From contig CALZMB010000001.1 of NCBI GenBank assembly GCA_945788485.1, positions 1 through 46,296 of the forward strand: a DNA stretch of 46,296 nucleotides, written 5' to 3'. The DNA comes from an uncultured bacterium (GTDB lineage Bacteria; Bacteroidota; Bacteroidia; Bacteroidales; Bacteroidaceae). The notes under the pieces were generated by a model that saw only the letters and a list, made by a program, of their open reading frames with translations, searched no databases and had not been told where the DNA came from. Each line of letters starts with the position of its first letter. Position 1 is the stretch's first letter. Shown here in pieces: positions 1 to 46,296 of the stretch. The position numbers were made by a program, and so were the translations under genes.

Positions 1-794
1 TTTGTCTTCAGCTGCCGTCCGCTCTGCTCTATCACCATCTGCGCATATTGGAGAGCCTTCTGTTTGTCGCCCATGGTGAGATAGACCCTTGCCATGAGAG
101 CCCTGACGGCGTGGAGGTTGAGGTGAATCTTGCGGTCGGTCATGAAAGGCGTCTCGTCTTCGTGTCCCTGTTCGTCGGCGAGCAGCCGCTCTGCCTCGGT
201 GAGGTCGGCGAGGACATGGCTGTAGTTGTCTCGGAGCGGTTCGAAGTCGGGGATTTTGAGCGAGAACTCGGTGGCATACGGTATGCCGTCGGCCTGTGCG
301 TCAACCGTGATCTGCCGGGCGAAGAGGCGCATGAGGTCGAAGTGCATGAAGGCGCGCAGCGCAAGCGCCTCGCCGCGATAGACGGTGGCGGGGTATTGCG
401 CGGCATTCGCGATGAGGGGCGAGTTGATGACGCTGTTGACGTTGGAGATGTTGTTGTACATGTCTGTCCAAATAGAGGCGAAGACATTCTTCACGCGGGT
501 GTCGGCGTAGTTGTACTGCCCCAGCGCCGTCACGCTCTCGTTTCCGTAGCACCACAGCGTCTGCGACATTATCTCAAGCGCAGAAAAATACATCTCCTGC
601 CCGTAGAGCGATGTCGTGCGCAGCTTGGCATATACGCCGTAGAGCGCATCCTCGACGCCCTCGTTGGTCTGCAGCAGCTCGTCGCGCTTCACCTGCCCGT
701 CGGGCGTGATGTCGAGGAAGCTGTCGCACGATGTCGCGGCAATGCTGAAGCCGACAGCCGTCACGATATTTATTATGATTGTCTTGTATGTCAT
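1..794 (-). CDS. susD: RagB/SusD family nutrient-uptake outer-membrane lipoprotein (3' end runs off the window)
   Basis: Not in the ORF track; translated by hand from ATG at 794: MTYKTIIINIVTAVGFSIAATSC-DSFLDITP (lipobox) ... YRGEALALRAFMHFDLMRLF ... AVRALMARVYL, typical SusD motifs. Lies directly downstream of SusC. Confidence 0.93.
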   Translation of the reverse strand, partial: MTYKTIIINIVTAVGFSIAATSCDSFLDITPDGQVKRDELLQTNEGVEDALYGVYAKLRTTSLYGQEMYFSALEIMSQTLWCYGNESVTALGQYNYADTRVKNVFASIWTDMYNNISNVNSVINSPLIANAAQYPATVYRGEALALRAFMHFDLMRLFARQITVDAQADGIPYATEFSLKIPDFEPLRDNYSHVLADLTEAERLLADEQGHEDETPFMTDRKIHLNLHAVRALMARVYLTMGDKQKALQYAQMVIEQSGRQLKT

Positions 795-799
795 TTCCA

Positions 800-848
800 A
801 ATTATAAAGTATGAATTATAAATTGTAAATTGTAGATTATAGATTATA
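800..848. repeat. Seven tandem degenerate heptamers (aattata/aattgta/gattata) in the susC-susD spacer
   Basis: aattata aagtatg aattata aattgta aattgta gattata gattata, read directly. Confidence 0.75.
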
Positions 849-850
849 AA

Positions 851-3800
851 TCAGAATGTCACGTTCACATAGAACTCGAAGCCCTGGCTGTAGAGATAGT
901 CAGTGCCGCGTTCGATCTTCACCGTCGAGAGGCGTAGGATGTCTGTGAAGTTGACGCCGCAGCGCAGGTTGCGTACATATATCTTGCGGCAGAGCTCGTC
1001 GCTGAACTCATAGCTGAGGTTGAGTGTGCCGAGCGTGAGGGTGTTCTCTTTCTCGGCGAAGCGGTCGGTCTGCTCCGGGCGCGAGCTGTCGGCAATGTCC
1101 TTGTAGAGCGCGATGTCGCCCGGCTCCTTCCAGCGGTCGTCGAAGACGCGCTGGTCGGCGTTGTATTTCGGGTTGCTGCCCTCTACCTTGCTCACGCGCG
1201 TGGTGTTGTATATCCATGCCCCGAGGCGCATGTTGAGCAGGGCATAGAGGCTGAAGCCCTTCCAGAAGATGTTTGTGCTGACGGTGCCTGTGTAGCGTGG
1301 CTCGGTGTCGCCGATGAGCACCTTGTCGGCAGAATCGTAGTTGAAGGTGAGCTCGCCGTTGCGTTTGATATACACCTCGCGTCCCGTGGCGGGGTCTATT
1401 CCTGCTGAGCGGACAAGTTTGAGAGCTGTCGTGCTCTCACCCTCGGCATACTGCGGCAGAGGGGTGAGCGACGTGCTGGAGTTCTCCTCGTTCTTGTTGT
1501 TTATCTCCTCAAGCGCCTTGTTGATTTTCGTAATCTTGTTCCGGTTCATATAGCCCGACGTGCCGAGCTTCCAGTAGAAATCTTTCGAGCGGAAGATGTA
1601 GCCGTCCACCTGGAACTCCAGACCCTTGTTCTCCATCTCGCCGAGGTTTGAGGTTGCCTGCGTGACACCCGTCGAAGGCGGCATGGAGCGGTCGAGCAGC
1701 AGGTCGGTGGTCTTGCGGAGGTATGCGTCGATGACGAAATTGAGGCGGCGGCCGAACATCGAGAAGTCGAAGCCGACGTTATAGTTCATCGTGCGCTCCC
1801 ATGCGAGATCGACATTGCCGATGGTGAGGGGCACGGCGCCGATGCCGTTCTTGTATTCGTAGGTGTTGAGATACTGGTACATCGTCATCGCCTGGAATGG
1901 CGAGAAGCTGACCTTGCCCGTATATCCCATAGAGAAGCGGAGCTTCATGAGGTCGATTTTCTTCTTCGCCTCTTTCATGAAACCCTCGTTGAGGATGTTC
2001 CAGCCCGCGCCAACCGACCAGAAGTTTCCCCAGCGGTTGTTCTCGCCGAACTGTGACGAGCCGGTCGTGCGCCATGTGCCGTCAACGAAATATCGGTTGC
2101 GGAACGAGTAGTTTGTTGTGAGGAATGCACCGACGGTGGCTGTCTCGCCCTGCGAGCCGTAGGGCTGGCGGTCGGAGGGATAGCCAGAGGCGTTGCCGAT
2201 GAACGAGAGCTGGTCGTTGAAGAAGCCGGTCGCCTCGGTGGTTTCCGTGCGCGTCTTGTCGTGGTTCACCTCCCAGCCGAGCGAGGCGGTGATGAGCGAT
2301 TCGTCCTTGAACATCTTGTTGAACGTGCCGACGACGTTGGCGTCGTAGCCCGTCGTGCGCGTGTCGGCCTTCATGAGCTGCCCGCGCTTGGTGAGGTCAG
2401 GCTCGTTCTTGTAGCTCAGCGACTTTGGCGAGGTGAACGAATCAGACCAGCCCAACGAGCTGGTGATGTTTAGATGTCCCGTGAGGCGGAACATCTTGTT
2501 GATGTCCCAGCGCACGTCGGTGCTGTTGTTGAACGAGTGCGTGCCCGCCTTGGAGTAGCTGCCCAGCTCTGCCTCGTAGAGAGGGTTGTTCATGTCCCAC
2601 GAGAGGTTGGTGTTGACAGTGCCGTCGGCGTTGTACATCGGGTCGTAAGGGTTCATCTGCGTGTATTGCGAGAACGAGCCGTAGGGCGTGTTCTTCGTGT
2701 CAACCTCAGAGTATGTGGTGCGGTTGGAGATGGTCACCATGTTCTTGATGAAATAGTCGAGCTTGAAGCCGATGCTGTAGCGTTTGCGGTAGTCGTCTTT
2801 CATCACGCCCTTCGTGTCGCCGTAGCGTCCGGTCAGCTCGTAGCGCATGTTCGAGGCGCCGCCATAGACGCGCAGCGAATGGTCGTGCGAGAAAGCCGTG
2901 CGGGCGGGCTGTGCCAGCCAGTCGCTGTTCTGCCCTGCCATCACGAGTTTGTACCGCTCGTTGTAGAGTTTGTCAAGCTCATACTGCTCAGGCAGCCCGG
3001 TGACGGAGTTGACGGCGCCCTTCGCGTCGTACAGACCTGCCATCTTCTCGTATTTCAGCTTGTCGGCGGCGTTGAGCAGGTTGTAGTCGCCAAGTTGCGG
3101 TAACTGCAGGTCGCCTGTGAAGTTATACTGCACGCGGACGGTGGAGTTCTTGATGGGCTTGCGCGTGATGACGATGACGCCGTTGGCTGCCTTAGAGCCG
3201 TAGAGGGCGGTGGCTGACGCGTCTTTCAAGACGTTGATGGTCTCCACCTCGTTCATGTCGAGGTCGTACAGCTCTTGCATCGTAATCTCCGTGCCGTCGA
3301 GGATGATGGTGGGCTGGTTGACATCCTGCCCGGAGTTGGAGAACGAGCTGGTGCCGCGCAGCACAAGTTCTTCGACGTGGTTGGGGTTAGAGCCTTGCGA
3401 CGAGTTCTGCACCACCGACATGCCGGGTGTGAGGGCGGCGATGGCGGTGAGGATATTGGTGTTCGACACCATCTTCAGCTCGTCGCCCTTAATCTGCGTC
3501 ACAGAGCCGGTGAACGTCTCTTTGTTCTTGTTCACATATCCCGTGACGACGACATCCTCAATGGTGTGCGCATCGTCTTCGAGAAACACTTTCAGGTTGC
3601 GCATATCTTTGCCCGTCGAGGGTATGACCTTTGTCACCATGCCGATATACGTCACCCGGATTTCAAACTCGCCCTTCGGCACGTTGAGCAGGAACTTGCC
3701 GTCAACGTCGGCGGAGGTGGCAGTGAGGAGCTGTCCGCCACGGTATATTGCCACACTCGCCCCGGGCAGTATCTCGCCGGTGGCTTTCTCAAGCACGGTG

Positions 3801-3979
3801 CCATCTACTTTCACCACATCCTTCGCCTGGCTGACGGATGTCAGGGCAGCGGGCGGAGCGGCGGGGGCGGCACTCGCCGGAGCAAAAGGGACCGCGCTCG
3901 CAGAGGCTGTCATCGCGGCTGCAAGACAGAGGCGCACAAGCGAGTGTACCCGTGTCTGTTTCTTTCTTGTCATGTTCAT
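851..3979 (-). CDS. susC: SusC/RagA family TonB-dependent outer-membrane transporter
   Basis: Signal peptide, CarboxypepD_reg-like N-domain, VVVTGY, plug motif LKDASATALYGSKAANGVIVITRK, beta-barrel ending in F; paired with SusD. Confidence 0.96.
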   Translation of the reverse strand: MNMTRKKQTRVHSLVRLCLAAAMTASASAVPFAPASAAPAAPPAALTSVSQAKDVVKVDGTVLEKATGEILPGASVAIYRGGQLLTATSADVDGKFLLNVPKGEFEIRVTYIGMVTKVIPSTGKDMRNLKVFLEDDAHTIEDVVVTGYVNKNKETFTGSVTQIKGDELKMVSNTNILTAIAALTPGMSVVQNSSQGSNPNHVEELVLRGTSSFSNSGQDVNQPTIILDGTEITMQELYDLDMNEVETINVLKDASATALYGSKAANGVIVITRKPIKNSTVRVQYNFTGDLQLPQLGDYNLLNAADKLKYEKMAGLYDAKGAVNSVTGLPEQYELDKLYNERYKLVMAGQNSDWLAQPARTAFSHDHSLRVYGGASNMRYELTGRYGDTKGVMKDDYRKRYSIGFKLDYFIKNMVTISNRTTYSEVDTKNTPYGSFSQYTQMNPYDPMYNADGTVNTNLSWDMNNPLYEAELGSYSKAGTHSFNNSTDVRWDINKMFRLTGHLNITSSLGWSDSFTSPKSLSYKNEPDLTKRGQLMKADTRTTGYDANVVGTFNKMFKDESLITASLGWEVNHDKTRTETTEATGFFNDQLSFIGNASGYPSDRQPYGSQGETATVGAFLTTNYSFRNRYFVDGTWRTTGSSQFGENNRWGNFWSVGAGWNILNEGFMKEAKKKIDLMKLRFSMGYTGKVSFSPFQAMTMYQYLNTYEYKNGIGAVPLTIGNVDLAWERTMNYNVGFDFSMFGRRLNFVIDAYLRKTTDLLLDRSMPPSTGVTQATSNLGEMENKGLEFQVDGYIFRSKDFYWKLGTSGYMNRNKITKINKALEEINNKNEENSSTSLTPLPQYAEGESTTALKLVRSAGIDPATGREVYIKRNGELTFNYDSADKVLIGDTEPRYTGTVSTNIFWKGFSLYALLNMRLGAWIYNTTRVSKVEGSNPKYNADQRVFDDRWKEPGDIALYKDIADSSRPEQTDRFAEKENTLTLGTLNLSYEFSDELCRKIYVRNLRCGVNFTDILRLSTVKIERGTDYLYSQGFEFYVNVTF

Positions 3980-3986
3980 TCAGCTG

Positions 3987-4041
3987 AAAAAAAACGAAAA
4001 GAGTTCCCTACGATTGCCGTTGACAACCGCCGGGAACTCTT
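3987..4041 (-). terminator. Intrinsic terminator after the 673-aa gene, immediately upstream of susC
   Basis: Inverted repeat aagagttccc (3999-4008) / gggaactctt (4032-4041), followed on the minus strand by ttcgtttttttt. Confidence 0.65.
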
Positions 4042-4062
4042 AGTTATATACATGAGTGGTTA

Positions 4063-6084
4063 TTATTTCACCAATACCTTCTTCACGCCCTTAGCTGTCT
4101 TCACGATCACAATTCTGCCGTTGCCGGCTGACTTGAGCTGACGGCCAGAGAGGTCGAAGATGCGTATGTCATTGTCGTTGCCGGCTGACACGCTGACGTT
4201 GTCGATGCCGGAGGTTGACTTCTGGGCTGTGATGTTATCGTACAGGGCGAGGCACTTCTTCTGTTCGTTCCAGCTCTCATCGTAGCTTATCTCGAAGAGG
4301 CTGAAAGAGCCGATGCTCAGCGAGCCGTTCTCGTTGCGTGTGAAGCTGATAGGAGAGGTGGAGCCGTTCATGTCGAATATCTTCCAATAGGTCTTTCCAA
4401 CCTCAACATTCTTGACAAACATGCCAGAAGCCATCTCTGCCTTGTTGGCGTCATCCTTAGAAGGAGTGAAGCGGATGCCGCCGTAGTTAGCTGCATTGGC
4501 ATCTGCTGTGATGAATGTGGTGACGAACTGTCCGTATTCGCCTTCCGGTTCAATAACGATAGGGAACGTTGCCGGATAGTCTCCCTCAACATATTTTGTC
4601 ACAGAGGCTGTAGCCTCGTATGTGCCGTCCCATGTCAGCACGACAGGCTCTTCTTTTGCCGGGGTGAGAGTGTTCGTCTGGTAGCCGCAAACGTATGCTG
4701 TCTCATTTCCGTATTCGCCCTTAGCTACGAAGAAGTCGCCGAGAGTGAGAGTGCCGTCCTCGTTGGCTGTGAGCTTGAGGCTTGTAGCCTGTCCGTTGAC
4801 GTCGGTGAGCTTGTACCATGTCTGATAGTCGTCAGACGACTTGATGTAGATGGCACCGTATGGGCTGCTGTTGAGTGAAACCTCTGCTTCCTTTGGATTG
4901 TCGGCAGACAGAGTGAGCTTCATGCCACCCTGATTCATGTTGCCAACTTCGAATCCGAAGAGCTTGGTGATATAGTATGCGTCAATTGCTTCATAATATG
5001 TGATAACTGTCTCACCTTCTGTTGGAAGGAAGTCTGTACCTCCGCTTAAGTCCATGTAGCTTGCTGTCTTAGAGGTGTATGTGCCAGCCCAAGAGAAGTC
5101 AGCTGCCCCAGCCTGCTTCTTTGCGCTACCGTTCATCCACCACTGCACGAATTCAATAACTTCCTTTTGTTCGCCATCAACTTCCTCCTGGCTGACTGTG
5201 CCGATGACGAGGGAGTTGCCCATTGTCATGGATGTCTCAGAATTGTAATTGAATGAGATGTTGCCAGATTTGCTGCCGTACATGCCTACAATGCGGTAGC
5301 CCTTAGCTTCGTCAACGAGGTTACCATCGTATGGGATGGAGAGTGTGTTTCCGTCGAAAGTAGCATCGAGAGTGAATGGTGCGATACCATCGATAGTGAA
5401 TGTGGCTTTATAATTATTTACGTCACCGTTCTGAGCGAGAGTGAGGATGTAAGATGTTGGGAGCGGAGAACCTGGCTTTGTGTCGTATTCTCCTGCGCCA
5501 GCCTTCACTGTCCACTCGCCGGAGATATCAGCGATGTCGATATTCTCTGCCTCTAAAAGCACCATCTTCACGTTGGTGAACTTGGCGAGGACGTCGCATG
5601 TGCTGTTGTCGTAGTCGCAGTTGCCTACGAGAGTGAAGTCAGGCACGGTGATGGTCTTGGCGTCATCGCTGATAGTGAAATATAGGGCACCGAGAGCCAC
5701 CTCGCCGAACGGATACTTGCCGTCTGCCTCAGAGTAGTAGATGCCATTGCCGAAGACTCCATAGTTGTTGCCGCTTGGGTTGGTGACCTTGAACATCTGC
5801 TTCTCCTCAGAGAAAGCGTTCACCTTCATGGCTTCAGAGCCTTTGGCACCAGCGAAGCCGGTAATCTGCGCGTCGTAGATGTTTGCGGCATCCTTGGTGA
5901 TGATGACTTCGCTTTCTGCCGCGAAATAATCCTTGAAGGCTTCGCCGGCTTCTGTCACCTCGACAGTGGCGGTGAATTGATACTTGCCGAAGAGTTCGGC
6001 CATCGACGACACCTTTGCCCTCATGCTTGACGGGCACAGAATCATCATGCTGAGGATGATGCTGAATGTGTAAAGTTTTCTCAT
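4063..6084 (-). CDS. Secreted beta-rich repeat-domain protein with T9SS C-terminal sorting signal
   Basis: Sec signal peptide; C-terminus SGIDNV...IRIFDLSGRQ...VIVKTAKGVKKVLVK (Prevotella-type T9SS CTD); internally repeated domains (SWAGTY / TWDGTY). Confidence 0.8.
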   Translation of the reverse strand: MRKLYTFSIILSMMILCPSSMRAKVSSMAELFGKYQFTATVEVTEAGEAFKDYFAAESEVIITKDAANIYDAQITGFAGAKGSEAMKVNAFSEEKQMFKVTNPSGNNYGVFGNGIYYSEADGKYPFGEVALGALYFTISDDAKTITVPDFTLVGNCDYDNSTCDVLAKFTNVKMVLLEAENIDIADISGEWTVKAGAGEYDTKPGSPLPTSYILTLAQNGDVNNYKATFTIDGIAPFTLDATFDGNTLSIPYDGNLVDEAKGYRIVGMYGSKSGNISFNYNSETSMTMGNSLVIGTVSQEEVDGEQKEVIEFVQWWMNGSAKKQAGAADFSWAGTYTSKTASYMDLSGGTDFLPTEGETVITYYEAIDAYYITKLFGFEVGNMNQGGMKLTLSADNPKEAEVSLNSSPYGAIYIKSSDDYQTWYKLTDVNGQATSLKLTANEDGTLTLGDFFVAKGEYGNETAYVCGYQTNTLTPAKEEPVVLTWDGTYEATASVTKYVEGDYPATFPIVIEPEGEYGQFVTTFITADANAANYGGIRFTPSKDDANKAEMASGMFVKNVEVGKTYWKIFDMNGSTSPISFTRNENGSLSIGSFSLFEISYDESWNEQKKCLALYDNITAQKSTSGIDNVSVSAGNDNDIRIFDLSGRQLKSAGNGRIVIVKTAKGVKKVLVK

Positions 6085-6237
6085 ACGTTATTCATTATTA
6101 TTATTAGGTCGCTGCTGTCCGGTTAGATTCGGGGCAGCCAAGTTAAAGATATTGCTATTCAATTATCGGGACTCAGAAAATGGCAGGCGGCTTGACAATC
6201 GCTTTCTGACGTTCTGCCTGCAAGCATCGGCAGGACA

Positions 6238-7365
6238 TCACCGCAGCCCTTCGAGCATCTCTTTCAGTGCGAAGCCCATGCTGGGGCGCGGCGCGTCATA
6301 CATATACAACTTGCCCTGCTTGTCGTAGATGATGAAGAACGGTATGCCTTTCACGTTCAACGCCTTGCCGAGGGTTCCTCCGGCGTCGTGCCACTGGTTG
6401 CCATGCACGCCCAGCTCTGCCATCTTCTTCTTCCACGCCTCCGACTTCTGGTCGATGGAGATGGAGAGGAAGACGACGTCGGGGTTCTCCAACTCCTGCT
6501 CCAGCTTCTGCAGATGCGGCACCTCGCGGCAGCAGGGCACGCACCACGATGCCCAGAGGTCGATATAGACATATTTCCCGCGCATCTGCGCGAAGTCCAT
6601 CTCCTTGCCGTCGGCATCGACAAGCTTCACGCTGTCGGGGAAGGGGCTGCCTTTCACCGTGGCGCGGTTCTGGACGAAGGCCTGAACGTATTTCCCGGGC
6701 AGGGAGTGCTTCGCTGTCACGGCGGTGAGCTCGGCAAGGCCCGCGTCGTAATTGTTCTCATAGTCGAAGCGGCTCAGGAATTTCTCCACCACGGCGGCAC
6801 TCACCTTGTCTGTCAGCTCACGGCAGCTGTAGTTGGCATACAGCGTGTCGAGCTTTGCCGTCAGCGACGCCTCGCGCGGCAGGAAACTGGCGACGAGCGC
6901 AGGCGCTATGGGGAAGAGCGACGCCATCGGCGTGTCGAGCTCCTCGTGCGGCTTCTGCATCACGTCGGTAGCTTTCAGCGGCAGAGAATCGGGACGCACG
7001 CCAAGCACGTTGGGCAGAGAGACATACGAGTTGTAGGTGGAGGTGTATGCCCACATATTTATATATTGCGCCACATTGGGCTGGCAACGGTAGATGCCGA
7101 GGATGGAATCGGCTGCCGCAGCATACGAGCAAAGCAATGCCTTGATGTCGGCAGAAGCCTGCGGACGCTGCGTCCACAACGCCCGGTCGGCGGCTGACAC
7201 AAACTGGCGCATGGCTGACAGAGCCTTGTTGTTGTCGTTGTCGAGAGCCACGGGCGCGGTGCCGTCGAGCGTCATTTCGATATGCGGCGACGCGCCCTCT
7301 GCATAGAGCGGCATGATGGTCTGCGTCTGCTGGCGGATGAAAATCAGACGGTAGAGGTTCTCGCG
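6238..7365 (-). pseudogene. TlpA/redoxin-family thiol-disulfide oxidoreductase, 5'-truncated
   Basis: C-terminal GKYVYIDLWASWCVPC...GIPFFIIYDKQGK thioredoxin fold. The frame continues upstream of ATG 7314 as RENLYRLIFIRQQTQTI, then reaches TGA at 7381-7383. No signal peptide. Confidence 0.75.
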
Positions 7366-9827
7366 CGACGATATACAGCATCACCGACGTGCCGGCGCGA
7401 CAAGAGCTCATCGATTCGTGCCTGCTCATCCTGCACGACTGGTCGGGCTGCATCGCGCTCGACGGAGAAGAGATTGACGCAGAGCGGAAGGTGATTCACG
7501 AAGAATGGCGCGCCAAGCGCAACGCGCAGAGCCGCATGACAGAGCGGCTGCTGCCACAGCTCTTCCCAGGAGGCAACAGATACGCCGACAGGCTGCCTAT
7601 AGGGCTGATGGAGGTGGTGGACAACTTCCCGTACGAGACGCTGAGGAGATACTACAAGAAATGGTACCGCCCGGACTTGCAGGGCATCATCGTCGTGGGA
7701 GACATCGACGCGGACCATTTAGAAAACGTCATACGCACGATGTGGAGCGACATTCCGCGAAAGGAGAACGCCGCAAAGAGGGTATATCAGCAAGTGCCGG
7801 CATCGAACGACACCATCGTAGCTGTGGCGCACGACAAAGAAGCGCGCGCGAACAGCATAAAAATCATGTTCAAACGCGACGACTACGACAACAGCCGGCG
7901 CGAGGACATCAGCACCATGTACGCTGAATACCTCACAATGATGACGGCGTCGATGCTCGACGACAGGCTGAAGGAATCGCCCGCCGCTACGGACGGCACA
8001 GTGTCGTCGCCGCGCGCCACAGACGGATACTACTCCGTCTCCGCCACAAAACGCGCCTTTACGCTCTCTGCATATTTCAACGCCGGCGAATGGAGGCAGG
8101 CGATGCGGGCTCTCGTAGCGGAACTGAAGCGCGCCGTGACATACGGCTTCGGACAGGAAGAGACCAGAAGGATGGTGGCAGCGATGGACAAATCGGCGGT
8201 GCAGACGCTGAAGACGATGCACCAGACGACCAACAGCCACTGGGGCAGGCAGCTGCAACGCCACTTCCTGAACAACACGCCCGCGCCGTGCATCGAAGAG
8301 GAATGCAACCTATACCGCGCGTTCAACACACGCATCACGCCCGCCGCGGCTGACAGCACCCTCAGATGGCTTGCCAGCTCTGGCGACATAGCCATCGCCC
8401 TGCAAGGCGAAGAACGCGACGGAACGCCGTGGCCATCGGCTGAAGAGGTGAAGAACGAACTGCGCAAGGCGTGGGCGGCGGACGTGGAACAACGGGAAAG
8501 CGGAGAAGCGCGGCGACCACTCATGACACGCAAACCGGAGAAAGGACGCATCATCAGCGAGAAGACAAACCGAAAATACGGCACACGAGAGCTGCGCCTC
8601 GCGAACGGAGCGAAGGTGATTCTGAAACATACAGGAGACAAGACGGAGAACGTATCGCTGAAAGCCTTCAGCTGGGGAGGCAACTCGCTTTACACAGACG
8701 ACGACTACCTCAACGCAGCGTACATAAACAGCGTCATTCCGCTCGGAGGACTCGGAGAACTCTCTAACCGCCAGCTCGCCAAGACCCTGGAAGGACACAC
8801 CGTCAACTACAGCGCGGAGGTGAACATGACGAACGAGACAATCAACGCCAGCTGCACAAAGGGCGACGAGGAGACCATGCTGCAATGCGTACATCTGAGA
8901 ATGACAACGGCGCGCGCCGACACCGCGCAGTTCCGGCAATGGGCAAAACGCAAAAGGCAGCAGCTCGCCATGCGCGAAAGAGTGCCGCAAGCCCTATTCG
9001 CCGATTCGCTCTCGCGCGTGATGTACGAAGACAACATCCGCACGACGCCGCAAAGCCCGGAGAGCTTCGACCGCATCAGCTACGACCGCATCAGGCAGAT
9101 ATTCACCGAACGCTTCGCCAATGCCGCGGACTTCACCTTCGTAATCACCGGTAACTACGACGACACTAAAATCGACGACCTCATAGAAACCTACATCGCC
9201 TCGCTACCATCGACCCGGGCAAAGAAAGAGCGGTTCCGCGACGTCATGCCTCAACCGAAGAAGGGCGCGAAGCAGCTGAAGATGCAGCTGAAGATGCAGA
9301 CACCAAAGACAAGCGTCGTCTATCAGGCGATAGCCTCATGCCCGTGGACCGCCGTCAACCACGCCGCGGCTGTCACGCTGCAGCAGATTCTGGAGATGCT
9401 CTACACCGAAGAGATACGCGAGAAAGACGGAGGAACATACGGCATCGGCGTGCAGCTGACCCTCACGCGCTATCCGAAAAACCGCCTGCAGCTCGCCGTC
9501 AACCTCGACACCAACAGCGGGCAGGCAGATGCGGCAGCAGAGAAAATCCGCATGCTCGTCACCCGCATTGCCGAAGAGGGTCCCGACCCCCAGATGATGC
9601 AGAAGTCGATAGAATATCAGCAGAAGACCGTCGCGAACTTCCTTGGCACCAACGCCTACTGGATGAACGCCATCATGCAGAACGTGCAGTATGGCGCGGA
9701 CGACGCGCTCAACCCCTCTGACGCGCTCAAGAAACTGACGCCGGCGGATGTGCGCAAACTCGCCCGCCTGCTCAGCGGCAGCGACAACACCACCCTCGCC
9801 ATACTCGAAGGGGTGAAAGCGGAATGA
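7365..9827 (+). pseudogene. M16 (PqqL/insulinase-like) zinc peptidase lacking its N-terminus and HxxEH motif
   Basis: ATIYSITDVP...IDSCLLILHDWS...EIDAERKVIHEEWR...RLPIG...YYKKWYRPDLQGIIVVGD and EIREKDGGTYG are PqqL-type motifs. In-frame TGA at 7338; the signal peptide and HxxEH normally preceding this segment are absent. Confidence 0.85.
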
Positions 9828-9909
9828 GACACGGAAACTAATATGTTAACAAGTCAATTTATTGTTTTTGTTTTTCCAGTTGACACAGGATTTTTTTCAC
9901 AAGCTCAAG

Positions 9910-9987
9910 GAGATTTGTCCTCTGGACCCACTGACAGAAAGGAGATAAACTCCCTCCCTTCGGTCAGTGGGTCCAAGGACAAATCTC
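9910..9987. repeat. Long inverted repeat (25-bp stem, one bulge)
   Basis: gagatttgtcct(c)tggacccactgac at 9910-9935 pairs with gtcagtgggtccaaggacaaatctc at 9963-9987. Confidence 0.85.
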
Positions 9988-10020
9988 ATAGTGCCCAAAC
10001 TCATGCTTCTTTTTGAAACG

Positions 10021-10171
10021 CAAAATAGTCAAAGTAGCAAACCAAAATAGTCAAAGTGGCGAGCCAAGATAGTCAAAGTGACGAGGCTAAATAGTCAAAG
10101 TGACCAGCCAAACTACCGAACGAAAACCAGCCAAACTACCGAACGAAAATCAGCCAAACTACCGAATGAAA
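10021..10171. repeat. Two adjoining tandem arrays: 4 x 22 bp (core atagtcaaagt), then ~3 x 23 bp (cagccaaactaccgaa)
   Basis: Units start at 10021, 10043, 10065, 10087 and at 10105, 10128, 10151. Confidence 0.9.
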
Positions 10172-10203
10172 TGTTAATTTTTTATAAGCGCATCATGTAA
10201 AAT

Positions 10204-10234
10204 ATTGATTATCAGCAGAGATTGCGTATCTTTG
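10204..10234 (+). promoter_or_regulatory. Bacteroidetes primary-sigma promoter for the ATPase gene
   Basis: TATCTTTG at 10227-10234 matches the -7 consensus TAnnTTTG; attg 19 nt upstream approximates the -33 TTTG. Confidence 0.6.
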
Positions 10235-10255
10235 CAAAAACAAAGAAAATTGGGT

Positions 10256-11530
10256 ATGAGAAAGAAATATAAACAGAGAATATTAGACAAACTGTTGGTG
10301 CGCAAACTCGCGGGAAAAGGGGCCGTTTTATTGGAGGGAGCAAAATGGTGCGGGAAGACAACTACAGCCGAGCAGATTGCCAAAAGCGTGCTGTATATGT
10401 CGGAAACGGGCAAAGTTGAACAAAACATACAACTTGCCAGTGTCAACCCGAGACTATTGCTGCAAGGCGACAAGCCACGCTTGATAGATGAATGGCAGTT
10501 GGCGCCTACGTTATGGGATGGCATCAGGTTTGAGGCTGACCATGCAGACGAATTGGGATTGTACATCCTGACAGGCTCAAGCGTCCCGGCAGACATGAGC
10601 AATGTGATTCACACCGGCACGGGACGTTTCGGGTGGCTGAAGATGCGCCCGATGACTTTGTGGGAATCAGAAGAGTCATCGGGAGAGGTGTCACTGAAAT
10701 CTCTCTTTGAGAAAAAAGACATTGCCGGCATAGCCAAGATTGACTTTGAAGCTGTGGCGTTTGCGGCTTGCCGCGGAGGATGGCCCTTAGCCGTAGGCAT
10801 GGAAAAAGACATTGCCCTTGACCAAGCGTTCGACTATCTGGATGCTGTGGAACAGCGCGACATACAAATGGCTGACGGCATTATGCGCAATCCGTCACGC
10901 GTACACCGGCTTTTGAGGTCGTATGCAAGACACCAGGGCGCGCAAGCTAACTATGCCACCATCGGCGCTGACCTGAAGGCAAATGAAGGAGACAGCATAG
11001 ACAACGACACAATAGCTTCATACATAAATGCCTTGAAACGCATTTTTGTGGTTGAAGATGTGGCGGCATGGAATCCCAATCTGAGGTCTAAAACTGCTAT
11101 TCGGACTTCTGACACAAGATATTTCACAGACCCGTCAATAGCGACAGCTGCATTAGGACTCGGACCCTCAGACCTTATTTCAGACCTTGAAACATTCGGC
11201 CTCGTCTTTGAGACGCTGTGCATGAGAGACCTGCGGGTTTATGCCGAAGCGTTGCAAGGCACCGTTTACCACTATAGAGACAAGAACGGCTTGGAGTGTG
11301 ATGCCGTGGTGCATCTGCGCGACGGCAGCTACGGGCTTGTCGAGATCAAGCTCGGCGGCGACAAACTGATTCAAGACGGGGTGAAAACCTTGACTGCCCT
11401 GTCTGCAAAAATTGACACTGAAAGAATGAAGAAGCCGTCTTTCCGTATGGTGCTCACAGCAAGCGGGACGTATGCCTACAGGCGGGAAGACGACGTTTAT
11501 GTAGTGCCTGTCTCATGCCTGAAAGACTGA
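10256..11530 (+). CDS. AAA_14 family ATPase with DUF4143 domain
   Basis: Walker A GAKWCGKTT, Walker B LIDEWQ, YILTGS, RYFTDPSIA, FETLCMRDL, ECDAV...LVEIKLG. Likely start is ATG 10256 (MRKKY). Confidence 0.9.
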   Translation: MRKKYKQRILDKLLVRKLAGKGAVLLEGAKWCGKTTTAEQIAKSVLYMSETGKVEQNIQLASVNPRLLLQGDKPRLIDEWQLAPTLWDGIRFEADHADELGLYILTGSSVPADMSNVIHTGTGRFGWLKMRPMTLWESEESSGEVSLKSLFEKKDIAGIAKIDFEAVAFAACRGGWPLAVGMEKDIALDQAFDYLDAVEQRDIQMADGIMRNPSRVHRLLRSYARHQGAQANYATIGADLKANEGDSIDNDTIASYINALKRIFVVEDVAAWNPNLRSKTAIRTSDTRYFTDPSIATAALGLGPSDLISDLETFGLVFETLCMRDLRVYAEALQGTVYHYRDKNGLECDAVVHLRDGSYGLVEIKLGGDKLIQDGVKTLTALSAKIDTERMKKPSFRMVLTASGTYAYRREDDVYVVPVSCLKD

Positions 11531-11564
11531 AGGCGGGGCCTGCCATCTTCATATCAATACAAGA

Positions 11565-11639
11565 CAGGATGGCAAGAACTACAATCCTGCCATCCTGCTC
11601 AATCTTATCAAGCAAACATCTATGGGCAATATGTTTGCT
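11565..11639. terminator. Two hairpins between convergent genes
   Basis: caggatggca (11565-74) / tgccatcctg (11588-97) and agcaaacat (11611-19) / atgtttgct (11631-39). Confidence 0.5.
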
Positions 11640-11644
11640 GAAAA

Positions 11645-12546
11645 CTAACTAATCCTTTCACCTTTACCATTCAGTATCACGCCATCTTCGTCATTGTCCT
11701 TGCAAAGGTACATGTCATATCCTATTGCCTTGATGCTGCAATATGAAGGAGGCGTGATGACCTTGCCGTCAGCCGTCATCAGTCCGTACCATCCGCTTTC
11801 TGCCTCGTAGCAACGGCATTTCGCAATCTTCTCTACTGGTATCGGCGCGGTGTCTTCGGTCTCTTTGACGAGTGTGCCTTCGTCATTGTACTCCTTGTAT
11901 GTGTTGTAGCGCAACTCGTCTGATTCGTAGGTCAGCTGTGTCACGTCATTGATGTAGAAATCATTGACAATCTTGCCGCTATGATCGTAGCGCTGAATGA
12001 TGTGGCTGCTCAGAGTGACGCTGATGAATTCGTCACCTACCCATATTTGGCCTTTCGTGAACGGGATGACGGTGTTCAGCGTGCTGTCCAACACGCTCTT
12101 GCCCTCTCCGTTATCGACAACCCAGAAGTTCCCGGAAGATTCGATGGAGAAATATTCTGGCTTCAACACCCACTTGCCCTGCTTGTCCAACAGTCCGAAA
12201 CGGTCACGGCGTTCGTTGTGGACAATGCAGCGGTTGTTGTGGAACACATAGCCTTCGGCTCCGGGGATATAAGGAATCCGCGGGTCTATCACCACCTTGC
12301 CCGACGCGTCGATGAACTTTATCCAGCCTCCGTCATCCACCGATGCCAGTCCATCGGAGAAAATCCACGCATGGCTGTACTTCGGCTCTATGACAGGCTT
12401 GCCGGTGAACATATTGAAATAGCCGCGCTTCTTGCCGTCGCTGTAGCATACCAACGAGTCCGTGCCCAACGGCTTGGCTATCCATTTGATGCCCGTGATG
12501 GTCTTCTTGCCGTCAGAGGTTTTCAGGTATCCGTCCTCGTCGTAGT
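11645..12546 (-). pseudogene. WG-repeat (WG_beta_rep) protein, 5'-truncated
   Basis: KRGYFN...VIEPKY...FSDGLASV...FIDASGKVVI, RFGLLDKQGKWVLKPEY, WYGLMTADGKVITPPSY. The ORF-track N-terminus is an off-frame read of the IS110 fragment. Confidence 0.8.
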
Positions 12547-12950
12547 AGGTCACAGAGCTCGCGCTGTTCCTTCGGATGGATGAAACTGCCTTTGAGAAGC
12601 CCCGCGCGGAGAAGCTTGCATATCCAGGCGGAGTCCTTCTTGTCTGTCTTGTGCCCGGGAACATACTTGATGTGGCGGGCATTGACCACAAGTAGCGTCA
12701 GACCTTCACATTCCAGGATGTTGAACACTGGCTTCCAATAAACTCCAGTACTTTCCATCGCAACATGGGTGACACCTAATGACAATAGCCATTCTTTCAA
12801 TTCTGTCAATGAACGAGTCGTGGACTTGAAGGTGCGGGTCTCGCGATTGATGCCTTCGCCTTCCACTGTCGCCACTATCTCCACTTTGTGAACATCCAAA
12901 CCGCAGCAGCGGAGAGCTACAGGTCCGTATTCTACGTTATGCTGTGCCAT
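12545..12950 (-). mobile_element. IS110-family transposase N-terminal fragment (DEDD RuvC-like domain), truncated
   Basis: CCGLDVHK...VAMESTGVYWKPVFNIL...VVNARHIKYVPGHKTDKKDSAWICKLLRAGLLKGSF...QRELCDL. Stops after ~140 aa; C-terminal domain absent. Confidence 0.92.
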
Positions 12951-13084
12951 ATTATCGTCAATTAAAGGTTGTGGCGACAAAGGTAATCAAATACTTGCAC
13001 ATAAGTGCAGATAGTGATCACTTTGCATTCCCTTTGACGATCAGAAGGCCTCATGTTCGTTTCATAAACCAAATAATGTTTCTT

Positions 13085-13669
13085 CTACATATTGCTTTTT
13101 TGAAGAAAATCATGTATGTTATCAATATCGTCTTGAGAAAGTTCTTCAGTATTGATTTCAATTTTATGACCTTGTGTTGATATAAACGAAATAATCTCAT
13201 TGTTTCTTCTATTATTCTTTCTTTCAATTTTTACAGAATCTGTATCTAATTCTATTTTATTATACACGCCAAAAAGTGTCGATTTTGAAATATACAGCTC
13301 ATTATTATATAACAGAATACAACGCCTTCTGCAAATCGTTAATATCATATTTATAATGAATATTACGATTCCAAAAACAGAAATAACAAAGAAATATTCT
13401 ATATCATCATCCCCAGAACAGAAAAAGCCAAGAAATGAAGTCATAACCAGAAAGATTATCACCGATGCCGTGATTCTATATGGGACAATCATCCAAGAAT
13501 AATTGACTCTTTTCTTCGCTTGCTTCTTTAATACGTTGACAACTAAGTTCTCACTTGGCAATCCAAGCAGCATTGAAACACAGAAAGCAAGTCCCAAATA
13601 ACACCATCCCCATACTGACACTTGCGAAAGGTGAATAATTAGCTGCTCATAATTTCTAACCCTAATCAT
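13085..13669 (-). CDS. AT-rich hypothetical membrane protein (about 3 TM segments plus a soluble C-terminal domain)
   Basis: 194-aa ORF with three hydrophobic stretches; no family recognised. Confidence 0.6.
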   Translation of the reverse strand: MIRVRNYEQLIIHLSQVSVWGWCYLGLAFCVSMLLGLPSENLVVNVLKKQAKKRVNYSWMIVPYRITASVIIFLVMTSFLGFFCSGDDDIEYFFVISVFGIVIFIINMILTICRRRCILLYNNELYISKSTLFGVYNKIELDTDSVKIERKNNRRNNEIISFISTQGHKIEINTEELSQDDIDNIHDFLQKSNM

Positions 13670-14004
13670 TTTATCAAAAAAACTGAACGATGCAAAGTTG
13701 ATTTAGCAAAAAAATGGAAGTGCAGATAATCCGGCATTGGCGGAAAGGCCACCAAAGAGGGTATGCCCATCCACATTCAAGCAGTTTGCTGCGGGTATCA
13801 ATACGCCGATAAAAATAACAAACCTTGTTCTCGAAATCATAGTTTCTTATAATACCTTATTACAGGTTTTTGAATTTGACAGTGCAAAGGTAGTAACTAG
13901 AGTTTCCTACACCATCAGAAGCATCTGTAGTGGGGGCATACCCTTAAACTTTTCATGTTAAACAATTCACCTTTAGGCATTTCGCTCTTTCTGCTTAAAA
14001 AGCG

Positions 14005-14625
14005 TTAACACCTATGTCGTTCTTTGAAATCTTGATTAATTCTGAGGATGCATTCCAAATCATTTCTTGTTTCTTTGTCTGCCATCACTCTCTCAAGCAG
14101 GTCGTCCAGCGTTGAATCAAGGAGGCTGGCAATCTTTTCCAGCAATTCTGCTATTATCGGAAGCAGACGCTCAATGAATGTCAGTTCAAGCAATTCTTCC
14201 TTGATGTCACGGAATAGTTCACCGAAGGTTTCATTGTCGGAGAATCTCTTATGCAGCGATATGACCGTGTACCCGATGAACGTCAAGGTACAATCGGCGA
14301 TCTGTGCGTTGAGGTCTGTGCCTGGCATTTGCCGAGCTCGAAATGCTGTTTGCATTCGTAGAACAGCACTTCTATATTCCAGCGTATCTGGTAGCACTCA
14401 AAGGCACCTTTGAACGGCAGTTTCATGTCTGTCGTTACCATAACCTCGTACTTGCCGCTCTTGCCATAGCGGATAATGAACAACTGGACAGGTATGCCAT
14501 TGTACTCAGCCTTAATTCTGGCATAGCGGCTCTTGTATTGCTGGCACGTCTTGAAACCTATGCGTTCCTGCCTCCGTATGAGCAGCTTTGCGGAAATTCG
14601 CTTGCCGTCTACAGTAATGCCGGTG
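14005..14625 (-). mobile_element. IS4-like DDE transposase C-terminal remnant, frameshifted
   Basis: YQIRWNIEVLFYECKQHFELGKCQ (YREK-type motif) continues in another frame near 14320 as TDLNAQIADCTL...KRFSDNETFGELFR; N-terminal half missing. Confidence 0.85.
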
Positions 14626-14725
14626 TTTTTAAATACTTGACTTTCGGATATATAGTTTAACAAAACATTTCATGCCTATCAATTTTGTAACCATTTTTCA
14701 TATCAAACTATAGTTACAAGAGGCA

Positions 14726-16087
14726 TCATTTTATTTTTTTCAGGTCACTTGTCACAGTTTTAATCATCTTCCTCGCATCTTCAGAAGGTTCTCCGTTTTG
14801 CTTCGTCTCGATGATTTTGCTGGTGCGTATCTTTTTCTCGACTTCTTTCAGCTTATTAATGTTCTGCTGATACTGGTTTTTGCACTTACCAATGTCGTTA
14901 ATGATTTTATTTTGTCTGTCACGTTTGATTCTTATGATTTGTTTTGTATCTCCATTGTTTTCATTCTGCAGATTATTGACTTCTTTTAGAATGTCATTGA
15001 TATATTTATCACTGCTCCTGTCAACCATGTCTTTCAAAACTTTTATGCTGTCCTCATAGACTTTGTTCCTGCGTTTTTCGTATTCAAAGTTCAGCCTTTG
15101 TTCGTCTGGCTGTCCTTTTTCGGGTTTCTTTGTCACCTCGTAAGGATAATACACAGGCTTGTCTTCTTTTCCCTCAGCGAGAAGGAATATGTTGAGGACT
15201 ATGCTTGCCAAACAAAGGAATGAAAGCAAAGGTATGAGGATTTTTCGCTTTTTTTTCTCCTTGCCTTTATTTTTTTCCTTGTCATGTTGTATATTCTTTG
15301 TATCGTTATCATAACTCAACGGCTGTTTCTCGTTTTTGTAGTTTATTTTTACGATACAGAGAGACAGGTTGTCGTAATCTGCTTCGGCATTAGCCTCGAT
15401 ATCATTCAACAGAGAGTGTACGTTGTCTTTGATATCGCCTTTCTGACAGAATCTGCTTGTCAGCATGTTTTCCGGGAGTTTTCCCCATACACCGTCCGTA
15501 CACAACACGATGCGGTCTCCCTGTTGTAGCAGCGAGGTATCAGTTTCCGGCTCGATGTCATCAGATATTCCAAGCACCTTTGTTATGACGTTCGACATTT
15601 CAGCTCTGCGTGCCTCCTCTTCCGTGAGTTCGCCGTTTCTAACCATTTCGCCGACAACAGAGTGGTCAGCTGTGCGCATGACGGTTGTCATATCCCTGAG
15701 ATGATACAAACGGCTGTCACCGACATGTACGGCAATGAGTTTACGCGCCGTAACGAGAACGGCGACGCACGTTGTCCCCATGCCCAATAGCTGTCTGTTT
15801 TCCTTGACATGATTTCTCAGGCAATGATTAGCATAGCGCACCGCTTCTGTCAAAACTGTATCGGGTGTTTTAGCCTGCGGCGCATTCTTGACATAGCGTT
15901 GAATTGCCTGTGCGGCGAGCGACGATGCAAGCGCTCCGGCAGGTCCGCCTCCCATTCCGTCACAAACGACTGTAAGCAGTCCGAAATGCGTGTCCTGAAA
16001 GAGGCAATAGTCCTGGTTCTCTTTTCTGCCGCCTTGTCTTGATTCCATATACAAGGTGCAGTGCCATTTGCTTCTGTAAATATCCAT
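14726..16087 (-). CDS. PP2C (PPM) Ser/Thr phosphatase with TM helix and coiled-coil C-terminal domain
   Basis: GGRKENQD, VVCDGMGG, GMGTT, HVGDSR, LCTDG, DNLS; TM ILIPLLSFLCLASIVLNIFLL. Confidence 0.95.
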   Translation of the reverse strand: MDIYRSKWHCTLYMESRQGGRKENQDYCLFQDTHFGLLTVVCDGMGGGPAGALASSLAAQAIQRYVKNAPQAKTPDTVLTEAVRYANHCLRNHVKENRQLLGMGTTCVAVLVTARKLIAVHVGDSRLYHLRDMTTVMRTADHSVVGEMVRNGELTEEEARRAEMSNVITKVLGISDDIEPETDTSLLQQGDRIVLCTDGVWGKLPENMLTSRFCQKGDIKDNVHSLLNDIEANAEADYDNLSLCIVKINYKNEKQPLSYDNDTKNIQHDKEKNKGKEKKKRKILIPLLSFLCLASIVLNIFLLAEGKEDKPVYYPYEVTKKPEKGQPDEQRLNFEYEKRRNKVYEDSIKVLKDMVDRSSDKYINDILKEVNNLQNENNGDTKQIIRIKRDRQNKIINDIGKCKNQYQQNINKLKEVEKKIRTSKIIETKQNGEPSEDARKMIKTVTSDLKKIK

Positions 16088-16096
16088 GTCTGTTTG

Positions 16097-16495
16097 TCAG
16101 ATAAAGAAAGCGTCATCTTGAGCATCATCACCCCCATTGCACTCATCGGCATTGTCAATGCCGTAGTCGTCAGTGTCCGTCTGCTCGTCAGAGATGTCAT
16201 CTCCATCATAAGGTTCTACGTCATCGTATGGTTCTACATCATCATTGTCTCCGACATAAGGCAGTTCAAAATCCTCCTGCAGTTCTGCAGGCATCTCGTA
16301 ACCATCGGTCATGAGATCCTCGTATGTCTCTTCCGTCTGGTCGTTGGCATCCATCAGCTCTTGTATCTCTGGATTTCCGGCAGCCATTTCCATGAATCTG
16401 TCCTCTTCCTCAAGACTCAGTGCCCCGTCGAGCCATGCAGCGAACTGCTCTTCAGAGACCATGAGGTCATTGTCGTAATCGAAATTGTTGTCCAT
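16097..16495 (-). CDS. Small acidic protein, putative anti-sigma factor (ASD-like N-terminus)
   Basis: EEQFAAWLDGALSLEE resembles the start of zf-HC2/anti-sigma domains; begins 1 nt after the sigma stop; very D/E-rich tail. Confidence 0.55.
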   Translation of the reverse strand: MDNNFDYDNDLMVSEEQFAAWLDGALSLEEEDRFMEMAAGNPEIQELMDANDQTEETYEDLMTDGYEMPAELQEDFELPYVGDNDDVEPYDDVEPYDGDDISDEQTDTDDYGIDNADECNGGDDAQDDAFFI

Positions 16496-16496
16496 A

Positions 16497-17096
16497 TCAC
16501 ATCTCCTTTAGAATTGTCCTTTGATATTGTTCTTTTGCCAGCTTATGCTTGTTATAGAACGTGTTCATATTCATCCCCATGAGTTCGGCTGTCTCCTCAT
16601 TGCTATGTCCTTCAAGATAACGGAGCCTAATGAGATGGCTGTATCTCTTGTTGGGCATGAGTTTGAGAATTGTCTCAACATCATTACGGCTCAAAGAGGA
16701 TGTGTCCATGTTTATTGATTCCGGAAGTGTGTCTAATCTTACACCGTAGTCATCATTTTTTTCGGAAATTCTGTCGAATCTCACTTTCTGCTTTCTTTTG
16801 TATTTCTTATAGCAATAGAACAGACAGACGGTCTTGAGCCATGTGAAGAGTGTGCTTTCGAACTTGAATTTCTCGAGTTTGCACAATCCTGTGTCAATAT
16901 CTGGCATGAGGATATGCAGATAGATGTCATTCATGAATTCCACACAAGAGTCACAATCCGTGTGATAGTTGTCAAAAACGGATTTGAAGAGTGGGTAGCA
17001 TTTTCTGTAGAAGAATTCTCGCGTCACCCTGCCGTTACGCTCAAGCAGAGCATTGACGATTTCGTGGTCGTCGTATTCAGTGTTTTCGAAAAACAT
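16497..17096 (-). CDS. ECF-type sigma-70 factor
   Basis: Region 2 (KFKFESTLFTWLKTVC) and region 4 HTH (LIRLRYLEGHSNEETAELMGMNMNTFYNKHKLAK). Confidence 0.88.
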   Translation of the reverse strand: MFFENTEYDDHEIVNALLERNGRVTREFFYRKCYPLFKSVFDNYHTDCDSCVEFMNDIYLHILMPDIDTGLCKLEKFKFESTLFTWLKTVCLFYCYKKYKRKQKVRFDRISEKNDDYGVRLDTLPESINMDTSSLSRNDVETILKLMPNKRYSHLIRLRYLEGHSNEETAELMGMNMNTFYNKHKLAKEQYQRTILKEM

Positions 17097-17156
17097 TGTC
17101 TCAGAGGTTTGTGTATCGGTATTGGAGGTGTGTGTTTATGCCATGTACAGCAGTCA

Positions 17157-18020
17157 CTACTGCAGCTCTTCACTGCGTATGGTGATTTCGCACAGCAGCT
17201 CGCCGTTCATGTCATAATACACGTGTCTGAACATATATCCGGCATTTACCCATTTGGAGACAAGGCTACTGCTGTTGACGGTTTTTTTCTGTTCCTGTAC
17301 CAGTAAGTCTCTTACCGAAGCAATGAAAGTGGACATATTCTCTTCCGATATGCTGTTCTTGTCCAAGTCAAGCACTTTCTTTTCATAAACAATGCATCGA
17401 TTCTCTTCGATAAAAGAGACACCCATAAACTGTTCGCCATCCGTGACATAAGGTTTTTTCTTCAATAGTGAATCTGTAGTTTTGACAAAATTTGCCGTTT
17501 CTTCCTCAAGGTTCTTGAATTTATTGGCGACATGTTTTTTCCATTTGATGGATTGCCATATTTCCGGCAGTCTCGACTTGCGTCCCGGGGTATATGCTCC
17601 GAAGCACATTATTGTAGCGTCGCCTTCATTGAAAGCATATATGGTGCCTTTATACATATTCCCGTTTACCCTGTTCTGGAAATCGGCGGCATACACGTCT
17701 TTACCCATGAATGTGGCTGGATGGATTTCTCCTGCCGTCGCACCTTTAATGTAAATCATCGTGCTGTTTTTCAACTGATTTGTGATGAAAATAACCGGGT
17801 CTATTTTGTAGTCATATCCAAGAACCATACCTATGTTATAGAGAAATGTGCCAGTGTTGTTGAAACCAACCACTTCACAACCAACTCCTGGTATGTCTTT
17901 TTTATACACTTCCCATCCCTGCGGGACATTGACGGACAAGTAACTGTTCTCAACGATTTTTTGCGCTGAAACAGACATACTGACGAGCAGTGTCAGTAGT
18001 ATAGCCAATACTTTTTTCAT
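17157..18020 (-). CDS. Exported two-domain protein (PsbP-like N-domain; GspS/AspS-like C-domain, tentative)
   Basis: Signal peptide ending VSA|Q; SVNVPQGW start; C-terminus GYMFRHVYYDMNGELLCEITIRSEEL. Confidence 0.6.
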   Translation of the reverse strand: MKKVLAILLTLLVSMSVSAQKIVENSYLSVNVPQGWEVYKKDIPGVGCEVVGFNNTGTFLYNIGMVLGYDYKIDPVIFITNQLKNSTMIYIKGATAGEIHPATFMGKDVYAADFQNRVNGNMYKGTIYAFNEGDATIMCFGAYTPGRKSRLPEIWQSIKWKKHVANKFKNLEEETANFVKTTDSLLKKKPYVTDGEQFMGVSFIEENRCIVYEKKVLDLDKNSISEENMSTFIASVRDLLVQEQKKTVNSSSLVSKWVNAGYMFRHVYYDMNGELLCEITIRSEELQ

Positions 18021-18032
18021 TATTGAATGGTG

Positions 18033-18659
18033 TCAGAGTTTCAGAATGTTCTTTATTTTGAATTTGCTTGCCTGATATACCATCAGTTCGGCACGTTTGC
18101 CTTTGCATGTGACGACGACAGTACCCGAACGCTCCTCGTCGCCCTTATTTGCTTCTGCGGTGAGCGTGAGTGTGTTGCCGTTTCTCGTGATCTGAATCCA
18201 TTCTGGAGCCGTATAGTTCCAACTGTCATAATTGCAAGTGACAACCACCTGATGATTGTCTTTCTTTTTCCCGCCCGACTTGAATTCAAGGGAAGAGACG
18301 GACAGCGACAATTTCACTGGTTCTGTAGTCTGAGGATCTACCTTATAGACGGTGTCCTTTTCTTCTTTTTTTTGAGGGTTTGGGGTTGATTTTGGGGTTG
18401 GTTTGTGCTTTCTTATGTATTCAATGTTTTTCCGACAACCAGCAATCTGGTTGTCACAGTCATTTTTTCTTGCTTGAGAATCAAATGCTTTCTTTGCCTT
18501 AGTATATTTTTCTATTGCTTTGTTCTGTGCAGCCACAGTCATTGTAAGCTGCAGTTTCTGTCCCTCGTTATACAGTTTCTGAGCGGCAGCCTGCGCAAGA
18601 CAGTCGATTGATATAGAGGAGAAAAAAATGATGAATAATAATGAAAGTATGTTTCTCAT
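18033..18659 (-). CDS. Exported protein with helical N-domain and C-terminal BACON domain
   Basis: Signal peptide; WNYTAPEWIQITRNGNTLTLTAEANKGDEERSGTVVVT...LMVYQA shows the BACON W/N/R/Q signature. Confidence 0.85.
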   Translation of the reverse strand: MRNILSLLFIIFFSSISIDCLAQAAAQKLYNEGQKLQLTMTVAAQNKAIEKYTKAKKAFDSQARKNDCDNQIAGCRKNIEYIRKHKPTPKSTPNPQKKEEKDTVYKVDPQTTEPVKLSLSVSSLEFKSGGKKKDNHQVVVTCNYDSWNYTAPEWIQITRNGNTLTLTAEANKGDEERSGTVVVTCKGKRAELMVYQASKFKIKNILKL

Positions 18660-18664
18660 ATCCT

Positions 18665-20077
18665 TTATTGTTTAATGGTGTTCTTTATTTTTTCAGCCCT
18701 GTCATAGAATTCCTTTGCTACGTCTGGCATATCTTCTGATTCGAAATCCTTTGCTTTCTGTTCAAATTCCGCCTGGGCTGCCGCAAGGGCATCTTTTGCC
18801 TTTTCTTTTTTCGTCACGATTTCTTTCGTGTCGGGTTTACCGGCTGTTATCTTCTCCATTGTGGCTATTGTATTCATATAGCCCTGATAAGCATCGATAT
18901 ATGCATTTTCGAAACCTTCGTCGTGTTTCTCGCCAACAGAGAAAGCGTCGTCAGAAGCTTTCAGCGTCTTTTGCGCATTGACTTTCAAAGAATCGTTTGT
19001 CGCCTGTTCAGCTATAGCAGCCTTTTCCATAGCAATCTGTTTGTTGCGGAATGTCACAGCACATACGATAGCGACAATCAGCACTGCGGCGGCCGCGAGC
19101 GACGAGATGAGGATTTTGGTGGATTTCGGCATATCTTTCTTCTTGCCGTCGAGATGTTCCATGGCGACTCTCATCTGCGATGCTGTCTGATATCTCACGT
19201 TCTGGTTCTTGTCCGTGGCACATTCTATGACATTCCGGATGCCCCGGTTCTTTATGACAGAGAGCGGAATCTTTTTGTGCAACTGCTTATCAAGCACCTC
19301 GTGAGTGGGACCTTCAAACGGCACATGGCCTACGACACACTGATATAGCAGTATGCCCATGGCATAGATGTCCGTGGTGCGGTTCTGGTGCTTCAGGTCG
19401 CCGACAGCGAGTTCCGGCGCGGCATATTCCGCCTTTCCCATGAACGAGCCGGCTGTTGTCAGTCCCCTGTCGTTTGTCGTCAATTTGTTCACCTGCTTCG
19501 CAATGCCGAAATCGATGAGTTTGATGTGCCCGTCGTCGGTGATCATGATGTTCGACGGGTCTATGTCGCGGTGGACATATCCGGCATCGTGCAGAGCCAC
19601 CAGTCCGTTCAGCACTTTTGTCACTATCTCTTTTGCGAAATGGACAGAATCTTTCTTATAGTCTTCATAGAGTTTTGCGGCGTATGTTATCTCCTTGCCT
19701 TCCTTGTCGGTGCATTTGCCTTCAAGGACATCAGAAAGCGAAACGCCATGCAGCAGTTCGCTGACGACATGATAGTGTTTTCTATTGTTCGGAGGAGTTC
19801 CTGTCTCCACCTCAACGAAGCCGAGCATCTCTACGAGATTGTCGTTGCGAAGCTGTATGGACGCTTCGCGTCTTGCGCGTTCTATAGCATGGAGGGGAAG
19901 GTCGTCGAAGAGGAATTTTATGGCTACAGGCCGTGAGATTTTCGAGATGATATCCACACATACACCTTTCATCACTTTTCCCATGCCGCCTTCGCCGATA
20001 CACGGGTCGTTGGTGTCCACCTCAAAATATATATTCTTTCTTTTCTCCTGTTCGCCTTGAAGTCTGATCTTTGCCAT
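18665..20077 (-). CDS. Membrane Hanks-type Ser/Thr kinase (HRDIDPSN variant) with helical extracytoplasmic domain
   Basis: IGEGGMGKV, VAIK, HRDIDPSN, DFG, YAAPE, DIYAMG; TM ILISSLAAAAVLIVAIVCAVTF. Start ATG 20077 (MAKIRLQG) chosen by match to the paralog at 41179. Confidence 0.95.
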   Translation of the reverse strand: MAKIRLQGEQEKRKNIYFEVDTNDPCIGEGGMGKVMKGVCVDIISKISRPVAIKFLFDDLPLHAIERARREASIQLRNDNLVEMLGFVEVETGTPPNNRKHYHVVSELLHGVSLSDVLEGKCTDKEGKEITYAAKLYEDYKKDSVHFAKEIVTKVLNGLVALHDAGYVHRDIDPSNIMITDDGHIKLIDFGIAKQVNKLTTNDRGLTTAGSFMGKAEYAAPELAVGDLKHQNRTTDIYAMGILLYQCVVGHVPFEGPTHEVLDKQLHKKIPLSVIKNRGIRNVIECATDKNQNVRYQTASQMRVAMEHLDGKKKDMPKSTKILISSLAAAAVLIVAIVCAVTFRNKQIAMEKAAIAEQATNDSLKVNAQKTLKASDDAFSVGEKHDEGFENAYIDAYQGYMNTIATMEKITAGKPDTKEIVTKKEKAKDALAAAQAEFEQKAKDFESEDMPDVAKEFYDRAEKIKNTIKQ

Positions 20078-20106
20078 ATTAATAATTTGTAAAGTAAACG
20101 CTACAA

Positions 20107-20125
20107 TCCTTGTCAGTGACAAGGA
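20107..20125. promoter_or_regulatory. Perfect 9-bp inverted repeat upstream of the kinase gene (operator-like)
   Basis: tccttgtca-g-tgacaagga, 30 nt upstream of the kinase ATG. Confidence 0.4.
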
Positions 20126-20244
20126 GTCAAGCCAGAAACGTATTGAGAACGATGTCTCATACACTGATTTCTGACCCAACTCCAAACTTCATCACTCAAG
20201 GATCTCACGTTGGAGACCCGTATTAATTCAAACATTTTCTGCCA

Positions 20245-20640
20245 TCAGTAAACTGGCAGACCGTATTGGTTCTCATCGTCGCTGTCAAGCAACATAAGCA
20301 CAAGAAACCATATCGCTCCTATAACAGTCAACACAATAAAATACCAAAATCCGCTACGTCCCGTATCATGCAGCCTGCGCACAGTGACAGACAGCATTGG
20401 CAAAAAATTGAAGATAACGAACAGAACTAACCCTATTAATCCTGCAATAACGCCAGCGAAGATACTTAATCCAACATTATCTCCAATAATGAGATATCCA
20501 AGCAATGAAAAAACTGCAAATGTCAGCGTGGCACACAACATCGAAGCAAGGGAAAACCACCAGTATTCTGAGCGTGGTGCCCTGCCTGAGAATGTCGCGT
20601 ATTTACCGTAGCATGATTTTATTGATTCTATGAAAGTCAT
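20245..20640 (-). CDS. DUF805 (YhaH/YhaI-like) inner-membrane protein
   Basis: KYATFSGRAPRSEYWWF...LSVTVRRLHDTGRSGFW...ENQYG. Confidence 0.95.
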   Translation of the reverse strand: MTFIESIKSCYGKYATFSGRAPRSEYWWFSLASMLCATLTFAVFSLLGYLIIGDNVGLSIFAGVIAGLIGLVLFVIFNFLPMLSVTVRRLHDTGRSGFWYFIVLTVIGAIWFLVLMLLDSDDENQYGLPVY

Positions 20641-20668
20641 AACAAATACGTTTTTGGTTTTATTGTTT

Positions 20669-21067
20669 TTACATATCTTTCGGACTTATGACAACAGTAA
20701 TGTCCTTAGTACTGGTATTGAATATGTACTGCAGTCCGATGGCGTTTTTCTTCAATACTTTCACCAGTTTCTTCGTCTTTTCAGTTTGCAGGTCGGCAAT
20801 GAGCGAGTTCTTGATGGAGTCAGAACTGATATTGTCGAATCTGTTGTCCTCCACTTTTATGTGATATGTCAGAATGCTGTCGCCTTTTTTGTATTCACAT
20901 TTCGTGAGGATTGTCCCGTTAGGCAGTTCTTTGTTTGATTCAGCATTGATGCCCTCTACTATTTTTTCAATCATAGACGCATCCCTGTTCTCGATTTTCT
21001 TCTTGCAACTGCCCAATGTCATAGACAAGAAAACAATGAGCAGCGCGGCTGTAAGTATGTTTCTCAT
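20669..21067 (-). CDS. Lipoprotein, possible GspS/AspS-pilotin-like fold
   Basis: Lipobox TLGSC; GTILTKCEY...LTYHIKV...LQYIF...ISPKDM. Confidence 0.7.
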   Translation of the reverse strand: MRNILTAALLIVFLSMTLGSCKKKIENRDASMIEKIVEGINAESNKELPNGTILTKCEYKKGDSILTYHIKVEDNRFDNISSDSIKNSLIADLQTEKTKKLVKVLKKNAIGLQYIFNTSTKDITVVISPKDM

Positions 21068-21070
21068 AAG

Positions 21071-21994
21071 TTATAGAATATTGAATGTTGTGGTATAAAT
21101 AACATCTCCCGATTCGATGATTTCTACTTTGTATTCTCCTGCCTTCCAGAATCCCTCCTTAGGCGAGCCAAACTGGTCTATCTCTACAAGCTGGTTCTTT
21201 CTTGATTTCTCTATTGTGACGATAGACTCGGCAGAGTATTTCTTGTTCGGCTGATATATGGGTTTGCCATCTGGGCGTGTCACTTTTATCTGAAGAGTAT
21301 AGTCGGCTGTTGTTTCTCTCCACGGTCCGAACTCGATGCGTGCCTGTATGTATCTTGCATTGAAGCTTCTCAGTGGCTGGTCGTATGCCGTCTTTTCGTT
21401 GCCGTCGGCATCGAGCAGACGGAACGAGACATTCTGTATGAGGTCTCTCAGTTCGCTCGGCGGAAGATTTCGGCGCGCTTCCTCCTCAGCGCGTTCCGCT
21501 GTCTCACGCTCTACGGTGAGAGCGGTCTCGTAGGCTTCCTTGAAATCCTGATCAACATTGTTGAACGCCTCGAAATACTTCTTGAACACACTTGTGAAAT
21601 TCTCGGGCGTAGAGACATACACCTGAATTGTGGTTTCTACCTTTTTCTCCGTGACGGTGAGTTTCACTGTCTTGTGTTTGTTGTTCACGTCATTCGCCGC
21701 AATGATGGCAGGCTTGCGCTTGTACGTGTTTTCCTCTTTCCCGATTTTGTATGCCTTCCGGTGGAAAGTGTAGAGGATAGGTGATTCTTCGGTGAAAGTA
21801 ATCCAATACAGAATGCCTCCTTTTCTGAAACATACACTGTTGTCAGAGGTATCGACACTGGGGTTATAGCCGTTTTTATGCAAATAGGCATAGACAGCTC
21901 GCTGTGCTTTTTCCTGAGACTGTGTGAGGTCTCCTGCAAATGCTTGAACCGTCAAGGCGGCAAGCATACAGATAATCAGTTTGAATCTTTTCAT
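21071..21994 (-). CDS. Exported protein with YbjN-like N-domain and Ig-like C-domain
   Basis: Signal peptide; YLHKNGYNPSVDTSDNSVCFRKGG...AIIAANDVNNKHKTVKL resembles the YbjN/T3SS-chaperone-like fold; C-terminus WKAGEYKVEI...TTFNIL. Confidence 0.65.
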   Translation of the reverse strand: MKRFKLIICMLAALTVQAFAGDLTQSQEKAQRAVYAYLHKNGYNPSVDTSDNSVCFRKGGILYWITFTEESPILYTFHRKAYKIGKEENTYKRKPAIIAANDVNNKHKTVKLTVTEKKVETTIQVYVSTPENFTSVFKKYFEAFNNVDQDFKEAYETALTVERETAERAEEEARRNLPPSELRDLIQNVSFRLLDADGNEKTAYDQPLRSFNARYIQARIEFGPWRETTADYTLQIKVTRPDGKPIYQPNKKYSAESIVTIEKSRKNQLVEIDQFGSPKEGFWKAGEYKVEIIESGDVIYTTTFNIL

Positions 21995-22026
21995 GTTTTC
22001 TTTCGTTTTTAATATTTAGGTAATTA

Positions 22027-25000
22027 TTAAATCGCTGTAACTCTATCGTGGTTCTGGTCATAAAAGACAATGATGATATCGACATGTGTCGGGGTGTAGA
22101 TCTTTCCTCTGAGGAAATCTTTCAAAGCCTGTCCTACTTCCATTGTTTTTGCCTTCAGTTCTTCCGACGAATAGTTCTCAAATACGATGTCCAACATCAC
22201 TGAGTTGCTGTTGACCGTCACTTTTTCGATTATCACGCCGTCGCCGGAATTAGCGGGACACTCTTTTGCCAGTGCTCTCCATCCGGCCTTCCAGTCGTAG
22301 GCATTGCCATATTTCGCGCCACCGCTTGTCTGAATCTTCCAATTATTATTGACCATGTAAGCAGTAGAAATCTTACGGTTGGAGACATCATAAAGTTCAC
22401 ACTTATATTGCGAGCCGCTCTTGTAATAGTATTTTTCCTTATGCCATCCATAAGCCATATTGACGGGTTGTCCGTTTGTGCCGTAATATGCCTTGACGGT
22501 CATCTGCCGCATATCGTTGTATTTCAATACGGTTTTGTGGAATTTCATGTCTTTCTCCATCACCTTTTTCCCGTCTATTGAGAAATAGGCCTGTTCGGTT
22601 TGCAGTCCGGAATCATCGTATTTTAATCTCAGTTCGCACCATCCTTTCAGCCCGGTCTTCTTTTTCCCGTATCCGTCGTAGCAGATGAGTTTTGTCATGT
22701 TGCCCCGCTTGTCGTATTCCACACGTCCTTCAGGAGCCACACCGTCAGCGGCGACAGGTTTCCCGTCGCATCCGAAAGTCAGCTGATGGCACACCTTGTT
22801 CGAGATTTTGTCAAACTGGTAATAGTATTTGTGTACCTTTGATTTGTCAGTGCCTCTGTTTCCTGTCTGTGTAAAGAATACTTTGGAGACATTGTTGCCT
22901 CTTGTGTCATACTCCATTTTCTCTACAGCAAATTCCTGTCCTGCCACATTTTTCAGCAGTCCGTCATTTCCGTAATACTCCTTTTGCACACACTGGTTGT
23001 TTGTATTGAAAGCCAAGACAATTCTGTGATACCCGTCAGGACAGGTGGCCGCTGCTCCGCTTCCGCTGAAAAAGGTCTTCTCGACCACATTGTCCCGTTC
23101 GTCATATTTCATTCTCTCTTCGAGATGTCCGGCAGCGAGTTTCCCGTTTGTTCCCACAGGAGCCATGCTTGTGACATTTCCCCGTGCGTCATAACTGTAT
23201 CGGTATCCCGCCACGCCATTGACAGCCATCGGTTTTCCATCAATGTTCAGGGATGTCTCAGCAATTCTGTTTCCCTGCTCATCATACGCGTATTCGATTC
23301 GCGCACAGTTGCCGTTGAGGCAGCAGGGCTTTCCCTTCGTGTTGAGGAAATATCTCGCCGCTTCGTTGCCGTTGTCGTCATATTCATAGCAGACAGCCGC
23401 AATTCCTTCGTTCGATGTCACTGGATTGTCCTTGTCATCGTAGAAAGCGCGTTTCGTATAGTTGCCTCTTGCGTCGTACTCGTTTTTGAAATAGCAGAAT
23501 TTCTGCACTTGCAGCACTTTTCTCTTTTTCTCCGGCGACATATATGTCAGTGTAGAGAGACGTCCCTGCTTATCGTATTTCGCCTCAAATCCGGCATATC
23601 TCAGCCCTGCCGGTTCGTATAGTTTACCATTGGCGTCAAAATAGTATTCCGTCAGTTGGTTGCCAACAGAATCGTATGTGCATTTTTTGTGTGCGAATCC
23701 CGTGGTCTCTATCAGGTCACCCTTCGAGTCGAGAATCTTTAAGTCCAATACATTTCCGTGACTGTCGTTAGTATATTCAATTCTTGAATATGATATGTTC
23801 ATGTCAGTATCGTTCAGATATGCCGCCTTGCCTTTGGCATCGATAAAGCTGCGGCGAGAGAGATATCCGTTCGCGTCATATTCGCTTATGCTTCCGGAGA
23901 TGCCCTGGATATACGTAATGCATCCGTCGATGCCGAGATAATGATATTTCACCAACATTCCGTCCTCGTCATATTCATACAGCACTCCGGCGAAAGCATT
24001 GTCTTTCCTTATCATCGGCCTGCCATATATGTCTGTGTATTTTTCTGTAAGGCGGTTGCCGTATTCATCATACGTCAGCAGCACGACAGGGCAGTTATTC
24101 CCGTCGCTGCTCGGTTTTCCGTCAACAGTGAGATATTCTATCTTCACCATATTGTCATCATCATCGTATGTGAATTTCTTTATTCCCAGTCCGAACTGCG
24201 TCGCTTTCGGTTTGCCGTCCTTTCCGAGATAATGCTCCTCCACCACCCGGCCTTTTTTGTCATGCACATATCTCTTCCCGAAGATGCCCTGTCCGTCAGA
24301 GACACGTATATTTCCGAAGCCGGCATATTCTATTTTTAGCAGGTTGCCGTCTTCGTCATAGTCAAGAATGTATTTCGAAATTTTGCTCTTGTCATCAAGT
24401 CCGATGTCAAACGACGACTGGAAGAGATCAACATTTGCATTGAGAGCCATCTCTGTCCCCAGCTCGTCATCGAGTTTGAAGGTGCATGTCTTGAAATTGT
24501 TATCATAGTCTTTGACATAGAGCACCTTTCCGCTGCGGTTTTTGTATTTTGCGACATCAATTTTCCCGCTTCCTTCATTGTACGAAACAGTCATATCCAC
24601 GATACGGTCCTTTGTCTCCGAATCATGATGGTCAATAAGATTGCCTTTGCTGTTGATATATGTCACACGCCTCAGCTTGTACTTAGAATATTCAAAGCGG
24701 TATGTTCCCTCTCTGTGCGACATCTCCCTTCCGCTCAGTTCTCCAATGCCCTTCGGCACGCCATAGACTTCAACATAGTCTTTGTAGTATTCAACCTTTG
24801 TACGGAAATAGTCCCACGTAAGCAGTCCGGCAAGAATGAGGCAGAGACATGCTGCGATGCCGCCGTACATGACAGGGCGTGATACTCTCTCGGGGGCGAG
24901 GGCTTTTTTCACGGCGGCCTTCATTTCTGCACAACTCTGGTATCTCGCCTCTGGTATCTTCTGCGTCGCCTTGTCAACCACCATCTGTATGGCAGGCGAG

Positions 25001-25713
25001 ACATACGGATAATAGTCAGCCATGCGCGGCAGGGGGTCGTTCACCATACGCCGTTTTATCTCCTGCGATGTGAAAGTCGTGGTGTCGTATGGTGTCCTCC
25101 CCGTAAGCATATTGTGTATCAACACGCCGAGGGCGAAGATGTCAGAACGCTTGTCGATAAATTTTCCGAGAATCTGTTCCGGACTCATATACGACGGAGT
25201 GCCCATGACATATTTGTTCTGCGTAACATTCGATTCTGAGACAATCTGCGCGATACCGAAATCCATAACCTTTATGTGCCCGTCGTCGGTGATGATGATG
25301 TTCGACGGTTTGATGTCACGATGTACGATGCCTTTCGAGTGGGCATAGGCGAATGCGTCGAGAATTTCACAAACAAGCGGATAGGCTTTTTTCTCTACAA
25401 TCAGGCCGTTTTTTTTCGTGATGAAATCTTCGAGCGTAATTCCCTTCACGTATTCCATGATGAGGAAAACCCCATCAGGTGTCTCGACATAGTTCAGGAA
25501 TTTCACTATGCCCGGATGGTCGAGCGAGCACAACATCTCAGCCTCCTGCTTGAAACGTGAGCGCAAATCGGCATTGCGCGCCACTTCTGGCCTCAGAGCC
25601 TTTATCGCCACTTGCTGGTCGATGTTCGTGTTTACAGCAAGAAAAACGCTGCCCATGCCTCCTGTGCCCAGATGTCGCACAATACGATAGTTCAGAATAT
25701 CAGTTGGAATCAT
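22027..25713 (-). CDS. Receptor-type Ser/Thr kinase with TM helix and large YD-like repeat ectodomain
   Basis: LGTGGMGSV, VAIK, HRDIKPSN, DFG, GTPSYMSPEQ; TM VMYGGIAACLCLILAGLLTW; about 20 YDxxGN repeats. Confidence 0.95.
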   Translation of the reverse strand: MIPTDILNYRIVRHLGTGGMGSVFLAVNTNIDQQVAIKALRPEVARNADLRSRFKQEAEMLCSLDHPGIVKFLNYVETPDGVFLIMEYVKGITLEDFITKKNGLIVEKKAYPLVCEILDAFAYAHSKGIVHRDIKPSNIIITDDGHIKVMDFGIAQIVSESNVTQNKYVMGTPSYMSPEQILGKFIDKRSDIFALGVLIHNMLTGRTPYDTTTFTSQEIKRRMVNDPLPRMADYYPYVSPAIQMVVDKATQKIPEARYQSCAEMKAAVKKALAPERVSRPVMYGGIAACLCLILAGLLTWDYFRTKVEYYKDYVEVYGVPKGIGELSGREMSHREGTYRFEYSKYKLRRVTYINSKGNLIDHHDSETKDRIVDMTVSYNEGSGKIDVAKYKNRSGKVLYVKDYDNNFKTCTFKLDDELGTEMALNANVDLFQSSFDIGLDDKSKISKYILDYDEDGNLLKIEYAGFGNIRVSDGQGIFGKRYVHDKKGRVVEEHYLGKDGKPKATQFGLGIKKFTYDDDDNMVKIEYLTVDGKPSSDGNNCPVVLLTYDEYGNRLTEKYTDIYGRPMIRKDNAFAGVLYEYDEDGMLVKYHYLGIDGCITYIQGISGSISEYDANGYLSRRSFIDAKGKAAYLNDTDMNISYSRIEYTNDSHGNVLDLKILDSKGDLIETTGFAHKKCTYDSVGNQLTEYYFDANGKLYEPAGLRYAGFEAKYDKQGRLSTLTYMSPEKKRKVLQVQKFCYFKNEYDARGNYTKRAFYDDKDNPVTSNEGIAAVCYEYDDNGNEAARYFLNTKGKPCCLNGNCARIEYAYDEQGNRIAETSLNIDGKPMAVNGVAGYRYSYDARGNVTSMAPVGTNGKLAAGHLEERMKYDERDNVVEKTFFSGSGAAATCPDGYHRIVLAFNTNNQCVQKEYYGNDGLLKNVAGQEFAVEKMEYDTRGNNVSKVFFTQTGNRGTDKSKVHKYYYQFDKISNKVCHQLTFGCDGKPVAADGVAPEGRVEYDKRGNMTKLICYDGYGKKKTGLKGWCELRLKYDDSGLQTEQAYFSIDGKKVMEKDMKFHKTVLKYNDMRQMTVKAYYGTNGQPVNMAYGWHKEKYYYKSGSQYKCELYDVSNRKISTAYMVNNNWKIQTSGGAKYGNAYDWKAGWRALAKECPANSGDGVIIEKVTVNSNSVMLDIVFENYSSEELKAKTMEVGQALKDFLRGKIYTPTHVDIIIVFYDQNHDRVTAI

Positions 25714-25835
25714 TATTCAAAGTTGTTACGGCGGGTTCCGAAAATTTTCCACACATCAGATTAATTTAAGAGATAATTTCCAGAACCCACCTTACGATAA
25801 ACAGTCAGATACTACAAAACAAAAAATTCCTCGCC

Positions 25836-27311
25836 TCAAAACATATCGGCCAAGGCGAATTTCCATACAAAAATCATTATGACAGAAATGATGGCAGCCA
25901 CAAGTCCGAGCGTGCGGTGCTCTGATTTGTATTTCTTCACCTTCTTGCCATTCAACAGCTTTTCTGTGCTGGCGAAGACCTGGATGCCGAGAATCAGTCC
26001 GAGGAATCCTCCCAGGATTGCAAATACGAAAGCTAATATAACCAGGAGCGTTGCGCTCTGCTCCTCATATTCCTCATCGTCGTCATTATTATTATCAGGC
26101 TTTTTCGGGTCGGTCTTCTTTCCGGCGGCAAGTTCATCCTCTTTGATGTCTTCTTTCTGTGTTTCCATTCCCTGTACTGCCTTTGCTCTGCTTTCGAGTT
26201 CCGATACGACCTTGTCCCAATCCAGAAGGCCGTCACTGACACCTGCCAGCAGGATATAAGGTTTCGCGGAATTGACAGGAATGCTGACTGATGTCTTGTT
26301 TATTCTCCTGCCGTTGATGATCGTGCCGTTTGCGCTGCAGTCAGTAAAGACATAATACTTTCCGTTGGTGAACTCCTTCAGCTCGATGTCTGCGTGATGA
26401 CGGCTGATTTTGCACTCTTTGTCGCTGACAATGATGTCACATTTCTCGCGTCCCACCGAGAGCATCACCGGAATGCTCGCCATTCCCGCATGGCTGATAT
26501 GGGTACCGTTAGACAGTGCCGCCATGAACTCATAACAGTTCTGATAGCGCTGCACCATGTTTTTCGCCGTCGCCTTGTCAAGCACTTTCTGCAAGACCTC
26601 CGATGCCCCTTTTTTGTATTTTGAGAGGCGGGGGGACTCTTTGTGGATGATGGCGTCTTTCGTTTCGAACTCGCTGGCGAAAGTGTTGAAGGCATGATGT
26701 CCGGTCAGCATATAGTAGAAGACGCATCCGAGCGAATAGATGTCCGAGAGTGTGTTGATGGAGTATCCCTCCGCCTGTTCCGGACTCATGTATCCGCTTG
26801 TGCCGATGATAGAGCCTACAATGGTGTTGCTTCCGCCATCCATGTCTTTTGCCACTCCGAAATCAAGGAGACAGACACTGTTGTCGGGGCGGATCATTAT
26901 GTTCGACGGCTTGATGTCACGGTGTACGATATGTGCATTGTGGACATACTGCAGCGCGTCGAGGATTTTCAGCATATATGTCACAGCCTGCTCCTCGGGT
27001 ATGGGACCGTTTTTCGTCACATACTGCTCGATATTCATGCCTTCCACCATCTCCATGATGATGAAATAGCTTTGCGTGGCGTTGTCGAGGAATGCGGAAT
27101 AGAGCTTTACAATCGAGGGATGTTCTACCTTCACGAGGAACTCCACCTCTTTCTCTATCCTCGACATGATGCTCCAGTCACTGGCGAACTCCGGCAGAAT
27201 CTCCTTCACCGCCACGACATGACCTTTGTTGTCATGGCCTCGGAAAATCTGACCCATACCGCCGCGGGCGATAGGCTCATCCTCAATGGTGAAATTGGCT
27301 ATCGTTCTCAT
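25836..27311 (-). CDS. Ser/Thr kinase-FHA fusion with two C-terminal TM helices
   Basis: ARGGMGQI, VAVK, HRDIKPSN, DFG, GTSGYMSPEQ; FHA VGREKCDI...ISRHHA...SANGTIING; two hydrophobic C-terminal helices. Confidence 0.95.
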   Translation of the reverse strand: MRTIANFTIEDEPIARGGMGQIFRGHDNKGHVVAVKEILPEFASDWSIMSRIEKEVEFLVKVEHPSIVKLYSAFLDNATQSYFIIMEMVEGMNIEQYVTKNGPIPEEQAVTYMLKILDALQYVHNAHIVHRDIKPSNIMIRPDNSVCLLDFGVAKDMDGGSNTIVGSIIGTSGYMSPEQAEGYSINTLSDIYSLGCVFYYMLTGHHAFNTFASEFETKDAIIHKESPRLSKYKKGASEVLQKVLDKATAKNMVQRYQNCYEFMAALSNGTHISHAGMASIPVMLSVGREKCDIIVSDKECKISRHHADIELKEFTNGKYYVFTDCSANGTIINGRRINKTSVSIPVNSAKPYILLAGVSDGLLDWDKVVSELESRAKAVQGMETQKEDIKEDELAAGKKTDPKKPDNNNDDDEEYEEQSATLLVILAFVFAILGGFLGLILGIQVFASTEKLLNGKKVKKYKSEHRTLGLVAAIISVIMIFVWKFALADMF

Positions 27312-28486
27312 TGTGGATCTTTTTCTATACTAAGGTTTTCCTTGTTAATTGTTATTTCGGGTTTCGGCTCATCGGCCTTATTTTCTAATTCTTTTGTAAC
27401 CTTATCTTCTTTGGATTTAGAGAATATATTGTCTTTTTTCCTTTGATTCTTGTTTGAAATCTGTGGCTTTTGTACAGATTCTGTTTCTTTTATGACAACA
27501 GTTTTTGTTTCTTTCGTCGTCTTCTTTGTAGCTTGTGGCGTTTTTGCACGTGTCTTTGTCGTCGATTCAACATTAGGTTTAGGTTTCGTCTCATTTCTGA
27601 AGAAATACCAATAAACTCCGAGAGCGACTGTCGCCATCATGAACAAAGCTATGAGGACATAAGCGACTGTATTGCTGCGGCGTTTCTGCGCCACATATCC
27701 TCCAGCCTGTTGTCTGTCGGCAGGCATGGCGGCATAGACAGAGGCAACGTTTGTCGGGAACTCAATGAGCTGCACCGTTATGTTGTCCTGGCCTCCGGCG
27801 TCGTTCGCCTGGTTGACGAGCATACGGGCGCGGTCTTGCAGCGATATTTCCCGGCGCATTACGGTGTTCAGAATGGCGTTGTTCGATATCATTCCGCTCA
27901 GACCGTCAGAGCAGAGCACGAAGCATGAGCCGGGTTCGGGCGTGATGGGCAGGCTTCCTATCACGGCAGGTTTCATATTGGCAATGCCCAAGGCATTCAT
28001 GATCTGGTTCTTGTCCTGATGATGTTCAGCAGCTTCCTGCGTGATGGCACCTTCATCGACAAGTGTCTGCACATACGACTGGTCTTTCGTTATCTGTCTG
28101 ATCATGTTTCCCGCGATGTAGTATATGCGGCTGTCTCCGACGGAGCCATAATAGACCTTTCCGTCCTTGATGATTGCCATCACGCATGTCGAGCCCATGC
28201 CGCTGCACTGCGGGTCCTGCGCTGCCTTATGCAAGATGGCCTGGTTAGCGGCATTGACAGAAGATTGTATGGCTTCTTCCGGCGTATTGAATCTGTTGTC
28301 GGTGAGTATGTCCTGTATGACTGCCACCGCAAGTTGCGATGCGACCTCGCCGGCATTCTGACCTCCCAGTCCGTCACAAACGACAACCACTCTTCCGTTC
28401 GGCGAGTCAAAAGTTATCATACTGTCTTCATTCAGAGTTCTCACTCTGCCTGGGTCGGTATAGTTCGCAATGATGTAGTTCTCCAT
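27308..28486 (-). CDS. PP2C (Stp1/PrpC-like) phosphatase with TM anchor
   Basis: TDPGRVRTLNEDS, VVCDGLGG, GMGST, VGDSR, LCSDGL, GGQDNIT; TM followed by a K/T-rich tail; stop overlaps the kinase start (ATGA). Confidence 0.95.
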   Translation of the reverse strand: MENYIIANYTDPGRVRTLNEDSMITFDSPNGRVVVVCDGLGGQNAGEVASQLAVAVIQDILTDNRFNTPEEAIQSSVNAANQAILHKAAQDPQCSGMGSTCVMAIIKDGKVYYGSVGDSRIYYIAGNMIRQITKDQSYVQTLVDEGAITQEAAEHHQDKNQIMNALGIANMKPAVIGSLPITPEPGSCFVLCSDGLSGMISNNAILNTVMRREISLQDRARMLVNQANDAGGQDNITVQLIEFPTNVASVYAAMPADRQQAGGYVAQKRRSNTVAYVLIALFMMATVALGVYWYFFRNETKPKPNVESTTKTRAKTPQATKKTTKETKTVVIKETESVQKPQISNKNQRKKDNIFSKSKEDKVTKELENKADEPKPEITINKENLSIEKDPQ

Positions 28487-28487
28487 G

Positions 28488-29147
28488 TCACCCGAGTTTT
28501 GGAATTGCAATGAATAAGAATACTGTGCTTCCGAGGCGTATCAAGTCGTGGTTTTCCAATACACCTTCGTCAGAGAGTTCCTTGTTGACGAACGTGCCGT
28601 TGCTCGACTGTTCATCCTTGTATTTGAACTTGTTGTCAACATTACGGTAGAGGATGGACATGTGCTTTCCCGACATTTGGTTGTCTTCAGGAATGGCGAT
28701 GTCGCACGACCTGTCCCTGCCTATGAAATTCTTGCCCTCGTAGATATTGTATGCCTTGCCCAGCGGGTTTCGTGTGTATGTGATGAGGAAGCCTACAAGC
28801 TTTCTGCCTTGTGTGGCTGCCTGTCCCTGCGGCTGGCGTATGATTGTTTTCCCGCCTCCCATAGGCTGAGACTTCGGCTGCGGCTTCTGTCCTTTGATGA
28901 CAGTGTCGCCCGACGCGTCTATCTGCGGCGCACCGCCGAACACTGCTCCGCCTGGTGCCTGTTGCGGTGCTGCGGGTGTCGACACCATTGTGCCGCCAGC
29001 CTCTTGAGCATGCTGATATGGCGGCATACCGAAATTTGGTTGGTTGCTATATTGCGTCTCATTGCCACCCTTTGGGCAAAGAGGGCATTCGTCTCCATAG
29101 ATACTTGAATCGTAAATGTGTCCGTTCGGACAAACTTTCTTTGGCAT
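28488..29147 (-). CDS. Zinc-ribbon - disordered linker - FHA protein
   Basis: MPKKVCPNGHIY...ECPLCP; FHA FIGRDRSCDI...MSGKH...SSNGTFVN...IRLG. Likely start ATG 29147. Confidence 0.92.
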   Translation of the reverse strand: MPKKVCPNGHIYDSSIYGDECPLCPKGGNETQYSNQPNFGMPPYQHAQEAGGTMVSTPAAPQQAPGGAVFGGAPQIDASGDTVIKGQKPQPKSQPMGGGKTIIRQPQGQAATQGRKLVGFLITYTRNPLGKAYNIYEGKNFIGRDRSCDIAIPEDNQMSGKHMSILYRNVDNKFKYKDEQSSNGTFVNKELSDEGVLENHDLIRLGSTVFLFIAIPKLG

Positions 29148-29185
29148 AATGTTTATGTATTTTTTATGGTTATTGTTTTTTTTAT

Positions 29186-29268
29186 TTGACGAATTGACGA
29201 GTTGACAGTTTTTGAGTTTACAGTACACATAACTTTTCAACTCGTCAACTTTTCAACTCGTCAACTTT
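29186..29268. repeat. Octamer-unit direct and inverted repeats (ttgacgag / ctcgtcaa)
   Basis: ttgacgaa ttgacgag ttgacag ... aacttttcaactcgtc aacttttcaactcgtc aacttt; the left and right blocks are reverse complements. Confidence 0.75.
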
Positions 29269-29307
29269 AAGGAATCAACATGAAACATGTCGTTTTCTGT
29301 TTGTCAT

Positions 29308-30240
29308 TTATCCGAGAAACTCCTCACCGCCCATCATGTCGTCATACGAGCTGTCATCTTCTGCCTCAGCGGTGTAGCTGTCATCAACCGATTCTTCTTC
29401 TTCGTATGTCTCAGCGGTATCATAGTTGTCATAGTCTGCCTCGGCGCTGTAGTCGTGGTCTTCCTCATCATAGCTTTCGTTTTCAGCCAGATAGGATTTA
29501 TCACTGTAGTCAATATCCGCACGGGGATTATAGTCAGGATTGTTCTCGGCATAGTCGCCCTTGTATTCTTCTCCTGTCTTCTCGTCATCGAAGTTGTTGT
29601 GTATCGGGTCTTCGTTTCCCGGATCATAGCCCGGTGCCGGTTCTTCTACTACCTCGCCAGCCTCGTTAGTATAAAAATAGTGGTTGTCGGTCTCTGAAGT
29701 GGCGTGTCCCATGCGGATATTGTCCGATTCGCTGTAATATATCTTTTCGTTCTCCTCAAACACTCCGTTGTCATTAACATCAAGTCCCAGCACATCTGCC
29801 TTGCCGTCGCCATCGACATCGGCGAGGACGAAACGATGTCCATCATAAGTTCCTTCTTCTGTTGACGAGGCCAGTTCTCCATCGACATAGACGTTTGTCG
29901 TTTCATCCCATGTGACGGTAGGCTCTTCCGGCTCGACGGTTTTCGGCTCTTCCGGTCTGGTCTCCACATAGACGACTCTTTCTGTCACCGTCTCTTCCTG
30001 TGTCTCAACAGCCTCTTCCGAGCCTGCCTCAGCTCCGTTCAGCACGTCATCTGTTGTCAGCAGGTCGTTGTCTTCTTCTCCGGGTCTTGTGGCAGCGTAT
30101 GCCGCTCCACCTCCGAGCACTGCTCCTCCGGCTAATATTGCGGCTCCGGCCGCTACTCTTTTCGCCGTTGTGTTGTCGTTGGCACTAAGGTTCCCGTAGT
30201 CCTCTACGTTGAAATCCTGGTTTGTTCCGTTAGTCTTCAT
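29308..30240 (-). CDS. Highly acidic protein with a Gly/Ala-rich membrane segment and DxDxDG motifs
   Basis: RVAAGAAILAGGAVLGGGAAYAA; ADVDGDGKAD and LDVNDNGVFE; D/E/Y-rich tail. Confidence 0.8.
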   Translation of the reverse strand: MKTNGTNQDFNVEDYGNLSANDNTTAKRVAAGAAILAGGAVLGGGAAYAATRPGEEDNDLLTTDDVLNGAEAGSEEAVETQEETVTERVVYVETRPEEPKTVEPEEPTVTWDETTNVYVDGELASSTEEGTYDGHRFVLADVDGDGKADVLGLDVNDNGVFEENEKIYYSESDNIRMGHATSETDNHYFYTNEAGEVVEEPAPGYDPGNEDPIHNNFDDEKTGEEYKGDYAENNPDYNPRADIDYSDKSYLAENESYDEEDHDYSAEADYDNYDTAETYEEEESVDDSYTAEAEDDSSYDDMMGGEEFLG

Positions 30241-30322
30241 AATCAATGAGTTTTTTTAGAGGTTTTTATTATAGTTTCTGTTCTCATGATTTCAGGAGTG
30301 TTCCTTACTCTCTTTGATTGTA

Positions 30323-30350
30323 TAGACCCCGCTGAACGGAGTATCTTACG
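30323..30350 (-). promoter_or_regulatory. Candidate ECF-sigma promoter (CGTAAG-N17-GTCTA)
   Basis: Minus strand reads cgtaag atactccgttcagcggg gtcta, ~80 nt upstream of the acidic-protein gene. Confidence 0.45.
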
Positions 30351-30450
30351 CTTAGGGTAAAAGTTTTTTCATTTCACTCGAAAAAATGTTCCTTCAATTT
30401 CTTAGGCCGATGGTTCTTTTCATGTACCACATAACCTGTTTAAGCATTCT

Positions 30451-30897
30451 TCAGAACATTTTCATATACTCAGCCCTGCCCTTCATCTTCTGTGGTGTCA
30501 AAGCAAATTTCTTGACAGGCTGAGTGCCTTTCATGTCATAAATCTCGTACGTCAGAGGCTGGTTGAGCTCTACAAGACGCTTTATCATCATTGTGTCAAG
30601 GAGATGCAGATCGTTAAGCATCATGGACGGAAGCCATTTCAGCATCTCGGCATCTGTCAGCTGAGGGTCGTCTGTCAGAGCTCTGAGCGTGAGGATGACG
30701 GTCTTGCCGTCATACACGCATTTCTCCATTCCGAACGCCCCGTATTCTTTCGGCAACTGTGACGCAAACGTCTCCACTCTTGTGGCTATAACACTGTCTG
30801 TCTGTTGAGCGTCATCTGACACACTCTTCTGGTTTTTACCGCATCCGGCGCATAACAAAACCAAAAAAGCAGATAGGATAATGTGTTTCATGTTCAT
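30451..30897 (-). CDS. Lipoprotein, possible GspS/AspS-pilotin-like fold
   Basis: MKHIILSAFLVLLCAGC lipobox; FASQLPKEYG...CVYDGKTVILTL...LTYEIYDMKG...LTPQKM. Confidence 0.7.
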   Translation of the reverse strand: MNMKHIILSAFLVLLCAGCGKNQKSVSDDAQQTDSVIATRVETFASQLPKEYGAFGMEKCVYDGKTVILTLRALTDDPQLTDAEMLKWLPSMMLNDLHLLDTMMIKRLVELNQPLTYEIYDMKGTQPVKKFALTPQKMKGRAEYMKMF

Positions 30898-30935
30898 AGT
30901 GTTTTTAATGTGGTTATGTTCTGTTTTCAAGAATG

Positions 30936-32162
30936 CTATTTTGTTATCTTTATGATATACGTCTCGTCATTGCTGTCGTTTACGAGGGCATAATATCCCG
31001 GCGAGAGATATACGAACGAGATGCTGCTCACACCGTCTATGATGTCCGATGTCGATGGTTTTATGGCATTGTCGCTTCTTGTCTCCTGCGTGTAGCCCTG
31101 TGTTCTGTGGCCGTCTTCCATTGTCATGTTGTCAAGAGCGACAAGATGCCAGCTGCCTTTCAATTTCGCGCCCACAGTCTTGAACGTGATTGTTATGCCC
31201 TCAGGGAAAGGATACACCTTACGGTCGATGTAGAACGTGTTATCACCCTCTGTCTTTGTCTTTGCAGCAGGAATGCTGAACTCGTTGACATACATCTTTT
31301 CTTTCTCATATACGGCTTTTTTCTTCTCGACGTAAGTCGTCTGGTACTCCTCAATTTTCGATGACAGGATTTTTTCCTTCTTTCCGTTTCCGAGCATGAG
31401 CACGACATACTTGTCCTTGTCTCTCTTTCCGTAGTGCTGTGTGATGATGACACCCTCTTTCGTTGTTTTGTCCTTCATCACTATGACATTGGTGTATCCG
31501 GCCTGACTGCTGACAGTCATGCCTTTTTCCTTTGTCTCTTTCCTTATCTCGATGATGTCAGACATGTGTATCTCGTGTCTGCCGTCGCTTGTCTTTACAG
31601 TCAGTTTCACGCCTGGCACCTGCGAGACGATTGTTCCGGAGTATGTCTTTCCGTGCAGTGTGATGATAACATCATTCAAGCCTTTCTTTCTGATGTTGTC
31701 TGTCTGCTCTTTTTCTATCTTTGCGATATTCTTCCATTCGAGTTTGTATGTCTCTGGTTTAATTTGCATATAGACAGTCTTCGGACTTTCGTCTTGCTCT
31801 GTCTTCAGCAGATTACGGTGGTTGTGTGTCCTGGTCTTTATGTCATACAAGACGATGTAGCGTCCGTTGGCGTCGCCCTTCAGAGCCTTGTGTCCCAAAG
31901 CCCAGCGTTTCAGCTCTCTGTCGAGATTCTCGTACTTCGTCTTTTTCGGTGTGGATGAAATCAGTTGTGCATCGTCGATTACGAACGTGGCTTTCTCTGA
32001 TTTCACCGTTATATCCTTGTTCGGACGCTGCGATATGATTTTGCCAACGATTCTTGACCCGTTCTTCATTACGAACGTGGATTTCTCATCAGCGTATGCG
32101 GCTGAGACAACGATATTCAGCATTGTCAGCGCAAGGAGGGTTTTATTAAGGATTGTTTTCAT
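30936..32162 (-). CDS. Exported protein with three repeated small beta-barrel (Sm/SH3-like) modules
   Basis: Signal peptide; FVMKNGSRIVGKIISQ / IITLHGKTYSGTIVSQ / IVMKDKTTKEGVIITQ. ATG 32162 overlaps the M6 stop (ATGA). Confidence 0.75.
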   Translation of the reverse strand: MKTILNKTLLALTMLNIVVSAAYADEKSTFVMKNGSRIVGKIISQRPNKDITVKSEKATFVIDDAQLISSTPKKTKYENLDRELKRWALGHKALKGDANGRYIVLYDIKTRTHNHRNLLKTEQDESPKTVYMQIKPETYKLEWKNIAKIEKEQTDNIRKKGLNDVIITLHGKTYSGTIVSQVPGVKLTVKTSDGRHEIHMSDIIEIRKETKEKGMTVSSQAGYTNVIVMKDKTTKEGVIITQHYGKRDKDKYVVLMLGNGKKEKILSSKIEEYQTTYVEKKKAVYEKEKMYVNEFSIPAAKTKTEGDNTFYIDRKVYPFPEGITITFKTVGAKLKGSWHLVALDNMTMEDGHRTQGYTQETRSDNAIKPSTSDIIDGVSSISFVYLSPGYYALVNDSNDETYIIKITK

Positions 32163-34204
32163 TGTTGTATATACTTTTTTGTAGTGTTTCTGTTCTTTAT
32201 AATACAAAAGCCTTGTTGCATAGGGACTCTTCTTCTTCCATCTAAAGAATAAACCGCAGCATTACCGTCAGCTTCTTCTATGATTTCATCTATATCTGTG
32301 GCGTTTTCCACTTTAACAAAATCACTCCATTCAGAAGCGATACCATTTACGACTGAACGAATGCGGACATTTGTTGTCTCGGCATCTTCTATCAACCATT
32401 TCAGATTGACTTCTGTGCCAAAGATTCCCTCTTTCATCTCACTCTTCCTTATAAGTGTGAGATTGCTGCCTAATTTTACTGATGACTGTTCAATATCATA
32501 CGTTTTTGCTCCTATCACCTCATTCCATTTCACGGTGTAACCTTCATTGTCAATAGCAGAGACATGTAACGCTTCTGGGGCATAGATTTCATTGTCGAAA
32601 ATCACATCGAATGATACAGTGCCATCCTCATTCTCGGTTATGTTCCCGATAGCCCTGTTCATATTGAATGTCCAGTCAGTGTTCATGTTATACAGCCTCC
32701 CACCATTGTCTCTGTGAGACGTGTTTGTCAACCATTTGACATTTTTATTGCCGGGCCAGATGTCACCTCTCAGGTCGTTCTCTTTATTTCCATAACTGTT
32801 GTCAGCAGGAATGATAGTCATTCTCTGGTGATTAGGGGAGGGATTAACCTGGTTAGTATTCCAAGCTCTGGCATCAAAGTCCACATGTGTTATTATCATC
32901 CCATGAATATCATTATATGTATCAACATATTTGAACCAGCGTGATGACTGATGGTTTTCAATAAGATAATATTCGTTTCTGTTCCCTTCATTATATATTA
33001 TATATGCTTCAGGCGTGTCACCGAGGTTAGCCATATCGCATATTTTCTGCGTTCCTTTCAATTCTACAGGTTCCAGCCATCCTGCAATCCATCTCTCGTA
33101 TGCGGTGAATCCGTATGGCACCTCACCATATCCTTCTGGCCCGGCATATGAGCCAGAGTTCATTATGTCCCAGTAAGACATCCCGAAAGCGCCGCTATAA
33201 TCTGTATCATAGAAATCCGGAATTCCAAGACAATGGCAAAACTCATGACAAGGCGTGCCAATGCCTGACAGTCTTTTTCCGGAAAAGCCTATCAGTTCGC
33301 TTGAGCAGGCATAGGTGTTGACTGCAACACCATCCAAGGATATAGCATTTGACCCCAGCCAGCTTTCGTGCGGCCAAATGGTATTTGACGGTGCACCGTA
33401 ATGTTCGCCATACCCTGCATAGACAATAAACACCTGATCCACTTCACCGTCTCCATCCCAATCATAATCCTTGAAATTAACGTTGTCGTCAATCAAACGG
33501 CATGCTTCAATAACCATTTCAGGGACATTCTTATCTTTGCCAAACATTTCGGAGTTTCCTCCATAGTATTCATAGTTTCTTGACACTTTCACTGGACCTA
33601 TCACATCAAAATCCAGAATGAATTTCCCGTAACTCTGGTCATAGAAGTAATCGTGTACGGAACCTATGCTTCCATTGTCCGAATAGCCTTTTTCGTTGAA
33701 CAATCTGTTGAATTGAAATTGAGAATCTTTCAAAACCATAGATAAATTTGGGAAATCAACCAATATGACAAGACCTCGTTTATTTCCCGAATAATTACTA
33801 TATTGCCCTAAAGCTTGTGAAGACGAAATTTTATTTTTTCTCTGTAAATTACTATGGTCAAGTCCAAGTTTTTGTTTATTTCCGAGATATTTCCTAACAG
33901 AATCTATGTTATCATTAATAAACTTTGTTTCTTGATTTGTTCTATTTGTACAATTATGAGCAATGATTTTTGAAATGAGAAGGCTATCATTGTTAATAAA
34001 TCCATAATAATAACTATCTCCATAATTGAACACTGGTATATCATCATCTGTTACATAATAATGAACGTATTCATCTCCAAGTAATTTAATAGTTATTAGG
34101 CTTCCGTCTTCCTGTAAGATTGTTTTTTGGACTACTTTAGCAGGACTTGAAAATAAGACTAGATTATGGATTCCTAATAATAAAAATAAAAGAAGGCTTC
34201 TCAT
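32159..34204 (-). CDS. M6 family (immune inhibitor A-like) metalloprotease with T9SS CTD
   Basis: GLVILVDF, GSVHDYFYDQSYG, YAGYGE, IWPH, CHEFCHCLGIPDFYD (HExxH), WDIMNSGSY Met-turn, EYYLIEN; C-terminus VYSLDGRR...KKYI. Confidence 0.95.
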   Translation of the reverse strand: MRSLLLFLLLGIHNLVLFSSPAKVVQKTILQEDGSLITIKLLGDEYVHYYVTDDDIPVFNYGDSYYYGFINNDSLLISKIIAHNCTNRTNQETKFINDNIDSVRKYLGNKQKLGLDHSNLQRKNKISSSQALGQYSNYSGNKRGLVILVDFPNLSMVLKDSQFQFNRLFNEKGYSDNGSIGSVHDYFYDQSYGKFILDFDVIGPVKVSRNYEYYGGNSEMFGKDKNVPEMVIEACRLIDDNVNFKDYDWDGDGEVDQVFIVYAGYGEHYGAPSNTIWPHESWLGSNAISLDGVAVNTYACSSELIGFSGKRLSGIGTPCHEFCHCLGIPDFYDTDYSGAFGMSYWDIMNSGSYAGPEGYGEVPYGFTAYERWIAGWLEPVELKGTQKICDMANLGDTPEAYIIYNEGNRNEYYLIENHQSSRWFKYVDTYNDIHGMIITHVDFDARAWNTNQVNPSPNHQRMTIIPADNSYGNKENDLRGDIWPGNKNVKWLTNTSHRDNGGRLYNMNTDWTFNMNRAIGNITENEDGTVSFDVIFDNEIYAPEALHVSAIDNEGYTVKWNEVIGAKTYDIEQSSVKLGSNLTLIRKSEMKEGIFGTEVNLKWLIEDAETTNVRIRSVVNGIASEWSDFVKVENATDIDEIIEEADGNAAVYSLDGRRRVPMQQGFCIIKNRNTTKKYIQQ

Positions 34205-34218
34205 AAACTTCTATTTTA

Positions 34219-34249
34219 TTTCGGAATCTCCAAATTGGAGATTCCGAAA
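34219..34249. other. Perfect intra-operon hairpin (15-bp arms)
   Basis: tttcggaatctccaa-a-ttggagattccgaaa, 15 nt upstream of the M6 ATG; no U-tract on the coding strand. Confidence 0.8.
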
Positions 34250-34267
34250 ATTTTGTAGATGTCGAAT

Positions 34268-35677
34268 TCAATTATTTAAATATCCGCGATAAGTATGTGC
34301 ATTTTTTTTCATCTCTTTCACGTCAATTATTGTTATCGGGGATAATAATTGATAATATAATACAGCGGTCACATTTTCTGAATTTAATACCATTACACCT
34401 GTTCCATTTCCCACAAAATTGTAGATTCCTTTGGCTTCATTATATCCTTCATATGAATATTGCTCTTTTAGTGATGCCAAAATAGATTCAAGAGTGTAGC
34501 TTTGTGAAAACATCATAAGTAGCTGATTTAAATTTGTTTTATTTGTATCAAAATAGTACTTATAAAACACAGACTTTCTCTTATTATACCAACTTGATGT
34601 ATAAGCATTGCTTATTTCTTCTTCTTCAGAAAAATCCATAGCGGCATTATTCATATACGAATTCACAGTTTGAAGTGAGGCACCCCATTCCAAATATGGA
34701 TCAGCATATAATTTTATATTTAGGCCATTATACCATTCTTGAAAACTCAAATATGAATAATCATCAAATAATATACCTTCAATTTTACTTCCAGTATAAC
34801 ATATAGCTCCAAAGTATGATTTCCCATCTTCAACTTTTAGGTTATAGCCCGCATCTTTTGTCGGAGTGAATTTTGAATTATCTAGTTGTTCTGCAGTTTG
34901 AGCTCCAAATACACAATTCACGTCACCTTCTTCCAACAAATATGCAGTTCCGAATGCTTCATTAGGAAATTGATCAGATGATTTATAATATAGATAACCA
35001 CGTTCTGCCCATGTGTTCGGATTAAGATAATTCTTGTAGTAGAAACGATCTTCGCCTTTTTTTTCAGGAGATAAGTAACGACCATCAGGATGGTTTTTTG
35101 TATAGAATGATACGCATAAATAATTACTACAATCAAAATTTGCAGCAAGAAAGTCAACATACGCACCGATTGCATGTGGAGTTATATCAACCCTCTGATT
35201 TTTTCCATTAGCTATTTGGATGACATTTGTCGCAACACCCACTGCCGAATACCATGCAGAATAATATTTTCTTCGTGCTATTTGTATTGTTGAAAGTTTT
35301 TCTTGTCCAACAATAACAAAAGATTCGGAAATATTTCCTTCACTTTCCTTAACCATCATCTCAACGGATATAGCCGTATATTCACCTGCGGGTAAATATG
35401 AGAAATTTCTTTCTGTTTGTCCGAAAGTTTTAACAAACACACTATCTGAAGCAGCTAAGTTTCCATTATTGTCATATAAGAATGTCCATACTCCTATATT
35501 ATAATCTCCACTCAAGAAATTACCCTTAAACTGATCAGAAACACCAAATTCATCATAAACGGTCTGAGTAGAGACTGTATATGTTAAATCTCCATAGGCA
35601 ATCACCTCTATGTCGTCATTAGAACAAGAAGTGAGAATTCCGGCAAATGCCAAAATTATGTATATAATCTTTTTCAT
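34268..35677 (-). CDS. AT-rich surface lipoprotein of unknown function
   Basis: MKKIIYIILAFAGILTSC-SNDD: lipobox followed by an acidic Bacteroidetes lipoprotein-export-signal-like stretch. Confidence 0.8.
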   Translation of the reverse strand: MKKIIYIILAFAGILTSCSNDDIEVIAYGDLTYTVSTQTVYDEFGVSDQFKGNFLSGDYNIGVWTFLYDNNGNLAASDSVFVKTFGQTERNFSYLPAGEYTAISVEMMVKESEGNISESFVIVGQEKLSTIQIARRKYYSAWYSAVGVATNVIQIANGKNQRVDITPHAIGAYVDFLAANFDCSNYLCVSFYTKNHPDGRYLSPEKKGEDRFYYKNYLNPNTWAERGYLYYKSSDQFPNEAFGTAYLLEEGDVNCVFGAQTAEQLDNSKFTPTKDAGYNLKVEDGKSYFGAICYTGSKIEGILFDDYSYLSFQEWYNGLNIKLYADPYLEWGASLQTVNSYMNNAAMDFSEEEEISNAYTSSWYNKRKSVFYKYYFDTNKTNLNQLLMMFSQSYTLESILASLKEQYSYEGYNEAKGIYNFVGNGTGVMVLNSENVTAVLYYQLLSPITIIDVKEMKKNAHTYRGYLNN

Positions 35678-35696
35678 AACGTTTCTTTTTTATGCA

Positions 35697-36455
35697 TTAT
35701 TTCTTTTTTGTACCGATACATTTGAAGAGATATCCTATGGATATTTCAAGTGAGCTTACTTTAGCGGGGAAATTGCCAGCCAGCTCACTTGTCCCGAGGT
35801 AGTATCTCGCATTGGCATAGAAGCCGTCGTTTGCCGAGTTCTTGTTGAAGCGGTAGCCAAGGCCGACAGTCGCCTTTATGTCAAATCCCTTAAAGTCACC
35901 TGTTTTATATTCCATATAGTCGTATGACAACATATCCGGGCTTGAAGACATCGTCCCGGCTATTGTCGGACCTACCTCAATGTACAGGTTCTTCAGATGC
36001 TTTGTGTTGTAGCAGGGATAGAACTGGAGCATGATGGGCACTTCAAAGTATCCGAGCGTGAGATCGTCATCAGCCAGAGTTTTAACTGCATGCTGCTTGT
36101 AGTTAAGCTCCACTCCGATGCCGAACAGTCCCTGTCCGTCGAGCGGGCGGTTGCGGCTGTCCTTGCCGCCGAAACGGATATTGGCTGCTAAGCCGCCGCC
36201 GAAGGATATGCCGCTGCCATCGTAGATTTTCAGATCATCGCCCTCGCTCATCGTTGACACTCCGGCTCCGACACGCGGACCGACCGACAGCTCATAGTTG
36301 TAGTGTTTGCCCTTTACCTCAACATGTGTTGTCGTCTTCTTTCTGTTTTCAACTCTCTGTTTCTGTCCGAAACCGTCATCTTCTGTCACAATCTGTGCCT
36401 TTGCCGTCATGGCGACAGCAAGAAAAGACAGAATAAAGATTGATGTTTTTTTCAT
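35697..36455 (-). CDS. Outer-membrane beta-barrel protein (porin/PorT-like, OMP_b-brl_2)
   Basis: Signal peptide; VGPRVGAGVS, IGVELNYKQ, LGYFEVPIML, YIEVGP, VGLGYRF, NARYYLG, ISIGYLF. Confidence 0.88.
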   Translation of the reverse strand: MKKTSIFILSFLAVAMTAKAQIVTEDDGFGQKQRVENRKKTTTHVEVKGKHYNYELSVGPRVGAGVSTMSEGDDLKIYDGSGISFGGGLAANIRFGGKDSRNRPLDGQGLFGIGVELNYKQHAVKTLADDDLTLGYFEVPIMLQFYPCYNTKHLKNLYIEVGPTIAGTMSSSPDMLSYDYMEYKTGDFKGFDIKATVGLGYRFNKNSANDGFYANARYYLGTSELAGNFPAKVSSLEISIGYLFKCIGTKKK

Positions 36456-36505
36456 AAGGTATTGTTTTGTGTTAGTAAAATAAATAATTATCGCTGTCAT
36501 GATGT

Positions 36506-38014
36506 TCAGAACGGTTTCAGCTCGAGGCCGTTACGACGTGCTGACGTGCCGTCGGATGTAGATACAACGCACCATCCGTTAAGCTCTACATTCTTCACGA
36601 GGAACGAACTGTTTATCGAGTAGCTGCCTCTTGCGGGTATGGTGACAGTCTGTGTGATGTTTCTGAAATGTGCTTTCTGTCCTCCTCCCGAGAGTGTGAT
36701 GGTTGTTGTCACGGGTATTGGCGACGGGTTGCGTATAGTTGCCGTGACGAGGCAGCGGTCTTGCGGGTTGGCATCTGCATTAATGACACGTATGCTTGAC
36801 TTCAGTTTTGTCCTCTGCACGAAACTGAAGCTCTCGTTGCCCTGCCAGAGTTTTATGCCGTTGTTCTTCACCTCGACGTTGAATGTCTTCGTCTCTTTTG
36901 TCTGCGAGGCGTTCGGTGTGTATGCGAAGCTGTATCTGTTTCTGCCTGTCTTGCTTATTTCGAGCGCATTGCCGTTGTCCTGATCTTTCAGCGTGACCGT
37001 TATGCTCTCGTTTTTCCATTTCTCGGGCACAGAGAGTGTGAACTCGCACTGGCACGAGCCGCCTTCTGAGAAGATGTGTCTTGATTTCTCTGTGTGCGTA
37101 TAGAAGGTGGAGTTGTCTGCCACAATATGCAGCAGGCCGTATTTCCCGTCCATCATCGCCACTGCCGTCCCGTCTGAGAAATAATCTGCTTTCTCATATT
37201 GGAAAGGTGTGAGAAGTTTTCCCTTCTCCGAGATGTATGTCCACAGTCCGTTGCGTTCTTCAGGCATATACTCCATGTTTTTCTCCTGCTCGTATTTAGA
37301 GTATTCCACATCGTCTCCCAGCCCGCTTACACGGTAGAGATAATCTACGTCGAATGAGGTGGCGTTGCTTTTCATCTTCTCGATCCTGCCGTCGCCGTTC
37401 AGTACGAAAAGCACCTCTTCCTCATCCCATAGAATTGCCTTGCCGTTGTAGAAATTGGTGCCGCCGAATGGAGTGCCGCCGTTTTTCAGCTTAGGCAGAA
37501 TCTGTTCGCCCGATGTGTCAATCCAGTGGAAACTGTCTCCCTCACCGACAACGGCGAAGCCTTCGCTGAATGGACGTACAATGTCATCGGTGAAGCTCCA
37601 TGCCGGCTGGCATTTTTCGTCAAGGTATCCGTATCTGCCGTATTCGTCCTGCACGGTGATGAATCCCTCTGAGTAGAACATATATTCGGGTAGAAGATAG
37701 TATATGCCGTCGGTGTAGTGTACTGTGCCGTTTTCTTCCAGTACACCTTTCATCTGCCATTTGCCGTCTCTTTTGTTGACGAAGACTGTCTTGCCTTCAT
37801 AGAAATAGTTTATGGCATCATATACGGGTTGCAGGATGACTTTTCCGTTTGTGGAAATCATTCCGACCTTTCCGTTTTTCTTCACCTGATACATATTCGG
37901 TCCGAAATATTTTATTGACTGATATTCCGGAGCCACAAGCCAGTCAGCTGTTTGCGCTTTCGCCTCGGCGATGGCGAAGAGTGCCAAGAGCATTATGGAT
38001 AGAGTGCGTCTCAT
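36506..38014 (-). CDS. Exported WG-repeat protein with C-terminal Ig-like domains
   Basis: GKVGMISTNGKVILQPVYD, YSEGF..V...GRYGYLD, PFSEGFAVV, FSDGTAVAMMDGKYGLL. Confidence 0.9.
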   Translation of the reverse strand: MRRTLSIMLLALFAIAEAKAQTADWLVAPEYQSIKYFGPNMYQVKKNGKVGMISTNGKVILQPVYDAINYFYEGKTVFVNKRDGKWQMKGVLEENGTVHYTDGIYYLLPEYMFYSEGFITVQDEYGRYGYLDEKCQPAWSFTDDIVRPFSEGFAVVGEGDSFHWIDTSGEQILPKLKNGGTPFGGTNFYNGKAILWDEEEVLFVLNGDGRIEKMKSNATSFDVDYLYRVSGLGDDVEYSKYEQEKNMEYMPEERNGLWTYISEKGKLLTPFQYEKADYFSDGTAVAMMDGKYGLLHIVADNSTFYTHTEKSRHIFSEGGSCQCEFTLSVPEKWKNESITVTLKDQDNGNALEISKTGRNRYSFAYTPNASQTKETKTFNVEVKNNGIKLWQGNESFSFVQRTKLKSSIRVINADANPQDRCLVTATIRNPSPIPVTTTITLSGGGQKAHFRNITQTVTIPARGSYSINSSFLVKNVELNGWCVVSTSDGTSARRNGLELKPF

Positions 38015-38042
38015 AAGTAGTATAAGAATTGTGGTTTATTTG

Positions 38043-38657
38043 TCAGTTCACGACGGGCATGTCTTTTTCTTTCGACATGTCTTTCTTCTGAATTTCAGGC
38101 TCTACATCCTGTTTTTCATTATAGAGTTCCTGACGTTTTGTTTTCTTACGTCTGACGTTGGTTTTTCTGCTTTTTTTCTTTTTTGTCGCTCTCTTTGCTG
38201 TTTTTATTGACGATTCTACGGGTGCGTATTTGTCTGTAGAATCCCTGTTCCATTCTGTCTGTTCTTCCTCGGCAGCTACTGGTATTTCTGTCGTCTGTAC
38301 TTTATCGTCCTTATTGTTGAAGACAGACCATACCGCTATGCCTGCACACAACACGAGAAGCATGGCTGCAGCTGCAGCGGCACTTTTTCTCATTTTTGAA
38401 TACGGGTCTTTCAATGTGTTCCAGTCGAATTCCCATACGTCACCGAGTCTGATGCTGTCTTTTCTTGTCACAGGGAGCGATGTCCCTTTCAGCATTCTGT
38501 TTCCGTTGAGATAAGTCCCGTTGCTGCTTGTGTCGCTTACGGTCATCCTGCCCCAAAAACTGACGGATATGACGAGATGGTGCCGGCTCACCTTGTCAGT
38601 GCTGTCATTGATGACGATGTCACAGTCGTTGCCTCTGCCTACAATTATTCTTTTCAT
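38043..38657 (-). CDS. FHA-domain protein with a single TM helix
   Basis: IVGRGNDCDIVI...VSRHH...SSNGTYLNG...IRLG; TM AAAAAAMLLVLCAGIAVW. Confidence 0.95.
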   Translation of the reverse strand: MKRIIVGRGNDCDIVINDSTDKVSRHHLVISVSFWGRMTVSDTSSNGTYLNGNRMLKGTSLPVTRKDSIRLGDVWEFDWNTLKDPYSKMRKSAAAAAAMLLVLCAGIAVWSVFNNKDDKVQTTEIPVAAEEEQTEWNRDSTDKYAPVESSIKTAKRATKKKKSRKTNVRRKKTKRQELYNEKQDVEPEIQKKDMSKEKDMPVVN

Positions 38658-38684
38658 TGTCAGTGTGTTTTGTGAATGAGATGA

Positions 38685-39581
38685 TTACTGTTTTTTCATG
38701 AATCTTTTTCTCAGTTGCCGCGTGCTATTCCGTAATGCTTCTTTTGCCTTGTGCATGCAGCTGTACTGGTATTCGGAATCTTTCTTCATGTCTATCACAA
38801 TGGCGGTAAGGTTGTCATGGTCGCCGCCTTCTGCCCATCCAGCCTCATCTACTGTGTCTGTCAGGAACTGTACCTCGTCTTCGGGTTTGTCTTTCTCATT
38901 GAAGAGGGCGAGCATCTCGTTCTCCGGCTTCACGTTCCAAATGCCGTCACAGCAGAGTATGAACCTGTCGCCCTTCCTGTATGGTATCTTCTCAACGGTC
39001 ACCTCTATTGTGTTGCGTATTCCGAGAGCGCGCGTGATGATGTTCGAGAAGCTCGATTGGCGGGCCTGCTCCTCAGTCATTAAACCTTGTGCTACCATCT
39101 CGAAGACTTTCGAGTGGTCGAATGTGCGGAAGATTTTCTTTCCCCTGCGCAGCTGGTAAATCCTGCTGTCTCCGACGTGTGTCAGATAGGCGCATCTGGC
39201 AGTGATGACGAGTATTGTTGCCGTTGTGCCCATTCCTCTGAGAGGTGGCTCTTCGTATGCGCGCTGGTAAATGGCGTCATTGGCGGCTGAGACGGCGGCT
39301 GAGACGGCGGCATCGCTGAATTCTCCTTCTGTCTTCGTCTTCAGTGTCTTCAATATTTCCGCCACAGCGATATGCGATGCTGTCTGTCCTCCTGCCATGC
39401 CTCCCATGCCGTCGCACACTGTAAGCAGCACGGCTGAGGGTGTTGATGTGCCTCCGTAGCAATCTTGGTTCTCTTTCCTGCCTCCTACACCTGTCCTGCC
39501 CCATGCCTCGCATATATCATTGTTGACGATAAGTTTCCGTTCGTCAAGTCTTGTGACATTTATTTTTTCTAAGTTACTCAT
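38685..39581 (-). CDS. Soluble PP2C phosphatase
   Basis: GGRKENQD, VCDGMGG, GMGTT, HVGDSR, LCCDG, HDNLT; no TM segment. Likely start ATG 39581. Confidence 0.95.
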   Translation of the reverse strand: MSNLEKINVTRLDERKLIVNNDICEAWGRTGVGGRKENQDCYGGTSTPSAVLLTVCDGMGGMAGGQTASHIAVAEILKTLKTKTEGEFSDAAVSAAVSAANDAIYQRAYEEPPLRGMGTTATILVITARCAYLTHVGDSRIYQLRRGKKIFRTFDHSKVFEMVAQGLMTEEQARQSSFSNIITRALGIRNTIEVTVEKIPYRKGDRFILCCDGIWNVKPENEMLALFNEKDKPEDEVQFLTDTVDEAGWAEGGDHDNLTAIVIDMKKDSEYQYSCMHKAKEALRNSTRQLRKRFMKKQ

Positions 39582-39613
39582 GATAAGATAGAGTTTTTTT
39601 ATTTGATATAGTG

Positions 39614-41179
39614 TCAATATTTGCGCAAGAGCGCAGAGATTTTGTTGACATATACGGGGTCTTCTGCCTCAGAGGCATATTTGTATGCCTTGTCGAGCAG
39701 ATCTTTCGCATATCTCAGGTTGCGGGCTTCTCCTCCTGTCAGGTTCGGGCCTTCGTAATAGTTGCAAGCAAGTTCGTAGAGGGCAGGGTAATAGTTCGGT
39801 TTCGTTTCTGCTATCTGTGTCAGAATTTTGTGTGCCTTTGCAGGGTCTGGGGACACTGTGCCTTCGAGATTTGCCTGCATGGTGACATATTCGTCTCCGA
39901 GCGTGAACGAGCCTGATGAGATGGCATACAGACGGCTCATGACGAATAGTGCCTCTATGTCTCCGCTTTCCGCCTCTGCCGTCAGGTTTTCAAAGCCTTT
40001 CTTCGCCTCGCTCGGATTGAGCATCTGGCGACGGATTGCGGGCATCTCGTTTATTGACGGGGTAGCTTCTGTTTCTTTTTGGACGATTGTCTGTTCTTCA
40101 TGGGTTTTATCTTTGCTTGATGATATGAGTTTCGTAATGAAGACAGCCATGCAGACCAACAGTGTGATAGAGACGACAACGGTGCCTGCCACAGCGGCGA
40201 ATTTCGCTAATGTCATGCCAAAGATATATGTAGTGTTGTCAGTGCCTGCAAGGCTGTCGAGTTCAGCCCTGAAGAGTGCGGCGCTCTGGTATCGTTTGGT
40301 GCAGTCTTTCTCTGTCGCTTTGGCGATTATTCTCCTGAGTCTCGGGTTTCTGATTTGCTTCAAAGGCATGTCAGAGCGCAGATGTGCGTTGAGCACGACA
40401 TTGGCTGGTCCCTCAAACGGCAGGTGTCCTGTTGTCAGCTGGAATAGCAGGACACCGATGGCATAGATGTCGGTAGGCTTGTTCTGGTTTTTGATATCTC
40501 CGATGATAAGCTCCGGCGCGGCATACTGCGGCTTGCCCATGAACTGTCCGGCTGTCGTGAGGTTGCGGTCGTGGGTCTTAAGACCGTCAACTTGTTTCGC
40601 TATGCCGAAATCTATGAGCTTTATCTTCCCGTCTCTTGTGATCATGATGTTCGAGGGGTCGATGTCACGGTGTATGTACCCGGCATCATGCAATGCCATG
40701 ATACCTGACAGGATTTTCTTCGTCACGGTGACAGCGAACTGCTCCGGATCATTGTTATACATATTGTATAACATCTGTGCGAATGGCACGATGTTGCCGT
40801 CCCTGTCTGTCAGTATGCCCTGCAGCAGGTCTGAGAGTGAGACACCCATCAGCAGTTCGCTGACTACATGATGTCTGACTGACACCATGCCGTCTGCCAT
40901 ACGTGTTTCGACAGAGAGAAATCCCATCATCTCCACAAGGTTGTCGTGCATGATGCGTATGTTCGCCTCGTTCTCCGCTCTTTGTATCACGTTTTGCGGC
41001 AGTCCGGAATACAAGAACTTTATTGCTACCTCGCGTGTCTCATGCGTATGGACATTGATGCGCTTTCCGCGATACACCTTGCCCATACCGCCTTCTCCAA
41101 GCAGTTTGGATGATGTGTCGAATTCGTAGTATATGCCAACCTGTTTCTCTTTTTCTCCTTGTAGTTTTATCTTTGCCAT
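39614..41179 (-). CDS. Membrane Ser/Thr kinase (HRDIDPSN variant) with Sel1-like extracytoplasmic repeats
   Basis: LGEGGMGKV, VAIK, HRDIDPSN, DFG, YAAPE; TM; AESGDIEALFVMSRLY and ALYELACNYYEG...RNLRYAKDLLDKA. Start ATG 41179 (MAKIKLQG). Confidence 0.95.
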   Translation of the reverse strand: MAKIKLQGEKEKQVGIYYEFDTSSKLLGEGGMGKVYRGKRINVHTHETREVAIKFLYSGLPQNVIQRAENEANIRIMHDNLVEMMGFLSVETRMADGMVSVRHHVVSELLMGVSLSDLLQGILTDRDGNIVPFAQMLYNMYNNDPEQFAVTVTKKILSGIMALHDAGYIHRDIDPSNIMITRDGKIKLIDFGIAKQVDGLKTHDRNLTTAGQFMGKPQYAAPELIIGDIKNQNKPTDIYAIGVLLFQLTTGHLPFEGPANVVLNAHLRSDMPLKQIRNPRLRRIIAKATEKDCTKRYQSAALFRAELDSLAGTDNTTYIFGMTLAKFAAVAGTVVVSITLLVCMAVFITKLISSSKDKTHEEQTIVQKETEATPSINEMPAIRRQMLNPSEAKKGFENLTAEAESGDIEALFVMSRLYAISSGSFTLGDEYVTMQANLEGTVSPDPAKAHKILTQIAETKPNYYPALYELACNYYEGPNLTGGEARNLRYAKDLLDKAYKYASEAEDPVYVNKISALLRKY

Positions 41180-41222
41180 TATTTTAATGATGTGTGTTAT
41201 TCTTTTCTGTCTTTCTGTTAGT

Positions 41223-41942
41223 CTAATACAACACCGTACGTGAAGCACCGTCTTGAGTTGCTGTCGGCGAATAGAAATCGTTGGACATGACAGGCGTATC
41301 TGCCGGCGCATATCCGTCCTTTATCCCCGTAGCTGCCTGCATGTCTTCAAATTCTTCGTCTTCCGCCAGTCCTGCAGATTCAGCGTTGAACATCTTGACG
41401 ATGAACCTGTAGTGTTTTCCGATTTGTATTATGTCGTTCTCTTTCACGCCAAGCTCTTCGTAACGGCCGTCTTCGCCGTTCACCGTCGTGCCGTAATCCG
41501 AAGCATAGTCTGTAATGGTTATGATATATCCCGCCGACGTATCATACTCTTTCTGTATGTTCAACACGGCATGTTCTGCAGATACTGTGAATTCTTTCAG
41601 ACACACATCGCATCTGTCAGTATGGCCTATGATGTTGCGTCCGAGGTACAGCGGGAAAATTTCTCCCAAAAGTCCTCGCGATATTGAAAACAACACTCCG
41701 ACCACCACACGGTTCTGCATGGCGACGATACGTTGTCCTTCGCTTTGCGCCATTTGAGGCATGACCGCACCTTGCTGTTGCGCAGCAACGGGAGTTGTCT
41801 CGGCAATGCCGCTTCCAGGCACAAAAGTACGTTTCGTGTCGAACGATTCGCGAGCATAGAGGTTGCTGTATATTTCAGAAATATTGTCGTCGGCGACGTT
41901 TCCGTAATCGACGCCCGGTACGACAGTCTTGTTTTGTGACAT
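41223..41942 (-). CDS. FHA-domain protein (degenerate pThr pocket) with disordered flanks
   Basis: VVGVLFSISRGLLGEIFPLYLGRNIIGH...VSAEHA...SDYGTTVNG...IQIG; paralog of the FHA at 28488. Confidence 0.88.
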   Translation of the reverse strand: MSQNKTVVPGVDYGNVADDNISEIYSNLYARESFDTKRTFVPGSGIAETTPVAAQQQGAVMPQMAQSEGQRIVAMQNRVVVGVLFSISRGLLGEIFPLYLGRNIIGHTDRCDVCLKEFTVSAEHAVLNIQKEYDTSAGYIITITDYASDYGTTVNGEDGRYEELGVKENDIIQIGKHYRFIVKMFNAESAGLAEDEEFEDMQAATGIKDGYAPADTPVMSNDFYSPTATQDGASRTVLY

Positions 41943-42042
41943 GGCTAAATTATAAATTGTCGATTAATTACTAAGCAGGCAGTGCAAGGATTATAGAATA
42001 ATTATGCACACCTGCTTATGTCATGACATCCGTCGCGTTGTT

Positions 42043-42663
42043 TCATGCCATTCTGAAGACAAGCATGGTATTCCCCATTTGCACTTTGTCGCCTGTCTTC
42101 AGGTTGCATGCCTTGCCTGGAGCTATTGGCACACCGTTTACGACGACCGGATTGTTTGCCTTGACTGATGTTATTTGATACACTACCTGACCGTTTATCT
42201 GCACTGTGCGCATCCCTGCATGCAGACGGCTCATTGCGATGTCTGGTGTCAGCTGTATCTGCGCCTTGCTGTCAGAACTTCTTCTGCCGAGGTCGAACGA
42301 TTTTCCGTGCGGAAGTCTCAACACTCCGTAGTTCTGCCCGTTGAATGTGACGGTAAACTCTCCGTTTGTCTTCATCTGCAAAGAAGATACGAGCTTTGTC
42401 TTGCCATAGTTTTCATCCATACCGGAATTGTTGTTGTTCTGAAGGTTTTCCACTATTTGCGTCTCGTTGTTTGCTACAACACCTGCACTTGTGATGTCGG
42501 CATGTGTCGGAGCCTGCGGCTGCACAGGCTGGTTCTTTTTTTCCTGTTCGCTCAACAATACATTGAACGGTATGGAGAATGAACATTTCGGACAACGGAA
42601 AATCTCGGGCGGACGGCGTTGGAGATTGAATCTCCTGCCGCATTCTGGACACTGTATTATCAT
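42043..42663 (-). CDS. Zinc-ribbon (MJ0042-like) - linker - FHA protein
   Basis: MIIQCPECGRRF...FRCPKC; LGRRSS...MSRLHA...VVVNG...LKTGDKVQMG. Confidence 0.9.
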   Translation of the reverse strand: MIIQCPECGRRFNLQRRPPEIFRCPKCSFSIPFNVLLSEQEKKNQPVQPQAPTHADITSAGVVANNETQIVENLQNNNNSGMDENYGKTKLVSSLQMKTNGEFTVTFNGQNYGVLRLPHGKSFDLGRRSSDSKAQIQLTPDIAMSRLHAGMRTVQINGQVVYQITSVKANNPVVVNGVPIAPGKACNLKTGDKVQMGNTMLVFRMA

Positions 42664-42687
42664 AGATATTATGTTTTGGTTTGTTTC

Positions 42688-43449
42688 TTATTTCACATAT
42701 ACAACTACCATGCTGTCGTCAAACTTTCCCCACATCTGCGGATGTTGTTTGCCGCCAGTGTCTTTTATGACATGCGGGTTGACATAATTGAACAGCTCGC
42801 GGGCTGTAACTTTCTTGTCACCATTTTTGTCAGCATAACCTCTGAAACCCTCAAGGATTCTGCTTATAAAATACGAGTTGCGCATGTTTGGATGCTCCCA
42901 TGACACTTCAGTTGAACGGCTTGACGTGTAGAGCATCACACTCGTCTTGTTTGTCTTGCGGCGCTGCGTGTTGCCGTTATTTTGTTTTTTCTTCTGCAGA
43001 TTCAGTCCTCCGGAATAACATGCCATGGCAAGAATAATCTTGCGGCGCGCCTTGGCGCTCTTCATTATCTCCTGTATTTCATTGTATGTGATGATGCTGT
43101 TTTCGTCTTTCGTCTCATAACATGTCAGGCCGCCCTGCAGACCATGCCCACTAAACACAAAGATAATCTCGTCGTTGACTGTCGATTTGGCGAATTCCTT
43201 GCGCATCACTTTCAGAATATGGCTCTTCGTCGCATTCTCGTTCAGAAGCATGAAAACCCTGCTTCCGTTATAGTCGTGGAAGAAATGTGAAACGGCACGC
43301 GCATCGGCAACGGAACATGGCAGTGGAGGTGCTACCTCTGGATATTTGTATTCACCCAACCCTATCGATACCACATATGTCTTCTGAGCATAAGACACGC
43401 CGCAACATAATACGAATGTAAATAAAATAGAAAATAAATACCTTTTCAT
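42688..43449 (-). CDS. Exported caspase-family (peptidase C14) protease
   Basis: Signal peptide ending VSYA|Q; LLNENATK, FVFSGHG (His), IILAMACYSG (Cys), ADKNGDKKVTARELFNYV, QHPQMWG. Confidence 0.92.
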   Translation of the reverse strand: MKRYLFSILFTFVLCCGVSYAQKTYVVSIGLGEYKYPEVAPPLPCSVADARAVSHFFHDYNGSRVFMLLNENATKSHILKVMRKEFAKSTVNDEIIFVFSGHGLQGGLTCYETKDENSIITYNEIQEIMKSAKARRKIILAMACYSGGLNLQKKKQNNGNTQRRKTNKTSVMLYTSSRSTEVSWEHPNMRNSYFISRILEGFRGYADKNGDKKVTARELFNYVNPHVIKDTGGKQHPQMWGKFDDSMVVVYVK

Positions 43450-43489
43450 ATTTCAACTCTGTTTTTATTTGTCCTGTATTTATAGAACT

Positions 43490-44173
43490 TTATTTTCCTG
43501 TAAACTTACACTTGCAGCTGCTGTTCGGGCATTTTCCTTCAGCAAGGATGTTCTCGTAGAGTTTAATGCCGAAATGATATCCGCATTTCGGACAACAGTA
43601 TTTACGCTTGAAATAACGTTCGTTCTGGTCCTTGCGCTTTATCAGCGACTTGCTTTTAATGTCAACAATCACCCATGCTATCGCCACGGCTAATACTGTT
43701 CCTGACGCCTTAATGATGGTGCCGACATTCTCGTCTCCGATAAAGTCATTCGGGATGAGCATTGACATTATGAGACCGAGGAAACCGCCGAGCGACATTG
43801 ATGCCATACGTATCATCATGATGTTCGACTGTTTCATGTCCAGATCCATCTTGTTCCGGTTATAAGCCTCGTAAATCATTTTCAGCCCGCTTATATCAAC
43901 TGCCTCAGGTTCCTTTATGACAATCAGCTCTTTTATAAAAAAGGTGAATTTTGCACCAAGACGCACTTTAGTGTTCAGCGTGACAGGAACTTCTTTCGTC
44001 AAACGTAAAAACTTGTTGTTTTGAAGAATGTATGTCCCGTTGGTCGAATTGTTGTCACGAAGAAACATCTTTCCTGATTTTTCATCCATAGTGAAAACAG
44101 CGTGTTGGCGGCTGATACTTGTTTCGGTCAACGGGAAAGGCTGACTGCCTGTCTTTCCTATAATAATTTCCAT
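43490..44173 (-). CDS. FHA - 2 TM - zinc-ribbon membrane protein
   Basis: IIIGK...ISRQHA...STNGTYI...VRLG; two TM helices; YCCPKC...KCPNSSC. Confidence 0.92.
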   Translation of the reverse strand: MEIIIGKTGSQPFPLTETSISRQHAVFTMDEKSGKMFLRDNNSTNGTYILQNNKFLRLTKEVPVTLNTKVRLGAKFTFFIKELIVIKEPEAVDISGLKMIYEAYNRNKMDLDMKQSNIMMIRMASMSLGGFLGLIMSMLIPNDFIGDENVGTIIKASGTVLAVAIAWVIVDIKSKSLIKRKDQNERYFKRKYCCPKCGYHFGIKLYENILAEGKCPNSSCKCKFTGK

Positions 44174-44211
44174 ATATTTAGCGTTTTGTCATTTTATTTA
44201 TATATTTTTTC

Positions 44212-44760
44212 TCATATTATCTCTATAAGATAATCGCTCGGCACGAAATCTATTGACACGGCAGCGATGTCTTCGAGTTGAACGACGACATGTTTGTTTC
44301 CGTTTATGCGTTTTATCACTCCCTCAACTCCAGAAAAAGGACCCTCACATATTCTAACTCTCCTTCCTACACTGCTTATGTATTCATTCATCTGAAGATA
44401 TGTCATGCCACAATCTACATATTCCGCAACACGCATGAAATTTTGCATCGGACGCTCGCCTACAGTCATTATTACATCTGCGGCATCACCGGCTCCATGT
44501 CTCATCATATATCTCATAGGAGCGAAATTCTTGTCATACATCTTATGCTCAGTTATGGTTCTCTGACTTGACTTTATGAATATGATATTATGGATAGCAG
44601 GAACAAGCATCTTTCGACGATTCCATCCCTTGCCAACATAACAGTATCTCATAGGGAGATAGTTTTCAATTCCTATCTCATCCAAATACATCTTCATCTT
44701 CAACTCTCGGTTGTAGGTCACACGCATCGGAAACCAATGTATTTCATCAGGATTTGTCAT
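44212..44760 (-). CDS. upxY: UpxY-family (NusG paralog) transcription antiterminator
   Basis: HWFPMRVTYNRE...IENYLPM...LVPAIHNIIFI (NGN domain); GRRVRICEGPFSGVEGVIKRINGNKHVVV (KOW). Likely start ATG 44760. Confidence 0.93.
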   Translation of the reverse strand: MTNPDEIHWFPMRVTYNRELKMKMYLDEIGIENYLPMRYCYVGKGWNRRKMLVPAIHNIIFIKSSQRTITEHKMYDKNFAPMRYMMRHGAGDAADVIMTVGERPMQNFMRVAEYVDCGMTYLQMNEYISSVGRRVRICEGPFSGVEGVIKRINGNKHVVVQLEDIAAVSIDFVPSDYLIEII

Positions 44761-44910
44761 CTCTTCAACAAAACATACGAGAGGGGGACACCACACCTAA
44801 TATTTGGCATGGAGAAAAATAAAATAAGTAGATTTACTTGTCATTAGTTTGATAAAGGCCTGATGTCCAGAAACCTGTGTTTTATAAACAAACCGACAAT
44901 GAGAAAACAT

Positions 44911-45210
44911 AAAAAAAGCGTGGAAACCTTTGTTGCCTGTTCCACAGTCTGAGGTTCTTGCACTACCTATCTAAGTCGAACAGACAACGTCAGAGCCCAC
45001 GCCGATATGATTATCCGCCGTAATGAGACCTACATAAACATCTGCATTGCACCTGTGAGGATGCAATCCGTGCTTACAAGGTCTCAACGGGCAGGTTAAA
45101 ACACACCCGGAGCATCTACCGTTGCTACGTCGAGACTTAGATACTGAGAATTTGCAAGATTTCAGACTGTCTCAAACACAGCGTCGAGTAAACGCCTTTA
45201 TTATGTCTTG
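44911..45210 (-). promoter_or_regulatory. Structured 5' leader / attenuator-like RNA element upstream of upxY
   Basis: Stem gcgtgg (44918-23) / ccacgc (44997-45002) followed by U7 on the coding strand; long-range complementarity of 44944-44977 with 45134-45170; internal hairpin 45024-31 / 45079-86. Confidence 0.7.
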
Positions 45211-45361
45211 ACTTTATCCCACCCATATTCCGCATTGAGCGACAATTGCATGTGTGATGCATGGTGTACACTCTCTGCACGGCGTGAGCTTCTTGCTGCA
45301 ATCGCAACTTTACAATAAACGTTGACGAAAGACTGTCAAGCAAGACTTCTAAAGTCCGATG

Positions 45362-45369
45362 CAAAAATA
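45362..45369 (-). promoter_or_regulatory. Candidate Bacteroidetes -7 promoter element for the long operon
   Basis: Minus strand TATTTTTG(CA) matches TAnnTTTG, within an AT-rich region; no clean -33 TTTG seen. Confidence 0.5.
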
Positions 45370-45569
45370 CAAATATTTTTTTTAATTTTGATGTTTTTTT
45401 TGAAAAAAAAATAATACAATTTTTTTTTTTTTATTCTGACAAACTGTGTTTTTCTTATAAGTTGTTGAAATTTAGAGGGATAATTTTTAGATGTGTAAAT
45501 AATTAAAAAATGTTATGAGGTTGTTGTTATGACAATTTATTCGTAATGCGGAGAGGGGAAGGAGGAGAA

Positions 45570-45590
45570 CCCTGCGGCAGAACCGCAGGG
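45570..45590 (-). terminator. Hairpin downstream of the FGE-sulfatase gene
   Basis: ccctgcgg-cagaa-ccgcaggg, followed by a pyrimidine-rich run on the minus strand. Confidence 0.5.
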
Positions 45591-45602
45591 AACAGTGGCT
45601 AT

Positions 45603-45727
45603 GTTGGGATGGAAAGGTGGGAGGAGAGGGAAGAAGGAGGGAGGAGGTAGAAGGAGGAGAAAGGAGGGACGAGAGGGAGGAAGGAGGGACGAGAAAGGAA
45701 GGGGGAGGAGGGAGGTGGAAGGGCGGG
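45603..45727. repeat. Polypurine/polypyrimidine low-complexity tract
   Basis: About 120 nt almost entirely G/A on the plus strand (ggaggagagggaagaaggagggaggagg...). Confidence 0.8.
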
Positions 45728-45729
45728 TG

Positions 45730-46296
45730 TCAGTTGGTGAGGGCGAGGCGGAGGCCGAGGTTGCTGCCGTGTGCTTCGGGCATGGTGTAGTTGCGTGCGG
45801 CGGTGCGGCAGTATTCGGGAGTGAGGAAGAAGCTGCCGCCGCGGGTGACGCGGCCGGTGAAGGCGGGGTCGGTGATGGCTGGTCCGGCTGGATTGGTCTG
45901 GGGTTCGGGGTTGTACATGTCAAATGCGTCGGGGGTCCATTCCATGACGTTGCCTGTCATGTCGTAGATGCCGAGCTCGTTGGGGGTCTTGGTCTTGACG
46001 GGGTGTGTCTTTTTCTGGCTGTTGGCTTTGTGCCATGCCACTTCGGCTATGTTCTGGCTTCCGCTGTATTGTGTGTTGCGGCTTTTGCTGCCTCCGCGTG
46101 CGGCGTATTCCCATTCTGCTTCGGTGGGTAGGCGGAAAGTGCGTCCGGTGAGCTGGTTGAGTCTTTGTATGAAGTCGGTGCAGTTCTGTAGCGAGATGTT
46201 CTCTACGGGTAGCTGGGGGCCTTTGAATGTGGAGGGGTTGGCGCGCATGACGGCTTGCCACAGGGCTTGTGTGACTTCTGTCTCGCCGATGTAGTA
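45730..46296 (-). CDS. Formylglycine-generating-enzyme (FGE-sulfatase/SUMF1) domain protein; 5' end off the window
   Basis: YYIGETEVTQALWQAVM...LPVENIS...FRLPTEAEWEYAARGG...PNELGIYDMTGNVMEW...RVTRGGSF...LGLRLA. Confidence 0.93.
   Translation of the reverse strand, partial: YYIGETEVTQALWQAVMRANPSTFKGPQLPVENISLQNCTDFIQRLNQLTGRTFRLPTEAEWEYAARGGSKSRNTQYSGSQNIAEVAWHKANSQKKTHPVKTKTPNELGIYDMTGNVMEWTPDAFDMYNPEPQTNPAGPAITDPAFTGRVTRGGSFFLTPEYCRTAARNYTMPEAHGSNLGLRLALTN

Follow-up and report, generated by a model that had tools for sequence, protein, structure and literature searches.

What does a gut bacterium do with four Hanks-type Ser/Thr kinases, three PP2C phosphatases and six FHA domains encoded alongside proteases and an ECF sigma factor? 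Such signalling through Ser/Thr phosphorylation has hardly been studied in gut Bacteroidales, and we analysed a 46,296-nucleotide stretch of uncultured bacterial DNA (the window) for which a sequence-only reading had proposed a stand-alone trans-envelope sensing and response system. We infer the purpose of the locus; our leading explanation, held with about even confidence, is that its long form serves as such a system, probably for conflicts at the cell surface.

Gene content and arrangement

Twenty-eight consecutive minus-strand ORFs run from upxY (ATG at 44760) to the third PP2C gene (stop at 14726), as first counted, and Pfam bears out the domains then named: four Pkinase, three PP2C and six FHA domains (five in FHA proteins and one fused to kinase 2), together with Peptidase_C14, Peptidase_M6, Sigma70_r4_2/ECF, OMP_b-brl_2, WG_beta_rep, BACON and DUF805 (Table 1). 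The picture of many overlapping or near-adjacent genes stood in part. Intergenic gaps span −4 to 210 bp and 22 of 27 are at most 63 bp, but only two gene pairs truly overlap, with five more lying within 9 bp. Because five gaps measure 100–210 bp and a perfect 14-bp palindrome lies at 34219–34249, internal transcription breaks are allowed; sigma-70 promoter and terminator scans of the window returned about chance level. Independent metagenome-run contigs cover 14808–21561, 21547–32040 and 35704–45007, none holding the full locus; for most of the gene order this excludes a chimeric assembly. Hydrophobic segments occur in the four kinases, two PP2Cs and two FHA proteins. Neither the window nor the DNA flanking the locus in the complete genome G109 showed an integrase or a toxin–immunity pair. 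An FGE-sulfatase gene (GC 0.60) lies upstream, beyond the leader, and was excluded from the operon.

Table 1 Features of the locus, in minus-strand order.
Feature	Position	Strand	Evidence or remark
Candidate Bacteroidota −7 promoter element TATTTTTG	45362..45369	-	Weak; position only
Conserved leader RNA, two exclusive folds	44902..45237	-	Covariation; z −5.5; no Rfam match
UpxY-family antiterminator	44212..44760	-	NF033644 score
FHA1: FHA, hydrophobic segment(s), C-terminal Cys-rich ribbon	43490..44173	-	Pfam, topology
C14 caspase-family peptidase, intact His-Cys dyad, signal-peptide-like N terminus	42688..43449	-	Pfam, motifs
Zn-ribbon-FHA2 adaptor	42043..42663	-	Pfam; linker T89 kept in 12/13
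FHA3 adaptor, core gene	41223..41942	-	Pfam; T236, T39, T6 conserved
STK1 single-pass kinase, HRDIDPSN and GKP, Sel1/TPR-like periplasmic part	39614..41179	-	Motifs, topology
PP2C1, soluble	38685..39581	-	Pfam, topology
FHA4-TM membrane anchor	38043..38657	-	Pfam, topology
WG-repeat protein, exported	36506..38014	-	Pfam
Outer-membrane beta-barrel	35697..36455	-	Pfam
Variable lipoprotein, GC 0.33, first half of exchangeable cassette	34268..35677	-	Locus comparison
M6 metalloprotease, GC 0.38, payload of exchangeable cassette	32159..34204	-	Pfam, motif, locus comparison
Core exported all-beta protein, no known family, C-terminal Ig-like sandwich	30936..32162	-	Model pLDDT 88
Small lipoprotein-like protein, distant relative of 20669–21067 family	30451..30897	-	E 1.5e-4
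Very acidic protein, single-helix anchor, DxDxDG-like loops	29308..30240	-	Topology
Cys-ribbon-FHA5 adaptor, conserved linker threonines	28488..29147	-	Pfam; threonines kept in 11/11, 11/11, 9/11
PP2C2-TM, tail varies between strains	27308..28486	-	Pfam, topology, metagenome contigs
STK2: canonical kinase, FHA6, two TM segments	25836..27311	-	Pfam, motifs, topology
STK3: canonical kinase, TM, 930-aa RHS/YD-like beta-hairpin ectodomain, no DPxG	22027..25713	-	Pfam, model
Exported protein, weak TY-Chap1 match	21071..21994	-	E 0.0013, below cut-off
Small lipoprotein	20669..21067	-	Sequence
DUF805 membrane protein, strain-variable	20245..20640	-	Pfam, metagenome contigs
STK4 single-pass kinase, HRDIDPSN and GKA, helical periplasmic part	18665..20077	-	Motifs, topology
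Exported helical and BACON protein	18033..18659	-	Pfam; directly 3′ of STK4-type kinase in 26 other loci
Exported protein, no relative in any retrieved locus	17157..18020	-	Locus comparison
ECF sigma factor, DxxD motif is S50-C-V-E	16497..17096	-	Profile
Soluble acidic candidate anti-sigma factor	16097..16495	-	Weak zf-HC2 match, E 0.09; adjoins ECF in 4 other loci
PP2C3-TM	14726..16087	-	Pfam, topology

The first gene of this long candidate operon encodes an UpxY (123.9 bits on NF033644, cut-off 100) that is only 22–26% identical to those heading orthologous operons. Upstream of it, a 340-nt leader can form two mutually exclusive folds, a long rod or a terminator hairpin with a U tract (44907–45011), both supported by covariation, and scores below the gathering threshold of every Rfam family. 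The leader precedes 15 of the 39 loci with enough upstream DNA and is not locus-specific, as it also heads unrelated accessory operons, including LRR adhesin-like genes. Further upstream lies a weak candidate for a Bacteroidota −7 promoter element, for which only position argues because the window holds 27 matches where 24 are expected.

A patchy operon family

Sequence comparison across 74 loci (from the best 80 matches) places the window locus in a patchily distributed family of gut-Bacteroidales operons, as its long form. The marker kinase occurs in 23 of 400 same-genus genomes (8 of 183 of high quality), in one of 400 drawn across the order and in none of 300 drawn across the phylum. Gene neighbourhoods are conserved in other genomes, several of them from Prevotella-like gut bacteria: G109 keeps the order with all 28 slots but M6 (S41 instead), Lipo159, DUF805, hyp287, the anti-sigma gene and PP2C3, and Prevotella merdae keeps it too. 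Among retrieved loci of at least 11 kb (n = 61), 55 have both FHA and PP2C and all 61 have at least one envelope gene. Flanking genes differ from genome to genome, and host families are mixed in a quick kinase tree. In the stretch read, the commoner short form has no UpxY, C14, M6 or ECF pair and carries instead a 2xFHA-TM-trypsin fusion (central TM segment in 40 of 43, GxSGxP in 39 of 43). An UpxY-headed operon with C14, M6 and ECF thus describes the window but not the family, in which these genes are, on this comparison, accessory members.

Cultured carriers are P. merdae Marseille-P4119, X. rarus 109, B. ilei Marseille-P3208, P. faecalis FXJYN30E22, P. pectinovora P4-76 and P. massiliensis TSDC17.2-1.1. 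Two Bacillota-titled matches (L074 and L126) are probably mis-binned, L126 being so judged because its kinase is identical to that of P. pectinovora. Plasmid and phage carriage were rejected: the sole PLSDB match (OY726067.1) is a short form among chromosomal genes, typed non-mobilizable and discounted as a sign of mobility, and viral contigs gave only distant kinases (26–50% identity over short stretches).

A core order stable across families, a chromosomal site among housekeeping genes, the lack of a close viral-contig relative and a lone plasmid-labelled record full of chromosomal genes would also suit a controller of envelope maintenance or morphogenesis that tunes the assembly and turnover of envelope proteins rather than serving conflict, with the actinobacterial fhaA-fhaB-pstP-rodA-pbpA-pknA-pknB cluster as its presumed analogue. 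We consider this unlikely, given the scarcity of the locus within its own genus, the absence of any peptidoglycan enzyme from the window (Pfam) and the exchange of protease slot and tails between strains.

The T6SS and ter markers came out largely as the sequence-only reading had it. Neither TssD nor TssC turned up in G000 (79% complete), the complete genome G109, P. merdae or X. rarus; TerD was found in none of five carriers; and the window has no vWA domain by Pfam, the three VWA_2 matches of the genome sitting on another contig (C28). The fifth carrier, B. ilei, does have a T6SS, and the locus shares the membrane-anchored writer–eraser–reader triad by which PpkA/PppA/Fha1 fire that machine; with TssD and TssC some 1.7 Mb away there and not found in the other four, a threonine-phosphorylation pathway firing an unlinked secretion machine is very improbable.

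Kinases, phosphatases and FHA adaptors

Four of the five kinases read from the assembly sit in the locus. Hanks-type Ser/Thr kinases typically carry a catalytic-loop Lys (HRDxK) and a P+1 Thr or Ser. STK2 and STK3 are canonical in this respect, and STK1 and STK4 have Asp for the Lys and Lys for the P+1 Thr, a double change that marks a kinase clade (73 of 74, from the best 80 matches). Such D/K-swapped kinases could be inactive or of different specificity. Exterior domains diverge faster than cytoplasmic ones (25–62% versus 50–84%), as is usual for membrane receptors. The VAxK, HRD..N, DFG and xPE motifs are intact in all four kinases, which have the beta3 Lys, HRD Asp and DFG Asp of Hanks-type enzymes, so that none is a pseudokinase by the three-residue rule of PMC12599244, and all three PP2Cs keep all five motifs searched.

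The STK3 ectodomain consists of tandem beta-hairpin repeats of RHS/YD type, in Pfam (RHS_repeat, E 6e-12) as in the model, which has Foldseek matches down to E 2.5e-30; overall TM-scores against RHS toxins and teneurins are only 0.13–0.31. We rejected an RHS polymorphic toxin, as STK3 lacks the DPxG autoprotease motif and its C-terminal domain is conserved among orthologues.

In sequence, the pThr pocket of FHA3 is degenerate (GH for GR, DYG for NG). The protein has three conserved threonines (T236 in 56/56, T39 in 54/56 and T6 in 48/56, versus a median column count of 15.5), which lie inside linkers with no other conservation. FHA2 and FHA5 also have conserved linker threonines (Table 1), and the conserved Thr motifs are likely phosphosites.

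The order PP2C2-STK2(FHA)-STK3, a PP2C and then two kinases of which one has FHA, is that of the KKP triplet (PMC11341870); the kinases score on PD-T4-6 and MAD6 models, and the distribution is patchy, all of which would fit a KKP-, Stk2- or PD-T4-6-like anti-phage system in which infection leads to death or arrest of the cell. Yet no cold-shock domain (CSD) matches any of the four kinases in Pfam, all four are membrane-anchored, half of the operon is exported and no prophage context was seen in flanks or viral contigs. The PADLOC matches are to generic kinase, PP2C and caspase domains, those of the kinases covering the kinase domain alone. We therefore regard an anti-phage role as improbable.

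Putative outputs and the exchangeable cassette

In the ECF motif SCVE the Ser is invariant (8/8) and one acidic residue is retained, and a candidate anti-sigma gene adjoins. A profile search found no solved relative at E 0.01. Assignment to ECF43 was rejected, given SCVE in place of a QTTA-type motif with Thr and the adjacent candidate anti-sigma.

C14 has SGHG and ACYS (66.6 on NF047832, cut-off 140) and M6 has HEFCHCLGIPD. Both N termini look signal-peptide-like by eye; since the two proteases thus appear exported, they lie beyond the direct reach of FHA adaptors in the cytoplasm. The proposal of a stand-alone trans-envelope system keeps its footing in conserved gene order, topology and T6SS independence (four of five carriers), but not a direct line from adaptors to C14 and M6.

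The lipoprotein–protease slot is filled by M6, S41 or C10 and is replaced between strains. In 22 distinct loci the gene after the lipoprotein is M6 in seven, S41 in six, C10 in four, no protease in two and unassigned in three. At 0.33–0.38, the GC content of the cassette is below the operon's 0.45 and the genome's 0.52, and at both cassette edges (32165 and 35697) two contigs of metagenome run X3 continue for about 1.1–1.2 kb unlike the window. Of the metagenome-run evidence on the cassette, only these run-on contigs were used, missing cover of 32.2–35.7 kb in runs X2 and X8 being set aside. In X3, 38660–45007 differs from the window by 1% and 20555–25714 by 12–13%; as the latter tract includes the STK3 kinase domain, strain variation is not confined to ectodomains.

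The 408-aa core protein has no clear Foldseek match, its best VIA-align hit (Z 7.3, rmsd 2.6, 78 residues) covering only the C-terminal Ig-like part and not the N-terminal repeats. A possible likeness of the small lipoproteins to pilotin-like domains was set aside, as Pfam gave it no support.

Payloads from broad secreted protease families (M6, C10, S41), PorV of the type IX secretion system in four of five carriers and a leader shared with LRR adhesin-like genes are what one might expect of a protein-foraging or adhesion module in which proteases are deployed to harvest peptides once host or dietary protein is sensed at the cell surface. The operon has no SusC/SusD or peptide transporter (Pfam), and Bacteroidota foraging loci are not known to use anything near this number of FHA domains (six), kinases (four) and phosphatases (three), which makes this reading quite improbable.

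A model of function

In the favoured trans-envelope model, one leader fold would lead to termination and the other to read-through, and UpxY would keep RNA polymerase running over 30 kb. The outer-membrane barrel, lipoproteins and periplasmic WG, BACON and all-beta proteins would detect contact or envelope damage, joined by the kinase ectodomains (RHS-like, Sel1-like and helical), and the single-pass kinases would cluster. The kinases would phosphorylate the conserved K/R-x-T-V/I-V/I-P-G-type threonines of the FHA adaptors. Once phosphorylated, the adaptors would assemble on the membrane-anchored FHA proteins into a phospho-dependent scaffold, reset by the PP2Cs. The scaffold would act as a direct switch of the 2xFHA-TM-trypsin protease in the short form; output in the long form would run via the ECF sigma factor, by release of the anti-sigma and/or Ser50 phosphorylation, and via the exported proteases (C14 in the periplasm, M6 at the surface together with its lipoprotein), which lineages and strains exchange in the fashion of effector cassettes.

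A more specific proposal, speculative as a whole, is a receptor-kinase surveillance system of a separate type: RHS/teneurin-like and other ectodomains would recognise contact with rival cells, predators or host surfaces, the relocated-Lys kinase clade would write a private phospho-code on FHA scaffolds, the response would be a periplasmic and surface protease cascade ending in a protease–lipoprotein cassette that is exchanged as polymorphic effectors are, and the two-state leader would also gate peptide-antibiotic-like and adhesin operons.

Comparison with known systems

No published description of the operon family was found in the open literature searched, in line with the sequence-only reading, which knew of no characterised system of this make-up. 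The actinobacterial pknA-pknB-pstP-fhaA/B cluster and GarA/OdhI-type FHA switches are presumably alike in their receptor kinase, TM PP2C and soluble and TM FHA proteins, including FHA proteins with phosphorylatable Thr tails; unlike that cluster, the locus is accessory and patchy, lacks PASTA domains and cell-wall enzymes and has an exchangeable protease cassette. TerY-P triads likewise set kinase, FHA and PP2C within one operon. So does the Deinococcus vWA-STK-FHA-PP2C operon (bioRxiv 10.64898/2026.01.23.701218), but the locus has no vWA gene and TerD was not found in the five carriers, and TerY-P or ter membership was rejected. The MoxR-vWA ternary, GAP1 and EACC1-caspase conflict systems (PMC7159879) were rejected too, since the window has no Pfam match to their MoxR/vWA, GTPase-GAP1 or EACC1 core and C14 stays below the NF047832 cut-off.

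The T6SS threonine phosphorylation pathway (PpkA, PppA, Fha1; PMC5995506) shares a membrane Hanks kinase, PP2C and FHA reader across the envelope, whereas the locus is without tss markers in four of five carriers, has four kinases, three phosphatases and six FHA domains, and appears to have proteases and an ECF sigma as outputs. The KKP prophage module PfpC-PfkB(FHA)-PfkA(CSD) (PMC11341870) matches the gene order at 28486–22027, but the locus has no CSD and no prophage, its kinases are membrane receptors, and the triplet is embedded among the 28 genes of an envelope operon.

Hanks kinases are known to switch some ECF sigmas (PMC13147305), and most of these lack the acidic residue of the motif and an anti-sigma (PMC7826278). 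In the same two papers, ECF43 (EcfK/PknS, EcfP/PknT) and ECF59, 61, 62, 217, 267 and 283 likewise stand beside TM Hanks kinases and share an altered DxxD motif with a conserved Ser, the latter six being described from Planctomycetes or Proteobacteria only; the locus differs in having SCVE, not QTTA, and an adjoining soluble candidate anti-sigma. RHS toxins and teneurins (PMC3482391) share the beta-hairpin repeats of the STK3 ectodomain, but STK3 has an N-terminal kinase and TM helix, no DPxG and no toxin tip.

Bacteroides capsule operons with UpxY/UpxZ and opsX leaders (PMC11685472) also place upxY first in a long operon after a long structured leader. A capsule (upxYZ) operon was ruled out here, as neither upxZ nor polysaccharide biosynthesis genes follow upxY; the leader is a covarying terminator/rod switch, and the family's UpxY is optional and exchanged.

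FHA matches listed in five carrier genomes lie inside the locus except for one solo gene in four of them, so that the locus holds nearly all FHA domains of its carriers. Within the literature searched, the kinase clade with a Lys/Asp-Thr/Lys active-site swap (which the 2025 bacterial Ser/Thr kinase atlas may list), an RHS/teneurin-like ectodomain on a receptor kinase, a Bacteroidota ECF that is a candidate for linkage to kinases and putative UpxY antitermination of a non-polysaccharide operon would each be the first of their kind, as would, within the searches made, a two-state leader RNA unlisted in Rfam.

Content and arrangement of the operon

Twenty-eight consecutive minus-strand genes run from upxY to the gene of the phosphatase PP2C3-TM. 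The domain counts of the sequence-only reading (four kinases, three PP2C phosphatases, six FHA domains, C14, M6, ECF, barrel, WG, BACON and DUF805) are all recovered, the catalytic motifs are intact and UpxY scores above its cut-off. Of the 27 intergenic gaps, 22 are at most 63 bp and two are overlaps; the GC content of the operon, 0.45, is below the 0.52 of the assembly. Metagenome runs also contain near-identical DNA: the eight best-matching ones include runs from four studies that carry the label pig gut metagenome. Contigs of metagenome run X2 cover 14808-21561, 21547-32040 and 35704-45007.

Features in and around the operon, with positions in the window
Feature	Position	Strand	Remarks
Operon	14726-44760	-	upxY to PP2C3-TM
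Leader RNA	44902-45237		before upxY
Lipoprotein gene	34268-35677	-	exchangeable cassette
M6 protease gene	32159-34204	-	exchangeable cassette
Palindrome	34219-34249		perfect, 14 bp; between lipoprotein and M6 genes, within the cassette
408-aa protein gene	30936-32162	-	
Short imperfect repeat	29140-29320		AAGTTGACGAGTTGAA twice plus complementary arm; between acidic gene and FHA5; many further copies among metagenome contigs
BACON gene	18033-18659	-	
Partial FGE-sulfatase (C-lectin-fold) gene	45730-46296	-	GC 0.60; upstream of leader
Downstream debris	11645-14663		
DDE transposase fragments	14005-14663		within debris
AT-rich membrane protein	13085-13669		within debris
IS110 fragment	12513-12980		overlaps start of second WG-repeat gene, downstream of operon
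AAA_14-DUF4143 ATPase	10205-11530	+	PADLOC PDC-S01 match; relative (63%) also downstream of the locus in genome G298

This anatomy makes a signalling architecture well supported. Surface and periplasmic proteins would cluster the receptor kinases, pThr-FHA scaffolds would then form, and the proteases and the ECF factor would respond to them. We give about an even chance to the fuller reading, an accessory trans-envelope sensing system that probably acts in surface conflict, whose stimulus and purpose we infer.

Distribution and locus layouts

The STK1 kinase domain is present in 23 of 400 same-genus genomes at an E-value of 1e-60 or better, and the profile of its clade hits one of 400 genomes when the order is sampled evenly by family, and none of 300 when the phylum is sampled. 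Scanning species genomes yielded at least 507 stretches encoding a relative, the best 80 of which gave 74 loci for comparison. Within this best-80 set, titles are Prevotella, Alloprevotella, Xylanibacter, Bacteroides, Phocaeicola, Parabacteroides, Muribaculaceae or unclassified, and two Bacillota-titled loci are probably mis-binned. Prevotella accounts for most of the closest records (73-79%) and is therefore the likely genus of the window as well. OY726067.1 is labelled a plasmid in PLSDB, yet carries chromosomal genes and a Cas9-like gene.

Two layouts recur. The long form of the window is matched gene for gene in P. merdae and in G109, a complete genome; most of the proteins shared with them are 45-74% identical. 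P. merdae and X. rarus are cultured carriers of the long form. The short form begins with FHA3, a D-type kinase, a K-type kinase, PP2C, FHA-TM, 2xFHA-TM-trypsin and the 408-aa protein, followed by FHA, PP2C and a D-type kinase, and then by BACON or WG, barrel, lipoprotein and protease. By BLAST against the window's genes, FHA and PP2C are found together in 55 of 61 loci of at least 11 kb, and every one of the 61 holds at least one envelope gene. A role in envelope maintenance is a rival reading that we regard as unlikely. Accessory genes are sparser among the 61 loci (C14 in at least 8, ECF in at least 7, UpxY in at least 6, M6 in at least 5), these counts being lower bounds because the loci span just 10 kb either side of one kinase; wider stretches (e.g. 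G348, G307, G298) hold complete short loci without C14, ECF, UpxY or M6. The flanks vary among genomes and are mostly housekeeping genes, and a quick kinase tree sets the rear (STK4-like) clade apart and mixes host families inside clades, a pattern that fits lateral movement.

A second related locus type, with LytTR, FHA1-like, C14, Zn-FHA, PP2C and other kinases, was seen in L003/L004, L006, L012, L013, L020, L026 and L039, and some loci of this type start with a weak copy of the leader. The FGE-sulfatase domain is kinase-fused or kinase-adjacent in C14-FHA-PP2C loci of other genomes (L003/L004, L006, L017). In G078 (L032 661-6670) the locus runs on with two more C14 peptidases, a serpin and further kinases.

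Kinases and FHA readers

STK1 and STK4 carry the motifs HRDIDPSN and GK(P/A)xYAAPE, which we take to place Asp at Lys168 and Lys at Thr201 in PKA numbering. Among 128 distinct kinase segments from the fetched loci, the Lys swap accompanies Asp in 73 of 74, Thr or Ser accompanies the canonical catalytic-loop Lys in 53 of 53, and one segment has neither. Since the Asp-class kinases were selected by search and form a single clade, the pairing amounts to one event, strictly kept. We infer a relocated catalytic lysine in these predicted kinases. The 930-residue ectodomain of STK3 is modelled as tandem beta-hairpins (pLDDT 80); structurally it comes closest to RHS cores and teneurins, for which E-values are strong but TM-scores only 0.13-0.31, and the DPxG motif was not found in STK3. 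The BACON gene directly follows an STK4-type kinase in 26 other loci; arrays of two to three secreted Endonuclease I genes, possible payloads or chance neighbours, come immediately after it in L068, L093, L100 and L105.

In FHA3 (n=56), T236 is kept in 56 sequences, T39 in 54 and T6 in 48, against a median of 15.5 over 128 linker columns, the commonest contexts of the N-terminal threonines being RGTVVPG and NKTIVPG. FHA5 (11 sequences) and Zn-FHA2 (13 sequences) show a similar pattern. GarA and OdhI are precedents for FHA phosphosites, and by analogy the conserved linker threonines are likely phosphosites driving FHA assembly.

A conserved leader and an exchanged UpxY

The leader folds far better than its shuffles (z -5.5) and has no Rfam match; of 39 loci with sufficient upstream DNA, 15 have a relative of it immediately ahead of their first gene. 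Across 18 sequences, pairing reaches 95.9% in a long rod, where 16 of 27 pairs show two-sided changes, and 96.2% in a terminator hairpin exclusive of the rod, where 10 of 19 do. Both outscore 500 of 500 shuffles on the pairing and two-sided-change measures, a comparison inflated by drawing the structures from the same 18 sequences, as well as all slid controls. Because further copies in five genomes stand ahead of upxY genes, Cys-repeat radical-SAM peptide clusters and surface proteins, the leader is a general head of accessory operons. In L132, L138, L140 and L149 it heads Cys-Xaa-Xaa-Xaa repeat peptide/radical SAM clusters, once with an intervening upxY, and a second, partial copy lies at a contig end of the window's own assembly (C81:42-148).

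Between the window's UpxY and the UpxY proteins at the head of orthologous operons, identity is 22-26%, against 50-75% for its neighbours; judged by these identities, the UpxY slot is kept and its occupant exchanged. In capsule operons, UpxY is known to load at pause sites in the leader (PMC11685472).

Exchangeable proteases and the sigma factor

The gene after the lipoprotein was compared in 24 rows, which amount to 22 distinct loci once each of two identical pairs is counted as one. It encodes M6 in seven, S41 in six, C10 in four and no protease in two, and is left unassigned in three. The lipoprotein-protease cassette is low in GC, and at both of its edges contigs of run X3 carry on for some 1.1-1.2 kb of sequence that does not resemble the window, the 6.3 kb upstream differing by 1%. 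The PP2C2 tail is replaced in runs X2, X3 and X8, DUF805 in X3 and X6, and the STK2 tail in X3. An arms race confined to ectodomains would not account for a further X3 tract of 12-13% divergence, which takes in the STK3 kinase domain.

C14 and M6 are likely exported, since both have signal-peptide-like starts by eye. Proteases so placed might serve protein foraging, a purpose we consider improbable. Of 43 short-form 2xFHA-trypsin proteins, 40 contain a central TM segment and 39 the catalytic-serine motif; these proteins are predicted to link phosphorylation directly to proteolysis.

The operon's ECF factor reads S50-C-V-E, with Ser50 invariant in eight of eight, at the site where ECF factors carry DxxD (PMC13147305). 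Next to it lies a gene whose match to an anti-sigma domain is weak (E 0.09).

Relation to known systems

The sequence-only reading saw no T6SS or ter genes in the window. Among five carrier genomes searched, TerD was found in none, and TssD and TssC were not found in four (the window's 79% complete assembly, G109, P. merdae and X. rarus); in B. ilei, TssD and TssC are present, far from the locus. Control of such an unlinked secretion machine is the least probable of the alternatives. FHA matches listed for the five carriers fall inside the locus, except that four of these genomes each have a single solo gene outside it. The PADLOC search for a known defence model returned matches to generic domains; phage defence as the purpose is rather improbable, somewhat less so than foraging.

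No description of the operon was found in the literature searched, outside which lay a 2025 kinase atlas; the parts are of known kinds. Kinase-linked ECF groups compared by description include none from Bacteroidota. The operon lacks the CSD kinase that defines KKP (PMC11341870), yet its PP2C-kinase(FHA)-kinase order is alike.

Follow-up and report, generated by a model that had tools for sequence, protein, structure and literature searches.

A widespread, covarying RNA leader of Bacteroidales as a probable transcription attenuator

By analogy, the nearest known system to the leader described here appears to be the zipper-type attenuator cATT of pLS20, the logic of which was demonstrated experimentally according to the available part of PMC13401043. 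In pT181-type attenuators and the CopA-CopT pair of R1, kissing hairpins proceed to extended pairing via a four-way junction, and in the pT181 type masking of a 5' hairpin allows termination (PMC4878617, in the sections available). For the guanidine-IV riboswitch, the accessible portion of PMC11611296 describes a leader that contains both a terminator and a kissing loop. Finally, the opsX leaders of Bacteroides are regulatory leaders located before upxY genes, with a pause element of about 40 bp and a short pause hairpin (PMC11685472, in the part available).

The locus considered here also contains a leader before a upxY gene. It is located in a 46,296-nt window, which is the whole stretch of DNA analysed, where an upxY-headed operon on the minus strand is preceded by a non-coding leader of approximately 600 nt. 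An initial annotation proposed that part of this leader acts as a switch with mutually exclusive terminator and antiterminator folds, possibly together with UpxY. The element in question is a genuine RNA leader that is widespread and covaries strongly but has not been catalogued. No description of it was found in the literature: it is absent from the available text of PMC5737381, PMC8040213 and an S. copri preprint, and from eight supplement files of PMC8040213, while the supplements of PMC5737381, of PMC8040213 (files 7 and 8) and of the preprint may list part of it.

Layout of the leader

A promoter-like box of the form TAnnTTTG, which we take to be the Bacteroidota −7 promoter consensus, is found at 45362..45369 on the minus strand, as are the leader features below, and also occurs upstream of homologues. 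Transcription probably starts near 45357, about 600 nt before the ATG. Such a box lies within 260 nt upstream in 78 of 90 homologues, compared to 7 expected by shuffling. A similar −7 box is printed in the available part of the S. copri preprint. Between the promoter and an FGE-sulfatase gene lies a purine-rich low-complexity tract (45537-45725, GA repeats on the plus strand).

Two short boxes precede the first large hairpin. Segment 0 (45280..45290) is an 11-bp complement of the outer 5' arm of the terminator-like hairpin (45004-44994) and thus a predicted antiterminator box. Its other partner, a GGGUGGG box at 45218..45224 that is kept in A1, is paired with segment 0 in the folds of the window and is a predicted anti-antiterminator. 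The 5' hairpin D5 (45111..45196) is supported by the RNAalifold consensus and by stem covariation. It consists of a base stem, a conserved internal loop with a CAAC toehold (45125-45120), an upper stem, and a large loop carrying the codes a (45170-45162), b (45159-45153) and c (45142-45135). Code b is displayed in a 7-nt loop of the U-turn type (45152..45158; YUNR, as in anticodon loops), recognised by its sequence pattern across the alignment rows: YU is present in 63 of 69, the full YUNR in 59 of 69, and A as the sixth base in 68 of 69. The U-turn motif is known for its role in fast RNA pairing, and the pattern suggests such a role for the code-b loop. D5 is followed by a variable middle hairpin (45010..45110) with the core GAGACCU 45085-45079 / AGGUCUC 45031-45025, which is reduced to 0-5 nt in minimal forms (e.g., L204, L232 and L244).

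The terminator-like hairpin D3 (44917..45004) comprises an outer stem, an internal loop, an 11-bp inner stem, and a coded loop. The latter contains c' (44976-44969), a mini-stem AGGU/ACCU around b' (44962-44956), and a' (44952-44944). A U7 tract follows at 44911..44917, and at least six T are present in the 8 nt past the D3 stem in 63 of 69 homologues. The RNAalifold consensus fold consists of D5 and of D3 with the mini-stem in its loop. D3 is atypical as an intrinsic terminator, having a split stem and a 35-nt loop, and a simple terminator scan does not call it.

All pairings listed in the initial annotation are present in the sequence. The outer stem (44918-23 / 44997-45002) is paired at six of six positions, and the inner stem of 11 bp contains, as read on the transcribed minus strand, one G.U pair and a C.A mismatch at its end. 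The match between the loop and an upstream segment (44968-77 / 45134-43) is complete at 10 of 10 positions, the proposed pairing of 44944-62 with 45153-70 resolves into two helices of 9 and 7 bp around an internal loop, and CAACG/CGTTG (5 of 5), the separate middle hairpin stem (8 of 8) and the U7 at 44917-44911 on the transcribed strand are likewise in place. That the upstream partner segment itself forms the loop of D5, a conserved hairpin, had been missed, as had the mini-hairpins contained in both the D5 and D3 loops, segment 0, which lies outside the annotated coordinates, and its GGGUGGG competitor. The 311-nt region folds beyond chance, given a z of −6.4 against 100 dinucleotide shuffles, none of which is as stable; the whole leader reaches a z of −5.1. 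An RNA-run contig of a relative spans the leader and upxY; DNA carry-over is possible there, and such contigs show neither ends, strand, nor level.

Distribution and the loop code

Of 400 genomes of the genus, 163 contain the element according to BLAST, the one named relative being a Prevotella MAG. A covariance model of the D3 domain matched 97 of 150 family genomes, where a single genome can carry as many as 17 copies, as well as 21 of 150 order genomes, some of them weakly, and 2 of 150 genomes in a phylum-wide draw, both from the same order. An independent model of the D5 domain matches just upstream at the same loci, resulting in 95 joint rows. About 3800 matching stretches are estimated in a metagenome collection from a pattern scan. 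The element ranges from 150 to 450 nt, with minimal forms of approximately 150-180 nt that have no middle hairpin, and behind 81 of 96 element pairings the same strand carries an ORF of 90 aa or more. The window's own genome holds a second, partial copy of the D3 domain with a different code, cut by the contig start (G000:C81:43-151, L216). At L206:1501-1891, two minimal elements with unlike codes stand in tandem before one gene. No match was obtained in plasmid and phage collections. Among 22 pattern-matching IMG/VR contigs, 11 carry the element (L050, L053-L055, L058, L064, L065, L068-L071), either as prophage cargo or in flanking host DNA.

The Rfam 15 covariance models, applied with gathering and E-value thresholds, gave no match in the window, and no family was found on the element in 40 further homologue loci. 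Assignment to any Rfam 15 family, including riboswitches, T-boxes and the Weinberg motifs, was rejected on the basis of gathering scores. The Rfam motif DUF805b occurs at L202:1617-1648 and 2182-2213 and at L200:2389-2423, where it immediately follows a minimal element and also stands behind downstream genes; it was not found in 20 further loci.

The loops of D5 and D3 pair via three hypervariable helices, a, b and c, which together comprise about 25 bp. Cognate loop duplexes average −34.9 kcal/mol compared with −16.5 kcal/mol for non-cognate ones (77 distinct D3 loops), and the cognate partner ranks first for 67 of the 77. Among 46 paralogues in seven genomes, 45 find their best partner within the genome in their own element. 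The exception is L221 (G519:C16), whose D5 is identical and whose middle is nearly identical to that of L222 (G519:C27), with a mismatched D3 code. L221 is a chimeric copy, predicted to be OFF, that arose from recombination between copies or from misassembly. Selection for orthogonality within genomes is not supported, as non-cognate pairing averages −12.4 within and −11.7 between genomes; the distinct codes may be drift.

Covariation was assessed by a G-test with APC against 30 tree-based null alignments, using 69 of the 95 rows; the 26 rows left out are gappy and mostly minimal forms. Ten pairs exceed every null value, namely four in helix a, three in helix b, two in the D5 stem (37:74 and 32:79), and one in the D3 stem, the stem values being biased upward because the alignments were fitted to models that contain the stems, from which the loop-loop pairs are absent. 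Helix c reaches an E of 0.07 and the D3 mini-stem an E of 2. In the D3 stem, 99.3% of cells are paired, six pairs show two-sided changes, and none of 500 shuffles reaches its score. The mini-stem shows a C-G/U-A exchange in 9 of 69 rows. The stems contain 399 G.U compared with 14 A.C, which points to RNA on the transcribed strand. According to the alignment columns, helices a and c and the stems of D5 and D3 meet without unpaired bases, a geometry corresponding to a four-way junction, and conserved A-rich linkers and the GG(C/U)...(G/A)CC mini-stem surround the sequence-free helices. The alternative folds put forward in the initial annotation are supported, with both stems and loop-loop helices above the tree-based null, and the two states are computed to lie within about 1-2 kcal/mol of each other in the window copy.

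Competing folds and their interpretation

The outer 5' arm of D3 is the target of two antiterminator solutions. In long forms it is matched by segment 0, with a z below −2.5 in 36 of 84 homologues; segment 0 and the outer arm change in step in L258, L260, L261, L262, L240, L195, L122 and L077, and a G-box follows segment 0 in 31 of 37 copies. In minimal forms, the same arm is matched by the 3' tail of D5 itself. The exchange of CAAC:GTTG, in which the D5 bulge pairs with the inner arm, remains paired in 58 of 60 to 67 of 67 rows, and the upper arm exchange is paired in only 54-60 of 68-69 rows. Covariation of these arm-exchange pairs, which extend the loop-loop helices into a rod, is not significant (best E about 35), as the pairs are either too invariant or too loose.

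The folds were compared with an equilibrium, pseudoknot-free model without kinetics. In the window copy, the ensemble energies are −164.2 kcal/mol for the terminator, −164.8 for the rod and −161.8 for the segment-0 state, the rod being the computed minimum-energy fold of the leader. Folding of successive prefixes passes from D5 to the segment-0 pairing and then to the rod once b' has emerged. The rod is favoured in 91 of 94 copies with a median lead of 10.3 kcal/mol, a comparison in which the L206 row mis-pairs the two tandem copies. The computed terminator probability exceeds 0.5 in none of 84 free leaders and in 39 of 84 when the D5 loop is forced to be unpaired; for the window copy, it rises from 0.10 to 0.95 upon masking, and 45 of the 84 copies fail to flip.

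The element possesses the characteristic parts of an attenuator: it is located between a promoter and the first gene, it has a conserved hairpin followed by a U-tract, and a competing antiterminator overlaps the stem. The leader is probably a cis-acting transcription attenuator in which D5 and D3, with their matching loops, would refold into one long read-through rod unless D5 is held shut. The equilibrium folds suggest a default-ON device, which would be closed by masking or holding of D5 or by a fast polymerase. D5 would fold first and display code b in its U-turn loop. As the 5' arm of D3 emerges, it would be captured by segment 0 in long forms or by the 3' tail of D5 in minimal forms. Subsequently, b would kiss b', and a and c would zip through the flush four-way junction. 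The CAAC toehold would then take the inner arm, leaving the terminator unable to close and allowing RNA polymerase to enter the operon. If D5 is masked or stabilised by a protein or an RNA, or if the polymerase outruns the zipping, local D3 formation with U7 is expected to cause termination near 44911.

Searches for a trigger yielded no candidate. A ribosome-mediated leader-peptide attenuator was rejected, since none of 34 leaders examined shares a conserved short ORF over the switch, frames and stops being different or absent. A pT181-type antisense attenuator was likewise rejected, as an antisense promoter box is present in only 5 of 96 copies; other promoter types are possible. A second match to the loops was not found in the window's own genome (79% complete). 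Sensing of tRNA, brought to mind by the anticodon-like 7-nt loop (NGC in 56 of 69 rows), was considered as well; cis pairing accounts for the covariation. A more far-reaching version of the attenuator, thought rather unlikely, is a new class of RNA sensor, in which an antisense-target pair resides in one transcript and the three-helix kiss and an immobile four-way junction would sense one shared signal. An RNA-binding protein, a nucleotide messenger or attack by phages could provide this signal, which would tie together the expression of as many as 17 surface and defence loci in a genome. On this view, keys could be exchanged when copies recombine, leaving an operon locked off, to which the chimeric L221 points.

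It is unlikely, on the present data, that the element instead adopts one static tertiary fold, an immobile four-way junction of both stems, a and c with b and the mini-stem as its cap, and serves not as a two-state switch but as a released ncRNA or as an RNA cofactor in processive antitermination. Such a fold would fit the flush meeting of a, c and both stems, all of which covary in one alignment, unlike the arm-exchange pairs. What it leaves unexplained is that segment 0 and the tail of minimal forms specifically sequester the outer arm, and that changes are matched there outside the stem of the terminator; the U-tract that follows in 63 of 69 homologues also argues against it.

Genes behind the element

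The first gene of the window's operon encodes a upxY-family NusG paralogue of 182 aa (44212..44760, minus strand; NCBIfam NF033644 with 123.9 bits at a cut-off of 100, and Pfam NusG and KOW). According to domain annotation, it is followed by a co-oriented run of genes of more than 30 kb (11645..44173, minus strand), which is likely the regulated unit. This run includes FHA proteins, four Ser/Thr kinases, one of them with RHS repeats, three PP2C phosphatases and a caspase-like protein, in addition to an M6 peptidase, WG repeats, DUF805, an ECF sigma factor, surface genes and several unknown proteins. Judging from these domains, it looks like a signalling or conflict island.

Elsewhere, the first downstream genes are diverse. 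The scan covered 76 of 81 called first proteins, omitting the window's own, near-duplicates, and one containing X. Ten are NusG/UpxY-like, five are glycosyltransferases, four are BspA-type LRR proteins, several are Ig-like, BACON or TonB surface proteins, four are defence-like (SNF2/ResIII twice, Z1 and DUF2971), and 35 have no Pfam family. This variety, with LRR, Ig-like, glycosyltransferase, SNF2/ResIII, Z1 and UpxY proteins and no metabolic theme, makes it quite unlikely that the leader is a riboswitch of the guanidine-IV type, in which a small molecule or ion would stabilise a, b, c and the D3 mini-stem during transcription and block the terminator. The kissing loop of guanidine-IV itself is proposed to form with its ligand and to promote read-through (PMC11611296, in the portion available), and the conserved linkers and mini-stem around sequence-free helices speak in its favour; a loop-loop duplex of about −35 kcal/mol would hardly need a ligand. 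A mobile or recombining DNA cassette, an inverted repeat bringing a promoter and a leaky terminator, whose pairing would merely reflect its origin, is very improbable: up to 17 copies per genome, the tandem copies of L206 and the chimeric L221 are in line with it, but the strong one-strand bias of G.U over A.C, the constant orientation from the promoter towards a gene, paralogues that differ in code instead of being identical, and the lack of plasmid or phage matches contradict it.

The suggested cooperation with UpxY is only partly right. The window copy precedes upxY, and at least 12 element-upxY neighbours were noted by eye among the matches listed. An obligate link was ruled out, with 10 of 76 first genes being NusG-like and the 29 upxY loci that are closest within the family all lacking the element. 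A GGTGTCC-type box lies just before upxY and downstream of the terminator-like hairpin (44783..44792, minus strand). Of 40 upxY loci, which include L282-L310 and the window, 23 show the motif GGTG(T/A)CC a short way ahead of the NusG domain, whether the leader element is present or absent, and it may serve the UpxY proteins of this clade as an ops-like loading site. UpxY and the leader element look like separate layers, with UpxY as the second, because none of the 29 loci has the element and the separate box lies downstream; where present, UpxY would load further downstream. The UpxY proteins of L002, L004, L005, L025, L028 and L047 form an element-linked group; they measure 226-260 aa, and a long extension precedes their NusG domain at the N-terminus.

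If the leader is an attenuator, the operons for surface, polysaccharide and defence functions and those led by UpxY are subject, in dominant gut and rumen bacteria, to a layer of regulation that has been missing so far. In the family genomes sampled, the uncatalogued leader is present in about two thirds, frequently in multiple copies. The alignment already supplies compensatory pairs, so that the trigger of such an attenuator would be open to direct tests. Dozens of natural, non-cross-reacting codes also bear on the difficulty of engineering orthogonal attenuators, which is raised in the available sections of PMC4878617.

Comparison with known systems

The similarities to cATT are extensive. 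In both cases, a long leader precedes an antitermination gene, and an upstream stem-loop, a central stem and a terminator zip into a rod. Antitermination is the default and upstream masking leads to termination, the logic being computed only for the element (PMC13401043, in the part available). In cATT, the 3' stem of the weak SL-2 pairs with the terminator, whereas D5 is a large covarying hairpin that pairs loop to loop. The central stem of cATT is essential, while the corresponding spacer of the element can shrink to 0-5 nt, and the element, unlike cATT, has a second antiterminator box and three coded helices. cATT precedes conAn1 and a conjugation operon on Gram-positive plasmids, as described in the same part of the source; the element is multi-copy in Bacteroidales genomes, precedes diverse genes and has no plasmid match.

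With pT181-type attenuators and CopA-CopT, the element shares kissing hairpins that are predicted to progress to extended pairing via a four-way junction, and termination upon masking of the 5' hairpin, which for the element is a prediction. Their partner is a separate antisense RNA, while that of the element is the terminator hairpin in cis, and its kiss is predicted to prevent termination (PMC4878617, in the sections available). As in the guanidine-IV riboswitch, read-through would be favoured by loop kissing within a leader that holds a terminator; guanidine-IV has one short kiss (PMC11611296, in the portion available), compared to three helices of about 25 bp, no Rfam match and no ligand-related regulon here. 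For opsX, the available part of PMC11685472 describes no termination, and the element, at 150-450 nt, is far longer and mostly precedes genes other than upxY. The element would thus act like known attenuators, yet it lacks the specific features by which each of them is defined. What is new in it is the three-helix code, the U-turn loop, the flush four-way junction, and the many copies per genome.
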